Assembly: GCA_001949185.1 (NCBI GenBank)
Contig: BDGG01000003.1
Coordinates: 4,137,158 to 4,201,157 of the forward strand
DNA: 64,000 nucleotides
Source: Ramazzottius varieornatus
Taxonomy: Eukaryota; Animalia; Tardigrada
Reading direction: 5' to 3'
The notes under the pieces are model-generated. The model was given only the letters and a program-made list of their open reading frames with translations, was not told where the DNA came from and ran no database searches. Of this stretch, positions 1 to 64,000 are shown piece after piece. The translations under genes were made by a program, and so were the position numbers. Within the stretch, counting starts at the first letter, position 1. Every line of letters starts with the position of its first letter.

Positions 1-39
1 AGCGTGCGCCACTTGAGACAACGATATGCTGAAGTTTGT
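1..39. repeat. Intronic palindrome family, right arm only (window edge)
   Basis: agcgtgcgccacttgagacaacgat. Confidence 0.8.
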
Positions 40-149
40 ATGTCGAGCTCCTCTACGGCAGAGTAACTCAAGTGGGGGGAGCATAATGGGGCATTTATCG
101 AAGGCAGCGATGACGTTAAGCGCGTCGTCTGTTTAAAATGATGCCAAAA

Positions 150-424
150 TTATAAGACTCTTACTTGGTCACTGGTCACGGGCTTTTCCATGGCTTTCCA
201 GTATTACCCAGTAAGTGTACATGTTGCTCAGAAAATCCAGAGGGTAGATTAGCATCGAAGAACGGAGATGAGCGCGACTGAAATTTGTTTTGAAATATGG
301 AGTAATGGTTTCTCTTCTTGCAGGAAGGATGATTACCGCCAACTATATTCCGCCGATGAACTATCATCAGCTTTTCAAGGAATCGCTGAAGGCTGTCACA
401 CCTTTACCGCCATCGACAGCTTAA
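150..424 (+). CDS. Probable last exons of an unidentified gene entering from the left edge
   Basis: A donor gtaagt at ~211 and an acceptor ttgcag at ~323 join ...SLVTGFSMAFQYYP to RRMITANYIPPMNYHQLF...STA*. The frame and identity are uncertain. Confidence 0.3.
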
Positions 425-812
425 AACTTTTCACTTGTTGCTTTACTATCACATCTTTTCTTGGGTTAGAACAGAACATACCATACCACGATGGCTTCTC
501 AGTCAGCTTTTTATCCCTGCTACCTCCAACTGCGTTGTACATTGTCTATCTTTTGCTTCAGTGAGTTCGTACTGGCAAAAATTTCTTTATTACTACGTTT
601 TTGGTAGCTTTTTCGGATTCACATTCAGGCACATTTGTTTTGAAAGTTGTAAACTAGAAAATACTATTGTCTCAAACGGGCATATCATCTTGACAAGCCC
701 TCGTCATGGAAGATTACCGGAATCTAACACAAAATGTTCTGTATAAAACTAGAAAAACCATGCGAAGTAACGGTAAGACTGTAAAATCGTAGAGCGGCGT
801 TTGAAGTTGAGC

Positions 813-3800
813 TCAGTTGGTCAGTTCTTCCACGTAACTCAAGGGAAAATATCCGATCTGGAAAAGAACCACAAAGATAAGCTTGAGGGTTGCGGGCATG
901 GTGAACTGTGAAGTAGTACCGCTTTCGTGCTCTTGCATACAGTAAACCCACATTCGCAAGGTACACGTGTATGTAGGTGCTGGAAAGACGTACACGTCAA
1001 TCAGCGACATCTATCGTTCACCTGCGTACAGCAATCGGTAACGTATTGCTGCATATGTGTATGCAGGTGCGTGAGCGACTGCGGTCACTCGGCGCTCTTC
1101 AAGCTACGGATAAAGCAGGCTCTAGATTTCTGTAGTTACCTTTCCATTACATCGGCCTTTCCACCAGCCGCGCTGTTCACCAGCTCGTGCCAGAATCTCC
1201 ACCTCATCACCCACACTGATCGTAAGCATATTAGCTGCCGTAGCGGAGAAGTTGTAGCGCACAACTGCGCGAGGATAAACGGGCTCTTCGCCGGGTTCGC
1301 CACTCCCCGAGGTCTGAGGCAACAACGCTTTCTTGTACGGTATCTTCAAATTGCAGTTCATGCCTTGGAAAGACTGGGCTAAACTGTTGTTCTCGTACCA
1401 CTGTACAAGTTCGGGTACGCTGCGGAAGTACTTTGCGGGTGCCAGGAAGAAGTTGTTCTCTGCTTGGAGGACCTTGATATGACGCACTTTGTCCTCGTAC
1501 CTAAAAGAGCAATCTAATTGTTACTCCCTCCATTATTACCAGAGGGAAAGCGCGTAAACTTACTTGATACTTATGGCTTTGTAAGATTCGCCTTTGTTAC
1601 TGATCCTCAAAAGGAATGTTCCGTTAGGAAACTTCTGAAGGATATCTCCAGCTTTGTCTCGGTCCATGCGACCCGCGAACCACGGGAATCCACTGAGCTG
1701 TTGCTCGTCCTCAGACTGGTAACTGAAGCTGCCGTTGGAAGATGGCGAGAAGGGATTGAAAGGCGAGACTGGGTTCGGTGTGGCAGGCGACAGCACGCTG
1801 CTGCGCGAGTTAGCACGAGGTAGTAGTACTCCGTTTTCCCTTTCTTGGTTCGGACTGTCTCTGCTAGTGGAAGAGCTCGGAGAAGCGGACTCCTCCCTCA
1901 GCGAAGCAGTGCTGCCTTGGCTGGAAGGACTTTCACCGAAGGAAGGTGTACCGGTGAATGCACCCATCGACATGGTCCGGGGGTTTCTCATCTTGTTCGT
2001 CGGTGGAAAGCCACCTGAAACAAGAAACGTTAAACCTGAGCCAAGGAATCTGAGAAGCCGGCAAGTAAAGTGGCGCACTCTTTCAGCCACAACGACTACG
2101 GTGCATCACTCGGAGAAGAAAACAACCGAAGTCGATAACCCGCCGTTTCCTCAAGTGGCGCATGCCGCCGGTGTTACTGGCTGAAAGCGTGCGCCACTAG
2201 GTACGACCTCCTCGAGGTTCTTTGCCCATGTTCCGATTAACGAAACAACCACCCGAATTGGTCACGACTCACCTGAAGAATGTCGATGGCTTTTGGTCAA
2301 AGACGATTGCGACCTCGAAGAAATCGTCGGTTTGGTGTTACACTCCGTGAAGGGAATACACTGCTTGTGTACTGCGCCCTTACATACGGAACATTCGTAT
2401 CCCTGGAAGAAGGAACCGAGCAGGAACTTGTCACAAAAGACACATAACGTTGGCTGGCTGAAAGAGGTAAACGACAGGCGATGTGGAACGTGGTTGGGTA
2501 GCGTTGAAGGCTCCAAACTCTCACTACAAACACTTGAAATAAAGCACGCATTTCTCGTGTTACAAACTCAGAATAAGCAACAGAAACAGAAGGACTTTGT
2601 TTACAGAGCCGTTTTGATTGCTGTAATCCACTTCTCGCGCAAGCTCTCGGTCTTTACCGCCATTGTGTAGGCTACGCGGTGGTCCTTTGAATTGAAAATG
2701 TGCCACTGATGACTCCACTGCAAATACAGGCGTGTATCGTCATACTCCGATTATTCAGAATATTTATCGACAGAGACATTCAATGCGAAATATACTGCCT
2801 TATTTCTAACATCCGCACAGAAACTTCCACGCGCATAATTCATCCTATCGAGGACCGGTAACAGCACTCGACAGAATCTCCTTTCCAAGTGGCACGCGCT
2901 CTCAGCCAACAACAATGGCAACATGCGCCATTCGGAAAAAAGATCCTGCCGAGTTCGTTTCCAAGCTCTCGTGCTTCTTATAAGTGCTGAATGTCGTACC
3001 TTATCACGTAATGGTTTGACCGGCAGAGTTTCGTCCACCCGGAAGTCGTTGATAACCAATGCGCTTTTGTACGTATACTGATTTGCCTGTTGAAGAAAAA
3101 AGACTATCCATTGTTTACTGTACTGAAACAGCCAGACAAGACTTGTGTAAACAAAATTCACCTTCAGAGGCTTCGCGATGAGCAGCACGCGGTTAAACAC
3201 GAAGATGTGCCTAACGATCAAAAACTCATAAAAAAACAGTAACTCATAAGAAAACGTATAAAAAACCTCCGAAGAGTTTTGACTCACCGAGTTTTGGGAC
3301 TGGTAGCCTCGTGAGGTCGGAACCGTACGATGCCGTCTATCAGTAGTCGACCATACTCAGTGAGATGTGTGTCTGGATTCGGCATATTCAGGTCCACAAT
3401 GCTAGATTCGACGGTCTTGATGATGTCGATCATCTCGCTGTCTCGCTTGACTTCATTGACGTAGTTTGCCAAGTCTATCATGATATTGAAGGCCGTTTCC
3501 AGTTCTTCCAAGTCTTTTTTAGGCGAAGTACTGGAGAACTTCTTCAAGGTAGACAGCAGCAGATGGTACTTTAGTATTCGCTGCATCGGTAGACTGAGAA
3601 GGTCACGGAGGCGAAACTTCCCATCATTCGTCTCATTTTGACTTCGCTGGAAAAAGCAAACAAAGCATGAACAAACAGCAAAAAATCACAGAAGTAAAAT
3701 AAAAACAAAATGGATGTTCGCCAAACAAACTCGATAGTATCGTTTCCCCAGTGGCGCACGCTTCCGGACGGTGACAGTGACAAAGTGCGCTACTTGGGAA

Positions 3801-5323
3801 AACAATCTTGTTGAGTTTGTGTGGCGAGCTCCACAAAATTTGAAAATTTTGATAATTTACTAAAAAAAATAAAATTAAGATTCAGGAAAAGTATTCATCA
3901 ATAAACATACCCTTTTCAAGTCAAGTCAAATCAAGCTAAAATTCCAACCTTGATGACATCTCCGACGGACGCATCTGCTTTGCACAGTTCATCCAATCGC
4001 TGCTGTGCTCGCGGCAGTTCAGCACAGTACCGGCCATACTTGGTGAAATCTGTTCGCCACTTGAGAAAACATTCCTTTATTTTCGTTTCCATGTTAGCCT
4101 GTGGTGGTTGACAGGCCTTCTTCAGGTCCGCGAAGAAGCCAGCATGACACTGGGCCAACTCCTCAATGTTGATAAAGACGGTCAACACGTCGTCAGCCGT
4201 CATCGCGTTTTTCACCGCCTTCAGGAACTTGTTCACGATCATCTGCAAGGCTTCCAAGTAGTTTCTCTCTGTGTCAAGGAGCTCTTCGATGCAGTATTCA
4301 CGTTTAACTTTCGCCTCTGGTGCTTGGTCAACCTGACACAACAGGCAAGAAAGATAAAGTCGATCCTCAATTTGATTTATGGGCTTTTAGATTCTAGCGC
4401 TTCAGTTGCAAAGATATAATATGAGAGGAAAAACTCTGGAAAAAATATCGAACCTTTCTAGCCGGAAGATTGTTATACACCACTTCTTCATACAGGTGTT
4501 CTTCTTCTTTCGACGTGCGAAGAACGTGTGCGGGCTCCAGCGGACCATCAGGATCGTTTGACGAATCATTTCTACAACGAATACAGAGATTCATATCCAA
4601 GCATAGTCTACAAGACAGATATTGGAGTGCGAATCTTCACTTACTCTGCCCACTCTTCCTCGAGTTTTCTGAAGGGTTCCAAGTTGTAATATTCGACTTG
4701 ATTTGTGGGAGGTCTCGTCGGAAACTGCGGAAACCCTCTTCCTTGTACTGCTTGTGTTTTTGATAGATCCGACAGACACTCGATCACCTAAGCAGTAACA
4801 ACAATGTAAACATGGCCCATATACCAGCCGCGTAAGTTACACGCAACACGAAATTATTGATAGTAGAACAAGTCATAAACTACCTTGACAAAGTCAGGAC
4901 CCAGCTCCAGGAGCATTAAAGGCTCGAACAACTGTCCCGGTTTCATCCCGAAGTGTATCTGGCACGTCTTCAGAAACAAGTTGATATTCTTCATGCAGAG
5001 AAACTGTAATTAACCATAAACGAGTTGATTAAATAGATACATTCGGTTCATGAACCCTTTACCATATCCATAAGCATATTATTGCTGCATGAAAAGACCT
5101 CGTAGAACCTTACCTCGGACATCTGTGGCCGAAGATTGATGGCCGTCAAATCCAGGCATTTCGGTTTGAGAATATGCAGAAGCTGACAAAGTATGGATCC
5201 ATCCTGTAGAGTTCGGGCAAGGTCCAGCACTTGAGCCTGAGGCCACGTAACGCGGTGGTTCCCAGGAAGTGCTTGGCATCGCACCAGCCACGAAACGCAG
5301 TCTTTCCACAGATGCTCAGCCAT
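813..5323 (-). CDS. vav: Vav Rho/Rac guanine-nucleotide exchange factor (CH-acidic-DH-PH-C1-SH2-SH3), multi-exon
   Basis: N-terminus MAEHLWKDCVSWLVRC...LARTLQDGSILCQLL (CH); YEEVVY acidic region; DH (REYCIEELLDTERNY, MQRILKYHLLL); C1 (H..CVFCDKFLLG..CSVC..HKQC); SH2 (WFAGRMDR, GTFLLR); SH3 completed by a last exon at 857-813 (IGYFPLSYVEE). Confidence 0.95.
2060..2226. repeat. Intronic palindrome family, double core (Vav intron 2272-2015)
   Basis: Two AAGTGGCGCA...TGCGCCACT units. Confidence 0.85.
2857..2962. repeat. Intronic palindrome family (Vav intron)
   Basis: 35-bp stem and 25-nt spacer. Confidence 0.9.
3719..3826. repeat. Intronic palindrome family (Vav intron)
   Basis: Full-length arms. 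Confidence 0.92.
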
Positions 5324-5898
5324 GACGACTGCCAGGACAATGGAACAGGTTCTCTACGAAGTCAGAGAATGGGGATGGCGATCAAAGAGAAGAATTAGAA
5401 CTCCGGAAGACTTGGTAACTGTCATTGAAGGATACTGCCGTCTACCAGGCTACTTGATCCATCCTTTCACTCCGTATTCCGAGAAAGTCTGAACTCTGGT
5501 GGGAAAGATAAGCGAACGGCAAAGACTACTTCCGTTCAAAGATATCGCTGCAAGGATTTCGAATGTTTGTTTTGATTTGAAAGAAACTTGGCATGTTCTG
5601 TATAGAGATTGCGCTAAACGACAAATGGAATCGTGCGCGAATGTTCGAAACCGGAGTTGCGAGTTATGCATATTATAAAGCTTCACTCTGTTGACTGATT
5701 GAAGAATTATCTTTACGGTTGCCCCGTGCTCTTGGCGTAGTTTGTGTGAAGTTCGTTCGCACAAGGATGTTAACTTGTCTTCTTCTTGCCTCCAGAATCT
5801 GTGTACTCACAAGAGCCTATATCTTGACGTGGGGATCGAGCTTGCGGATTGACTGCAGGGTAACACAACCGCATCGGAAGACCTTGCTCGGCGCAAGG

Positions 5899-7237
5899 AT
5901 GAATGTTCTACAGGTGCGTTAGGTGTCTCATGATGATCGTAATACTGAGTACGCTGTATGCAATTGCTTGTTGCGTCTATCTAAAGTCTACACCGGAAGT
6001 TGATTCCAGTTTGTGCTAACTATATGCGTATCGTAGTCTTCGTTCTGTCGGTTGTGTGGATATGGAGCTCGACAGCTGACCACGACAAGCGTTTGGGCGA
6101 GAAGTACGGGCATCATCAAAGGACGACCAAACAGAAGTCCTAATTCGAGAGAAGACGTAAGCTGTATCCATCAAACAATGCTTCTCGAAGCACAGTGCAT
6201 CTAATTTGCGTTGTAGGAAGATGGAGATCAGCAGCAAACACCGCCGTTCAAGCCCATCGGGAGGAAGAAGGGTGGAGAAGAGCCAGCAGCGTCCCTAGAA
6301 CCTCAGCAAAACATCCGCAACATCCCACCTAGTTTGCGGAACAGATATCGGCTGTTTGAAGACGAAGCAGAGGAAGTCCGTGATTCGAATCAGGCTCAAT
6401 GGATAGAAATCGAAGCGCCGGAGGAAGAGGATACGACAAATGAATTCGAAGGACTCAGCTTAACACGTCAGTACTGTATATCATCTCGTGTTAGAAGTTC
6501 AAACCGGAAGTAGGTTGTAATCAAGCTGAATTCAATTGCAGGTGGGAAGACTGGAGTGATAGATATCCATGAACTTGTCGATGTGTTGCAACAGGAAAAC
6601 GCCGTCGACCTCTGTGTGGTGTCCATCCCTCCGGAAGTCAAATTTGCGGACTATATGGTGGTTGTGTGTGGAAAGTCCTCTCGTCAACTAATGGGCATGG
6701 CGAAATTCGTGTCGCGCTACGTAAGTTTTCTGAGCAATTTTTCTATGTAAGTTTTTAGGCATGTTTTTTGACGGGTTCTCAGCTGGCCAGTAACAACCGA
6801 GCAAAAGCTTCCGACAAGTAACGCATAAAGAGGAGATCGAATGAGAACGCAAATTGTTTTTCCTGTTCCAGTACAAAGCAAAAAAGAACGTTAAGGATCC
6901 TTTCCTGAATAGTTCTATTGCCAACTGGAAAACAAACTGGATAGTTTTGGATTTAGGTACGTGGTATCGTTTTGCTGGTTCCAAACAGAAATTTCGCTGG
7001 TTTATGGGAATGTCTTACGCCTAGTACTTCGCAGGCAATATCATCGTTCACTTCATGGATGCCCACGTGAGGAAAGCGTACGATATCGAAGCGCTTTGGG
7101 CGTTAGGTTCGGAGAACGATCCTCAGAGTCAGCAGTATCTGAACCCCGACATTGCCTTGATGGAGAAGCATTCTCGAGTGTTTGTTGAGACTCCAAATGC
7201 TGATACTGCTGGAGCACGCCAGACTAAGTCGTCGTGA
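5899..7237 (+). CDS. MALSU1: Mitochondrial ribosome large-subunit assembly factor (RsfS/Iojap family)
   Basis: ELVDVLQQENAVDLCVVSIPPEVKFADYMVVVCGKSSRQL...WIVLDLGNIIVHFMDAHVRKAYDIEALW, plus a basic mitochondrial-type N-terminus. The start is inferred from splicing. Confidence 0.88.
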
Positions 7238-7586
7238 AGATTCTGGTTTTCAGTTTTGACCGTCTCCTTTTACCGAAGGTATGACTCCACTGTATGAGCT
7301 TCAATAGTTTTAGCACTTTCAAACGGATTCCGCTGCGGCATCTTCTCTTCCGCCCGTGCGAATCAGTGAAATCGTATAAAGTAACCAAAGACATTGGAGT
7401 TACTGGTCCTGTTTATGTTGGTACGCCATTGTCTCCCCGTGAAGCGACCTAGGGAAGATAGCACGCCCTTTCGCTGTTCGACCCTTCTGCTGGATATTCA
7501 CTGGAGGAACTTGAAGTATTCTGACTCGGCGAGACGCAAAGCCACAATCAGAGCCTATTGGCTCCATTCCCAAAACAAACATTCCA

Positions 7587-8831
7587 TCAAAATGTCCCAT
7601 CCGCGTTGAACGGGAACTCTGCAGTGTCTCCAGAAGGACCAGAACATATGGCCTGACCGAGCCTCAAAGCCTCATGCAAGGTATTCAGCTGACGTCTCGC
7701 CCATTCTTCCATCTCTCTACTTTTCTCAAGTGCCTTTCTTACTTCTTGGGCGTTTTTCTTCACCGGGTCTTGTGCACCAGGACGCGGAAGAATGTTTCGC
7801 GGCATTCTGCCGATCGTCCGACTCTGTTTGCCTGCCTCGTGTTCATCACATCGAGCCGAGGTCCTCGCCGTCTCGGATGGCGCTATCGTTATATGAGGAC
7901 CGTTACCCGAATGCGAAGAAGCCGTTTCGTCATCATGCTTACTGTCTTGCGAGGAACTGTTGAGCTGGGCGCTTTTTGCCCTGGCTTCCTGCCTCAACTT
8001 TGATTTTTCAAGCTCTTCCTTGTTCTGTCTGGACCACTGGCTAGCAAGCTTTTTCAGTTGGCTCTTCCGCTGCCGCGCCCTTTCCTGCTCTATGCCGATA
8101 TCCGGTCCTAGTCCACCTAGCTTGATATCCAGCTGGAGTTCCCGGTAGTTCCTTAGAGTGTATCGTCTGGAAGGCTTTGGTTTCTTCATGGATTCACTTT
8201 GTTCGTCTTGAATGCTCGAACGGCACCGAGCTTGAAACAAAGCCTTGGGTTGAACAGTACTTCCGGGTACGCTGTTCAAAGGACGAACATCCGGACACAG
8301 CGGAAATTGAGTAGGGCTGCAGTCGGTGTTGATCAACGGCGCTATCGCCACTTTCGGAAAACTGGAAAACGTGTGAGTTTCAGGTGGAGTTGTTGTTTCA
8401 TCGTCATCTAGTGAATCATTTGCCTCTGTTCTTTCGGGACTTGTCGGAGCTATGGAAGGAAGACGTGCTCGGCACTTTGGAGGAGCGGCTTTGTTCAGCT
8501 CGTGTTTATCGGTGGTGACGGCACTAAATAACTTTTTGTGTTGCAGAGTTTTCATTTGCCCTCAAATAAATAGCAAAGAATGGATACGATCACAAAGAGA
8601 GAAATTACAATGGACGCTGGGTAGTCGGCTCATGCATGGCAACATATCTTCGCCACCACTCGACGTGACTTCCGAGTACCGCTTTTGGCAACAGACGTTT
8701 CGGGCACTTTCGGCTCGCAGGGCTTCCGCCTGGTCGTGCGCTGTATCCAAGTTTTCGAAATGTTGGTGGAAGGTAGGATGCCGGTGACTGGAACTTAGCG
8801 GCTGTATTCGCCACATGAGAGAACAGTCCAT
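7587..8831 (-). CDS. Jhy-like (C11orf63-type) low-complexity protein; boundaries uncertain
   Basis: A 322-aa ORF carries the motif RRYTLRNYRELQLDIKLGGLGPD followed by a coiled coil, resembling the Jhy conserved block from memory. An upstream exon is likely in 8605-8831. Confidence 0.5.
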
Positions 8832-9239
8832 GTAGCCAGTGCTAGGAAGACGACATCACACTGTTTTATGGTTCCGTCTTCTGCGTCTTTTAATGTACCG
8901 AGATGCTGCACGTCTGCAGAATGTCAGACTGCGCAAACTCTTCAAGACATTTCAGTGTCGGTGTTATGTCGTCAAAGCGCGACTCACGATGTCATCCGAC
9001 CGGAATGTTCAGTTAAATTAACATGATAGAAACCCGCTGAAATATTTCTGAAAAGCGTGCCTATGAAGTACCACTAAGCTAGGTGTAATGGAACGGTTAG
9101 ACAGCATCGCAAGCTTACTAAGCGCATGTTCGAGTTCTCGAAAGCCCTACAGTAGAATAGCTCGATCCATTGTCCAGCTGGAAAATTTACATGCGCACTG
9201 ACCGGTATCAGGGATTTTGGGTCTATAGTTAATTCAATT

Positions 9240-10916
9240 ATGATGTGTCATCCGCGGAGCCGGAAGTTCCATACAGCATGCGTCAATATACTGACCAAAC
9301 TTCTCTATTACACCGGACTACTTCCCCATACCGATTCAAAGCGGACTTTGTTGTACTCTTTCAGAACTGGCGTGGTGATAGGTGCTGCTTTCATTGCTCT
9401 AACGTTCGAAGTAATCTCAAACGTTCAGAATCTGATCAACTTCTCCCGTCAGAAGAACGGCGCGAAGGTGGTCCAAGTTGTCTACGCTGCAAAATACGTC
9501 ATTCGGGTAACTGTGACTTTTATTGTCATTGTTGTGTTCTCGAGAAGCTCTCGCGGACTGCAAAGAGTCAGCGACGAACTTGGAGGAGTTCCCAAAGACC
9601 AGCATGCTTTCGCCTTCTCGGAACAATCCTCTAAATCTATCTGGCTTCCATTCATCACGCTGTTGACGTTTGTCGTGTATTACCTGTCCCATTGCGTGAC
9701 TCGCGTCTACACAATGCTGATCAACGAGACGACGTACGCCGAGTTCCCGGGTGGGATATTGACTGCAGCTCAAGAGGATGTGGTAGTTCTGGTCACCAGA
9801 AACTCCACAGAAGCCGTCAGAGTTTTGTGCGCCGGATACCTCGGCCACCTGTTGATTACGTTTGCAAATAAACAAGTAAGAGAGGCCGAAACTATTCTGA
9901 GAACAGAGATGGGTGATTCGGAGAACCCGGAAGTGCTCGAGACTGTTTTACGCTCGGCATGGGTAACCAGAGAACGGACTCTTGGAATAAGCAGGATTAT
10001 TGAGAGAGAACTGCAGCTGCTGCTGACGGTAGTTTTGGTAGCTGACATTCTCAGTATCGCCAGCTGCGTGGGGGAAGTTTTGGCTCCTGAGAACGTCTTC
10101 AAAAGCGTCCGGCTCTTGACGTACATGTTGTTGTATGTTGTCAGCAGTGTCAATATATTCACTGGACTGATAAAAATAACGGACAAGGTACGACCGTCGA
10201 CAGTCATTTTTCGAACGATGTCCCAATCGTGGATACTATGATTTGTATGGAAGCTCGGCAAACCAGCTCAACCAGATCCTTTTCCCAAGTGGCGCACGTT
10301 GCCAGCCAATGCACTGGAAACGTACGCAGCTTGGAAATATGGTCGATATTGTTTGCCGAGCTCAGATATTGTGTACCGTCTCTTATTTCAGGACCAAAGC
10401 ACTTATGTGGCTCTTCAGGAGGTCCAGTCCAGAATAGCACTGATCAGCGATTCACAACCTCCAACCAAGAAGCCTGGTGGGCTCGTCGGCGTCAGCATTA
10501 TTTCGGCTCAACAACTGCTCAAAGACTGCACTTTCGGTCAGTTTCACTCGAATTCGAGACCATCAACATCTTCAAAAACCGATATACGTAGTCTTCTCGA
10601 GGACCTCCAGATATTTTCCTTCAGTTGTTTCGGACCACGAAAAATTTCCCCAGAACTGCGTGCTTTTGGGCATGTCAACGAAACAACTATCATCAAGGTA
10701 GACTTATCACACTGCAGATACGACGCAAACTGTGGCATTGTTTGTGTCATAAAAAATGGCCTTTATGGTTTGCAGATTATAGGTGTGTTCATCGCACTGT
10801 TTGCCTTCCTGTTCGAACAGAACGACCAACCGGTGTTATCTCATGTCAGTCCGAATGGGTTCTTCTCTTCCGCCGTATCGCTCAACTCATTTACAAACAC
10901 CACAATGCGTGACTGA
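9240..10916 (+). CDS. Gustatory-receptor-like 7TM chemoreceptor
   Basis: A long first exon has multiple hydrophobic helices, followed by short 3' exons and a TM7-like end (TTIIK/IIGVFIALFAFLFEQ). This exon layout is typical of the GR superfamily. Confidence 0.55.
10252..10362. repeat. Intronic palindrome family (GR-like intron)
   Basis: agctcggcaaac...gtttgccgagct clamp plus core. Confidence 0.9.
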
Positions 10917-11103
10917 ATCCAACAGTCACACTCATCCCTCGAGTGAGGTCGCATTACAGTCAGAGATCTGCAGTTTCCAAACTTTGAAAATTAATATTCA
11001 AATAAACGAGGGGAAATTCCAAACTGATCGACGCATCAACAACTGATACTAGAAGCAATACTCAACATCATAGGCCGAGAAAATAATAGAAATATGACTA
11101 TAT

Positions 11104-13104
11104 TTATACGAGAAGACTGGTCGTTGTCTCTTTGGGTTCTTCAACAGCCGATCCTGGTCCAGCTTCCTTCTTTTCCTCTTCCTTCCCAACTCCGTTACTC
11201 AGTCCAGCTTCTGAGCTCATGGAGATCCCTGAAGGCTCCCGGTGGTCCACCGGCCATATTTGGTACTTGGCCGGCATCCAGGCCTGCACAATACAGTCTT
11301 CGGCAACAGACGCTATCATCAGCTTCCTCCCCTGCGCAGGATTCCACGTCACATCTGTCACCCTTCCACTATGTCCTCCATGGACAAACTGCAGTTCAGC
11401 TGGTGTGGTCAAATCCACCCTCTCCTGCTTCTCCCCAATCTTCCTCACGTCCCACAGACATATCCGCCTATCCGCCCCACCCGACGCCAACAACGACGCT
11501 CTCTCCACGTCCTGACACCAGTCTATCGTAAAGACTTCATTCGTATGATACTTCAAACTGTGTAGCCGCCTCGACAGGTTCCTCATATCCCACAACGCCA
11601 CTGTACCATCGTCCGAACCCGTAGCTAAGATTGATTCACTTAACGCGAAGGAAATGGCGTTGACACTGGCTTCGTGGGCTTCTACACGATGACTAGGCTT
11701 AGCTAGGTTTCTACTGCGTATATCAAACAGACAAAAACACTTGTCGATACCCGCTGAACCTATGATGGTTGAATGAAGAGGATGCCATGCTATGTCTTGT
11801 ATCTCTGTATCGTGGCCTGTGACGGTCAAGTGCGGCTTAACATCTTGGCGGCGTTTCGCCCCACAAATGTCCCATACAAGTATTCTGCCGTCTTTTCCAC
11901 AACTGGCAACGTTACCTGCTTTGTGTTCGGAGGGGTTCCATGCGAGACCATGGGCGGAAGGAAATCTGAGATCGTGGCCTTGGAGTTCTAACATGGGTGG
12001 TTTCTCAACGATTGGGTCTTCGAAGGACCAGCCGTGTTTGAGTTCGCTCTTCCAGTCGTATATGACTACGCTACTGTCTGCGAGCTTCGCACAAACGAAC
12101 TCGTTCTTTTGTGGCATTACCCGAGCGTGCGTGATGGGAATGCTTTGGCAGATGATGCCATGGATGGAGATTATGTTCTGACTTCCGGTGAAGAGACCAA
12201 TGCTAGGACGAAATTCGGGAGTCTTTTCGTCTAACTTGCCGAAACCTTCGGGACCATCTTTCGGTGTGCGAACATTCAACAGGATGATACCGTTGAAGTG
12301 AGCTTCGGCGTCACCGCGGGCCGTTGTTCCTGTAGAACGGAGTTCCATCAAAATAAAGTAACTCACTTCAAGCGACTTCGATAAAGCGGCCGGCAAAAGC
12401 AGCGTACACGGTCGTTAAATAAAGTGGCGCACCTCTCCACTATTATTGGCCGGCAGCGTGCGCCACTTCCAACAGCGAGCCCTGTACATTCCCTTTGCCG
12501 GCCTCCCAGTTATTACAGGGATATATATCACCTTCATACCTATCACTACTTTCTGTTGTCGATATTCACAGCCACTTTCCGTATAGACCACCTGAAAGAA
12601 ATACAGCGGTCAGAAAGGGTATCGAAATGCGGGTTCGTCCACTGTAACGGAATTCGCCTGATGATAATTATAGGGACTACGCAGTCATTGCTTACTTCTT
12701 CAACGTCTTCGATCCAGTCGATGGTATAAGTAGGAAACTGGGTAGCCGTCATCATGAACATATCGTACAGAAACGGAATGTTCTTCTTCCATATCTTGTA
12801 TTCCTCATTGATTCGCTTGTCGTTTGTGTGACGAGGTGGTGGAGGTGCGCCATTTTCTGTTAACCCTCTTTCGGCCGATGGTGCTCTGGAGTTGTCTGCT
12901 GGCGTTGCGAGGCTAGCCACCGATGACGGAAACTCTGGAGCGGATAGACGAGACTCCTCGGCATCCATGTCGTACCCATGGTTAGACTCCTCCACACCAT
13001 TCTGTAACGAAACTATAAAGGAACACGTTAAACAGACTCTGCAACTGGAGTTAAGGTACCTCGAGGCCCGAATTCGAGTATTCTTCTGCTGTCATAATTT
13101 TCAT
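11104..13104 (-). CDS. Divergent RBBP4/RBBP7 (RbAp48/MSI1)-like WD40 histone-binding protein
   Basis: INEEYKIWKKNIPFLYD, ILATGSDDGTVALWDMRNL, LLASGGADRRICLWD and PAELQFVHGGHSGRVTDVTWNP..IASVAED are RBBP4 hallmarks. It has long N- and C-terminal extensions. Confidence 0.88.
12388..12503. repeat. Intronic palindrome family (RBBP4-like intron)
   Basis: Perfect core; outer arms diverged but still paired. Confidence 0.9.
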
Positions 13105-13553
13105 GGAATCAACCGTGGATCGCAGAAACAAGAGCAGTATCAAACTGACCACTGGTCAATCACAGATTCTTATGGGAACCTGCGCGTTTTTGAGCGGACA
13201 CGAATCAAACGATTTGCAAAACCATCCATTAGTTTCTTTTCAAGTCCAGGACACCAGGACCCAGCAGAATGTAACGAGATTCTCGTTAACTACGATTCTC
13301 ATTAAATCAATCAAAGGATGTTAACTATGAATTTTTTACGCAGTCTCCACTCTGTAATTCGTTAATCAAGAAGCTTTTAACTTCCGGTCCGGGAATTTAT
13401 CTTATGTATGATGTGCCGGACGTGGTGTGTTTGACTTTGACCAAAATTTACTTCCGATGTGCCGCGGATCAAGTTCAACCCGCTACGAAGAGTTGCCCAG
13501 AATGAGCTGGAGCTGTTGGCGTGTATGAGACTTCGATTCGTGCGTTCCATCGA

Positions 13554-16500
13554 ATGACGATGGCTATGCAGAACTTCACGGACAACTGGAGTCCCTTCGG
13601 GTTTGACGTCTACTACCGCAAGTTTGAGCTGTACCAGATGGGATGGCAAAAGTTTAACGTTGACATCTCGGACTTTGCTATCATCTCCGTGGCGAAGAAT
13701 GGAGGAAATATTGTTGTAGTTCGCGACGACCGGAAGAAGCAGCCTCCGTCCGGACCGGAAGTGCCTCATACTACTGCTCTCATACGGCCAAACATCGTCG
13801 TTTTCTCCGCTGCAGGTAACTTGCGATGCACCTTCGTTCCTCTTAAACATCTTACGAATATTTTTACATTTTCAGGGAGGCTTGTTTGGCAATTCGCATG
13901 GAACAGTGGACCTCTTATGCAGATTGGATGGTCGACTATAAACGAGCTTGTCTGCATTCAAGACGATGGCCGCGTTCTCCTCTACGACATGTTCGGCACC
14001 TTCATCCGCACATTCGGGACCGGACAAGAAGCTGCAGATGTCCGTATTACTGACTGTCGTATCTTTGAGAACAAGTCTCAAACAGGCGTGATAGTTCTGA
14101 CAGAGACGCGGAAGTTCTTCCTGGTTAGTAACATCGATAACCCCACGGTCCGAGCTATGGGTGACGTTCCCGGTGGTAACACTCCTTCGCTGTTCCGTCG
14201 ATGTTGGTCAGTAGTGTGCTCTGAGAAAGACATCAACGTGTACATTACGAAAGACAGCGACCTGTACTGCTTGAATAAGATTGGGCAGGTGCAGGAGATA
14301 CCATCGGGCATCTCAGAAAACACGAAAGGGTTCGTGGCGCTAAGTGCCTCCCCCAACCAGAAAAGCATCGCGTTGGTGACGGCGGAAGGTGTTGTCGTGA
14401 TTAAGTCGTTAGAAGATGTGGATAGTGGTGCCGTGTGTCAGTTTGATGCGAAGTGCCCGGACAATCAGCCGAAGCAGCTGGCCTGGTGTGGAAATGGAGC
14501 GGTCGTAGGCTACTGGGAGAACAACGGAAGCCATATCCTCCTTATGGTCGGACCCAAGAAGGACTGGATCAACTTCCGATTTGATTCATCTGTTCATTTA
14601 GGTAAGGAAAACTATAGGGACGAGCCCCGCAAGCAAACCCGATAAGGTGATTTTACCCGATGGCGCACGCTTTCAGCTAGTGACACCGAAAACGTACGCC
14701 AACTTGGAAAACCGTCTTGTAGTTGTGGAGTCTGTTCGCCGTTTCGAGTGGCACACGATTCCAGTGTAAACCACTAATAGCGTGCGTCACTTAAAGTAAT
14801 GATCTTATCGAGTTTGTTTGCGCTTCCGGTCACAGTTATGTTTGTTTTTGGATGAAAACTAAGGTGGAATTTTTTTGTAGTTCCAGAAATTGATTCATTA
14901 CGAGTGATCACTAGAGATACTCACGATCTGATCCAGAAAGTTCCTGCCGTGACGATGCAGGTGATGAAAGTTGGTTCCATGGCACCGGGAGCTTACTTAC
15001 TGGAAGCTTGTCGAGAGTACGAAGCGTTAAGTTACAAAGCGGACGAATACCTGAAGTTGGTAAAGCCCAACTTAGAAGAAGCGACGATGCAGTGTATCGA
15101 CGCTGCTGTACAAGAGTTTGAAGTGTCCATGCAGAAGCTCCTCTTCCGAGCCGCAGCCTTCGGTAAAACCTTCCTCGAGAACAAAACAGCTGTCACGGAC
15201 AATTTTGTCTCGACTTGCAAGTATTTGCGCGTCTTGAACGCCTTGAGACACTATCTTTATGGGATGCCGGTAACATGGAGGCAGTTCCAGTCCGAGACCA
15301 TAACGTCATTACTGGACAGGTTGGTCGAAATATCCAAAGAAAATTCCGATACTTTCCTCTGCTATAGGCTTTCCTTCTTTCAAATATATTCGTTTTAAAA
15401 TTTAAAATACTCACAGCAGCCGCTGAGTAGAGAACCATCTTGGGCGGTGAACTAATTTCGCCCTGTTTCTTCGAAAAACATCCATTAAGTCTGTGTCGAG
15501 CGCGGTTTTCAATGCCCTTCGAAGGTGTCTCGAAGAAATTAGACAATAATAAGCGAGGTGCTAAATGGGAGCCCGGCAGACGAACTCGACAAGATTTGCT
15601 TTCGAAGAGGCGCATGCCTCAGCCGGTAACACTACAAACGTGCGCCACTTGGAAGAACGATCTTGTCGAGTTTGTTTGCCTAGGTCCCAAATGATTCGTT
15701 CGACTTTGGTAATTTAACTTCACTTTCTTTTGTTACAGGTTGGTGGCGCGTCGGCAATTCGAGCTGGCCTATCGAGTTTGTAGCTACCTAGAGCTTCCAG
15801 CTTCCCAAGGTGTTTCGCGGATCCTTCTAAACTGGTCCTCCTACAAGATGAACCAGCGGAACGAATCCGACGAAGACGTGGCTGGAGCAATCATCGGCAA
15901 GCTAGAGAAGACTCCCGGCATTTCCTTCGCAGAATGCGCCAGGAACGCCCGAGCTTTGGGAAGACTTTCACTAGCCGTCGAGCTCCTCGAAAGAGAACCT
16001 TCGGCACAGCTCCAAGTTCCTCTCCTGTTGGAGTTCGGCAAAGACGAACTGGCCTTGTCGAAGGCCATACAAAGTGGGAACTCAGATTTAGTTTACGACG
16101 TGATATTGTACTTAAAATCCAAATTAGGTACTGCAGAATTTCTGATGAGGATAAGGTCCAACAGGGAAGTCTTTGCGCTGTTTGTCAAGTACTGCAAAGA
16201 GTTCAACCCGAAGCTCTTACGGGACTTGTTCATTCAGGAAGACTGGCGGTCGGAAGAAGCTTTCACATTCATACCAGAGTCGTTCGAAGCCTTGTCAGTC
16301 CCTGAACAGCTGTCCGCTCTACAGAACGCGGTGGAAAGGTTCGATCACGCTAAAGATGATTTCAACAAGAAAATTACGGAAGATCAAATCAAGTTGATCC
16401 GTCATCAGGTCAAGCTGGAAGAGAAGTTCGCCAAGAAGTTTGTCGGCTTGACTGTACACAAAACCCTCGAAGCTCTTCTACAAGACTCACAGTGGAAACT

Positions 16501-16888
16501 AGCGGAAGAGTTTAAGAAAGACTACCAGATGTCAGATCGGCACTTCTGGTTCTTGAAGGTCGAAGTGTTGGCCAGGCTGAAACAGTGGGAGGAACTGGAA
16601 AAGTTTATGAGAAGTGCCCGGAAACCTGTGATAGGACTGGAGCACTTCGCGCTGGCTGCTCACAAGTATGGGAACGTGGTCGAAGCTCAGAAGTATCTGT
16701 TGAAGGTGGACGATGAGCAGAAGCTGCGCTGCATGCTGAAGATGGGCATGCTGGATGAAGCGGCGGATCTGGCGATAAAGCAAAAGGACCCGGTGGCGAT
16801 GGGTGCCGTCCTGGACAAGTGTCGACGGGAGGACAGCGCTGTGACGGCAAAGCTTCAAGCCGCAAAGACTGGTCTTGGCTATACCTAG
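13554..16888 (+). CDS. VPS16: Vacuolar protein sorting 16 (HOPS/CORVET subunit)
   Basis: DNWSPFG..YYRKFELYQMGW; PGAYLLEA; LLFRAAAFGKTF; LRVLNALR; QVPLLL..ALSKAIQSGNSDLVY. Introns at ~13816-13876, 14602-14880 and 15319-15738. Confidence 0.95.
14628..14822. repeat. Intronic palindrome family, double core (VPS16 intron)
   Basis: One outer stem encloses two cores. Confidence 0.88.
15575..15680. repeat. Intronic palindrome family (VPS16 intron)
   Basis: Near-consensus copy. Confidence 0.93.
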
Positions 16889-17762
16889 TTAGAAATTCCA
16901 GTCTTTTGATTCAGTGATTTGCTCAAACATTCCTTTCACTTTTCCCAGCATCATTTTACTTTGGCTCACCATTAAAAATTTTATTATGTTGATTTGTTGG
17001 TTTGTTCTAACGGTACGAACTCCCGTTCGCGTCTTAAAGTTCAACCGCCTACGGTGATGAGTTTCTTTGTGTTTTATGGTATTGTCAAACGGGAGCTGGG
17101 CAGACAAAGCATACCAAATGGTTATTTCAAGTGGGGCGTGCTCTTATTTCCACTGGCTGTCACGGTATGCCACTCAAGACGACTATGTTGTAGGTTTTGT
17201 TTGCTCACCTTCCAAATGCTTTATATTATTTTTTTCTCAGAACCTGACAGTTTTATCTGCAGAGTGGATAACTTGTGCCTTGAAGTCCGGACTTGAACCT
17301 TGAACTGCTTACAACCAGTATACGCTGATCACAGTCTGGCGGGTGTGGCCCTGATGGCAGATCCGTGTTCCGTATTGTTTCCGGTACGCACTTTAAACAC
17401 TCTGCCGTAATAGCAAGGTATACAGTTTACACCATGTGCCAGATAGCTGGTAGATAAACAACTGTGAGGGTTGTTTGTTTGGAAAACTCATTCACCTGAT
17501 AAAAAGGCAAGTTTGATGAGCCAGACGAAAATCGAGGGTTTATTGCTTCACGCAGTGCCAGTGGGCGACTTTCTTGTAAACAGTGTCGTGTAAACCACCG
17601 CACAGGTTATGCTCTGTACTTTGCTGTTCATCCGCCATTTTGTAATCCAACGTGTGCAAATACATATCGAAGATTACACCACCATCTGGGCGATAAGACC
17701 CTCTAGCGTCGTCGGAGGTTTCTATTACATAGTATTATAGCCAAGTTTGATCGGAACTAAAA

Positions 17763-19073
17763 ATGGTGCCATTATCCAACGATTTTTCGGAGCCACGCAG
17801 TTCTCGGTTTCTGCCAATATTCCTCATTATCGTTGCCACCGTTTCTGAGCCTGCTTTTTGTACTAGGACAATGGATGTCTCTACGGCAAAATTCTCGGTG
17901 GACTTATTCAAAAGCATCGCTACCGCGAGTAACAATGAAAACATCGTCGTGTCTCCGTTTTCCGTTGAAGCTGCGCTTTCCATGGTCCTCGCCGGCGCCA
18001 AGGGTTCTTCGAAGTCCCAGTTACAATCCTCTCTCGGTATTGACGATTCCTCCATCAGATCACTGACTGACAAATACAGGTCGATTAATAAAGCCTCGGA
18101 TGGATATACTCTTCGATCTGCCAATGGACTGTTCGCTGACAACAAATTTCAGCTCCTGCCAGAATACCAAAGAATGATCGGTAGTGACTTCGACGCTAAA
18201 ATTTCCTCCGTGAATTTCGCCCAAGAAGCCGAACAAGCTCGTCAAGATATCAACAAGTTTGTAGAGGAAAAGACCAATGGAAAAATCAGCAACTTATTCG
18301 CACAAGGAAGTCTCTCGACGGATACGCAGCTGGTCCTCGTCAACGCCGTCTACTTCAAAGCGGACTGGGATAAACAGTTCAAGAAGGGTTCCACAACGTC
18401 TCAACCATTCGCCTTGGCCAACGGTCAAAATAAAAACGTACAGCTGATGACTATGAGCGACAAGTTCCTGTACGGTGAAAGTGAGGTTATAGGTGGAGCG
18501 CAGGTGCTTGAAATGCGGTATAAGAAAGGAGAAGCCAGCATGATCTTCTTGTTGCCGAAAGAGAAGAACGGCTTCCGCGCAATGGTGGACGGTCTCACGA
18601 CGAGCGCACTGAATGAAGCCTTACAATCGGTCTTCGAGAACAAGGTCGAAGTCTTCATTCCGAAATTCAAGGCAACAAAAGAGTACCAAATGAACAACCA
18701 CCTGCAGAAACTGGGGATCCAAGATGTCTTCAGTAACTCGGCGGACCTTTCGGGAATCAGCGGAAGTCCGAACTTGAAAATATCCAAAGTCGTACAGAAA
18801 GTCTTCGTCGGTAAGTCTTTTTTCACAAGCTTCACTGTACTATTTACTGTCACCACAGAAATAATTTTGGATTTATTTTCAGAGGTGGACGAGAAGGGAA
18901 CGGAAGCCGCAGCGGCGACTGGAATACAGATTGTACCATTAATGGCTATCATCGAGCCGGAAGAGCCCAAGGTCTTCCGCGCTGATCGACCTTTCCTTTA
19001 CCTGATCCGACACAATCCGACAAGCACAGTTTTGTTTATGGGAGCTGTTCTTGATCCTACTGTCGATACATAG
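17763..19073 (+). CDS. Secreted inhibitory-type serpin
   Basis: NIVVSPFS; LVLVNAVYFKADW; IPKFK; hinge EKGTEAAAATG; FRADRPFLYLI. It has a signal-like N-terminus and a 72-nt in-frame intron at 18811-18882. Confidence 0.93.
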   Translation: MVPLSNDFSEPRSSRFLPIFLIIVATVSEPAFCTRTMDVSTAKFSVDLFKSIATASNNENIVVSPFSVEAALSMVLAGAKGSSKSQLQSSLGIDDSSIRSLTDKYRSINKASDGYTLRSANGLFADNKFQLLPEYQRMIGSDFDAKISSVNFAQEAEQARQDINKFVEEKTNGKISNLFAQGSLSTDTQLVLVNAVYFKADWDKQFKKGSTTSQPFALANGQNKNVQLMTMSDKFLYGESEVIGGAQVLEMRYKKGEASMIFLLPKEKNGFRAMVDGLTTSALNEALQSVFENKVEVFIPKFKATKEYQMNNHLQKLGIQDVFSNSADLSGISGSPNLKISKVVQKVFVGKSFFTSFTVLFTVTTEIILDLFSEVDEKGTEAAAATGIQIVPLMAIIEPEEPKVFRADRPFLYLIRHNPTSTVLFMGAVLDPTVDT

Positions 19074-19376
19074 GATATTTAAACCTTGCATGAACGTGGC
19101 GTCTTGTCCCACCACGGAGACTAGCATACTTCTTAAATCTGACCGTATTTTTTCCAGCTTGATTAGACTTTACGGGTTAATTGATATAGAATATGTCCAC
19201 ATCGATAATGTTCAAGCCTAACATTTCGCACGCTGTTCTGAAAAACAACTTAAAACGAGGAAGAAATTCGGTCATGGGTACTCAATTCTGTTACAGTGGT
19301 AGCAAGGAGCAAATTCGGAATTACAAGAAATGTGTGGATAAATCGGCAGCCCAATGTACAGTTTGCACATGTCATA

Positions 19377-20621
19377 TTACTTGTCCACGAGTCGACGTGG
19401 AGTGTATTCTATCCAGTCGACACAGTATACTTCCGAGTCTACGGGTTTCGCTCCTAATTTCCGATAGGAACTCTTGGAAGCTTCATTCCAGTTCAGAACG
19501 TATACCAAGCTGTGGGCTGACCAAGGGCCACAACTTTTCCTGCTAGGTCGTAGTTGACTACCTGGTAGAGGCCTTTCCGCCGATGGTTCGGCCGCACGAA
19601 ACCATTGAACATGCAACCATCTGTCCTGCAGAGAATATAAGCCACCAGTTCGCCCGCGTCGGTAAAGACGGTGCCTGTGGGGAACCCGTTGCTGATCAGG
19701 TATCGGACGTATTCCAAAGTACGCTCGGTACCGTACTTGCATCCTTCGTTCACTTGTTCCGCGTGGTGCGCAGACAACACACCCAGACCTTCCGATAGGC
19801 TGCCAGAAAAAAAAGCCTCTTCGAAATTTAGCCCTTAATCCCAAGTCAGTTAGGCGGGACCGACGTACGTTTTCCGTAGATGGGACGGATGCAGAAGGAA
19901 GATATGGCATTCGTTACCTGGAATAACCTTTGTCTCCCCCGTTAGGTGCGCTCTGCATCTATCGACGAGTACCGGAAAACGTCAAACTTGGAGAGAGCTG
20001 TAAAGCTAGAACGTCGTGCATGACGGCAAACCTTCCTATGGAGGTAAGTAGAGAAACTAAGAGAAGCTATGTCCCCTTAACTCATCGAAGAATATCAACT
20101 TCAGTTCACGAAGTCCTCTCGGTTGACTATCGAGCGCAGCTTTTGCGTATCTGTACAAAATATGACAACGCCGTAAAATCCGCCCCATGGAAATACCTGA
20201 AACGCAGCCATCCGAAAGCAGCAAGTAGTGATGAGATTTGACGTTGTGAGATACTCTAGCCGGAGAAGCGGAAATCGGACGCCTCATGCACACGGAATAA
20301 TCAGGCTAAGCGTCCACCACAAACTCGGTTCCTTCATAGGCCGAATTAGTCGTTATGAGTGTCGTATGAACCGGTTGTCTAAATAACGGCACCACAGAAT
20401 CAAACCTGGTATGTTACAGCGTCCATTCCGTTGGTTATTCAGCATAGCCAGCTGCCACCATCTGCAAAATGTATCGTGTAACTGTTCGATTCCGCGAGGA
20501 AGATACTTGGTCTCAAAGTTAGAATGAAAGTATGACCTATTCGTACCTGGAGCGATTTCGGCACGTGATGCATCAGATCCTTGAGAACGACGCCCATTTG
20601 GTCCTCGGTCAGAACGATCAT
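19377..20621 (-). pseudogene. Glycine-N-acyltransferase-like (GNAT/FR47-like) pseudogene
   Basis: Paralogue of 23707-25136 with a TAT>TAG nonsense codon at 20306-20308 and a 1-nt deletion at ~19505 (GCTTGGTAT versus GCTTGGGTA) that shifts the frame. Confidence 0.75.
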
Positions 20622-20807
20622 CCTGGAGCGCGATGGTACGGATACAATTAAATCTATGACCATGCGCTTTTGGCTGGTGCAAAATTAATTTATGAACAGC
20701 AGTTAGCTCAGAGAAAGAACGATGAACGTGAAAACTGACCGAAAAGCCAAAATTCGGCCCATTGTTCGTCTGTTCTTGCTATGATAATCTATCAGTAAGC
20801 GCAGGCT

Positions 20808-21018
20808 TACAGCGTCCACTCCTTTGGTTGTCCACTCTTTTGGCTATTTAGCATAGCCGACATCTGCAAAAAGAAGCGGGAAGCTGTTCAGATCTTCCGC
20901 AAAAATACCGAGTCCAAGCTGCTGTGATTCGGCAAGAGCTTACCTGGAGTGATTTCGGAACATGCAACTGCAGGCTTTCAGGAGCCAAGCCCATTTTATC
21001 TGCTGTTAGAACGATCAT
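20808..21018 (-). pseudogene. Truncated third GLYAT-like copy (first two exons only)
   Basis: ATGATCGTTCTAACAGCAGATAAAATG...GTTCCGAAATCACTCCAG|gtaag matches exon 1 of the paralogues. Exon 2 has an internal duplication (ccaaaagagtggaca/ccaaaggagtggacg) and a stop. Confidence 0.65.
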
Positions 21019-21320
21019 TCTGCCGGTAAGAGATCAGGAGACCCATTATTCTTCCATCGGTGCAAAAGCACGGGCGGTAGTCATCTGCTGGAACAAGAAT
21101 TGAAGCGCAGTCAGCACGGTGGTAACGTCTAGTTGCCCCACTATAGTAGTTGTAGTACGAGCAGTTTACGAGTAATTATTTTAGTGTCGCAGCGATGGGC
21201 AATCCTAATCCGTCGACAGGCAACGATAGCATACGTGCTGAATAGAGGAAGAGCTAAAGTTCTCGAGAGCAGACAAACACCAGACCAATCGAAAAAACTG
21301 TCGATGGGAGAGAAAAATCA

Positions 21321-23308
21321 CTAACGACCACCACAGCTAGGGACATCAAGGCTCTTCTTGTCGTAAGAGACGTCGTACACGATGTTACAGCAACTGTAGA
21401 CGCCGTAAGGATCAGCATCCCATTTATCCAAGAAGCCCTGTCCATCCGTCAGTCGCCCAAGGTAAAATACCTTGCTCTTTCTGCTGTCGTACCGATTCGA
21501 CCCACTGCAAGGTTTGCCGGTTCCATCCCCAAAGAGAAGAAACATCTGTGTCACTCTGTTGTCTTTTTCTTCGAAATCAACAGCCACATCACCAAGGCCC
21601 AACCTGAGCTCGCCAATCGTCTGACGACCATTTCTCACAAGTCTCAATTCTTCTTTGGTCCAAAAAGACTTGTTGCCTTTGCGGCTGTTATCGTCATCGT
21701 CACCCGTCTCCTCGTCCTCCTCATCCTCGAACCCAGAGCTCATCAAATCGTACTCTTTATAGACAAGATCTATGCACTGATTGTATGGTCCTTCTGCCCC
21801 ATTAAAGTTTTTTGAATCTGTTTCCGAAGACACTTTTCGACCAGCCGCGACAGCACTGGTTCGTCCCCAATACATGTCCCGAAGTTCAAGCCATCCTAGC
21901 TGGTCATGACGTCTGCAGTTGTTGTCTGTTACGCTGAAAATCTCGAAGCCGATGACAGTGGGTAGTCCACTTCCACATCGGGTATGTACTTCGGACGAAC
22001 TTTCTGCGGCTATTTTCTGTCTCAGCTCTTCCATGCTAAAACGACCACCCTACAACATACAACGCTCCTTAACTTCCGCTGTTGCCAATTCTGAGCACCT
22101 CGATTGTGTGGATCTCGTTACCCCTAACATGATGACTAGATTCGGCTCCTTACCTTCACAGGTCCTTCCAGCAGCTCCAGTTCCGACATTGACACGTAGC
22201 CTATCACTTTACGCACCTAATGCATGGTGTCTTTGAAGAGCTGACCGTCTTCTGACGTTTCACATACAAGACGAGCCCATCTGTGGCCAGTTCAAGTAAG
22301 CACAGAAGGTATCAGTTCGTCACACGCAACAACACAAGGACAGATCAGGCTCTTACCGGCAAGCAAAATTGAACAGCGTGATTTCTTTCGGGACGTTCAG
22401 CAGACGGCGTGATAGAAACTCCACCATGAACTTCTCATCCACAGACAGTAAAACTTCGTCAGGTGCCAGAAGGGCTTGTTCGGTGAAGGCGCCGATTTTT
22501 GTTGCCAAACAGCTTCGGTGATCCGCTTGTTTGTCCATTCCGGATTTCGAGCCTAGAAGTACAACCAGATTAGGCCAGGACAACAACAATCAAGCTTATA
22601 CTACCGAGTTAGGGACCCAAGCGCGGTCGTCTCACTGTGCGCCTCAAAAACCAGTGCGTGACGCTGCAGCACTAAGTGGCCAACTAACGGCGGTTAATCT
22701 GGCTGGTCGGTGACGTCACGCACCAGTTCTTCAGTGACACCGTAAGCCTAGCACTCCGTCAGAAGCACTTTTAAACTCTATGCTGTTACACTGTTATACA
22801 GAAGTATTCACATCGACAGAATACGGGTTTTGTCAGGGAATTTGATATCGCAGGAATTTCTTTAGCATCAAACGAAATGCCTTTGGATCGATATCCTCCT
22901 CGTCAATGGGTTCATGTAGGTCCTTGGATTTCGTTATGGGTCCATAGAACATGGCGTAAAAGGCTTCGCTGGAAATGGAGAGAAGATCTCTGGAAAGACA
23001 AACTCCAGCTTCGCATATGCTCTCGTAATTATGCAACATCAACCGGTTATCAACCTATCACAGTTAATTCGCATTGAATGAGCCATCTTTCTACGAAGTT
23101 ACCTGTGACCTCCAATCAGTTTTTTCTGTCCTTTCGGTCCGACGTTGAAAAACACGTTGGGAGGAATGGATTGCTCCTTCCAGAGATACGTCGTCCGTGC
23201 TTTCATCGTCTTGGCTGCTCCTTGCCATCCCCAGTTGCTGTTGTCTGCCATCGGATCATCCATCGTGTGACTGCCGGGATCGATCGAGAACAGAAAGTGA
23301 AGGTCCAA
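21321..23308 (-). CDS. BTB/POZ(-BACK) domain protein with divergent acidic C-terminal region
   Basis: PPNVFFNVGPKGQKKLIGGHR..LLSISSEAFYAMFYGP..EDIDPKAFRLML (BTB); BACK-like VEFLSRRLLNVPKEITLFNFACR. One splice junction near 22850 is unresolved. Confidence 0.7.
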
Positions 23309-23706
23309 CTTGGTTTATTCACCGATCGATCTTTGTTTCCTCGGAGGAGTTAAAGAACGTGCGATTTGCGAAGATCTGCCGAAGAAGCGGGATGGAAAAC
23401 ACCGAAATGAAATCTCAAGAATTACTGTAATGTTATATTGATATTACCGCGTCACAATTCGTCATGTCATGTCATCAATCATCACAAGACCTAGTGTTGT
23501 CTTGTTAAGTGATATTACACGGTCTGAAGTTAGACAGCTTTGAACTGGACCCTTGGGCCATGGCTGGACAGTCGCTTCCCAGAAGAAGAATTACGAAACG
23601 ATACAAAACAAGTAATGAACTGCTGCAGACACGCATAGAAAACTGGGGAAAAAGATTGGAATCACAAACCATCAACATGGTCGAAGTCAACAAGAAGAGA
23701 GTGCGG

Positions 23707-25136
23707 TCACTTGCCCATAAGTTTATGAGGAGTGTATTCTATCCAGTCGACACAGAAAACTTCCGGGTCCACGAGTTTCGCACCCAACTTCCTGTAGGAA
23801 TTCTGGGACGGCTGGTTCGAGTCCATCACATATACCCAAGCCGCGGGCTGTCCGAGAGCCACAACCTTCTCCGTCAAGTCGTGGTTGACTACCTGATACA
23901 AACCTTTTCGTCGATGGTTCGAGCGCACAAATCCGTTGAACATACAGCCGTCCGCGTGGTGCAGGATGTATGCCACCAGTTCGTCTTCGTCGGTGAAGAC
24001 GGCACTTGTGGGGAACCCATTGCTGATCAGGTACCGAACGTACTCTAAAGTACGCTCGTTCCCGTACTTCCATTCTTCATTGACTTGCTCCGCGTGGTGC
24101 GGAGACAACACACCCAGACGATAGCCTCTGGGCAGTTCTCTGCGAACAGAAAGAGGTTTCTCCGTTTGAAGTCTCCGACCCAGGCAAAAACAACATGCAA
24201 CGGCCACTTACGTCTTCTCCAGATATGAAGGATGCAGGAGAAAAACGTGAGCTATACTATCCGGCCGAGCGATCGTTTGCGCATCCAACTTCCTTCTGCA
24301 TTTTTCCACGACAACTGGAAAGACGTCTAACTTGGAGACGGCTGTGGAAAGCAGAGCGTAATATAACAATGTCATAGTGTGGGACCTGGACAAAAGACTT
24401 GAACAGGTTGGTTTTCCCACGTGGCGCACTGTTTCAGCTTGCAACAATGATAACATGCGCCACTTGAGATAAAGATCATGTTCATTTCATTTACCGACGC
24501 CCTAAATGTACCGCATTGCCAAAATTGTATGTTAACAAGAAGTTTGGTAAATTAGTAGCTCACCGAAGAACTTGATTTTCAGTGACCAGTCTAAAAAGTC
24601 CTCCTGGTCCAGTACAGCGCGCAGCTTTTCCGCATTTTTGCAAAAAATAACCACGCCCTGAAACGCTCCCCATGGGAATATCTGTAGAAACACGATGTTT
24701 AGATTGTTCAAATCTATTGTCGCATTATTCAAAAAAGTGTCTGCGTACCGGAGAGGTGGAGATTGGCCGGCTCATACATACAGAGTAATCGGGATAAGCG
24801 TCCACGACAAACTCGGTACCTACGTATATAAAGCGTATGACGTATGGTAGATATTACGATGTTCGAAAGGGAACGTGAACTCTTGGTAGATCCTAACCTG
24901 GCAGTTTGCGGTGTTCGTTCCGCTGGTTGTTCAGCATCGCCAAGACCTGCAAAAGAACGGTGCTTTCGTTCGAGCAGGACAGTCCGCCGCCCGTGGCTCT
25001 CATCAAAATGGTAAAGTCTTATATTACAGTATATATCAGCCAGAGTACATAGAGCGCTTACCTGCAGCGATTTGGGTACATAGAGCCTCAGATCCGTCAT
25101 TAACGCATCCATCTGATCTCCTGACAAAACGATCAT
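23707..25136 (-). CDS. Glycine-N-acyltransferase-like GNAT protein
   Basis: LSPHHAEQVNEEWKYG..GFPTSAVF..NGFVRSNHRRKGLYQ (acetyl-CoA motif A)..NQPSQNSYRKLG. The exon set appears intact. Confidence 0.8.
24388..24495. repeat. Intronic palindrome family (GLYAT-like intron)
   Basis: gtggcgcac-N25-atgcgccac. Confidence 0.88.
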
Positions 25137-25546
25137 TCTGATGGCAGACTTGACAATAATCTCAGAGATATTTTGAGTTGTACTGTATATGATGTTGTCC
25201 CGAGTTTGAGAGCACCTCTACAACTGCAGTTATCTGCCATTCTGCCTTACTTACTGAGCGGTATCTTTCGTTATCAGCAATGACATGTAATAATTTTATC
25301 AGGTCTTACATACATACACATACGCATGACATGGGCTGGCATCGGCAGTTTGATAAAGTTGACGGTATGCGTGTAACGGGTTGCAGAAACAAGGAGGTGG
25401 TCCAGGTTTCTGCTGGCAGCTCTGAGAACTAACGACTCAATCATTAAAAAGATCATTCCACCAGAGATTCTACCCAGTCAGTTAGAACAGTTCTTAACGG
25501 AAAAAGTAGTGTCTTTTTTATGGCGTTTCCGTCCTTCTGCAGTCGA

Positions 25547-26377
25547 TTAAAACGCCGCGTAATCGTCGTGAGTACGTCCGAGCTTGTACACCAGTCCACT
25601 ACGAAAAAGCGTCTTTGAAACTTCGGAAACAATATCGTTATTACAACTTACCTGCTGAATATTAAACTGTTCTGCAGGAAAAGTGCGACACCCGGCCATG
25701 AAGACGCACCTGCAAAAGATCAGCCATAATGAGGGCTGCCGCTACCAGAAGACTTTCGTCGTGCACGACTTACGGCCTTTGTATACAACGTATTCTTGAA
25801 ACATGATCCAGATGGACGCTATCACACAAGTGAACCCCAGGAAGAATCCGAAGAAGATGATAAACCGGCTTACGCGAGGACCGCAGAAAAATGCTTCCTC
25901 ATCCCATCTAGACCAGAGAAGCCTACACAAGAAAGTACTTTCAATACAGTTATCCGAGGCTCCGCATGCAATCGGCTAGAAAAACGAAGCCATCGTCGAC
26001 CAACGACGAGACTGTTCTCAAACATATCGAACTTACAATATTATTGCCAGAGTGGTGAAGGCTCCTAAGGCATGGTAGCCATGAGGAAACTGAGTTTCAG
26101 AAGGATATGTTGCGGCTATATCGATGATCAGCCACCATCCTATGGCGAACTGCAAACAAAGCTGAACTACGTACGTGTATCGGACTGGCGGCTTGTCCCA
26201 ACATATTGTTCGAGGGACGTCGAGCACAATATTTCTACAAAGAGCCTGACATGACAGTAATGTTCTCACCAAACAGCCGGCAATGTACGAGATGGTTAGA
26301 TTCCTGACGTTGGCTGTATCCCCGAATAAACCTTCATGGCTCCAAGACTGTCTGACGTTCGTCCAAAACGTTCCCAT
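25547..26377 (-). CDS. TMEM50: TMEM50 / Vps68-family membrane protein
   Basis: ISYIAGCL|FAIGWWLIIDIA; FIIFFGFFLGFTCVIASIWIMF; PGVALFLQNSLIF; GLVYKLGRT. Confidence 0.88.
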
Positions 26378-26766
26378 CTTTCAAGAAAGCAAGCTCGAAA
26401 TGCTCTACGATGTTTTCCACACAACTGACGGACAGAATTCAAGGAGGACGACTGCATTGCAGCTGTCTTGACGGCCTTTATGAGAGCGTAGTCTAGTGGA
26501 ATAGCCTGCGGGTCTGTAGTTCTTACAGCCAGAAGCTACTTGCGTACCCGCGAATATTTGGGCAAGCTTGCAGCGATATGGATGCTCTGTTCCGAACACA
26601 TCGCCACATTTCGCAATTCTAGTTAAACAGGTTTGACAGACCCGAAAGTAACCATCAGTTGCTGGAAGTAACTGAGATAAGCACTACACAGACAACAGCC
26701 ACAACGCGGAGAGATGCACAGACACTGGAAACGGAGGTACCGGCGAGACGGACGCCGGAAGGGCTG

Positions 26767-28789
26767 TTAAGCTCCTCGCGAAGATCGGCGATTTTCCAAA
26801 GTGGCTTTAAGGGCCGTGCCGTAATACTCTACCAATGGAGGGCCATTGTCGATAGCATACTCTATAACGAATGATGGATCCGTCTGAGAGACAAAAGACA
26901 AACGAAATGATCATTGGGGAGGAAATATACTGGTGAAATCACACCAAGGAGAATGATTACCCCTCCAACTAAATCTGGACAGTAGGTGAAACGGCCGTTG
27001 ATCTCGCTTTCGGAGTTGATGATGGGTGGATCGGGAAAACAGAAGACTGTCTGTCCGTACCGCGTTATCTGACCCGATCGTGGATCTGCAACGGAGACAA
27101 CCATCCCTTACTTAAGCGAGACGAGACTCATGAGAGAAACAATACTTTTTCTCAGCTCTACTTTACACATACCTGTTGTGAGGATGACATCGGATGGCCT
27201 GCCTCCATCAAAGATCTCAAAGTACACAACCAACCCTGTCAACGGCACTTCGTGGTGCCCAAGCTTCTTCGGGACGTGCAGGCAGAACTCTTCAGTGAAT
27301 CCGATCTCCTTTGCTTTCAGAGTTTCCAGATTATAAGTCTAGATACAACATGAAGTGTTAATAGTGAGAAGATTCGTGGGTCCCGTTAACACCAAAGTTA
27401 ACATACCCGCAAATGACCAGTTGTTGTGCAGATCGATTCAGCTTCCGCAACGTCGCCGTAGATCGGAGTCGTGAGATCGAGCGACCTCAACGAGGAAAAG
27501 TCTATGCCGCTGGCTTGCTTCCAGTCTACGAAGTACAACAAACGTGTAGAATCACTAAATCCAGTCCTATTACTACAGTAGCGCAGCAATTAAGTACCTA
27601 CATCTGGTGCTGTGGTGTGTATCGGTACTGATTCCACAAATGAACAGTCGGGCGTGTCCCGGGAAAATCGCTGGTACTTTCTGCAAAAAAAACAAAAGAT
27701 ATTTGGAAACTTTGGAGGACACCGCATTCGTTAACGATAGATTTGCGCCGTACCGTGAATTTACCGCGGGCTGTAATAATCTGCTTCAAAAGGTTCGACC
27801 GGAAGAATCCAATGCCCACCCAGTCCGACACAATCACGTCGACTTGACTGATCTCCCCGGGGAAGCTGGCACAGGTTTCCGGAGAGCCCCGCACGGGAAC
27901 AATGTCTATAAAGCTAAACTAAATTCCAATATGTCTGTCAGAAAATGACAGCAGATGCTTACTTGGATATCCACTGTCCACAGCTGTTGCGACGGTCAGA
28001 GCGGAAAAAGGCGAAGAGTCCATAGCGAGAACGGTCTGGGCTCCAAGTCCCGCACAGATGAGACTGAGCAAGCCAACTTTACAGCCCACATCCAGCACTA
28101 CCTTGCCGTGAATTTCTGCTTTGTGGGCCAAAAGAAGCTTTATGTAACCTTGGATTGTTTCAGAGTCTCGGAGAGGTTGCTGCGAAACAATTCGGATTCA
28201 GCTCGCCCGAAAGACCTGAGCACAGCCTCACGTCCGTTACAGCCTTACCAGAAAGAGCGGAAGTGGGGTCCATTCTTCGTTGCAAAGCGGGCCATTTGCG
28301 AGTTCTTCTTCGAGAACAGCATGATCAAAGATGTTTCTCAGAAGAAGCTCCGTTTCCGCCCGTTTCTGTTGTGTGCTGGCGGGCGACGGAGCAGCTTGAT
28401 GGCTGGACGAGGTCCCTGGTTCGTCTGCAATCACGGCAACGCTCACTACAGAAGTACACATGTGCGGACACCGCAATTACTCGATTCATTGCCGAACGAG
28501 ACACATAAAGCTCACCTCCGTCTCTTCCTGCAGGCTTCAGGCTCCCGACTTCAGCATGTCTGCCGGATTCCGTCAAGGCGATAGCCTCCAACCTGTTAGC
28601 TGGCAGCGTAGGCTGCAAAGACAACAGCGACGATGACTGTGCAGTGCCGGAAGTTCCTTGCCGAACAGCTCCTCTTCCACAACCAGGAACGTTTCCAGGT
28701 GGTCGGGATGGCATACTGGTGACTTCCCTCGAGGCTCGAGCCCTCTTGAGCCTTTGTAAACCACTTGCCGATTCCTCCGCCATTTTCAT
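26767..28789 (-). CDS. Highly divergent type-I PRMT-like protein (probable pseudoenzyme)
   Basis: IHGKVVLDVGCKVGLLSLICAGLGAQTVLAMDSS; VDVIVSDWVG; TRYGQTVF in place of THWKQTVF. Confidence 0.75.
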
Positions 28790-29549
28790 CCACCGCGACT
28801 GGCTTATCCGCCCAAACGGCGATCGCTGGAACTGGCCGTTGGAGCCCAACTGAATAACTTTGCTGCTACCGTGGACTCCGAACTCCTGAAAAACCTCAGA
28901 CGGTAAAGTTTAATGAAGTCAGAGGAAGAACCCTGGACTGCTAGCCTGGGACAGAACCACAAAAGGTTCTAATTTCTAAAATTCAAATCTAATCTCAAAA
29001 CAAAAACCACAAGTCCACAACAAAGGCTCATCACTGGGTATTCCCGGCGGCCTGGGCCTGCGCACAAATCACAGCGTCACCAGGTTTCCAGCAAGACCGG
29101 TTACCAGTCCGGGAGTCCCGAGGCCAACGTTTTTGGCAAGTTTGTTTGAATTTTTGGAAAGCCCCCGGGGGCCATGAGGACTGCCAGGGGTGATCCGGAA
29201 ATTTCGAAGCAGTTAATGGCGCAATTAACGTTTCTTCCCTTTTGTTTCACTCTACTAACGCTTGCAGCATCTTTCGTCCCAACCTGTTTCTTTGTAGCAC
29301 AACACGGAGGTCTTTGACACTTGTGGAAGGTCGGCTACAGTGTACGGGATTGCGAATAGGGTGAGTTCTTGGAAACTGCTGTGGGTTGAGACATTGTCCC
29401 TAACAACACATTATCGATCTAGATATTCAACGTTTTCTTGCTATACCAACGTCCACCGCTGGCAAACGATTCCATCCTGGTTTCCTCGTTCGGTCCCGTC
29501 GCGTCAGACAGGCAGTCTTCTTACATGATCACGGACTTCGGGAGTGAAT

Positions 29550-30693
29550 ATGGTTCTTCTGGAAGCCATGGCGGTCGCCTGCAACCTGTTAACCTTCTGT
29601 GGACGAATGATTTTCATGTCCACTCTCACCGTTTCTCTTCTTCTGTTCGAAGGGATGAAACTAACGATGATGCTCCTCTCAAGCGTCTATTCGTACTTCA
29701 ACGTCTTCCTCTGCGGTTTCGCCCTATTTCTGTTGGATGCTTGGGGTTTTCTGACGCCCCTCATGACCGAAGCCGCTGTCCAGCTAGGTAGCTTCATGGA
29801 AGTTGCCCTCTGTGCAGCCCTAGACTATACCGTGATGGTCTGGACATCGCCGTCATCTGTGCACTTTCGAGAGAACAGCATCTCTTTGATACAAGACGGC
29901 ATCGAAACAGCGATTAACATAGCTTTGAAGAAGCCACTGTTTTCGGTCCAGGTTGTCTTGAGCGTCGTCTGGATCGTGCTATTTGTCAATTACAGAAAGC
30001 TGTTGGTCGATTACTTGTGTGATATTACACGCTTGCTATTGAATCGTATGAAGATGGGCTTCATGAAAGTAATTCGGCATTTGTGGGAGATCGGTCTCTT
30101 CTTGTTGTATCCATTCCGAAGAGTCGTCGATGCCTTCGTTTTTTTTCAACAAAGCTGGGGTAATACTTGTAGAAACTCGACGTGTTCCTCTTCCCAACTG
30201 GCGCAATATTTCAGTGTTATGGGCCGGAAGCGTGCGCCGCTTGGAAAGCCGGTCGTGGAGTTCGCTCAGCTCAGATATCTTTCCTGACTACGTTCACGAA
30301 GCTTTGCCTACAGATTAACTGTTTTCCTTTGCAGGCAATTTGAGGCGTTCGGAACCAGTCGTGTCGCGCCAAGAACGTGCTACGGACCACATTGACGACC
30401 GCATAACTCCGGATCTCGATAGAAGATCGACGTCAAGGTTTCGCGACCAGCGGAAAAGCAAGTCGGTGGACAAGGACTACGCAGCTTTGGTTCGGGACCT
30501 ACGCAGTCAGCTAGAGGAAGAACGACTTCTCAAATTATGTGTGATCTGTCACAGCAATGAGCGAGTGTTCATGTGCGAACCTTGCCATCACGTTTGCCTC
30601 TGCAGCGAATGCGTTGTTCTTCTGCCCAGCGCAGTGAAGACTTGCCCGATTTGTAGAGCGGAATGCCGATCTACTGTGAAAGTTTTCCTGTAA
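29550..30693 (+). CDS. RNF26: RNF26-like membrane-anchored RING E3 ligase
   Basis: Multi-TM N-terminus and a C-terminal RING (CVICHSNERVFMCEPCHHVCLCSEC..CPICR). Intron at ~30160-30334. Confidence 0.7.
30169..30268. repeat. Intronic palindrome family (RNF26 intron)
   Basis: Core with 25-nt spacer. Confidence 0.85.
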
Positions 30694-30745
30694 ACTGATC
30701 TCCATAACGAGACTTCGCAGAAGAGGCGGAACACAATATGTTTTT

Positions 30746-30822
30746 CTTCCAGAGCCAAAGAATGTTTTAGTTCCGAGCAAACTTCCAGAGCCAAAGAATG
30801 TTTTAGTTCCGAGCAAACTTCC
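30746..30822. repeat. Perfect 36-bp tandem duplication (2.1 copies)
   Basis: cttccagagccaaagaatgttttagttccgagcaaa x2 followed by cttcc. Confidence 0.95.
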
Positions 30823-31075
30823 TGAACTTGTTGTTGCACTAGCGCAGCCTGTTTTATTTTTTTATCCAAGAAGAATTCTGCACATAATTGTTTCCCGTGG
30901 AATCTAGAAGCGACGTCTCGTGATAAATCAAAACGAAAGTGCGTTGACAGAGCGAATGCGGGTATAGCCGGAAGTCTACTTTGTACGGAACTTTATATTA
31001 TCTTATCAGGACGAGCAAAGCGAGTCCTTTATAGGTCTATGGAAAAAATGTGCGTCGCAAATGGCGCAGCTTTCT

Positions 31076-31587
31076 AATACTGTATTCCCCCGATATCTCC
31101 GCGAAGCCTGATACTCATGGCGCCACCTACGAACGTACATGACGTACCGCGAATAGGCGCGTATGTATGGATGACGTACCTCCTGTAGGTGGCGCCACGA
31201 CTAACGAGGTTCGCGAAGATGTCGAGGGAAAACAGTATCGCAAACTCCGTTATGTAAAACGATGCGCGAGTTGACCGGGGTGGCAAAAACTTTTTATTCT
31301 CAATCCGTATCAAACCCCATACGACTGTCACGATGGAGCACTGAAAAAAACATCTGACCACTAGAAAAACTTTACCCGTTTTCAAAAGTGTTCCGCAAAA
31401 AACATTGGTAACAATAGGGGAAGGGGAAGGTGGAAGGGGGAAGGAGGAAGGAGGAAGGGGGAAGGAGGAAGGGGGAAGGGGGTTCAGTGGTCAGAAGACC
31501 CTGACCCGTTAATCCTCCTCATTTGTTTTATCTTTTGTTTTTAAGGCATTTGCTCGGCCTGCCCAGTGGTCAGGACCACTAGCTAGT
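31076..31587. mobile_element. Putative non-autonomous Helitron/Helentron-like element
   Basis: Long fold-back at 31076-31238 with a perfect tggcgccacctac/gtaggtggcgcca pair; inverted pair tctgaccact/agtggtcaga; (GGGGAA/GGAGGAA)n tract at 31417-31482; terminal palindrome agtggtcaggaccact followed by CTAG-T. Confidence 0.35.
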
Positions 31588-31742
31588 TCTCACGCGTTCA
31601 CATATCGACTGACAAAAGTATTGATAAATCTTATACTTGTTATCATATTTACACTCGTAGATGATTTTCCCGTTTCAAGAACCAACTGAAAGTTCATGGA
31701 CAGGCATAAATAAAAATAAATCGGTGACTTAATATATTTCTA

Positions 31743-33698
31743 TTACTGTGCAATCGCTACTCTGTCAGTGCCTTTCTTTTCCGACGCAGTTTTCTTGTTC
31801 TTTGCCGCGAATTGCGCCATCCGTTCTTCGATAACCGGTCTGAAGTGCCTGATGAGACCCTGAACTGGCCATGCAGCTGCGTCGCCCAGAGCACAGATGG
31901 TGTGTCCCTCAATCTGCTTACTAAGTTCCCAAATCATGTCGATCTCCTCTGGTCTAGCATTACCTTCCACGAACCTCCACATAATCTTATTCAACCAGCC
32001 ACACCCTTCTCGGCAGGGTGTGCACTGTCCGCAGCTCTCGTGCTTGTAGAACTCTGACAGACGCGCAATGCACTTGATGATGTCTGCCTGCTTATTCATC
32101 ACAATGATGGCAGCGGTTCCTAGACCCGACTGAACTGCTTGAAGAGCGTCGAAGTCCATCAGGACTGTCTCGCAGATGGATTTGGGTAGAACGGGTACGG
32201 AGGATCCACCGGGGATGATACCGAGTAGGTTATCCCATCCACCGATCACACCTGGGAAAAATGAACGCAGAACACAGATGCAAGCGCGGCAAACAAACTC
32301 GACATTACTGTTTGTGTTCCCAGTTGTCCCAATTCCCAGTGGCGCACCATTTCAGTGTTACTGGCTGACAGCGTGCACCACTTGGGAAAAAAGTCTTTGA
32401 CAGTTTTTTTGTCTAAGCCCCAGATGAGAACAAACTCGAATATCTTTGAATGTTACCTCCGGCATGCCTTTCGATCAGTTCTTTCAAAGGTATGGACATT
32501 TCTTCCTCGACGGTCACTGGCGTGTTTACATGACCGGAAATGCAGAAGAGCTTGGTTCCGCTGTTGCGTTCTCGACCAAAGGAGTGAAACCAGTCTCCGC
32601 CGCGTCGGCAGATTGCAGGAGCGACTGCAACCGTCTCGACGTTGGCGACCGTGGTGGGACACCCGAAGACCCCAATGTCAGCGGGGAACGGGGGCTTCAG
32701 CCGAGGTTTTCCTTGTTTGCCTTCAAGTGATTCAATCAGGGCTGTTTCTTCTCCGCAGATGTATGCTCCAGCTCCACGGAAAACGAAGACGTCGAAATCA
32801 TACCCTGAACCACATGCGTTCTCTCCGATAAGACCTGCTTTGTAGGCTTCGTTCACGGCAATCTGCAAGATGGAAAACAGTAAACACTATTCACGCAACA
32901 GATCTCTACGGCCATGTGGCAAGAGGGATGAATCGGCCACCACAACAGTCAGCCGATGTGACGCCACCATATGTGGAATGTGAAGGGTGGCCGACTCATT
33001 GGCTACCACCTCCGATTCCCAAATTACGGATTTGCAACAGCAACATACCGTAAGTAATGGTCTGAACGGATAGAGTGTTCATCCCCGTTCTTCTAACTTA
33101 TGTTCTGTAAGTATAGTTAGTATACCTGCAGGTTCACAGCCTCGTTGTAAAATTCTCCGCGGATGTAAATGTAGGCAGCGCGAGCATGCATAGCTCGGCC
33201 AGCAATCAAGCAACCTTCCACCAGTTTGTGGGGATCATGGCGCATAATCTCGCGATCCTTGCATGTTCCAGGCTCTCCTTCGTCCGCGTTGACGACTAGG
33301 TATTTTGGCCGTCCATCACTAGGCTTGTTCATGAAGGACCATTTCATCCCTGACGGGAATCCAGCACCACCTCGGCCACGGAGTCCAGACTTCTTCACTT
33401 CGCTAAGGATCCACTCGTGGCCTTTCAGGAGAATTTCCTTGGTCTTGTACCAGTCTCCTCGGGCCATAGCGCCCTTCAGCTTCCAGTCATGACGTCCATA
33501 AAGGTTTGTGAATATGCGATCTTGATCCTTCAGAGGTCCGAACTTTGTTTTTTGGGGCTTGGCATCCTTGGGAGGAGTCGCTGCTTGAGTGGCTTGATGA
33601 CGGACGGCAACCAAGCCTTCTTGTAGGCATCCAGTGCTGGCGATGGGCGATGTTGATCCATTCAGACAAGCATGTAAACGTGAGGCGTTCCGCAGCAT
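31743..33698 (-). CDS. NDUFV1: NADH:ubiquinone oxidoreductase 51-kDa flavoprotein subunit
   Basis: [19 protein letters not shown]; [14 protein letters not shown]; [13 protein letters not shown]; [12 protein letters not shown]. Three coding exons. Confidence 0.98.
32288..32414. repeat. Intronic palindrome family (NDUFV1 intron)
   Basis: Left arm has an insertion; spacer is consensus. Confidence 0.9.
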
Positions 33699-34171
33699 CT
33701 TGATTCTGGTGACTGCAGGGGACGGGGAAGATATTCCAGAGGGCTATGGAAAGATTTCCGAGTGGGATTTTCTGCTATCCATAAGGCGCAAGCTGAGCTG
33801 TTTAGTGTTTACCTCACCAGAGTGGTGACATCACTTACGACGCCTGGATTGACGTATTTTGGCAGAGCGAACCATTCAATGGCATTCGTCTCTTGCAGCT
33901 CCAATGGTAACTGTTGGGCCGTGCGGCGCGATAAGATCGAAGGCTTGACAATACGTCACTTTTTCGTCATCATGTTGTAGCTTTGGACTAGTAGCAATTT
34001 TCAAGTTTCAACTGTCTTCGAAATGTATACAGTTTAATGAAATTTCGCAAAGTCCCTTTCTGGAATCCGCTTCTTGCCGTGTCTGCCTGGACCAAATCCG
34101 CAAGCGTTCTTTCGTCGGTACCACTGTGATATCATCGAACAAGGAATACAGACGGGACAGAGCCGTGGAAC
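33699..34171. promoter_or_regulatory. Probable bidirectional promoter / 5' UTRs between NDUFV1 and DDX1
   Basis: The two start codons are head-to-head, ~470 bp apart. Confidence 0.55.
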
Positions 34172-37100
34172 ATGGCCGCTTTCGAAGGTACGTGTATATG
34201 GTAAAATTGATCACTTCCGGCTATCATGAAGTCGGCCATTCCGTTTCGAATGTCGTACCTACGGACGTTGCTTTCTTTCTCACAGAAATGGGAGTCCTTC
34301 CGGAGCTGTCGAAGGCTATCGAAGAAATGGAATGGAAGTTCGTGAGACCCCAATCGCTTACCGTGTCTTACCGTCTCAACCTGAAAGCATATAAGCCTAA
34401 TCTATCCGTCTTGATGTTGTAGCTTACCGACTGACATTCAGCAAGATGCTATTCCCGGCATTCTAGGAGGGGGAGATGTCATCATGGTATGCCATACACA
34501 AGACCGGATAATGATTTAGCTTTATATGGGTTTATCCAGATTACCTTCTGCTAATGAAAACGAATTTTTCCCACAGGCAGCGGAAACGGGAAGTGGCAAA
34601 ACCGGTGCTTTCTGCTTACCCACCTTGCAGATCGTATGGGAAACGATTCGAGATGCACAGATGGGAAAGCCGAGTGCTACGGCGGGCCAGCAGCCATCGT
34701 CCAATGGTGCGGGAACGTTTCTGGTGTTTCGATATTGAGCACAGATTCATGAAATATTTCACTTCCATGTGTAATAATTAATGTTGTGGAATTACAGTGC
34801 GTAATATTGCTGCTTTTTGATTTTAGCTTCGAATAAATGGAGCTTAAATATGTTCGATCGAGATCCTCAGCTTGGTAAGTATGAATGAGAGAGCATCCCG
34901 GATGGCCTGATCGGGCAGTGAATTTTCTTATCAATTTGATTCTCGTTTTCAGCCATCGACCCGCAAGGAACAACTTGCCAAAGTCGGAACCAGCAGGCGT
35001 GGCAAGGCTGCCGAGCGAACAGAGGAGTCATTGATGGAGGTATGATGATCATATCGAATCATATTGACGTTGCAAGATTCCATCAGTTAACCAAGGCTCC
35101 AGACGGTTTAGAAGTCTCATTTGTGACTTTCGATGTGAGTAGGGAAGTACTACTACGAATCCACGGTTACCGACGAAGGTCTTTGTCGTGTTGGCTGGTC
35201 AACCGCAAACGCCTCTCTCGATTTGGGTACAGATCAGTGGGGATACGGATATGGTGGGACCGGCAAGAAGTCTTTCAACAAACAGTTTGACACGTTTGGA
35301 GAGGTGAAGGCAAAGAACAGTTTCTACTGCGTGATGGAAATACTTGCAGGAGCGATGATCGTAAGTCTTTTCGTTGTCGAGGTCGTTCTGACATCTTCTG
35401 TACTGGCAGGCATACGGTAAGAACGATGTTATTGGCTGCTTCGTGGATTTGGACAAAGGCATGGTCAGGTTCGCGAAGAACGGCACTGACTACGGAGTGG
35501 CGTTCGCCATGAACCCACAAATGCGTAACATGCCAGTCTTCCCGGCGATTGTCCTCAAGAACGCTGAAATGCACTTCAACTTTGGTGACGAACCTATGAA
35601 GTTCCCACCGGGAGTACGTTCTTTCTGTTTTTGCTAGATGGGACTCCGACAAGTGAGTTCGTTCAGATAGTGATCTCAAGTGGCGCACGCTATCATTGCT
35701 GTTGGATGAGAGTGTGTGCCACTTTGGCAAACGATCTGGATGAGTTCATTTGTCGACATGCCAGGTTACGGTCGGCCGGTCGCTGATTTCTCTTGTCCTT
35801 AACAACTTACGGGTTTTGCAGGATGGCTGGGTTCCATTAAGCAAAGCGTCACCTGAGCACGTTATAGTTTCGCAAGCCAATGCGAATGCTCATGCGGCCA
35901 GGATCCAGCAACAGCCCAAAGGACCGCAGCCTAATGCTCCGATGTGCATCATCATCGAGCCAACACGCGAACTCGCCGAGCAGGTCCGCCTGACATATTT
36001 CACCAGCGTCCATATTCACAAGACGATATGCTGTTGACTACTCTTTCTATTCCGTAGGCATGTACCGAAATTACCCGATTCAAGAAATATTTGGTCAACC
36101 CATCCATCCGAGAGTACGTGCTGGTCGGAGGAGTGAATGCTCGTGACCAGCTGGACGCATTGTCCAAAGGGGTAAAGTCGATTACGTTTCTCGGCCTAAC
36201 CAGAATCGAAAATGCTGCAATCTTTTTGAAATACCGAGTGAATGAGGGAACTTAGAGTGAGTTCGAATGTTCTTTTTGTTAGGTGGATATCGTCGTGGGG
36301 ACTCCCGGTCGACTCGACGACTTGGTCTCTTCCGGGGAATTGTCGTTGCAAAACGTGCGGTTCTTCGTTCTAGACGAAGCCGATGGCTTGATCTCCCAAG
36401 GCCACTTGAATCTCATTGAACGGTTCCACGCCAAGATCCCGAAAGTGGGAGCTGATGGAAAACGGCTGCAGATGATCGTGTGCTCGGCGACCTTGCACAA
36501 CCAGGACATTAAACGGATGGCGGTAAGTCTTTCGTATGAACTCCAATGAGCTGACATGGTAGTCTAAGACGAAGTATTGTGTTTCTTACAGGACAAGTTG
36601 ATGCACTTCCCATCTTGGCTAGATTTGAAAGGCCAAGACAGTGTTCCCGATACAGTCCACCACGTGGTCGTCCTCGTAGATCCTCGTACCGATCAGAGCT
36701 GGAAAAACTTGAACGTTTGCATAAGAACTGACGGAGTTCACTCCAACGATAACATCAATTTCCAGAACCCGAACCAAGGTGAGGTTGATTCCTTTTCAAG
36801 TCTGCGAAGTCTTGTTTCAGAGTAATGCTGTGTAGAAACAATGTCCGAGGCGGTGAAGGTTCTTAAAGGGGAGTACGTCCTGGCAGCCATCAAGAAGTTC
36901 AACATGGATAGATGCCTCATCTTCTGCCGAACCAAGATCGACTGTGATAATCTGGAGCAGTACATGAACGCGATGGCCCGAAACTTCCAGCAGCCGATCT
37001 CGGTTGTCTGCCTGCATGGCGACCGGACGCCGGAAGAGCGCAAAGCCAATTTGCAAGCCTTCAAGGCCGGGAAAGCCAACTTCCTCATCTGCACCGACGT

Positions 37101-38196
37101 CGCTGCTCGTGGTCTCGACATCGTAAGAAGCTTTTTGATAGTCTTTGGGAGCTCGTCAAACAGAGTCGGCAAGATTGTTTTCCTAAGTGGCGCAGTTTGT
37201 CAGTGTCATTGGCCTCAGACGTGCGCCACCGTTAAACGATTCGGGGTGTTCCCGAAGTGGCGCACGTGTTCCGTTTTTCAGACTGAAGCGTGCGTCGCTT
37301 GAAAAAACAACGCTCTTGTCGAGTTTCCTTGCCAAACTTCGCCATTTAGCTTGTGTTGGTAAAGAGATTTCTCATTTTGGCGATGCTGTAGGTGGGAATG
37401 CCATTCGTGATCAACGCGACGTTGCCAGATGAGGTCCCGAACTACATTCATCGTATCGGTCGTGTGGGTCGTGCTGACCGAATGGGTTTGGCGATTTCTT
37501 TGGTGGCGACTGTGCAGGAGAAGGTGTGGTATCACACATGTGGTAGTCGCGGACAGAATTGCCATAACACAAAGCTGGTGGACCAGAAGGGTTGCTGCAT
37601 CTGGTATAATGAGCAGCAGTTGTTGGGTGATATCGAAGAACACTTGGGTGTGACCATTTCTCAGGTCGACAAGAGTATGAATGTCCCGGTGGACGAGTTC
37701 GAAGGTCATGTTGTGTACGGTGAAAAGCGAAAACAGACCGGTACGTTTCCTTCTCGTCAATCTTTGGTTAATTTTGATAGTTCGGTATACCGGGAGGTGA
37801 AAACCTCGTCTTCCGAGCACCTGCATACAGTCTATCGTGTATTCTTAAGGCCAAGTACGTCTGCAGGTGCTTGAAATTTTGATAGAGAATTGCGTTGTGG
37901 ACCTGCATACTGCTTTGCCTTACGCTTATTGTGGTATTGATATATGAGTATGTGGGTCAGTGCAACTGGGCCTGCCTTTCTTCCATAGTTGTCCGCTCGG
38001 CATTCGGAAATGTGTTGAGTGTTGAATTCAGACATGTCATCAGAAAGTTCATTCACAGCTTTGGTTTCCTGCAGGTACTGGTTACAAGGATCACGTGGAT
38101 CTGCTCCAAGCTACAGTTGGTGAATTAGCTAATCTGGAGAAGCGTGCACAGACGTCTTTCTTGCAGATGCGATATGTTCTTCCTCCGGTTTCTTAG
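34172..38196 (+). CDS. DDX1: DEAD-box RNA helicase DDX1 (with SPRY insertion)
   Basis: MAAFE|EMGVLPEL; [11 protein letters not shown]; SPRY exons (GYGGTGKKS); PTRELAEQ; DEAD; SAT; [21 protein letters not shown]. Confidence 0.97.
35647..35755. repeat. Intronic palindrome family, variant outer arm (DDX1 intron)
   Basis: 22-bp outer stem with 5 G.U pairs. Confidence 0.92.
37155..37333. repeat. Intronic palindrome family, double core (DDX1 intron)
   Basis: Two cores inside one outer stem. Confidence 0.9.
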
Positions 38197-38485
38197 CTTC
38201 TTTTCTTAGTTTTGTCCCTTTTCTATTTGCTTCACAAGAACCGGTTGACTTCCGGTGGTGTCTAACAGAACGATGTTGTAACGTTCAAACTTTTCGAATC
38301 GGAATCCAGACTTTAAAACTGAAAACGTGAACAAGCATTCGAGGTAGTTTGCATTCGAGGTAGGACGTAAGAAAGATGTTCTCTATCACGAGAACAATAC
38401 GTATTTGCGGAGTATCACAGGAGGCCGATGTAACAAGTTACAGAGCATAGTCTTTGGAAGAGTTGGTCAAGGAACGAATCTAGCT

Positions 38486-40465
38486 TTAGAGTAGGCGAAG
38501 TATTTTGCCGATCTGATCGAGGACAGCCTTGTCGGAGAGGATTGTCATGTGAGTCACCCCACCAAACGGTAGAAAGGCCACATCTTCTTCCTGCTCGAAA
38601 TTCCACTGCTTCGGATACTCGAGACTCTTTCGGTTTACCGTCCCATCACCATCACCTAAAAACACCCACACATTGGAAGAATTACTTTGTGTTGTAAGAC
38701 AAAGGCCCGGCAGACAAGATGTTTTCCCAAGGGGCGCAAGCTTCCAGGCCATTACACCGGATACGTGCGCCACTTGAGAAACAACCTTGGCGCTTTTCTT
38801 TGCCGTGCTGCCAGATGTTTCCAGTGTGAGGGTTACCGTATATCACTTTCGGAGGCTTGTCCGGAAACTGTCCGCGACCGAAAACCATAGACTCTGGTGT
38901 GTCTATTCCAACGCCATACATGCAGTACATCTGAACATAAAGGCAAACCAAACTTAATGGCGGGATTACGAATGATGGACATCCAGTAACCGAAATCTTA
39001 TTGATCACCTTTACTCCGGGTGGACTCAGGTCCACAAGGTTGGCAGTCCTTTTCCACATTTCCCAGCCATCATCGTAGTTCATGTCATGGAACATGGCCT
39101 GCATATCGTGAATCGTATAGTTTCTCTCCGGTGTGGAAACCAGGGTCTCGTTATCCCCCCATAGTTCCGACTCCGGGTTGGGCATGATGAAGGTCAAGCT
39201 TGGATTGGTCCGCTGTTCCGCTCGGACACGGAAAGCACTGATAAGCGACACATCCAGATTGTCCCCTGTTCGACATTGCCTAGTTAGTTCCATGCAGTAA
39301 CATACAGTACAACAAAGTATCAGCAAAATAATCCCACCGGAAGTGGCTGCTTTGATGGCTTTAACGGCTCCCGCCCATGGCGCGGCCAGAGAGATAAAGC
39401 CGCTGATATACTTTTGCTTCCATTCCGCCGTCTGGTCTTGTAACAGATACAGTGCGATCAGGTTGCCCATGGAGTGGGCGATGAAGGTAACCGCCGTCTT
39501 GTTATTCATCTCGTAAGTTTCCTCCACCAGCTTCCTCAAGTTGCTGAAATAGTCACCGAGCTCATCTAAACACCAAGAACCATTACGCCATCACCACAAG
39601 GGTTTAATGTAAAATTGGTTGGCACTGTTCATGCACTTTGCTATTTACTAGGCGCTTTGCGGAAGTCATAGGGAGCTCCCCGGATGGATACATCCCGTTG
39701 ATACCCCTTGGCCACAAGGTACGCCGCGATATCGGCAAAGTATTTCGCTGCAATAAAGTTTCACATTGGAAAGAACAGCAGTTTCTACCAGAAGAACCGC
39801 TCATACTTACACAAGCTGATACGGCTTGTATCCAGGTATTCGACGCTGGTGCTGTCGAAAAAGAGAGCCCCAGTGCGTGGGGATGGAAAGCGGAAGAGGC
39901 GGAAGAGGCGAATCTTACCTGTTGCCGAAGCCTCGAACGCGAACTTCCACTCCCGGCGCGTCCTCCGATCGTCCCGTCTCGTTATTGTAGACCAACCTAT
40001 CACAAATACATGAATGGCTACATATCCTTCAATATTCAATTCAAGCGAGACTAACCGCATGTTGTCGACGAAGCAGTCCAGCACATAAGGCACCAACAAC
40101 TCTACATTCAACCACAGATCGAACCATCCTTTCGTCTTCTGCGCGCAGAAGTAGTGTACGACGCTGGGCTTGTTCAGTCTGGCTTCCAGCTGCGAGCCAC
40201 CATCACCTGGCACTGCGAGAGAGAAACTACATGGATGAAAGAAAACACAACCGTTTTCCTGCCCGTTACATACGACAATTATACGTTGCTTACGGAGTAT
40301 TACGGGAGAAAGTTGAACGTCGCTCGGTGGCTTGGCTGGCGTGCGTGTGGGCTTGATCCACGGCCACGGCGGGAGCTTAGGGGCTTTCGGCAAGGGATTC
40401 GGAATGAGGAGGGCACATGACGAAGCAGATATGGTTAGGACAACGAAGAGGATACAGCGCACCAT
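38486..40465 (-). CDS. PLA2G15: Lysosomal phospholipase A2 group XV / LCAT-like
   Basis: Signal peptide; VPGDGGSQLEARLNKP; GAPYDFRK; AHSMG nucleophile; GDGDGTVN; GVTH. Confidence 0.88.
38709..38804. repeat. Intronic palindrome family (PLA2G15 intron)
   Basis: caaggggcgcaa-N25-gtgcgccacttg. Confidence 0.88.
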
Positions 40466-41237
40466 GACGATCTTTGCACCTACACGAGTCTCGCTGGCCA
40501 ATCAAACAGATGTGTTTCCAATGAGATTAACCCTTTCCTGGGACGCCTCGTCACTGACATCGCTACCTCTTCATCATAACATAAACTCAAACAAAGGATC
40601 CGAATTTCTGAAAGATGAACGAAAAGGTACCGAAAAAACAAAAGAAGTTGGGAATTTTCAAACTGAAAATGTAGGAAAAGTTTGTTCGGTACAGGCAATC
40701 AAGAGTCCATTAGCCTCTCAATCAACCTATTATTCAGTATTAGAACAACGGAATTTTCCTACTAATCCAGTTGAAATTACACGCGTTTTAGGCGTGACCT
40801 CATCGCGAAAGGACGTCGTGCGTATCTTTCATCACATGCCACGCTATCTTATCTAAAGATTCCTCGATAACCATGCCTCATCATTGTTTGTCACAAGCCG
40901 GATTTTAACTGAAATCTCTGGAAATCAAAACCACCTAAACAAAATATGACAGATTTAATAAACAGTCTTACGGAAAGCACAGCTAGGCAGCTAGCTACAG
41001 GCAGAATGGAATGGATGGCGGACTTCCGTCTATCCGGAAAGAGGGATGGCGCCGGTACATGGGTGAAGTACCACATGAGATGAAAACAAAGCTGTCGGGG
41101 TGAAGGCTTTTCAATCGCAGAAAAAAGCTATCGGGTGACTGCTGCCCGAGTATTGGAAGTTTTCTGGCGCAAGTCCGTCGCAAACTCCGATCCTCGTCGT
41201 TCGGTCCTTGATGGCCAGAGACCAGGTACAGTACGCA

Positions 41238-43551
41238 CTACTTTCCATGCTTCTTCTTATTATGCTTGCTCTTTTTCTTGACTTCCTGACTCTGGGACCC
41301 TTCCACTCCTCCTGTCTGCTCTGCTGCTCCAGTTGACATGGTGGCACTTTCCGCCACTTCCGTGTGTTCACCTTCCTGGCTATCATCATGGTCATCGTCT
41401 CCATCGTTCTCTTCGGTTTGCGCCACTCCCGGCTCCTGCTCTTGCTCGAGTGCTTCAGTAAACGTGGTTTCAACTTCCGTCACTTCCGTGATGTCCGTAG
41501 CTGCGTCTCCGTTCTCATCCTTCTGTTCTTCGGTCCCCTCCTTTTCCTCAGTCTCTTGCGCGGCAGTCGAAGTGGTAAAGAAGCTGGTAATCTTATCCAT
41601 GGCCGAGTCCACCAGTCCCTTCCCTTGCTCCTCAGTCACCTCTGTGATCCCTTGCTCGGTTTCAGTGGTTGCTGCGTGAGGCAAGTGAGCAGAGATGAAA
41701 CCAGCGACCGTTCCAGCTGCTGCAGCCACCGACTCCACGATCCCTGCATGCTGCTCCTCCGGCACGTTCGTGGCAGTCACTTCCACTTCCGTCGTCTTCT
41801 CGGTAACCTCGCTGCTGCTGGTATCGGTGGTAGTCGCAGATGGCATATGGGCAGAAATGTAACCGGCGACGGCTCCTGCTGCAGCGGCCACTGTACCAGC
41901 TGCGGCGGACACTGATTCAACAATGCTAGTATGATGCTCTTCTGGAACATCTACGGTCTTTTCTGTTGTTTCGGTGGAATAGGTGGTATCGATGGTATCG
42001 ACAGTATCGGTGCTGTCTGCAGTCGTCGCACCTGGCAGGTGGGATGTGATGAACCCTGCGACTGCACCAGCCGCCGCGGTGACAGTGTCTACTGCGCGAC
42101 CGACAACGCCCTTGTCTTCTCCGGATTCTTCCTCCTTTTCATTGTCATCTTTTTGCTTGTCCAGGAATCCCGTTCCTGCTATAGCAAATTCCATGCCGGG
42201 TTTCTTGTCGCTTTCCTCCACTGCGAACCATAGAAAAATCAATATTTGTATCCCCAACTGGAAGACCGGAGCCGCAATAGAGTATCTTACTTTCGACGCC
42301 ATAGGCTAGTTTTGTGTAATCTTGGTTGGCTTCTGAAACACAACTCACATGACAGGTCTGCATCTGCAGCGATTTCATGCGATGTACGAATGCGTTCTTA
42401 TTGTATCTTACCCATGGGTGGTTCGCGAGCCGCGCCAAACTCTTCGACGAAAGTTCGTCGGCTTTTGATCTCGGTATTTTCCGGCAACATTTCTTCGTAC
42501 GTTCGATCCGTCCATTGATCTAGAAATAAGACCTGAGTTTTGACGAATCTGACGGGATCTAACTAGCTTGGTCAAATGACAGACTGCCAGTTTACGCAGT
42601 TGAGACTTACAGATCTCCGGTTGTTGGAGGTTTTGGCCACTTCGAGCCCGCTCCAGTTCAACACGTTCTGCTTCTCGCTTCAAGATATCGTCTACATGCA
42701 AACAGACGGTTATACAAGAAAGAATAGAGCACCAATTAAGTTCGGTTAAAAATGGAGGGACCGAACACTGGGACGTGGGAGAATGAACTGAACCAGATCG
42801 TCACCTCAAGTAGCGCATGCTTACATTAGTAGTGGCCAATAGCGTGCGCCACTTGGAAAACAAGCTTAATCAATCCATTTGCCGACACCCCCGAATTATT
42901 TGCTTTTAGACAAATTAATGGTTTTGGATTGTACCTTTCAAAGGCCTGTTCAAAGGCCTGGCTGCCTGTTCTGGCAGAATTGCGGCAATTGGTCCAGTGT
43001 CTCGAATCTGCAATCGGTCAAAAGCTTTATCGAATTTTTCCGATGTACTCAAAAAGAGATATCCTTGCCTGCTGCAGCAGCTCTGAATGGAGGTTAGTGG
43101 GTGATTCTTGAATTTCCGCCATTGTCTGGACATTATCACGCTTTACTTCATCGTTCAAGTATTCCCCAATACGTATTTCATTTTCCGTCCTGACACTCTT
43201 CATATTTCCCACCTTGACAAACTCCCCGACGGGTTCACTCGTCCGTGGAGGTTTATCAGCGGTGACCTCCTGTCCATACTCGCGCTGGACCAAAGGCGTC
43301 CCGGCGACGTCGTGAGCGGGTTTTTCCGCAGCGACGGAGGCATCCGTATGGAGGTGACAGTCGTGGTGCGTGAGAGGGTTCTCCAGGATGGGAGCATAGT
43401 GGAAACCGGGCGGAGTGTTGAGCTCGTTGAAGTCCCGTTCAGCAGGTGGGAAATTGGGTGGAATCGGGGCGTGGATTTCATCCAGATGGATACCCGTCGT
43501 CGTTGTTGTCACAGTTTTTGACTTGTCATGGTGCGAATGGTGGGACGACAT
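41238..43551 (-). CDS. Novel acidic, Thr/Glu-rich disordered protein with amphipathic repeats and a Lys-rich tail (~590 aa, 6 exons)
   Basis: ORFs 43551-43069 and ~42219-41238 can be joined in frame through four small exons. This needs a GC-AG first intron at 43068-43008. Confidence 0.65.
42777..42883. repeat. Intronic palindrome family (disordered-protein gene intron)
   Basis: caagtagcgcat-N25-gtgcgccacttg. Confidence 0.88.
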
Positions 43552-44074
43552 TTTCTTCGTCAGAGATATCTATAGTCAAACGGTCAAACCAATCGAAGAA
43601 AACAGTGGCAAAATCCACCAGATTACTGTTTGCGGCAGAGTACAACTCAAGTTTTTGATTTAGGCGACGAGGATTTCGAAATGCAGTAAACAATAACTTC
43701 GTCGGGTCGAGCAGAGCAAGACCCGCGCTCTCGCTGTAAAAATTTCTCGTGATGCCCCGGGGTGTAGACCGATCAACTTATCACATGCACGGTGGGTTCG
43801 TGGCGCTCGCGACCCTCACTCAACAGTGCTTCTTTATACCTTTCGGCCAATATCCCGGGGTCACGGAAAACCCATTCTTACATGCAAACTGTGATCATGA
43901 TCAGCAGTCAAAGACACAAATACCCCTTCGAGAAATTTCCCAAGCTGCCGCGTAAAAGCACAATGAAAATTGGGTAGAGTGATGATTGTTACTGTTTCGC
44001 GATAAAAATCCCTTTTGGTTTGAGGTGCCTCCATGTTCCATATCTTGCCACGCACAAGCTGATATGGGAGCACC

Positions 44075-44168
44075 GCATACAATCTCCTTGTTTTGAGTGA
44101 CACCCTTCCAACACTAACACTGAGAATGTGCGCCACCTGAGCTAATTTTCTCGTACGTTCTGTTTGCG
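44075..44168. repeat. Degenerate palindrome-family copy outside any CDS intron
   Basis: Right arm gtgcgccacctgag...tgtttgc; left arm decayed. Confidence 0.55.
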
Positions 44169-44434
44169 CAGGCTGCCCAGCTCCCGCATTTTCAAAACAG
44201 TAATTGGCCATCAGATCGCCCATCAGACCAGCACTCGAAAGGGCTGGCTGGCGTTGATTGTATGATTGAGTGCATTTCAGTCTAGTCTTTTTACTCGGTA
44301 GTTAGAACAAGGGCACTGCTCAAATTTTATTTTCTTTCCGGGTTGGGTTCTGAGGTGTCACTTTTCCTATCCTCAAAATTTCTTTCCCCTTGCGCTTTTG
44401 AAGCTGTGGAGTCATTCTGAACGCTGTGCAGAGT

Positions 44435-45562
44435 ATGGCCATGTCTTCCGGAAGTTACCCTCCAGTGAATGAGGAGTGGCTGGAAGACGACTGCGGGACG
44501 TTCGACTCGCCTCCGGACAGAGCCCCCAAGATGGTCGCCACCAAGGTGATTGTCAACTACCTACCATCCACCTACCGAGAGCGTGACCTCAGGTTCCTTT
44601 TCGACACCTACACCCGTCGGGGAATCAAGGACTGCCGAGTTGTCCTGGATCAAAGCAGTGGTAAGTAACGTAAGGTACTGTGATTGCTGTTCATAAGTCG
44701 AACAACCAGCCGACCAAAAGTCCGCCATGTTTTCCAGGCAATCTGAAGAGTTCAAGATTGAGAAAGACTGTGCAGGAAGTTCGCGACCGTCTTTCTCACT
44801 GTTAGATTGACTAACGTCTAACCAACGTACACTTTTTCTTCGCAGGTGAATCGTTGAGATATGGGTTCGTGGAGTTCGAAGATGCCGGAGAAGCCCAAAT
44901 GTCAGTCGATATGATCAACGGCTTAAATGCTCTAGGAAGTGTTTTACAAGTATGTTGAAATATTCTCTTCTTTTGAACAATGATTCTACATAACGCTGGA
45001 TGTTTCAAACTAATTTGTTGGCAGGTCGCTAGTGCTCTTCCTCAGTCCATTCATCCCAAAAGCACGACTCTCTTCATAAAGAACATTCCCGCTAACTGGC
45101 GCAGCAACGAGCTGGCTTGGTTCTTCTCAAAATTCGGCCCCGTTGTCACCAGCAAGGTTCTCTGTTACCCATTAACTGGTAAGCCATCGAGCAACATTAC
45201 AGGGAGCTGGGCAAACAAAACGTCCAAGATCGTCACCTCAAGTGGCGCACGTTTTCATAGTAAATGGTTGGAGCAGGGCGCCACTTGATGTGACGATCTT
45301 GGACGTTTTGTTTGTCCTGTTTCCATAATTATCACTTTAACGTTCGGTTTACTTGTCCGAACTGATTTTATTTGCAGGGGATAGCCGTCAAATCGGTTTC
45401 GTAGGCTTCCAAAACCGGGCGAATGCCGAACGGGCCATAGCGGTTACCCATAAGCGCGTCCCTTATCCGGGTAGGAAGGGTGTGGCTCAACAGGCACTGA
45501 TCGTAGAGTTCGCTCGAAGCAACCTGCCGAGCGGAAGTTACAGAAAGTCCTTCTTGCCGTAA
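44435..45562 (+). CDS. Sex-lethal/ELAV-like two-RRM RNA-binding protein (divergent)
   Basis: TKVIVNYLP..SLRYGFVEF (RRM1); TTLFIKNIP..SRQIGFVGF..LIVEFA (RRM2). There is no third RRM. Confidence 0.8.
45209..45317. repeat. Intronic palindrome family (Sxl-like intron)
   Basis: Arms are 38/40 reverse-complement identical although they differ from the consensus. Confidence 0.95.
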
Positions 45563-45978
45563 GTCGGTAGGAGCATTAAATTTCAAAGTATCAATATATT
45601 CATAGTAGAGAATGTGCAGCGAGTATTTGACGATACTTAGAGACGCTTCACGATCGCTTTAGTTTCACCAGTTTAGTTTTCACTATCTGTAGATTTCGAC
45701 TCACGAGCTTTCAACTGAAACCTGATAAAAAGCTGTTAGTACACTTCACTTTTTAATCCCTTTTTCCAACCAGAATTTTCAGTTAAACATTTTGATTTGC
45801 TCATTCAATACCATTTTGCTTCTCTGCTGGTACAGTTACCCATACGTTTCTCCGTATGTTCCGTTTTTCCATAGGCTATATAGCCATTCGACTTGCAGAG
45901 AAATACCCAAAAACTAATCATCCGTCTTAAAATGCCATTGGTCAAGTAAAACCCAAAAAACAGCAATGACGTTGCTTT

Positions 45979-48900
45979 CTACCTTGGCGCCGCTATCACT
46001 GCCCGAAACTTCGTTCTGTACATCGAGACACATCGCTTGAAGGCCGACTTGCTTCGCTGTTGGAACAACGAGGAAGTTAGATGGCGGAAAGCAGCTTGCT
46101 GCGAGACATCAGCGTCCGCCACCACCGAGAACCCTTCCTGCATCCAGGCATTGGTCTCCGGACGCATCTCGGTGAGCATTACGAACAAGCAGTCGGAACA
46201 CAACTTCACTCGGTGTTCGTCTGCTCGTTCGTCGCAGAAGATCTAGAGTAAGATGCAATACCGCAACTGCCATTACGGACTGTGAGGTTTTGAAGGGGTC
46301 TTACCGAAAGTATGGCGTGCACGAACTTCGATCCATATCCACTCTTCAGAAGGTGATGCATTGGGTTCGCGGGATTCGTTCCCAGTCCATCATCAGGTTT
46401 CATTGACTTCATTCTTATGAGCTCTTCGAAGAGTACGTTGCTCTGTACTTCTGCTTCGGAGTCTCTGCCTGCCGGCAAAAGGAGGACAAGTTTCAGCACT
46501 GAAAAGACCGGAAAGCAGTGAAGCAAAGTCAGCATCAGAAAAATGAATAAAATTAACTCGAGACGAAAAAATATCGACGAACCGAAATTCAAGAGCTGTT
46601 CCCACTTCACACTTGTCCGCAGTAAGGAATAGGCATTTCGTCGAACTATGGGATAGGCCATCAGGACGAAAGACCGATAGACTTCGGAGTACTCTGTCCA
46701 GTCCGGACGACTCGACAGGTCTATTACCATGTCGAACACATAGGTAAAAAGTTGACCGAACAATTCCAAGTGCGCATCTTCAGTAAGGTAGGAAGTCAAA
46801 ATCTGAAACAGACGGAAAAATGAAACTTCGGGAGCTCGTTAAACACACTCGTCAAGATTGGTTTCCCAGGTGGCGCAAGCTCTCGGTTCGTCACACTGTA
46901 AACGTGCGCCAACTGGAAAACAATCTGGTAGAGATTGTCAGCGGAGCTACCATAATTATTATCTGGACTGCATTGTTCTCGAACTATCAGAGTTCAAGGT
47001 AAACTCTTACCTCGCCAATCAGGCCAAATACTCCGGCGGAAGGATCACAGCAGAACATGTTCACGACGACCGGGACAACAACTACCAGAAGAGTACTGGC
47101 AGAGGTTCCACATCCATTTAGGATATCTTTGATCAGTAGCGCGCTACTTTCGTTGAGTTTCTTCGAAGAGGCATTCTGGATCGCCAACAAACCGAGCTCG
47201 TGGAGACCGTTGAGCACACCCGCACCCAGTTGCGCAGATGCTTCACGGACCAGCTCCCTATCGGGCGCGTCTGTGGCTACCGCTCGGAAAAACGTTCCTA
47301 AGACCTCCAAGACGGTAGACAGCTCCTGCGGCTATAAAAAAAACATTCCAAGTCAAACTCGGAAAACTTTAACCAAAATTTCTGACTGAACAATATCGGG
47401 GAAAACACCACCTGAAAACAATAACTGCGCGCTCTCTTCAAACGAAGTTCTTCAAGACGAGAATTTTACGAATCGTACAGATGTTCTCACCGTTTTTGCT
47501 GCGACGATCATGAAATGAAACGTTGCTGAGATCTTTCCGATTTCCATGACGGCCAGTTCGGCCGGTATCATCTTGATCACTGTAAGTATACGCAAACACT
47601 TGGTTATGTACCTTGGCTCATGCAGATGCAGAAAAAACGAGGGTTCAAACCTTTGGCTAGACACTGCAGCAGAGTTCGTCGAGTCTTGTCCGATATCGTC
47701 TTCGCCACTAGGGTAGGTAAGATAGCCTGCGACACCTCCGGGTAGAAGTGTTCATAGTGGCCAAGGTCTGCATCCAGTAGCACAGAAATGGCTCCAGCAC
47801 AAGCGATGATCAAAGACTTATCATTTCTTTTCAGGTGTAGGAGAGCTGCATCCATGAAGCGGTGAAGTATCTTCTTGTGTTCGTCACCGACCTCTTTCAA
47901 GACACCGATCCGCGCTTCTACGGCTTTGAAGACTTCGCATATGCACGTCGTATCACCTTGCGAGATGATTAACAGTAAACTCTGGAGGACGGTATAAAAG
48001 ACTGGGTCCTGTTCCGCTCTACTGCAGTACGAGAAGCGGAAGACCCAACAGATTGAGGCGAGATACTACAAGAACCATGAGACAGGTCAAATTTCCGTAT
48101 TCTCATCAATTGTAAGCTCAGTAAACAAACTCGACAAGATGGTTCTCCCAAGTGGCGCAGCTTCCCGAAGTCACTGGCTGAAAACGTGCGCCACCTGGAA
48201 AAAACGAAATTGACGAGTTTCCTTCTCCACGGGTGTCAGTAATTCCCCATCATTTCATATTTGGAACTTTAATAAGAATTTCCAGGTAATATAATACCGT
48301 GTTTCTTTGGGCTTCATCCGAAACAGCAAACGCTACGCTGAACTCGTGCTGAATCCAGCTATGTATTTCTTTGCCCACGGCAAGGGAAAGCGATTCGACA
48401 GCCGTCTGCACTTCCGTTAGAAACTCGCGGTAATCCTCTTTGTCCTGGTGAGTCCATGTCGAGGCTTCTTCCAGTGTACGTCTTTGCACCAGTCTAAGCA
48501 TAACACCGAAGAAAACTCTGAGATGTGGAAAGACTTGGGTTGTTTCTTGTTTATCCACTGCAGACATCTGCGCCATCAACGACTGAAAAGAGCTCACTGA
48601 TAAAATATTACAAAAAAAATATCGATATTGGATTTCTATTCGATACCTACTGCCAGCTCCGAGAACGCCATCACAGCATTCTTCACAAACGTTCCATTCT
48701 GCACCACATATTTCTCGAACTGTGGGAAGGGATGTGCGAGGAAACCCAACTGAGCAATGTAGTTCTTGGCGAACTCGACCGTGTTTGGGTTCTCACAGCT
48801 CGCGACAATGATGTCCGAGAACTCCAGTGCGAACGTCAGAAGCAACTGTGAAATCGAGTTGAAATAGCTGAGAACCTCAAGAACGGAACTCATACTTTCA

Positions 48901-49872
48901 GCTCGCTGCTTGATCGGTAAGTTAACAAGGGTTCGCAGTACTTCCGACAAGCTATTCTGCAGCAAGTGGACATCGGTCAGACTAAGGAGGGCGTTCAGCG
49001 CACGAATCGCTTCAGTCTGGACATCACCCCATGGCATTTGATGCCTCTCGGGACAATCCACGTACCTGTAACAATGAAAGTAGGGTCGTACGGTACTGTG
49101 AACCGGTAATTCGATCGTCGCATTAGCCTTACCGAGCTACTACGATCATAAGTTTACCCACTTCCGGTGGAGGAGTCGAGTTGTACTGGAGATCCTCTAT
49201 CCACGCAGTGACGAACTGGAAACACTGTGCCTGCCTCGCATCGAACACCAAAAGCTGTCGGAACAAGAGGTCCGTAAAGTACTTTGCTACAAGGTCGAAG
49301 GCTCCTTGAGAGTTGGTGGACCTGCCGACACCGAAGTCACGAAAGACGTAGAAAGTGTCCAATATGATCGAGCTTGGCGTGTTCGTTTGGAAGAAATCTG
49401 CATCGACGAAACGAGCCAGCTCAACGAACTTCTCTCTCCAGTTGATCGACGCACCCAGAAAATACCCTATGGCTGCCATCAGGTCCCGGCGGATCTTGGT
49501 ATGAGCAGCACTTCCGGTGTCGGAGTGGAAGTTAGTTCGTATAGCTGAGATGATCTGTCCGACTGCTTCGTCCTGGAGACTCTCTGCAGGAGTAGCCTGC
49601 AATGCCTGGATAAGGAGTGACGCGGCGAACTGATGAACCGCGATGTCTTTGGGGAGTTGAAGTAGGTTTAGAGCTGCCTGTACTGCGACAGGATGATGCT
49701 TTAAGTTGTTCAAGAACAGGTTGTCTTCGTTGGACGGGATCTTGCCGTGCGTGTAGATGTCGAGGACGAGTTGCTCTATTGTTGCCCCGAGGTCCGCTTG
49801 ATTCTGTGGCATAAGGAACGCCGAGGGGACAGCGTCCGTCATCACTTCAGTATCCACCTTGCCCACGCGCAT
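45979..49872 (-). CDS. Divergent importin-13/transportin-3-like karyopherin
   Basis: Long helical HEAT-like exons; N-terminal IBN-like segment (HQFAASLL); DKEDYREFLTEV resembles the IPO13/TNPO3 block. The start is approximate. Confidence 0.55.
46838..46942. repeat. Intronic palindrome family (importin-like intron)
   Basis: Full arms, 25-nt spacer. Confidence 0.9.
48121..48224. repeat. Intronic palindrome family (importin-like intron)
   Basis: Near-consensus left arm. Confidence 0.92.
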
Positions 49873-50425
49873 CGCGGAAGTCGATACTCGATTGTACCAA
49901 CAAAACCAGAACAAAGCCAGAAAACTAATGAATCTCAAAAAATTGAAAATGCCAAAAGATTTCGAGTTTTGGAACGCACTGCCTGCCAACGGTTTTCGTA
50001 ATCCCGACGACGTCAAAGTCATTGGTCCAGTTGATTCACGGCTGATTGATTTGCTTCAAAAGACTCTGACGGTCCGCCTTGCTCGATCTCGCTCATAATC
50101 ATATAAAGAGCCTACCGTTGGTAGGTGCTGGCGTGTCGAGTGCAGAGCAACCTGTTGCGTGCTTGGTCTACCACGCCTCACCTACTCTTAGGAATGTTTG
50201 CATCTTTCTCGCGAACGGAAGTCATTGTTTTGTTGTTCGTCGTCCAGGCTCCCTGGAATCAACGGCAGCATCAAGCATGAGTATGGGAATGGGGCAGCCG
50301 GGTGCGCTTCCTCGGAACTGAGATGATGTCGCGGATGTGAAGGCACCACTAAGTGAACCTGGGTCCTGGGAGACGGCGAGGCTCACGGTGGATTGTTCAA
50401 GCCGAGCCTTGCCCTTGAGCAAGCC

Positions 50426-53154
50426 ATGTCTCTGCAAAGGAAAATACGGGATAAGAACTTGATTAACGTGCGTATCGTATCGATGGATGCGGAGCTTCAG
50501 TTCACTGTACCGGTAAGCCTGCTGTGGCTATCATGATTACACTGTCTACATAGCGTATAAGCCTCATAACAGATTAGAAGGTGTATATTGTTATATTATA
50601 TGTCCATGTTCCAGAGGACCTCATATGGCAGAGACTTGCTGGACGTAGTGTATCGTGCTCTTGGGCTTCGAGAAACCTGGTATTTCGGATTACAGTACCA
50701 GGACGACAAGGCGCTGTTCAACTGGCTGAAAGAAAACAAACCTGTGAGCATTTCCGTTTCACCAGACAGTCTTCCGCTATGCCAGTTGTCCCACATAATT
50801 GCATTCCTGTTATCCGTAGCTATTGAAGCATAGTGGACTCTCGCTGGATGGCTGTCTTACCTTTTCCTTACTTGTCCGCTTCTACCCCGAAGATGTCTCC
50901 GAAGAACTCGTCCAGGACATCACTCAGCACCTCGTCTTCCTCCAAGTGCGCCAGTCCATCTTAGATAGCCACATATCCTGTCCTCCAGATGAAGCTATCT
51001 TGCTTGCCTCGTACGACCTACAGATCAAAGTATACATCAAACATACCTCCCTCTCGTGCCTGTTTTCAAGGTTAAATCATGGTGACGTTTTCGCAGTACG
51101 GTGATTACGATGACACGAACTTCGAGCCAGGCGCACTGCCAATCGAAGAGTTACTTCCCCTCAATATCCTCCAGCAATATGCCAACACGTCCCGCGAAGC
51201 ATGGGAAAACCGTGTCCGCCAGCTGCATGTTGACAACTATGGCTTCTCGAGAGCAGAAGGTGCGTAATGCGGGCTCTCACTTAATTAGCTTGTGCTTTGA
51301 AAAACTACACTGTGTTATACATTCCGCTCGATGTTCCAGCTGAGCTGGAGTACTTGAAAGTTGCTCAGAACCTGTCGATGTTCGGAGTAGGATACTTTCA
51401 GATCTCGGTACGTGGGTCCTCAACACATTATGTTGGTGTTTTGAGTTGCACATTCGTCTTTACTTGCAGAATAAGAAGGATTCTGTGGTGTACTTGGGCG
51501 TGACCGCCTTCGGTTTGAATATTTACGATAAGAACGACCGCCAGACACCCAAAATTAACTTCCCGTGGAGCGAAATTAAGAATGTATCCTACGAAGACAC
51601 AAAGGTTAGTACTAATGAGTGTCTAAACAGTATGTACGGTGTAGACAACACATCCTTTTCCAGTTCATCATACGGCCTGTCGACAAGAAGGTCCCCACGT
51701 TCTCCTTCTACTCCTCCAACCTTCGGCTCAACAAAATCGTACTGGATCTGTGCATGGGTAACCATGACCTGTTTCTGCGACGCAGAAAGCCGGTAAGACT
51801 TCTTTCATAACACATAGTTTTTCAGCACCATCATAAAACGGCTGTCTGTTCGTGTAAGGATTCTATCGAAGTGCAACAGATGAAGCTGCATGCTAAGGAA
51901 GAACGTGCTCGTCGTCAGCTGGAACGGCAGAAACTGCTGAAAGAAAAGCGCCTACGCGAAGAACTTCAACGTGAGAAGCTGGAGCTTCAGAGGCAGCTCT
52001 TGGATATGCAGGAAGAAGTGCGCCAAGCCAATGAAGAGATGGTAAGCACAGATGGAAGCTGGCCGAACTTTGCGGCGGGCAAGCAAAAGGCACAAGCTTG
52101 TTGTTTCAAATGGCATACGTTAGCAAACAATGACAATAAGAACGTGCGCTACTTGATGTAACAACTTTGTTTGCCGGCATCTCAGATTAATCTTCTTGGA
52201 CAGAATACTTATTCTTTGGCTTTCGAACCGATCGTCTTTAGAACCGATGTCATGAGACAGCATCAGTGTTGTCAGAAAAAGCAAAGTACTCGGAAGAGGA
52301 AGCGACACTTCTCAACCAAAAAGCTCTCCAAGCGGAAGCGGAAGTCCAGAAACTGAAGTTGACGGTGCTGCGTTCTGAAGAGGAGAGGATACTAATGGAA
52401 AAAAAGGTGCAGGAAGCTGAAAACATTGCCTCTCAGATGGCTGACGAGGCTGAGCGGTGCGCTGCGGAAGTGGAGGATTTCAGACGTGAGATGCTGAAAG
52501 CCAAAATGTACGAAAAGATGGCCAGAGACCGGCTGATGGAAATTTCTTCCACTTCGCCAAGCCCACGGTTTGCCGTCTACGAAAAGGTAGACAGCATCGG
52601 CAGCACACATTCCATCGCGAATGGCATGATGATGGACACTGAGAAACTCTCTGCCGAGATCGAGCGAGAACGGTAGGTGAATTTTCAAACCTGATACACG
52701 TCGAACTTTCATGTATGGGAAGTCATTCGAGTGACGCACGTTCTTAGTGTAGTGGACGGGAAACGTGCGTAACTTGAATGAGGACTTGCACGTTTCTTTT
52801 GCCGGCCTCCAATAACACTCAAATGATTGAGGTATAGCTAACTTGGCCTTTCTCTCTTCGTTGCAGACTAGAATACGTCCAAAAGAGCAGGAATTTCCAA
52901 ACACAGCTGAACGAACTGAAGACCGAAATCGAAATTATCAAGTCCGAGGACGCACTAAGCCCGTTCTACGCATTGGATGTCGCTGGAATGCGGAAGGAGA
53001 AGTTCGCCACATTACAAAAGGTCCGTCCTGCCTTCGCGGTTTCAAATCATGAAATATTCACAAGTGAATGTATCGCTCATCTGCAGATCTTTCTTCTTTG
53101 CAGGCAAGTGCCGGCTCCACGAAAATGCGCATTTCGCATTTCGAGAACCTATGA
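50426..53154 (+). CDS. NF2: Merlin/NF2-like FERM protein
   Basis: VSMDAELQF; [13 protein letters not shown]; [18 protein letters not shown]; [23 protein letters not shown]; Merlin-type C-terminus [12 protein letters not shown]. Confidence 0.88.
52078..52175. repeat. Intronic palindrome family (Merlin intron)
   Basis: Diverged core with 25-nt spacer. Confidence 0.8.
52700..52803. repeat. Intronic palindrome family (Merlin intron)
   Basis: gagtgacgcacgtt / aacgtgcgtaactt, a compensatory A-T pair in the core. Confidence 0.82.
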
Positions 53155-53382
53155 TTGGTCTATCCGCTGTAAGGATTTATTGTTTCAAATTCTGATCTTC
53201 GTTATTCCCCATTTTTCTTCGGTGCGTCTTCCCTTTTTGTTACAGTATTATGTTTTGACTCTTTATTTTTTAGTTTCAAGCGATTGTTTTAAAATAATTA
53301 GATCTTAGCCTAACATTTTTGTTCTTTTAGCAGTGTACTTTAACAGTGAAAGTCTTATCATTCTCACTTAGTCGACTAGACG

Positions 53383-55152
53383 TTATCCTGTTTGACCCTC
53401 GAGATGCCCGTCTAAGGCAGGTAGGCTCTGTACCCGGAGTGGGATAATGCCTCTTGGGTTGTCCGATTTGGAACTCATGCGCACCGAGGTCTCGAGGACA
53501 ACTGCAGCATGCGAAGCCTCATCTTCGAACTCCGGTTCAATGGTTACTCTGTCGATGCCTTCACTCCGCAGGTAGTCTTTGATCTGCTTCGCGACCTGCC
53601 GGTACTTTGAATAGCTGTGGAATTTCAGGTGCGCGGAACAGATAGTTACTCTCCCGTCTAGTTGCCAGATATGGAAGTTCCGGATGGACAGTACACCATC
53701 TATCTGCAAAACACAACACGAGGTCGTGACAACTTTCGATGGATTGAAGGTACACTCGGCTGACCTTCGCAAGTCCTTGCCCAATGGCAGTTGCATTCAT
53801 ATGGACCGGTACGCTTTGGAGCAATATGAGAGAGGATGAGTATACTGTAGAAGAACATTCCAGTCAGAGTAGTCAACATGTGCGAGCTTGTGGAGAGTTC
53901 CCACCGAGAGGTATTGTCATGGACAGGATGACGACCACGCTGATCAAGCTGTAAAATGGAAAACGTTGGTGGATAAACCAATTTTAAATTCGTTGAGAGT
54001 TACCTCATCGCGGGGTCAATGTAGTGGCGGTACCTCCAGTCTGTTTTCCAAATAATGGCTGCGGCGATAATGACCACGACCGAACCCAGAGCGTCGCCGG
54101 CCACATGGAGAAAGACACCGCGTATGTTCATCTGAGAACTTGACACTGCAACGAACCTAATGTTGCACGTTCATGCAGCTTACAGGTTGTCATGAACCCA
54201 AGTTCCAAGAACTAACGTGCTTTCTTCTTTGCAGTCTTTGAAGGTGCTTCCACCACAGTAACTGTCGAATCGACATGAGTCGTGACAGTGGCGTTAACAG
54301 GCAGACCCTCCATTCTGACGTTTGCCGACGGCGCGGTGGACCCTGAAGTATCAACTTGGTGAGTATGATGACCATTCGTATGTTGATGTTCGTGGGCGTG
54401 GGGATGATCATGACCGCCGTGTCCATGCTCTAAAAGTCATCAGATTTCGCTTTTCAAGAGAACTGAGAGTTGTTTGTGTGTTTCGGCATTATTTTAGACT
54501 GTAATATACCATGAAAGAGGAACAGCCCGATAATATTGATGACAAGTCCAATGACGCCCACAATCAGCACGAGCTTGGGGTTGTCTATCTCCACATGGCC
54601 AGTAAATCTTTCGATCGAGTTCACAAAGATTGAGAAGCACAGAGCGCATAAGAACACCGCGTTGACCAACGCACCAAGGACTAAACGGTAACGACGAGAC
54701 TTCCTGATATGTATACTCGAACTTGGGTCGCTACGTATACTGCGGCGCAAGCTGGCTTGTGGACTTACCTACCTTCCGCTCGAACCCAGCTGAAACAGTA
54801 TAAAGACAGTCTTGGCTACCTAAATCATCCGTTTAAAGCAAATTAATCCCAGTTGTACTGCCTCTTACCCGAATGTGTTCCTTTCCGTTTGCTTTTTTGC
54901 AATCTACCGGAAAATTTAGAGAGTAAAATGTTGGGTGGTGGGTTATTAGCAGAAAATAAGGAAGAAGAAGAGGCATACCCGAACAGAAAGTAGACCTATG
55001 ATCAAAGCTATGAGATCCGACAACATGTGAAAGGAATCTGCGACCAAAGCCATGGAGTTCGTCACGTATCCGACAGAGATTTCAACCAGGAAGAAACCTC
55101 CGGTCAGACCCAGCATGGACACCAGCCGCGCAGTCTTGCCGAACTTCCCCAT
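53383..55152 (-). CDS. SLC30A1: Zinc efflux transporter ZnT1/SLC30A1-like (CDF family)
   Basis: MGKFGKTARLVSMLGLT..SMALVADSFHMLSD; His-rich loop; SQMNIRGVFLHVAGDALGSV; FHIWQL; VTIEPEF. Confidence 0.9.
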
Positions 55153-56009
55153 AGCTACTTTTGTGATGCTCCGACAGATTTCTGGTGTAAATGAAACATT
55201 AAAACTTAGTTCACCCAGATGGACTAATCAGACATTAATCCATGTATTCGTCGTCTCGATATCCGCTTGTACCATGCTGATAACCATTTCAGAGCATCTA
55301 CTGCCATGATAAGTTCATACGGGCTGACTCTCGGGTTCCACTTCCACCCATACAACAATACTGCTGGTTTTAGGGATAGCGATAGTGGACAATGCAATAA
55401 TCTGGAAACTTCGATGCAGAAAGATATGAAGGTTTACATGTGATGCACCGCAAACATCTTTCAGTAGAAATGACAACTTTTGATGAGTCAAGTGTGCACT
55501 TCTCGACAAGTGAGGTACTTGGAAATCAATACCGGACGCCCTTGAAAAACTTCGATACAGCTTTTCTACGCCGTAAGCACACAACGATTGTATAAGTGTG
55601 CAGAAACCGCCAACTGAAAACCCGAACACTTCGAATTCTTGAAAGCGAGAAACCTTACAAACCCTTTGAGCTCCTTAAAATGTGAGGAAGGATATGCTGT
55701 CTCGGGTAATCAAAAACCAGTAAATTACAAACGATGGGCTCGTACTGATAATACACCACACTACAGTACCAACATTCGACAGTACGAGATACGAGACTTT
55801 GGAGCTGGCCAACAACCTATCCAACTTCTCTAGTAAAGCACTTTGCGCATCGGCCAAACCAAACTACGCGACTTTAGGAGTTGCTCTCTTTACGAGAGAT
55901 CATCTTCCGGTTGCGCCCCTTTGAATCGCATCGCTGACCAGTCACTACGTCATTGCGAGGCGTAGCTAAATTGGGAGCTGGGCTTCTCGGGCAAACGATC
56001 TGAACCAGA

Positions 56010-56306
56010 CACTGTGGTGCTGCTGAACCGCGCGTCCATCTGAGACCAGCTTACCATAAAATTCGCTTTGTCATGATACAGGCTGTCCCACACTACAAGG
56101 CTCTGACACTGGATACAGGAGTATTTAGAATCGAGTCTTGCAGTGTTTGCCTTTTTGTTTCGCACGTCTTTGAATGACGGCATGGATTCCCTGGTGCAAC
56201 TGGCTGAGCACTGGTCCCAGCCTACTATCGTCTTTGACGTACACAATCAAGAGCTTGATTATGCGTTTCTGGTCCCGGCAACGCGCGGTTCAGCAGCACT
56301 ACAGTG
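56010..56306. mobile_element. 297-bp MITE with 26-bp TIRs (CACTG termini), copy 1
   Basis: cactgtggtgctgctgaaccgcgcgt ... acgcgcggttcagcagcactacagtg. Confidence 0.75.
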
Positions 56307-56307
56307 G

Positions 56308-56353
56308 NNNNNNNNNNNNNNNNNNNNNNNNNNNNNNNNNNNNNNNNNNNNNN
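56308..56353. other. Assembly gap
   Basis: 46 Ns. Confidence 1.
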
Positions 56354-56354
56354 G

Positions 56355-56651
56355 CACTGTAGTGCTGCTGAACCGCGCGTTGCCGGGACCAGAAACGCAT
56401 AATCAAGCTCTTGATTGTGTACGTCAAAGACGATAGTAGGCTGGGACCAGTGCTTAGCCAGTTGCACCAGGGAATCCATGCCGTCATTCAAAGACGTGCG
56501 AAACAAAAAGGCAAACACTGCAAGACTCGATTCTAAATACTCCTGTATCCAGTGTCAGCGCCTTGTAGTGTGGGACAGCCTGTATCATGACAAAGCGAAT
56601 TTTATGGTAAGCTGGTCTCAGATGGACGCGCGGTTCAGCAGCACTACAGTG
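56355..56651. mobile_element. Same MITE, inverted copy 2 across the N gap
   Basis: Reverse complement of 56010-56306 with about 3 differences. Confidence 0.6.
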
Positions 56652-56854
56652 CCGATCAGGCTGATCAGACAATTTTTGTTTTCTTTTTGTCCAGCTCCAG
56701 CTTTCTCTTTTTCCGATTTGGGAAGGTTCTCCGTTTTCTGTTCGCCCGATTCGTCTGCGTCCTCGCGTCGTCAGCGTCAGCAGTAAAACGGCAGCCGATG
56801 GATTACGCGTAGCTTGTCGGGAATAACTCTTGCCATTTCTCCTTGCATTGCAGG

Positions 56855-59800
56855 ATGGACCACAGGTAAGAATTATCGAATCGTTTCCGCCCCTGCATTG
56901 ATTGAAAATAATTGCTGTTTGCTCACAACACTGTAGTATCCGCGACGGCCCACGTGTATCTCCCCGCAAGACGGGATTTCTGTACGACGCCTTTATGGAG
57001 AAGCATGAATGTCCCTGGGATCCCATGTGAGTCTGGATTTTATTGTTGACCATTTGTCCTCAATGGCTTGCCATAAGGGTTGACTAACTCAGTCTATGTA
57101 GGCATATCGAGAACCCAGCACGGATGAAAACCATTCTGAAGCGCTTACAAGAAGTTCATGGTATGAAATCCACACTCCAGATATTTTGATTTTCTATGAG
57201 CCTACCATATTCACCATCTTCCAGGCTCACCATTAAGCGAATGCGTCCCTCTGAAGGTAAACCTAGTCGAAGACCCGAAGTAGTTCCTCACTGAACAGCT
57301 GTGGAACTCAGATGGGATAGCATTGATTTCCCTAATTGTAGGCTAGATTCGCAACCGAGAATGAGATTCGGCTCGTTCACGAGCAGCCACTCATCAACAC
57401 AGTCAAGCGAATTTCGGCGAGCGAGCCCGAACCAGACTATCTGTCCTATAAGGACTTTTCGGCGCTGTACAACGCAGTGTACATGAACGAAGTAAAATTC
57501 TGTCTCCTGGTCTTCCGTTGAAAATTGATATTTCATCTGAATACATACGGTACACTTATCAGAAGTCGGAAAAGTGCGCGCTTATGGCTGCTGGGAGTAC
57601 CATTGACCTTGTGGAAGAAATTCACAATGGACAGATTAGCAATGGGATGGCTATCGTTCGGTGAGTCCTCTGCTCATCTTTCCCTGTTAGACCCTTGATA
57701 ATGATTGTACTGTAGTGGCTTATTGAAATGAGCTTGCAGTCCTCCTGGCCATCACGCATTCCCTTCTGAAAGCAACGGGTATGCAACGGGTATTCGGCAC
57801 GTGTGTAAATACTGATGCTGCGTCACAAATATGGTGAATACTTAGTTTTGCCTTACAGGTTTTGTATTTTCAACAATGTGGCCATTGCGGCTCAGCATCT
57901 GCTCACCGAATGTTTGCTCCAGAGGTAAGATGTGAAATTCGCTGTTTGTATCCTTTACCGGTTTACTAGCTTGATCGCGTGATTTAGAATTCTCATCGTG
58001 GACTTTGACGTTCACCATGGACAAGGCACGCAGAGAACCTTCTACGAAGACGATCGGTAAGTACTGTTTCATCGCCTCACAAACTGGGTGGTCGGCAAAC
58101 AAACCCAGCAAGATTGTTTCTTCGAGTGGCGCACTTTACGGTGCTATTAGCTAAACAATTGCACCACTTTGAGAAGCGTAGCAAATTCACCAAGAGTGTC
58201 TTTTCCACGTAGCGCACAGTTTCAGTGTTATCAGCGGGAACATGCGCTACTTGATCAAGTTTACTTGTCCAGTTTGTTTGCCTCGGCCCTAGTTATCGTT
58301 CTTTTCGGCTTCTTGCTTTCAGTGCTAATGTGGCCGTGGTGGTTTAGGGTGCTTTACTTTTCAATACACGTCTATGAAGATGGAGGAGCTTGGCCGTATC
58401 TTCGGGAGAGCGACTTCGATCACATCGGCGAAGGAAAGGGCCGAGGATTCAACGTGAATGTTCCTCTCAACAAGGGCGGTCTGGGGGACGCGGACTACAT
58501 GGCGATATTCCATCGGCTCCTGATGCCTATTGCGTTCGAGGTATTGTCCACCTGTAGTCACACTTTGCACGGCGCAGTATCACTGTTTTACTTTTATTCT
58601 GTTGGGTGTGGACCTTAGTACAACCCCGAATTTGTGATCATATCTGCAGGATATGATGCTGCCATCGGTTGTCCAGAAGTAAGTGCATGTTTGAAGTCCC
58701 CAATGTGTAATAAGAATGTACACGCAGGACGAGAAATTATGGTACAGTAAAAAGTATGGTACGAGGAGGAAAGACCAACTTTTCTAACGGGAATAGTGCC
58801 TAATTTCAGACTCCATTTTCAAATGGCTTCTCTTCTGGAATTTCTCCCATCAAGATCTCCCGCAGATTTTCGGTTCCGTCTGGCTAAGAACGGAGCAAGG
58901 TGTCGGGGGATGCTCGTGAATTAGCTTCATATTCGAAAACCTGGTGGCAGCTAAAAAAATTAACAGTTAGAAAAGTATTCGCAAGCTTGGCGAGTTAGAA
59001 AAGTTGGGTCTCGCTCCTCGTACAGGCCTTCTCGCTGCGGCTACGGCGGTACGGGAGCCCGTACGTAGCCGGTCCACAGTCATACTTTTTCTGACACTTT
59101 TCTACGGTCGAATTTCCATTTCGCCTTCCTTTCCGCCTGTCCTTAATTTTTACTGTACCATAATTTCTCGTCTTGCGTGTACAAGGTTCTGCGTTGTAGG
59201 GACACATGAGGGTCTCACCGGCAATGTACGGGCACATAACGCACATGCTGATGAGCCTGGCTGGTGGTAAGGTCGCCGCAGTTCTCGAAGTAAGTCTCGC
59301 GTAATTTGCTCTTCACCAGAGAATGAGCCCTTCTACCTTGAAAGAAATAACACTAGATTATTCTAGGGGGGATACTGCCTGGACTCACTGGCCGAAGTAA
59401 GGCTGCTTTCCATACAATATCGAATCATAATACGGGACGTCGGGAAATGAACTCACTCAAATGTCGTCCTAAATGGCGCATGCTCTCGACCAGTTACAGT
59501 GTAAAGATGCGCCACTTGAACTAACGATCTGGGTGGAATCATTTGCCGGCGTCCTAATTACACCGTGCTGAATAATAAAAGTTCATGGTGCAATACTGTA
59601 GCAGAGCTTCGCATCCTGACGCTTGTTTGTGTGTAATAGGGGGTCGTCTGTACGTTGGAAGCGCTCCTTGGCAGGCACGTTCAACCACTTCCAAGTCTTT
59701 CCGCGGCGGACGAAACGTATGTTTTCTGGCATTCAAATCCTTACTGTTTGGTAGACAATTTCACGGCTCCTTGCAGGGTTGTTTCTTCCATTTTGAATGC

Positions 59801-62232
59801 TACTTCGTGCCTCAGGAAGTACTGGAACTGTTTGAAGTTCCAAGACCAACCACACAAGGACGAAAAGTATCTACTGTTATCACTGTACTTGCAAAAGAAT
59901 TACCTCATGGTTACTGTACTGTTTTGAGGTTGCCCTTCTATCAGCCGGAAGTGAAGTACTCGCCACCAGATTGGCTGCCTCATCCAAACGAGGCCTACGT
60001 AGACCTGAATCCGTATCCAGCAGCTGAGAGAGTAGCTCTTCGGGACGAAATCAGTGCCTTGAAGCTACGCTACGATAAGTTTCGCAGATTTATGCCGACT
60101 CAACACAGGTAGTACCAACCGCACGGTACGGCGTTTGAAAAGTAACATTACTCTGACAGGTGAAAGTGCTTTTAGGACCTGCTTTGCCTACGACGAGCTG
60201 ATGCTCGAACATGCGGAAAATGGTCCGGAGGTCTCCCAGCGAATATCGGTCATCTACAATCACCTACAGAAAGCCGGTCTGCTGGAACGATGCCTGCGCG
60301 TACCTGTACGTATGTCGTGTCGTGTCAGCGTTTCTTTCTGCAACAATTTTGAACCGGCAGAATTTTTGACAAGTTTGTTGTTCCTTACCGCAGTCGAGGG
60401 ATGCTACGCCAGAAGAGCTTCTGCTGGTTCACGACTCGGACTATGTTGAACTTCTTCAGAAAGAACCCACCGAGTTCGCAGCCGAGGCGAGTCAGCGGAA
60501 ACAGAAACGGACACCAGGCCGCAGCCGGTGGCCAAATGACATTTGGGCCTCCGAGGTACGTTCCGCTTGTTACGGGAAACCTGCAAAAGCACGGGTAACT
60601 AGTACAAGCCCCATGCATTTGCAGGGAACAGTGCCAGCAGTTTTTCGTGCGGCTGGGTCTTTGTTGAATGTGGTGGACTGTGTCATGTCTGGAAAAGCCT
60701 TGAACGGCTTCGCGATTATACGGTACGTTGTCATTAGATCAGCTTCAGTAATGTGGAAATACTGAACTCTTGAATTTGGTGGTCTCAGTTGCCTCTGTTT
60801 TAGTCCTCCGGGTCACCATGCTCACCCCGATCATCCGGCTGGTTTCTGTTTTGGTAACTGCTCGTTAAATTGTGAGCCAACAGTAAATCACAGTACGAGT
60901 AGTTCACATGGACATTTTTGCAGGCAACAACGTCGCTATTGCAGCAGCGCATCTCCTGAAAAATCGGGGACTGCAACGGTATGTCATTTTGTCAAGAAAC
61001 AGATCTGTCCGGAAAATCTGCGTCTATTCAAACGGGCCTCCGCTAATGCAGGATTTCTAATTTATAGTATTTTGATTGTTGACTGGGATATACATCACGG
61101 TGATGGTATACAAGAGATTTTCTACGACGAGCCCAGGTAGCGTCACCCTCCTTTTTCCACTACGACGAGGGGAAATATTCAAGGCAGAAACTGTTTTCCG
61201 TAGAGTTTTGTACATCTCACTTCATCGGGGTGGGGATTTCTATCCGGGCGGAGAAGGAACCGGTGTAAAGTTTACTGGACGCGGAGAAGGCCAAGGATAC
61301 AACATGAACATTCCGTGGAAGCAGAAGGTAAGAAACGGTAAAACTTCGCTCTTGTTTCTTGAACACTTTCGTAAATTATTATCGATCATGGCTGCGCGAT
61401 TCTTCAGTCTGGGCGTGGTTGCAGGGCAAAGGTGATGGTGATTATTTGGCCGCTTTTTTACAGCTGGTCATGCCGGTTGCATATGAGGTGAGTCTTTCTT
61501 GTTCATAGACATCTCACTAATTTCAGTGCTTTACGCGAAACAGCTCGGCGAAAGATCGATTTCTTCAGTTCGCGCCAGAGATTGTCCTGGTGTCCTGCGG
61601 GTTCGACGCGGCGTTGGGCGACCCGTTAGGAGAATGTGCGGTCACGCCTTTCGGCTATTCTCTTATGACCAGAATGCTCATGAGCCTGGCAGGCGGGAGA
61701 CTGGTTCTGGCTCAGGAAGGAGGCTATAACCTTACGGTAGGTTTCCCCTGAAAAATTAAATAGTGTCATCTGATCGCGGAACAGACTGGATAAGTGTTGT
61801 AGGCTTTAGCCAAATCCGCCGAAAGTATTTTCCGCGCGTTGATGGGATACGACGTCGAGAAACTCCCGAGAGCTTTGACGCCGAGCTCTAGGTGAGTTGC
61901 TATAGTACAGTGGAATGTTATATGTGGTACGCGGAATGCAGAAATTGAAGCTCTGTTTTGGGTAGTGCTGTGGACGATATCAACCATGCCATTGACGCCC
62001 ATGTTGGTCCCCGTCGAATATGGAATACGTTGCAGTACCGTTGTAAGTTCGCCGTTAGCATACTCCGGCTTCATGTGGTTTCTGCGGACAGCTCGGACGT
62101 TTTGGAGTGGTTAACCCGTCGACTATTTTTTCAGTACATGTTGGTAACTTGAAAGCTGAAGGTGCGTCTGAGGACTGGGAAGACGAACTGTCTAAACTGG
62201 CGGAAACGGTCCAGAAGGTTCGTCTCGATTAG
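56855..62232 (+). CDS. HDAC6: Class IIb histone deacetylase with two catalytic domains (HDAC6-like, no ZnF-UBP)
   Basis: CD1: [34 protein letters not shown]2: [31 protein letters not shown]. About 25 tiny exons. Confidence 0.88.
58094..58282. repeat. Intronic palindrome family, double core (HDAC intron)
   Basis: ggcaaacaaac...gtttgtttgcc clamp around two cores. Confidence 0.88.
58721..59179. mobile_element. TA-flanked MITE (33-bp TIR) in an HDAC intron
   Basis: TA|cacgcaggacgagaaattatggtacagtaaaaa ... tttttactgtaccataatttctcgtcttgcgtg|TA, with one mismatch. Confidence 0.85.
58762..59020. mobile_element. Nested mariner-like MITE (TA-flanked, ~27-bp imperfect TIR)
   Basis: TA|cgaggaggaaagaccaacttttctaac ... 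gttagaaaagttgggtctcgctcctcg|TA. Confidence 0.75.
59441..59548. repeat. Intronic palindrome family (HDAC intron)
   Basis: Variant arm aaatga/tcattt, 25-nt spacer. Confidence 0.87.
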
Positions 62233-62916
62233 AGACGTCACCGCGGATTCCACATACACTTTATTGTATTGCCTGAAGTTTTTTCGCGTTTTACTTTGGT
62301 TTCCAAACTATTGTTTACAATTCTCGTGGACTATTCTCGTTTCATCGATAAATTTGCGGTGGTATCTTGAGGTTTCAAAACTTTGTTGTATATTTTTACG
62401 GGTTTAGAGTTTTTGTTTCAGCGTTTCGGGCAGTATTGTTATTTTATTTTTCTTGTGCTCATTCATCCATGCGATCAAATCAGCTTAATATCTTGATCTT
62501 ACTTTTGCTATTATAGTTTGGTCGCCATCCCGTTCGGTCAGTTGTGTGAGCCTGAGTTCCCTCGAGTGGCCGGGTTATTGCTGTCAGAAGTGTGATCAAG
62601 CACTCAGGACAAGCCTCGAATATAGTATGACATGACATAACATAACATAACATGCCATGATCGATCGAACGAAAACAAGGTTGTAAAATTAAGGCCTAGG
62701 TCGTCGTGGAGTTCTTGCATTCCTCGCGAAATTCGGTGCCAGAAATCTGTCTCAGACTGTTCGCTTCGTACCATCAAGTTGTAGGTACCAATGTTGTACC
62801 CTGGAGGGCTCGGTATTCGATACTTCTCCGTTGAAGCTTACTTTTCCAGATTGACTGATGACCATCTCGCTGATGCTGCATATGATTCAAGTGACGCAGC
62901 AGAACTGCGGATATCG

Positions 62917-63800
62917 ATGTTCCTCAAGCTGAGCTTCTGCATTGTGGCGCTGCTCACCCTCATCTTTCTCTTTCTGGACCGTATTGAGACAACAGGTAGG
63001 TCTGTTTGCACGCGTATAAGATGAAAGATAAGTCATCCACACGGATGAATGTTCTGTTTTAAAGCCATTGAAGAGAATTCCAACGAACAATATTACCGTG
63101 GGCCACCTGCTGAATTGGACTACTTCGATTTCGTCGCCAGAGCCATAGGAGCTGACATTCTCGAAGACGCTCCTCCTTCAAAGGCTAAACCAACAGAATC
63201 AGATCAGCACCGCGAAGTGGTCGAGACCGTCAAGGAAGAATCAGTGTCCGTTGCAGCTGCTAGAGACAAACTTACTACTGTAGCTGACGAGAAAGAGGTT
63301 GTACTTGAGCAGAAGAGTGTGGTTTCTACGCTAGAACACCACTGGGATACCGTAGAGGCTCAGGATTTGTGGGACTTGTTCGACGTTGGTGCATACATAA
63401 CGATTCTCTTCCCTGATCCGTTCCAAGCCTACGTCTTCTCTGGGCTGTTGGTCTGGTTACTTTCCGCGCTGGTTCTACTCCGTCGTGAGTGGAAAAAGTC
63501 CAGCAGGATTGTGCTTGAAGTGTACCTACAACAAGGAGCAGGTTTGTCCTGTTCTGTGAATGTGGTCATGTGAGACACAAGCTCGACAAAGTTGTTTTTC
63601 CAAGTGGCGCACCTTCTCAGTGAATAACACTGTTAATTGTGCACTACTTGACGAATCAATATTGTCGACGTTGTTTGATGAGCTCTTATCCTATCAGAGC
63701 TATCACCGATTTTTTATGTCTTACAGAAGCGACTCAGCTTGTGGAGGACAGATACAAAGACCAGCTGAACCTTCCCGGGGAATATTCTCTGTTAGCTTGA
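62917..63800 (+). CDS. Uncharacterised protein with signal/TM N-terminus, acidic middle and C-terminal TM
   Basis: Three exons join in frame (62917-62995, 63065-63541, 63727-63800). An alternative ATG lies at 62791. Confidence 0.6.
63573..63677. repeat. Intronic palindrome family (orphan-gene intron)
   Basis: Full arms, 26-nt spacer. Confidence 0.9.
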
Positions 63801-63833
63801 AGGTTCTTCGTACCCATCCAGCACAAAGCAGGA

Positions 63834-64000
63834 ATGTCTGCGCTGAAGAAGTTTTTTGACAAGGTCAAGAAAGATACTAAGTTTAAGAAGGCCGGTGAAG
63901 GACGTTCGCTGCGTGATGAAGATGACCGACCACGCGTTCGACCGGAAGTATCGCATTCTCAAGCTTCGGTCTCCGCTCCTCGCAAAACCAACGTAGACAG
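63834..64000 (+). CDS. UBXN6: UBX domain protein 6 (UBXD1), N-terminus; truncated by the window edge
   Basis: MSALKKFFDKVKKDTKFKKAGEGRSL matches the conserved UBXN6 N-terminus. Confidence 0.75.
   Translation, partial: MSALKKFFDKVKKDTKFKKAGEGRSLRDEDDRPRVRPEVSHSQASVSAPRKTNVD

Follow-up and report, generated by a model that had tools for sequence, protein, structure and literature searches.

Distribution and Structure of the Palindrome Family

The 64-kb window, that is, the whole stretch of Ramazzottius varieornatus DNA analyzed here, contains a Vps16 gene, an RBBP4/7-like WD40 gene and an LCAT-like gene, and a palindromic element recurs in it (Table 1). The core AAGTGGCGCAC was found 33 times at no more than one mismatch, compared with an expectation of 0.99, and not one shuffle out of 100 gave so high a count. 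An nhmmer profile resolved 29 units at 26 sites. The recurrence reported in an earlier note, of a ~105-bp palindrome with 24 sites and 28 cores, was therefore confirmed, while its tally and length were revised; the units at 2850-2971, 14622-14742, and 17086-17219 were additional to those listed there. In well-kept copies, the element is 123 nt long and runs from GGGAG to CTCCC, with two inverted arms of 49 nt, forming terminal inverted repeats, around a loop of 25 nt, and leaves no possibility for an ORF. The inner motif AAGTGGCGCA occurs once per arm and is sharply bounded. Of 104 sampled copies, 83 had a core-to-core spacing of 25 nt and 18 one of 24 nt.

The count of strict core pairs in the whole genome was at least 7,666, compared with none in the reversed control. 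In 264 kb of unselected DNA, 70 nhmmer units were found, corresponding to ~13,800-14,800 copies genome-wide, and at ~14,000 copies the family accounts for ~3% of the 55.8-Mb assembly of R. varieornatus, which ranks among the most compact genomes of animals. Such a high copy number and homogeneous size are characteristic of a MITE. Perfect 41-nt arms were absent from the genome and arms with three or fewer mismatches numbered only 69, and the family has no young copies remaining. A literature search, with Repbase and Dfam outside its scope, found no paper describing this palindrome family.

Table 1. Copies of the palindromic element in the 64-kb window and their host context.
Positions	Copy	Host strand	Context	Remarks
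1-55	Right half-copy, severed by window edge		Unclassifiable	nhmmer match to model positions 82-135; core 4-14
2115-2240	Copy plus extra solo core 2068-2078	+	Predicted intron between ORFs 1723-2112 and 2242-2667	Strand call weak
2850-2971	Decayed copy	+	Predicted intron between ORFs 2242-2667 and 3012-3239	
3706-3838	Full copy	-	Predicted intron, ~392-nt gap between ORFs 3287-3685 and 4078-4386	
4022-4075	Half copy (right core and inner arm)		Gap shared with copy 3706-3838	
10244-10370	Copy	+	Predicted intron 10188-10391	
12388-12513	Copy in RBBP4/7-like WD40 gene	-	Predicted intron 12376-12695	
14622-14822	Two abutting units in Vps16 intron	+	Predicted intron 14602-14886	
15562-15695	Well-kept copy, second Vps16 intron		Predicted intron 15489-15738	Flanks AAAT/AAAT; hairpin z -9.0
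17086-17219	Copy, probably non-intronic		~200 nt 3' of Vps16 stop codon; 3' UTR or intergenic	
24375-24510	Copy	-	Predicted intron 24342-24563	
30171-30266	Partial copy	+	Predicted intron 30160-30334	
32276-32426	Copy	-	Predicted intron 32252-32435	Flanks AGAT/AGAT
35635-35767	Copy	+	Predicted intron from 35614	Predicted acceptor coincides with element end
37143-37347	Two core-loop-core modules, shortened inner arms between	+	Predicted intron 37123-37391	
38698-38819	Copy in LCAT-like gene	-	Predicted intron 38656-38836	
42766-42898	Copy	-	RNA-verified intron 42692-42934, 243 nt	Joint in 3 runs
44062-44188	Most decayed full-length copy, non-intronic	+	Transcribed first-exon/5' region of gene	nhmmer score 24
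45198-45331	Copy, small subfamily with compensated arm variants	+	RNA-verified intron 45179-45377, 199 nt	
46825-46958	Copy	-	RNA-verified intron 46803-47010, 208 nt	
48107-48230	Copy	-	RNA-verified intron 48066-48297, 232 nt	
52074-52190	Decayed copy	+	Predicted intron 52042-52241	
52728-52816	Partial copy	+	Predicted intron 52673-52866	
58081-58295	Two modules, one site	Ambiguous	Coding ORFs on both sides	
59427-59560	Copy		Unclassifiable; just 5' of + ORF 59579-60109	Intron or 5' region
63573-63691	Copy		Unclassifiable; just 3' of + ORF 63049-63570	Intron or 3' UTR

An assembly gap at 56308-56353 is unrelated to the palindrome family, the nearest copies of which are more than 1.7 kb away. 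It has on each side a copy of another, unrelated TIR element of ~297 bp, the two copies being inverted, and thus its two sides are reverse complements, neither collinear nor in frame.

Location of the Copies in Introns

Spliced RNA contigs verified the intron location of 4 copies, and same-strand coding ORFs on both sides support that of ~16-17 further copies. The proteins of flanking exons were compared exon by exon with Hypsibius exemplaris: the protein alignment to the H. exemplaris orthologue was contiguous across one ORF-supported intron, the host of the copy at 12388-12513, with its two flanking exons matching residues 27-99 and 113-508. The revised intron finder reproduced three of the four RNA-verified introns exactly, so the predicted intron boundaries elsewhere are approximate. 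In all four RNA-verified introns, the GT/AG splice sites lay beyond the element by 19-74 nt, where the copies have no sequence in common, and unspliced depth was ~2-4% of exon depth.

The verified host introns measured 199-243 nt, and most element-free introns of the same stretch 61-91 nt, with two others of 159 and 185 nt. The greater length of host introns described previously was thus supported, with these values replacing ~175-420 nt against ~50-70 nt. Host intron minus element left 65-110 nt, similar to the element-free introns, indicating that the copies entered pre-existing introns and created none.

About 21 of the 23 classifiable sites in the window were intronic, compared with an expected 34%, the share of introns in non-exon DNA according to the published annotation (which assigns 22% of the genome to introns and 43% to intergenic DNA; PMC5531438); this share of non-coding DNA was based on that annotation and one 5.9-kb RNA-supported stretch. 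The intron bias that had been described from 22 intronic sites is therefore real, with three sites unclassifiable. At least two copies were non-intronic: besides the copy at 44075, which lies in a 5' exon region and had been taken for the only one outside CDS introns, there is another 3' of the Vps16 stop codon. The copy at 44075 is the most decayed full-length copy, as the same description held: RNA contigs 43991-44659 and 44103-44659 run without a joint over its region, and it forms no significant hairpin (z = -1.5). Two gene-dense stretches had 0.9 units per kb of non-ORF DNA, and three gene-poor stretches had 0.03-0.25 (chi2 = 58.8, p = 5e-12). Element density thus tracks gene density and not non-coding space; intron enrichment was seen, and a distribution in proportion to non-coding DNA, which the earlier note had set against its own reading, was not. 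The intron bias may be due to insertion preference, selective survival, or both. Both spacer orientations occurred relative to the host gene, as noted before, at equal frequency (28 and 31).

Terminal Sequences and Transposon Class

The flanks of the 19 strict-end copies had A at -4 and +1 in 12 copies each, T at -1 in 11 and at +4 in 12, and W between, so the 4-bp A-W-W-T motif was found on both flanks. The AWWT/AWDT target is a hallmark of Sola1 (PMC3845634). The motif could belong to the terminal repeat, because it is its own reverse complement. The central dinucleotide was equal on both sides in 17 of 47 copies, compared with a null maximum of 13. Among the strict-end copies, an exact 4-bp duplication was found in 2 of 19 (p = 0.17) and a match at three or more of the four positions in 6 of 19 (p = 0.11), and chance matches are common because the flanks are AWWT-biased. 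The rarity of exact duplications counts against the MITE account; any target-site duplications would be mostly decayed, and the post-insertion decay calculated on this basis was between ~0.1 and ~0.3, with only 19 copies having trustworthy ends. Together with the short non-coding palindrome and ~14,000 copies, none of them young, the A-W-W-T at both ends agrees with the previous proposal of an old MITE-like family.

The printed terminal repeat of a Sola1 MITE contains AAGTGG (PMC3845634), and so does the inner motif AAGTGGCGCA; this match is only 6 nt long and is located 38 nt from the end of the tardigrade element compared with ~17 nt in the Sola1 MITE. Similar to Sola1 MITEs, the element is short and non-coding, with long terminal inverted repeats starting with GG and A-W-W-T or A-W-D-T insertion tetranucleotides. 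However, the Sola1_NA MITEs of Bombyx mori and Rhodnius prolixus are 194-709 bp long (PMC3845634, citing Bao et al., 2009), whereas the tardigrade element is 123 bp, almost wholly palindromic, ~100 times more abundant, far older, and without a linked autonomous partner. The palindrome family is most likely of Sola1 type, known here from non-autonomous copies alone. Bacterial REP/BIME sequences are also dispersed imperfect palindromes that at times form clustered modules, but the present family belongs to a eukaryote, lies in spliced introns, has a transposon-like target motif, and is 123 bp long. Taken together, these copies are probably relics of a non-autonomous cut-and-paste DNA transposon (MITE) of Sola1 type that settled in existing introns and whose hairpin is decaying.

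Conservation of the Core

Under core-blind sampling, the 11-nt cores were 88-92% conserved and the arms and loop ~70%, so preservation is roughly threefold better in the cores than elsewhere in the element. Only these 10-11 nt show excess conservation, which may reflect either a transposition requirement or host-level selection. In the simplest reading, AAGTGGCGCA would be a sub-terminal transposase-binding site, better preserved because every lineage needed it to keep transposing over a long period of activity. The outermost 9 element columns, which are presumably also required by the transposase, were the least conserved (65% identity), which speaks against the MITE account.

Two window copies had nearest relatives that scored 102-103 bits, whereas simulating a star phylogeny with 15,000 copies gave 60-71 bits. 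A single-burst star phylogeny was acceptable in a 44-copy sample and was rejected by this simulation against genome-wide nearest relatives; activity was prolonged, not one burst. The nearest relatives are ~80% identical, and thus each copy has decayed by roughly 10%, equal to the core divergence. With this non-star genealogy, the arms and loop may have acquired much of their divergence before each copy was last inserted.

Both observations weigh against host-level selection, a tentative alternative that we consider unlikely. In this view, a host protein or domesticated transposase would bind the dsDNA at AAGTGGCGCA and its inverted partner, so that the pair would persist at a fixed 25-nt spacing in thousands of copies, most of them intronic, while the rest decays. 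That the pairs in ~14,000 relics are under host-level purifying selection as dsDNA binding sites appears rather doubtful; their putative binder would perhaps be a domesticated Sola1 transposase or a zinc-finger chromatin protein. Several results are in favor of it. In 30 copies picked by their left half, the right core was 91.5% identical to the consensus and the right arm 70.7%, and in 28 copies picked by the inner arms alone, 76 of 616 core positions differed (12.3%, hand count). The edges of the conserved block are sharp, with the adjoining arm columns and the last core base at 40-60%. The GC-rich core decays least, although decay in the arms is faster at G/C than at A/T columns. The copies show the symmetry of DNA, with no orientation or G·U strand bias, and the loops and AWWT flanks look as decayed as the arms (flanks ~60-79% retained, vs. 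88-92% identity of the cores). In three members of one small subfamily, about half of the loop positions differed and only 18-32% of the core positions. If the decay of the A-W-W-T flanks times the last insertion, the cores decayed more slowly afterwards, which a pure transposition filter would not predict. Against this, there is no known binding factor, and selection would have to act on ~28,000 sites without a stated benefit.

Mobile elements are known to carry transcription-factor sites, such as E2F via Brassica MITEs and CTCF via rodent B2 SINEs. The tardigrade motif is similar in being short, GC-rich (…GTGGCGC…), spread genome-wide, and better preserved than its carrier. Unlike those sites, it is paired and inverted at a fixed spacing, with no known binding protein.

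Decay of the Hairpin

A structured intronic RNA, in which the long hairpin gives rise to small RNAs or compacts the lengthened intron for splicing, is very improbable. Several copies folded far better than shuffles (z from -4.4 to -14.9), and copies are transcribed in pre-mRNA, as indicated by low-depth unspliced contigs. However, arm-to-arm identity, that is, pairing, was 0.57-0.58, below the arm-to-consensus identity of 0.68-0.70 (loop identity to consensus, 0.69), and the compensated double changes in the arms were recurrent variants shared within subfamilies. G·U pairs were not more frequent on the sense strand than on the antisense strand (34 vs. 27, p = 0.44), half of the copies show the opposite strand to the transcript, and an Rfam 15 search of the 64-kb window gave no match at the gathering score. 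The low arm pairing, random orientation, and lack of G·U bias indicate that the hairpin is not maintained. An ungapped comparison of the arms was set aside, since it is confounded by indels. RNA-level selection on the cores was also rejected, as they showed neither a sense-strand G·U excess nor an orientation bias. The idea that the whole element is a domesticated intronic cis-element was therefore not supported: the hairpin decays, orientation is random, the cores have no RNA-strand asymmetry, and the splice sites are outside.

Introners of Micromonas, Aureococcus, and dinoflagellates supply or create splice sites, so that the intron is the element itself. The tardigrade copies resemble them as a transposon family at intron positions in thousands of genes with a distinct intron length class (host introns about three times the usual length), and an acceptor or donor was predicted at the element end in a few cases (35635, 58081, and 63573; predictions only), but an origin of new introns in this way is largely refuted and hardly credible, since both splice sites lay outside the element in 4 of 4 verified cases, flanks are unrelated between copies, residual introns have normal short length, both orientations are equally frequent, and copies also occur outside introns.

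Proposed History and Significance

Under the preferred reading, of a Sola1-type MITE, a 123-bp element, nearly all of it a long terminal inverted repeat with a 25-nt loop inside, would have multiplied to ~14,000 copies by insertion at A-W-W-T sites. The surviving copies lie mainly in short introns of expressed genes, where the insert is spliced out together with the intron and only lengthens it, from ~60-110 to ~200-250 nt. Copies that landed in exons, UTRs, or compact promoters were presumably eliminated; alternatively, the element may have inserted preferentially into transcribed DNA. Once a copy is in place, its arms, loop, and flanks decay, with no maintenance of the hairpin.

The reported mean intron length of the genome is 158 nt, compared with 61-91 nt for the majority of element-free introns here, and these elements probably explain much of this gap. 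The family should be masked or modeled in gene prediction, small-RNA, and splicing analyses of tardigrades. It is also a clear example of a DNA transposon that survives almost exclusively within introns in gene-dense regions. Either the core would be the first cis-requirement to be defined for a Sola1 transposase in a tardigrade, or it would be a host binding site that a transposon has spread; in the second case, a tardigrade would owe a genome-wide genic cis-element to a dead MITE.

Structure and abundance of the family

The core motif AAGTGGCGCAC was matched 33 times in the window at no more than one mismatch, against 0.99 matches expected, a count that was reached by none of 100 shuffles of the window. 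Forward and reverse cores were paired at a nearly constant spacing, and the aligned copies formed a long palindrome (…GGGAGCTCGGCAAAC…inner arm…core–loop–core…GTTTGCCGAGCTCCC), which in well-kept copies measures 123 nt from GGGAG to CTCCC. An nhmmer profile trained on 21 copies recovered 29 units, or profile matches, at 26 sites in the window; the palindrome family described in the earlier note is real, and the tally of 24 sites and 28 cores given there was slightly low. An Rfam search of the window gave no match.

The family was also abundant in the whole genome (55,842,812 bases in 200 contigs), where 7,666 core pairs were found at up to 3 mismatches and exactly 25-nt spacing, while the reversed control of this search returned 0 pairs genome-wide. 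A 264-kb sample of unselected DNA contained 70 units, 39 of which were strict pairs, and extrapolation from this sample gives ~13,800-14,800 units, or ~3% of the genome. The family is old; a perfect 41-nt arm occurs nowhere in the genome, and arms of this length with at most 3 mismatches number only 69 genome-wide.

Some sites (37143-37347, 58081-58295, and 14622-14822 in the window, and loci L013, L019, L027, L028, and L030) consist of two core-loop-core modules linked by shortened inner-arm pieces of 18-37 nt, with the outer arms absent between the modules. These sites look like dimers that arose through inter-copy recombination or slippage, and not like a single fixed composite subfamily.

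Transposon class and target site

The sequence A-W-W-T was observed beside both ends of the element. Of 19 copies, 12 had A at -4 and 12 had A at +1; T was present at -1 in 11 and at +4 in 12, with W at both inner flank positions between them. The central dinucleotide was equal on the two sides in 17 of 47 copies (shuffled maximum, 13). Exact 4-mer duplications are rare (2 of 19 copies), so the earlier remark that no consistent target-site duplication is visible was fair. AWWT/AWDT insertion is the hallmark of Sola1 transposons, and the terminal repeat of a Sola1 MITE, as printed, includes AAGTGG (PMC3845634). This family likewise contains AAGTGG, and its A-W-W-T flanks match the Sola1 target. 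The family is a real, old, and very abundant MITE, as had been proposed, and it is probably of the Sola1 type.

Host introns and splicing

RNA-like contigs from four runs of four studies, aligned to 42500-48400, showed 13 splice joints and verified four introns with one element each (see the table below). The element-free introns of this stretch measured 61-91 nt, apart from two longer ones (159 and 185 nt); the verified host introns, after subtraction of the element, were 65-110 nt long, which is the normal short-intron length. Their donors lie 19-67 nt and their acceptors 22-74 nt from the element, both outside it, and the flanking intron sequence is unrelated from copy to copy. These introns are efficiently spliced, because their internal depth was only a few percent of exon depth. 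The family inserted into short introns that already existed, and a reading of the copies as introners is rejected. The fifth copy of the stretch lies in a transcribed 5' exon region, since the enclosing contig (43991-44659) continues unbroken across it.

The other introns of the window were predicted from coding ORFs flanking on the same strand together with a splice-aware scoring scheme, which exactly recovered three of the four RNA-verified introns. One predicted intron, around the copy at 12388-12513, is also supported by homology: its flanking exons, searched singly and not joined, matched the H. exemplaris orthologue over residues 27-99 and 113-508. The best named protein match in the window was Hypsibius exemplaris RBBP7 (68% identity), and the animal genes present include a serpin, Vps16, LCAT, and a WD40 protein. 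Altogether, ~21 of the 26 sites were intronic (mostly by prediction), 2 were non-intronic, and 3 were unclassifiable; the claimed restriction to introns therefore applies to most sites, and the two non-intronic copies depart from it. Three predicted introns have an acceptor or a donor at the extreme element end (35764, 58292, and 63570; …CCAG / …CCTAG / GTGAGA…), so a few copies may have given a splice site or polypyrimidine tract.

RNA-verified host introns and non-intronic copies of the family in the window
Feature	Position	Strand	Length (nt)
RNA-verified intron with one element	42692-42934	-	243
RNA-verified intron with one element	45179-45377	+	199
RNA-verified intron with one element	46803-47010	-	208
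RNA-verified intron with one element	48066-48297	-	232
Non-intronic copy, 5' exon region	44062-44188		
Non-intronic copy, beyond the Vps16 stop codon	17086-17219		

Genic bias

The published annotation assigns 22.2% of the genome to introns and 42.8% to intergenic DNA (PMC5531438). The probability of at least 23 of 25 copies being intronic was ~2e-9 at an intron share of 34%, and 3e-5 at a share of 53% estimated from the RNA-supported stretch, both to be read with a final tally of ~21 of 23 classifiable sites. Of five unselected stretches, the two that are gene-dense carried 0.9 units per kb of non-ORF DNA, whereas the three that are gene-poor carried 0.03-0.25 (chi2 58.8, p 5e-12). By both measures, copies are not distributed in proportion to non-coding space, in agreement with the intron enrichment suggested earlier. 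Insertion may prefer transcribed DNA, or insertions elsewhere may have been lost.

At 46117-46242, single RNA contigs span the 3' ends of a plus-strand and a minus-strand gene, so the two transcripts abut or overlap there. A gap of only ~170-240 nt separates the end of a minus-strand gene (near 43751-43821) from the start of a plus-strand gene (near 43991), showing that intergenic DNA is scarce in this region.

Other repeats and an assembly gap

A run of 46 N (56308-56353) lies exactly between inverted copies of another element (56010-56307 and 56354-56651), which is ~297 bp long, has perfect 25-nt terminal repeats (CACTGTAGTGCTGCTGAACCGCGCG), and is young. The two copies stand head to head and are 99% reverse-complementary, and they are either a real inverted pair or an assembly foldback. 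Because of these inverted copies, the sides of the gap are mutual reverse complements, neither collinear nor in frame. Genome-wide, the ~297-bp element has 48 termini (≤2 mismatches), mostly paired ~270-297 bp apart; one pair 2.9 kb apart (contig C4, 4573832-4576714) may mark a copy that is longer and possibly autonomous. All copies of the MITE family are more than 1.7 kb away from the gap, which therefore has no bearing on the finding.

Another palindromic element, located at 31077-31238, is ~162 nt long, and its 54-nt arms show 81% complementarity. Its inner arm ends (…ATGGCGCCACCTAC / GTAGGTGGCGCCAC…) resemble the main-family core (A-G-GTGGCGC). It has only ~5 genome loci at ≤3 mismatches, and its interior is well conserved.

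Conservation of the core

Core conservation was measured in copies whose selection ignored the region under measurement. Among 30 copies selected on the left half, identity was 91.5% in the right core and 70.7% in the right arm, and in 28 copies chosen by the inner arms only, 76 of 616 core positions differed (hand count). The core block has sharp edges and is GC-rich, even though G/C columns decay fastest in the arms.

The AAGTGGCGCA core is a candidate sub-terminal transposase site, which all lineages would have retained for as long as the family was active, with neutral decay following the last insertion. The nearest relatives of two window copies scored 102-103 bits, whereas simulation of a star phylogeny gave 60-71 bits; a large part of the arm divergence is therefore common to relatives and older than the last insertion. 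Nearest-relative identity was ~80% and private decay is therefore ~10% per copy, which equals the core divergence. Alternatively, the core may be under host-level constraint, as decay of the flanking AWWT and of the loops appears to equal that of the arms, conservation is lowest in the outermost columns of the element, and in three members of one subfamily about half of the loop positions differ, against only 18-32% of the core. We weighted the transposase-site reading over this constraint.

A maintained RNA hairpin is ruled out by an arm-to-arm identity below that of arms to the consensus, by random orientation, and by the lack of a G·U bias. Arms were 0.68-0.70 identical to the consensus and only 0.57-0.58 to each other, and in just two of 104 copies with both arms recognisable (window 45240 and L027) were they clearly closer to each other than either was to the consensus. 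Compensated double changes were recurrent subfamily variants; one example, a change from T to C at arm column 30, was shared by 12 copies. Loop identity was 0.69, and loops lay in either orientation relative to the host gene (28 vs 31), as noted earlier. Among broken core pairs, G·U numbered 34 sense and 27 antisense (p 0.44), with no tie to the RNA strand. Several copies retain good folding, which is residual. The hairpin is not selected, and no feature is linked to the RNA strand. Thus, the domesticated cis-element of the earlier note does not hold for the whole element and is a possibility for the 10-11-nt cores only.

In 42500-48400, RNA run X9, which carries the same organism label, differed from the assembly by ~2%, including small exonic indels, and it therefore represents a diverged strain or sibling lineage. 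This run is a ready resource for comparing orthologous copies of the family.
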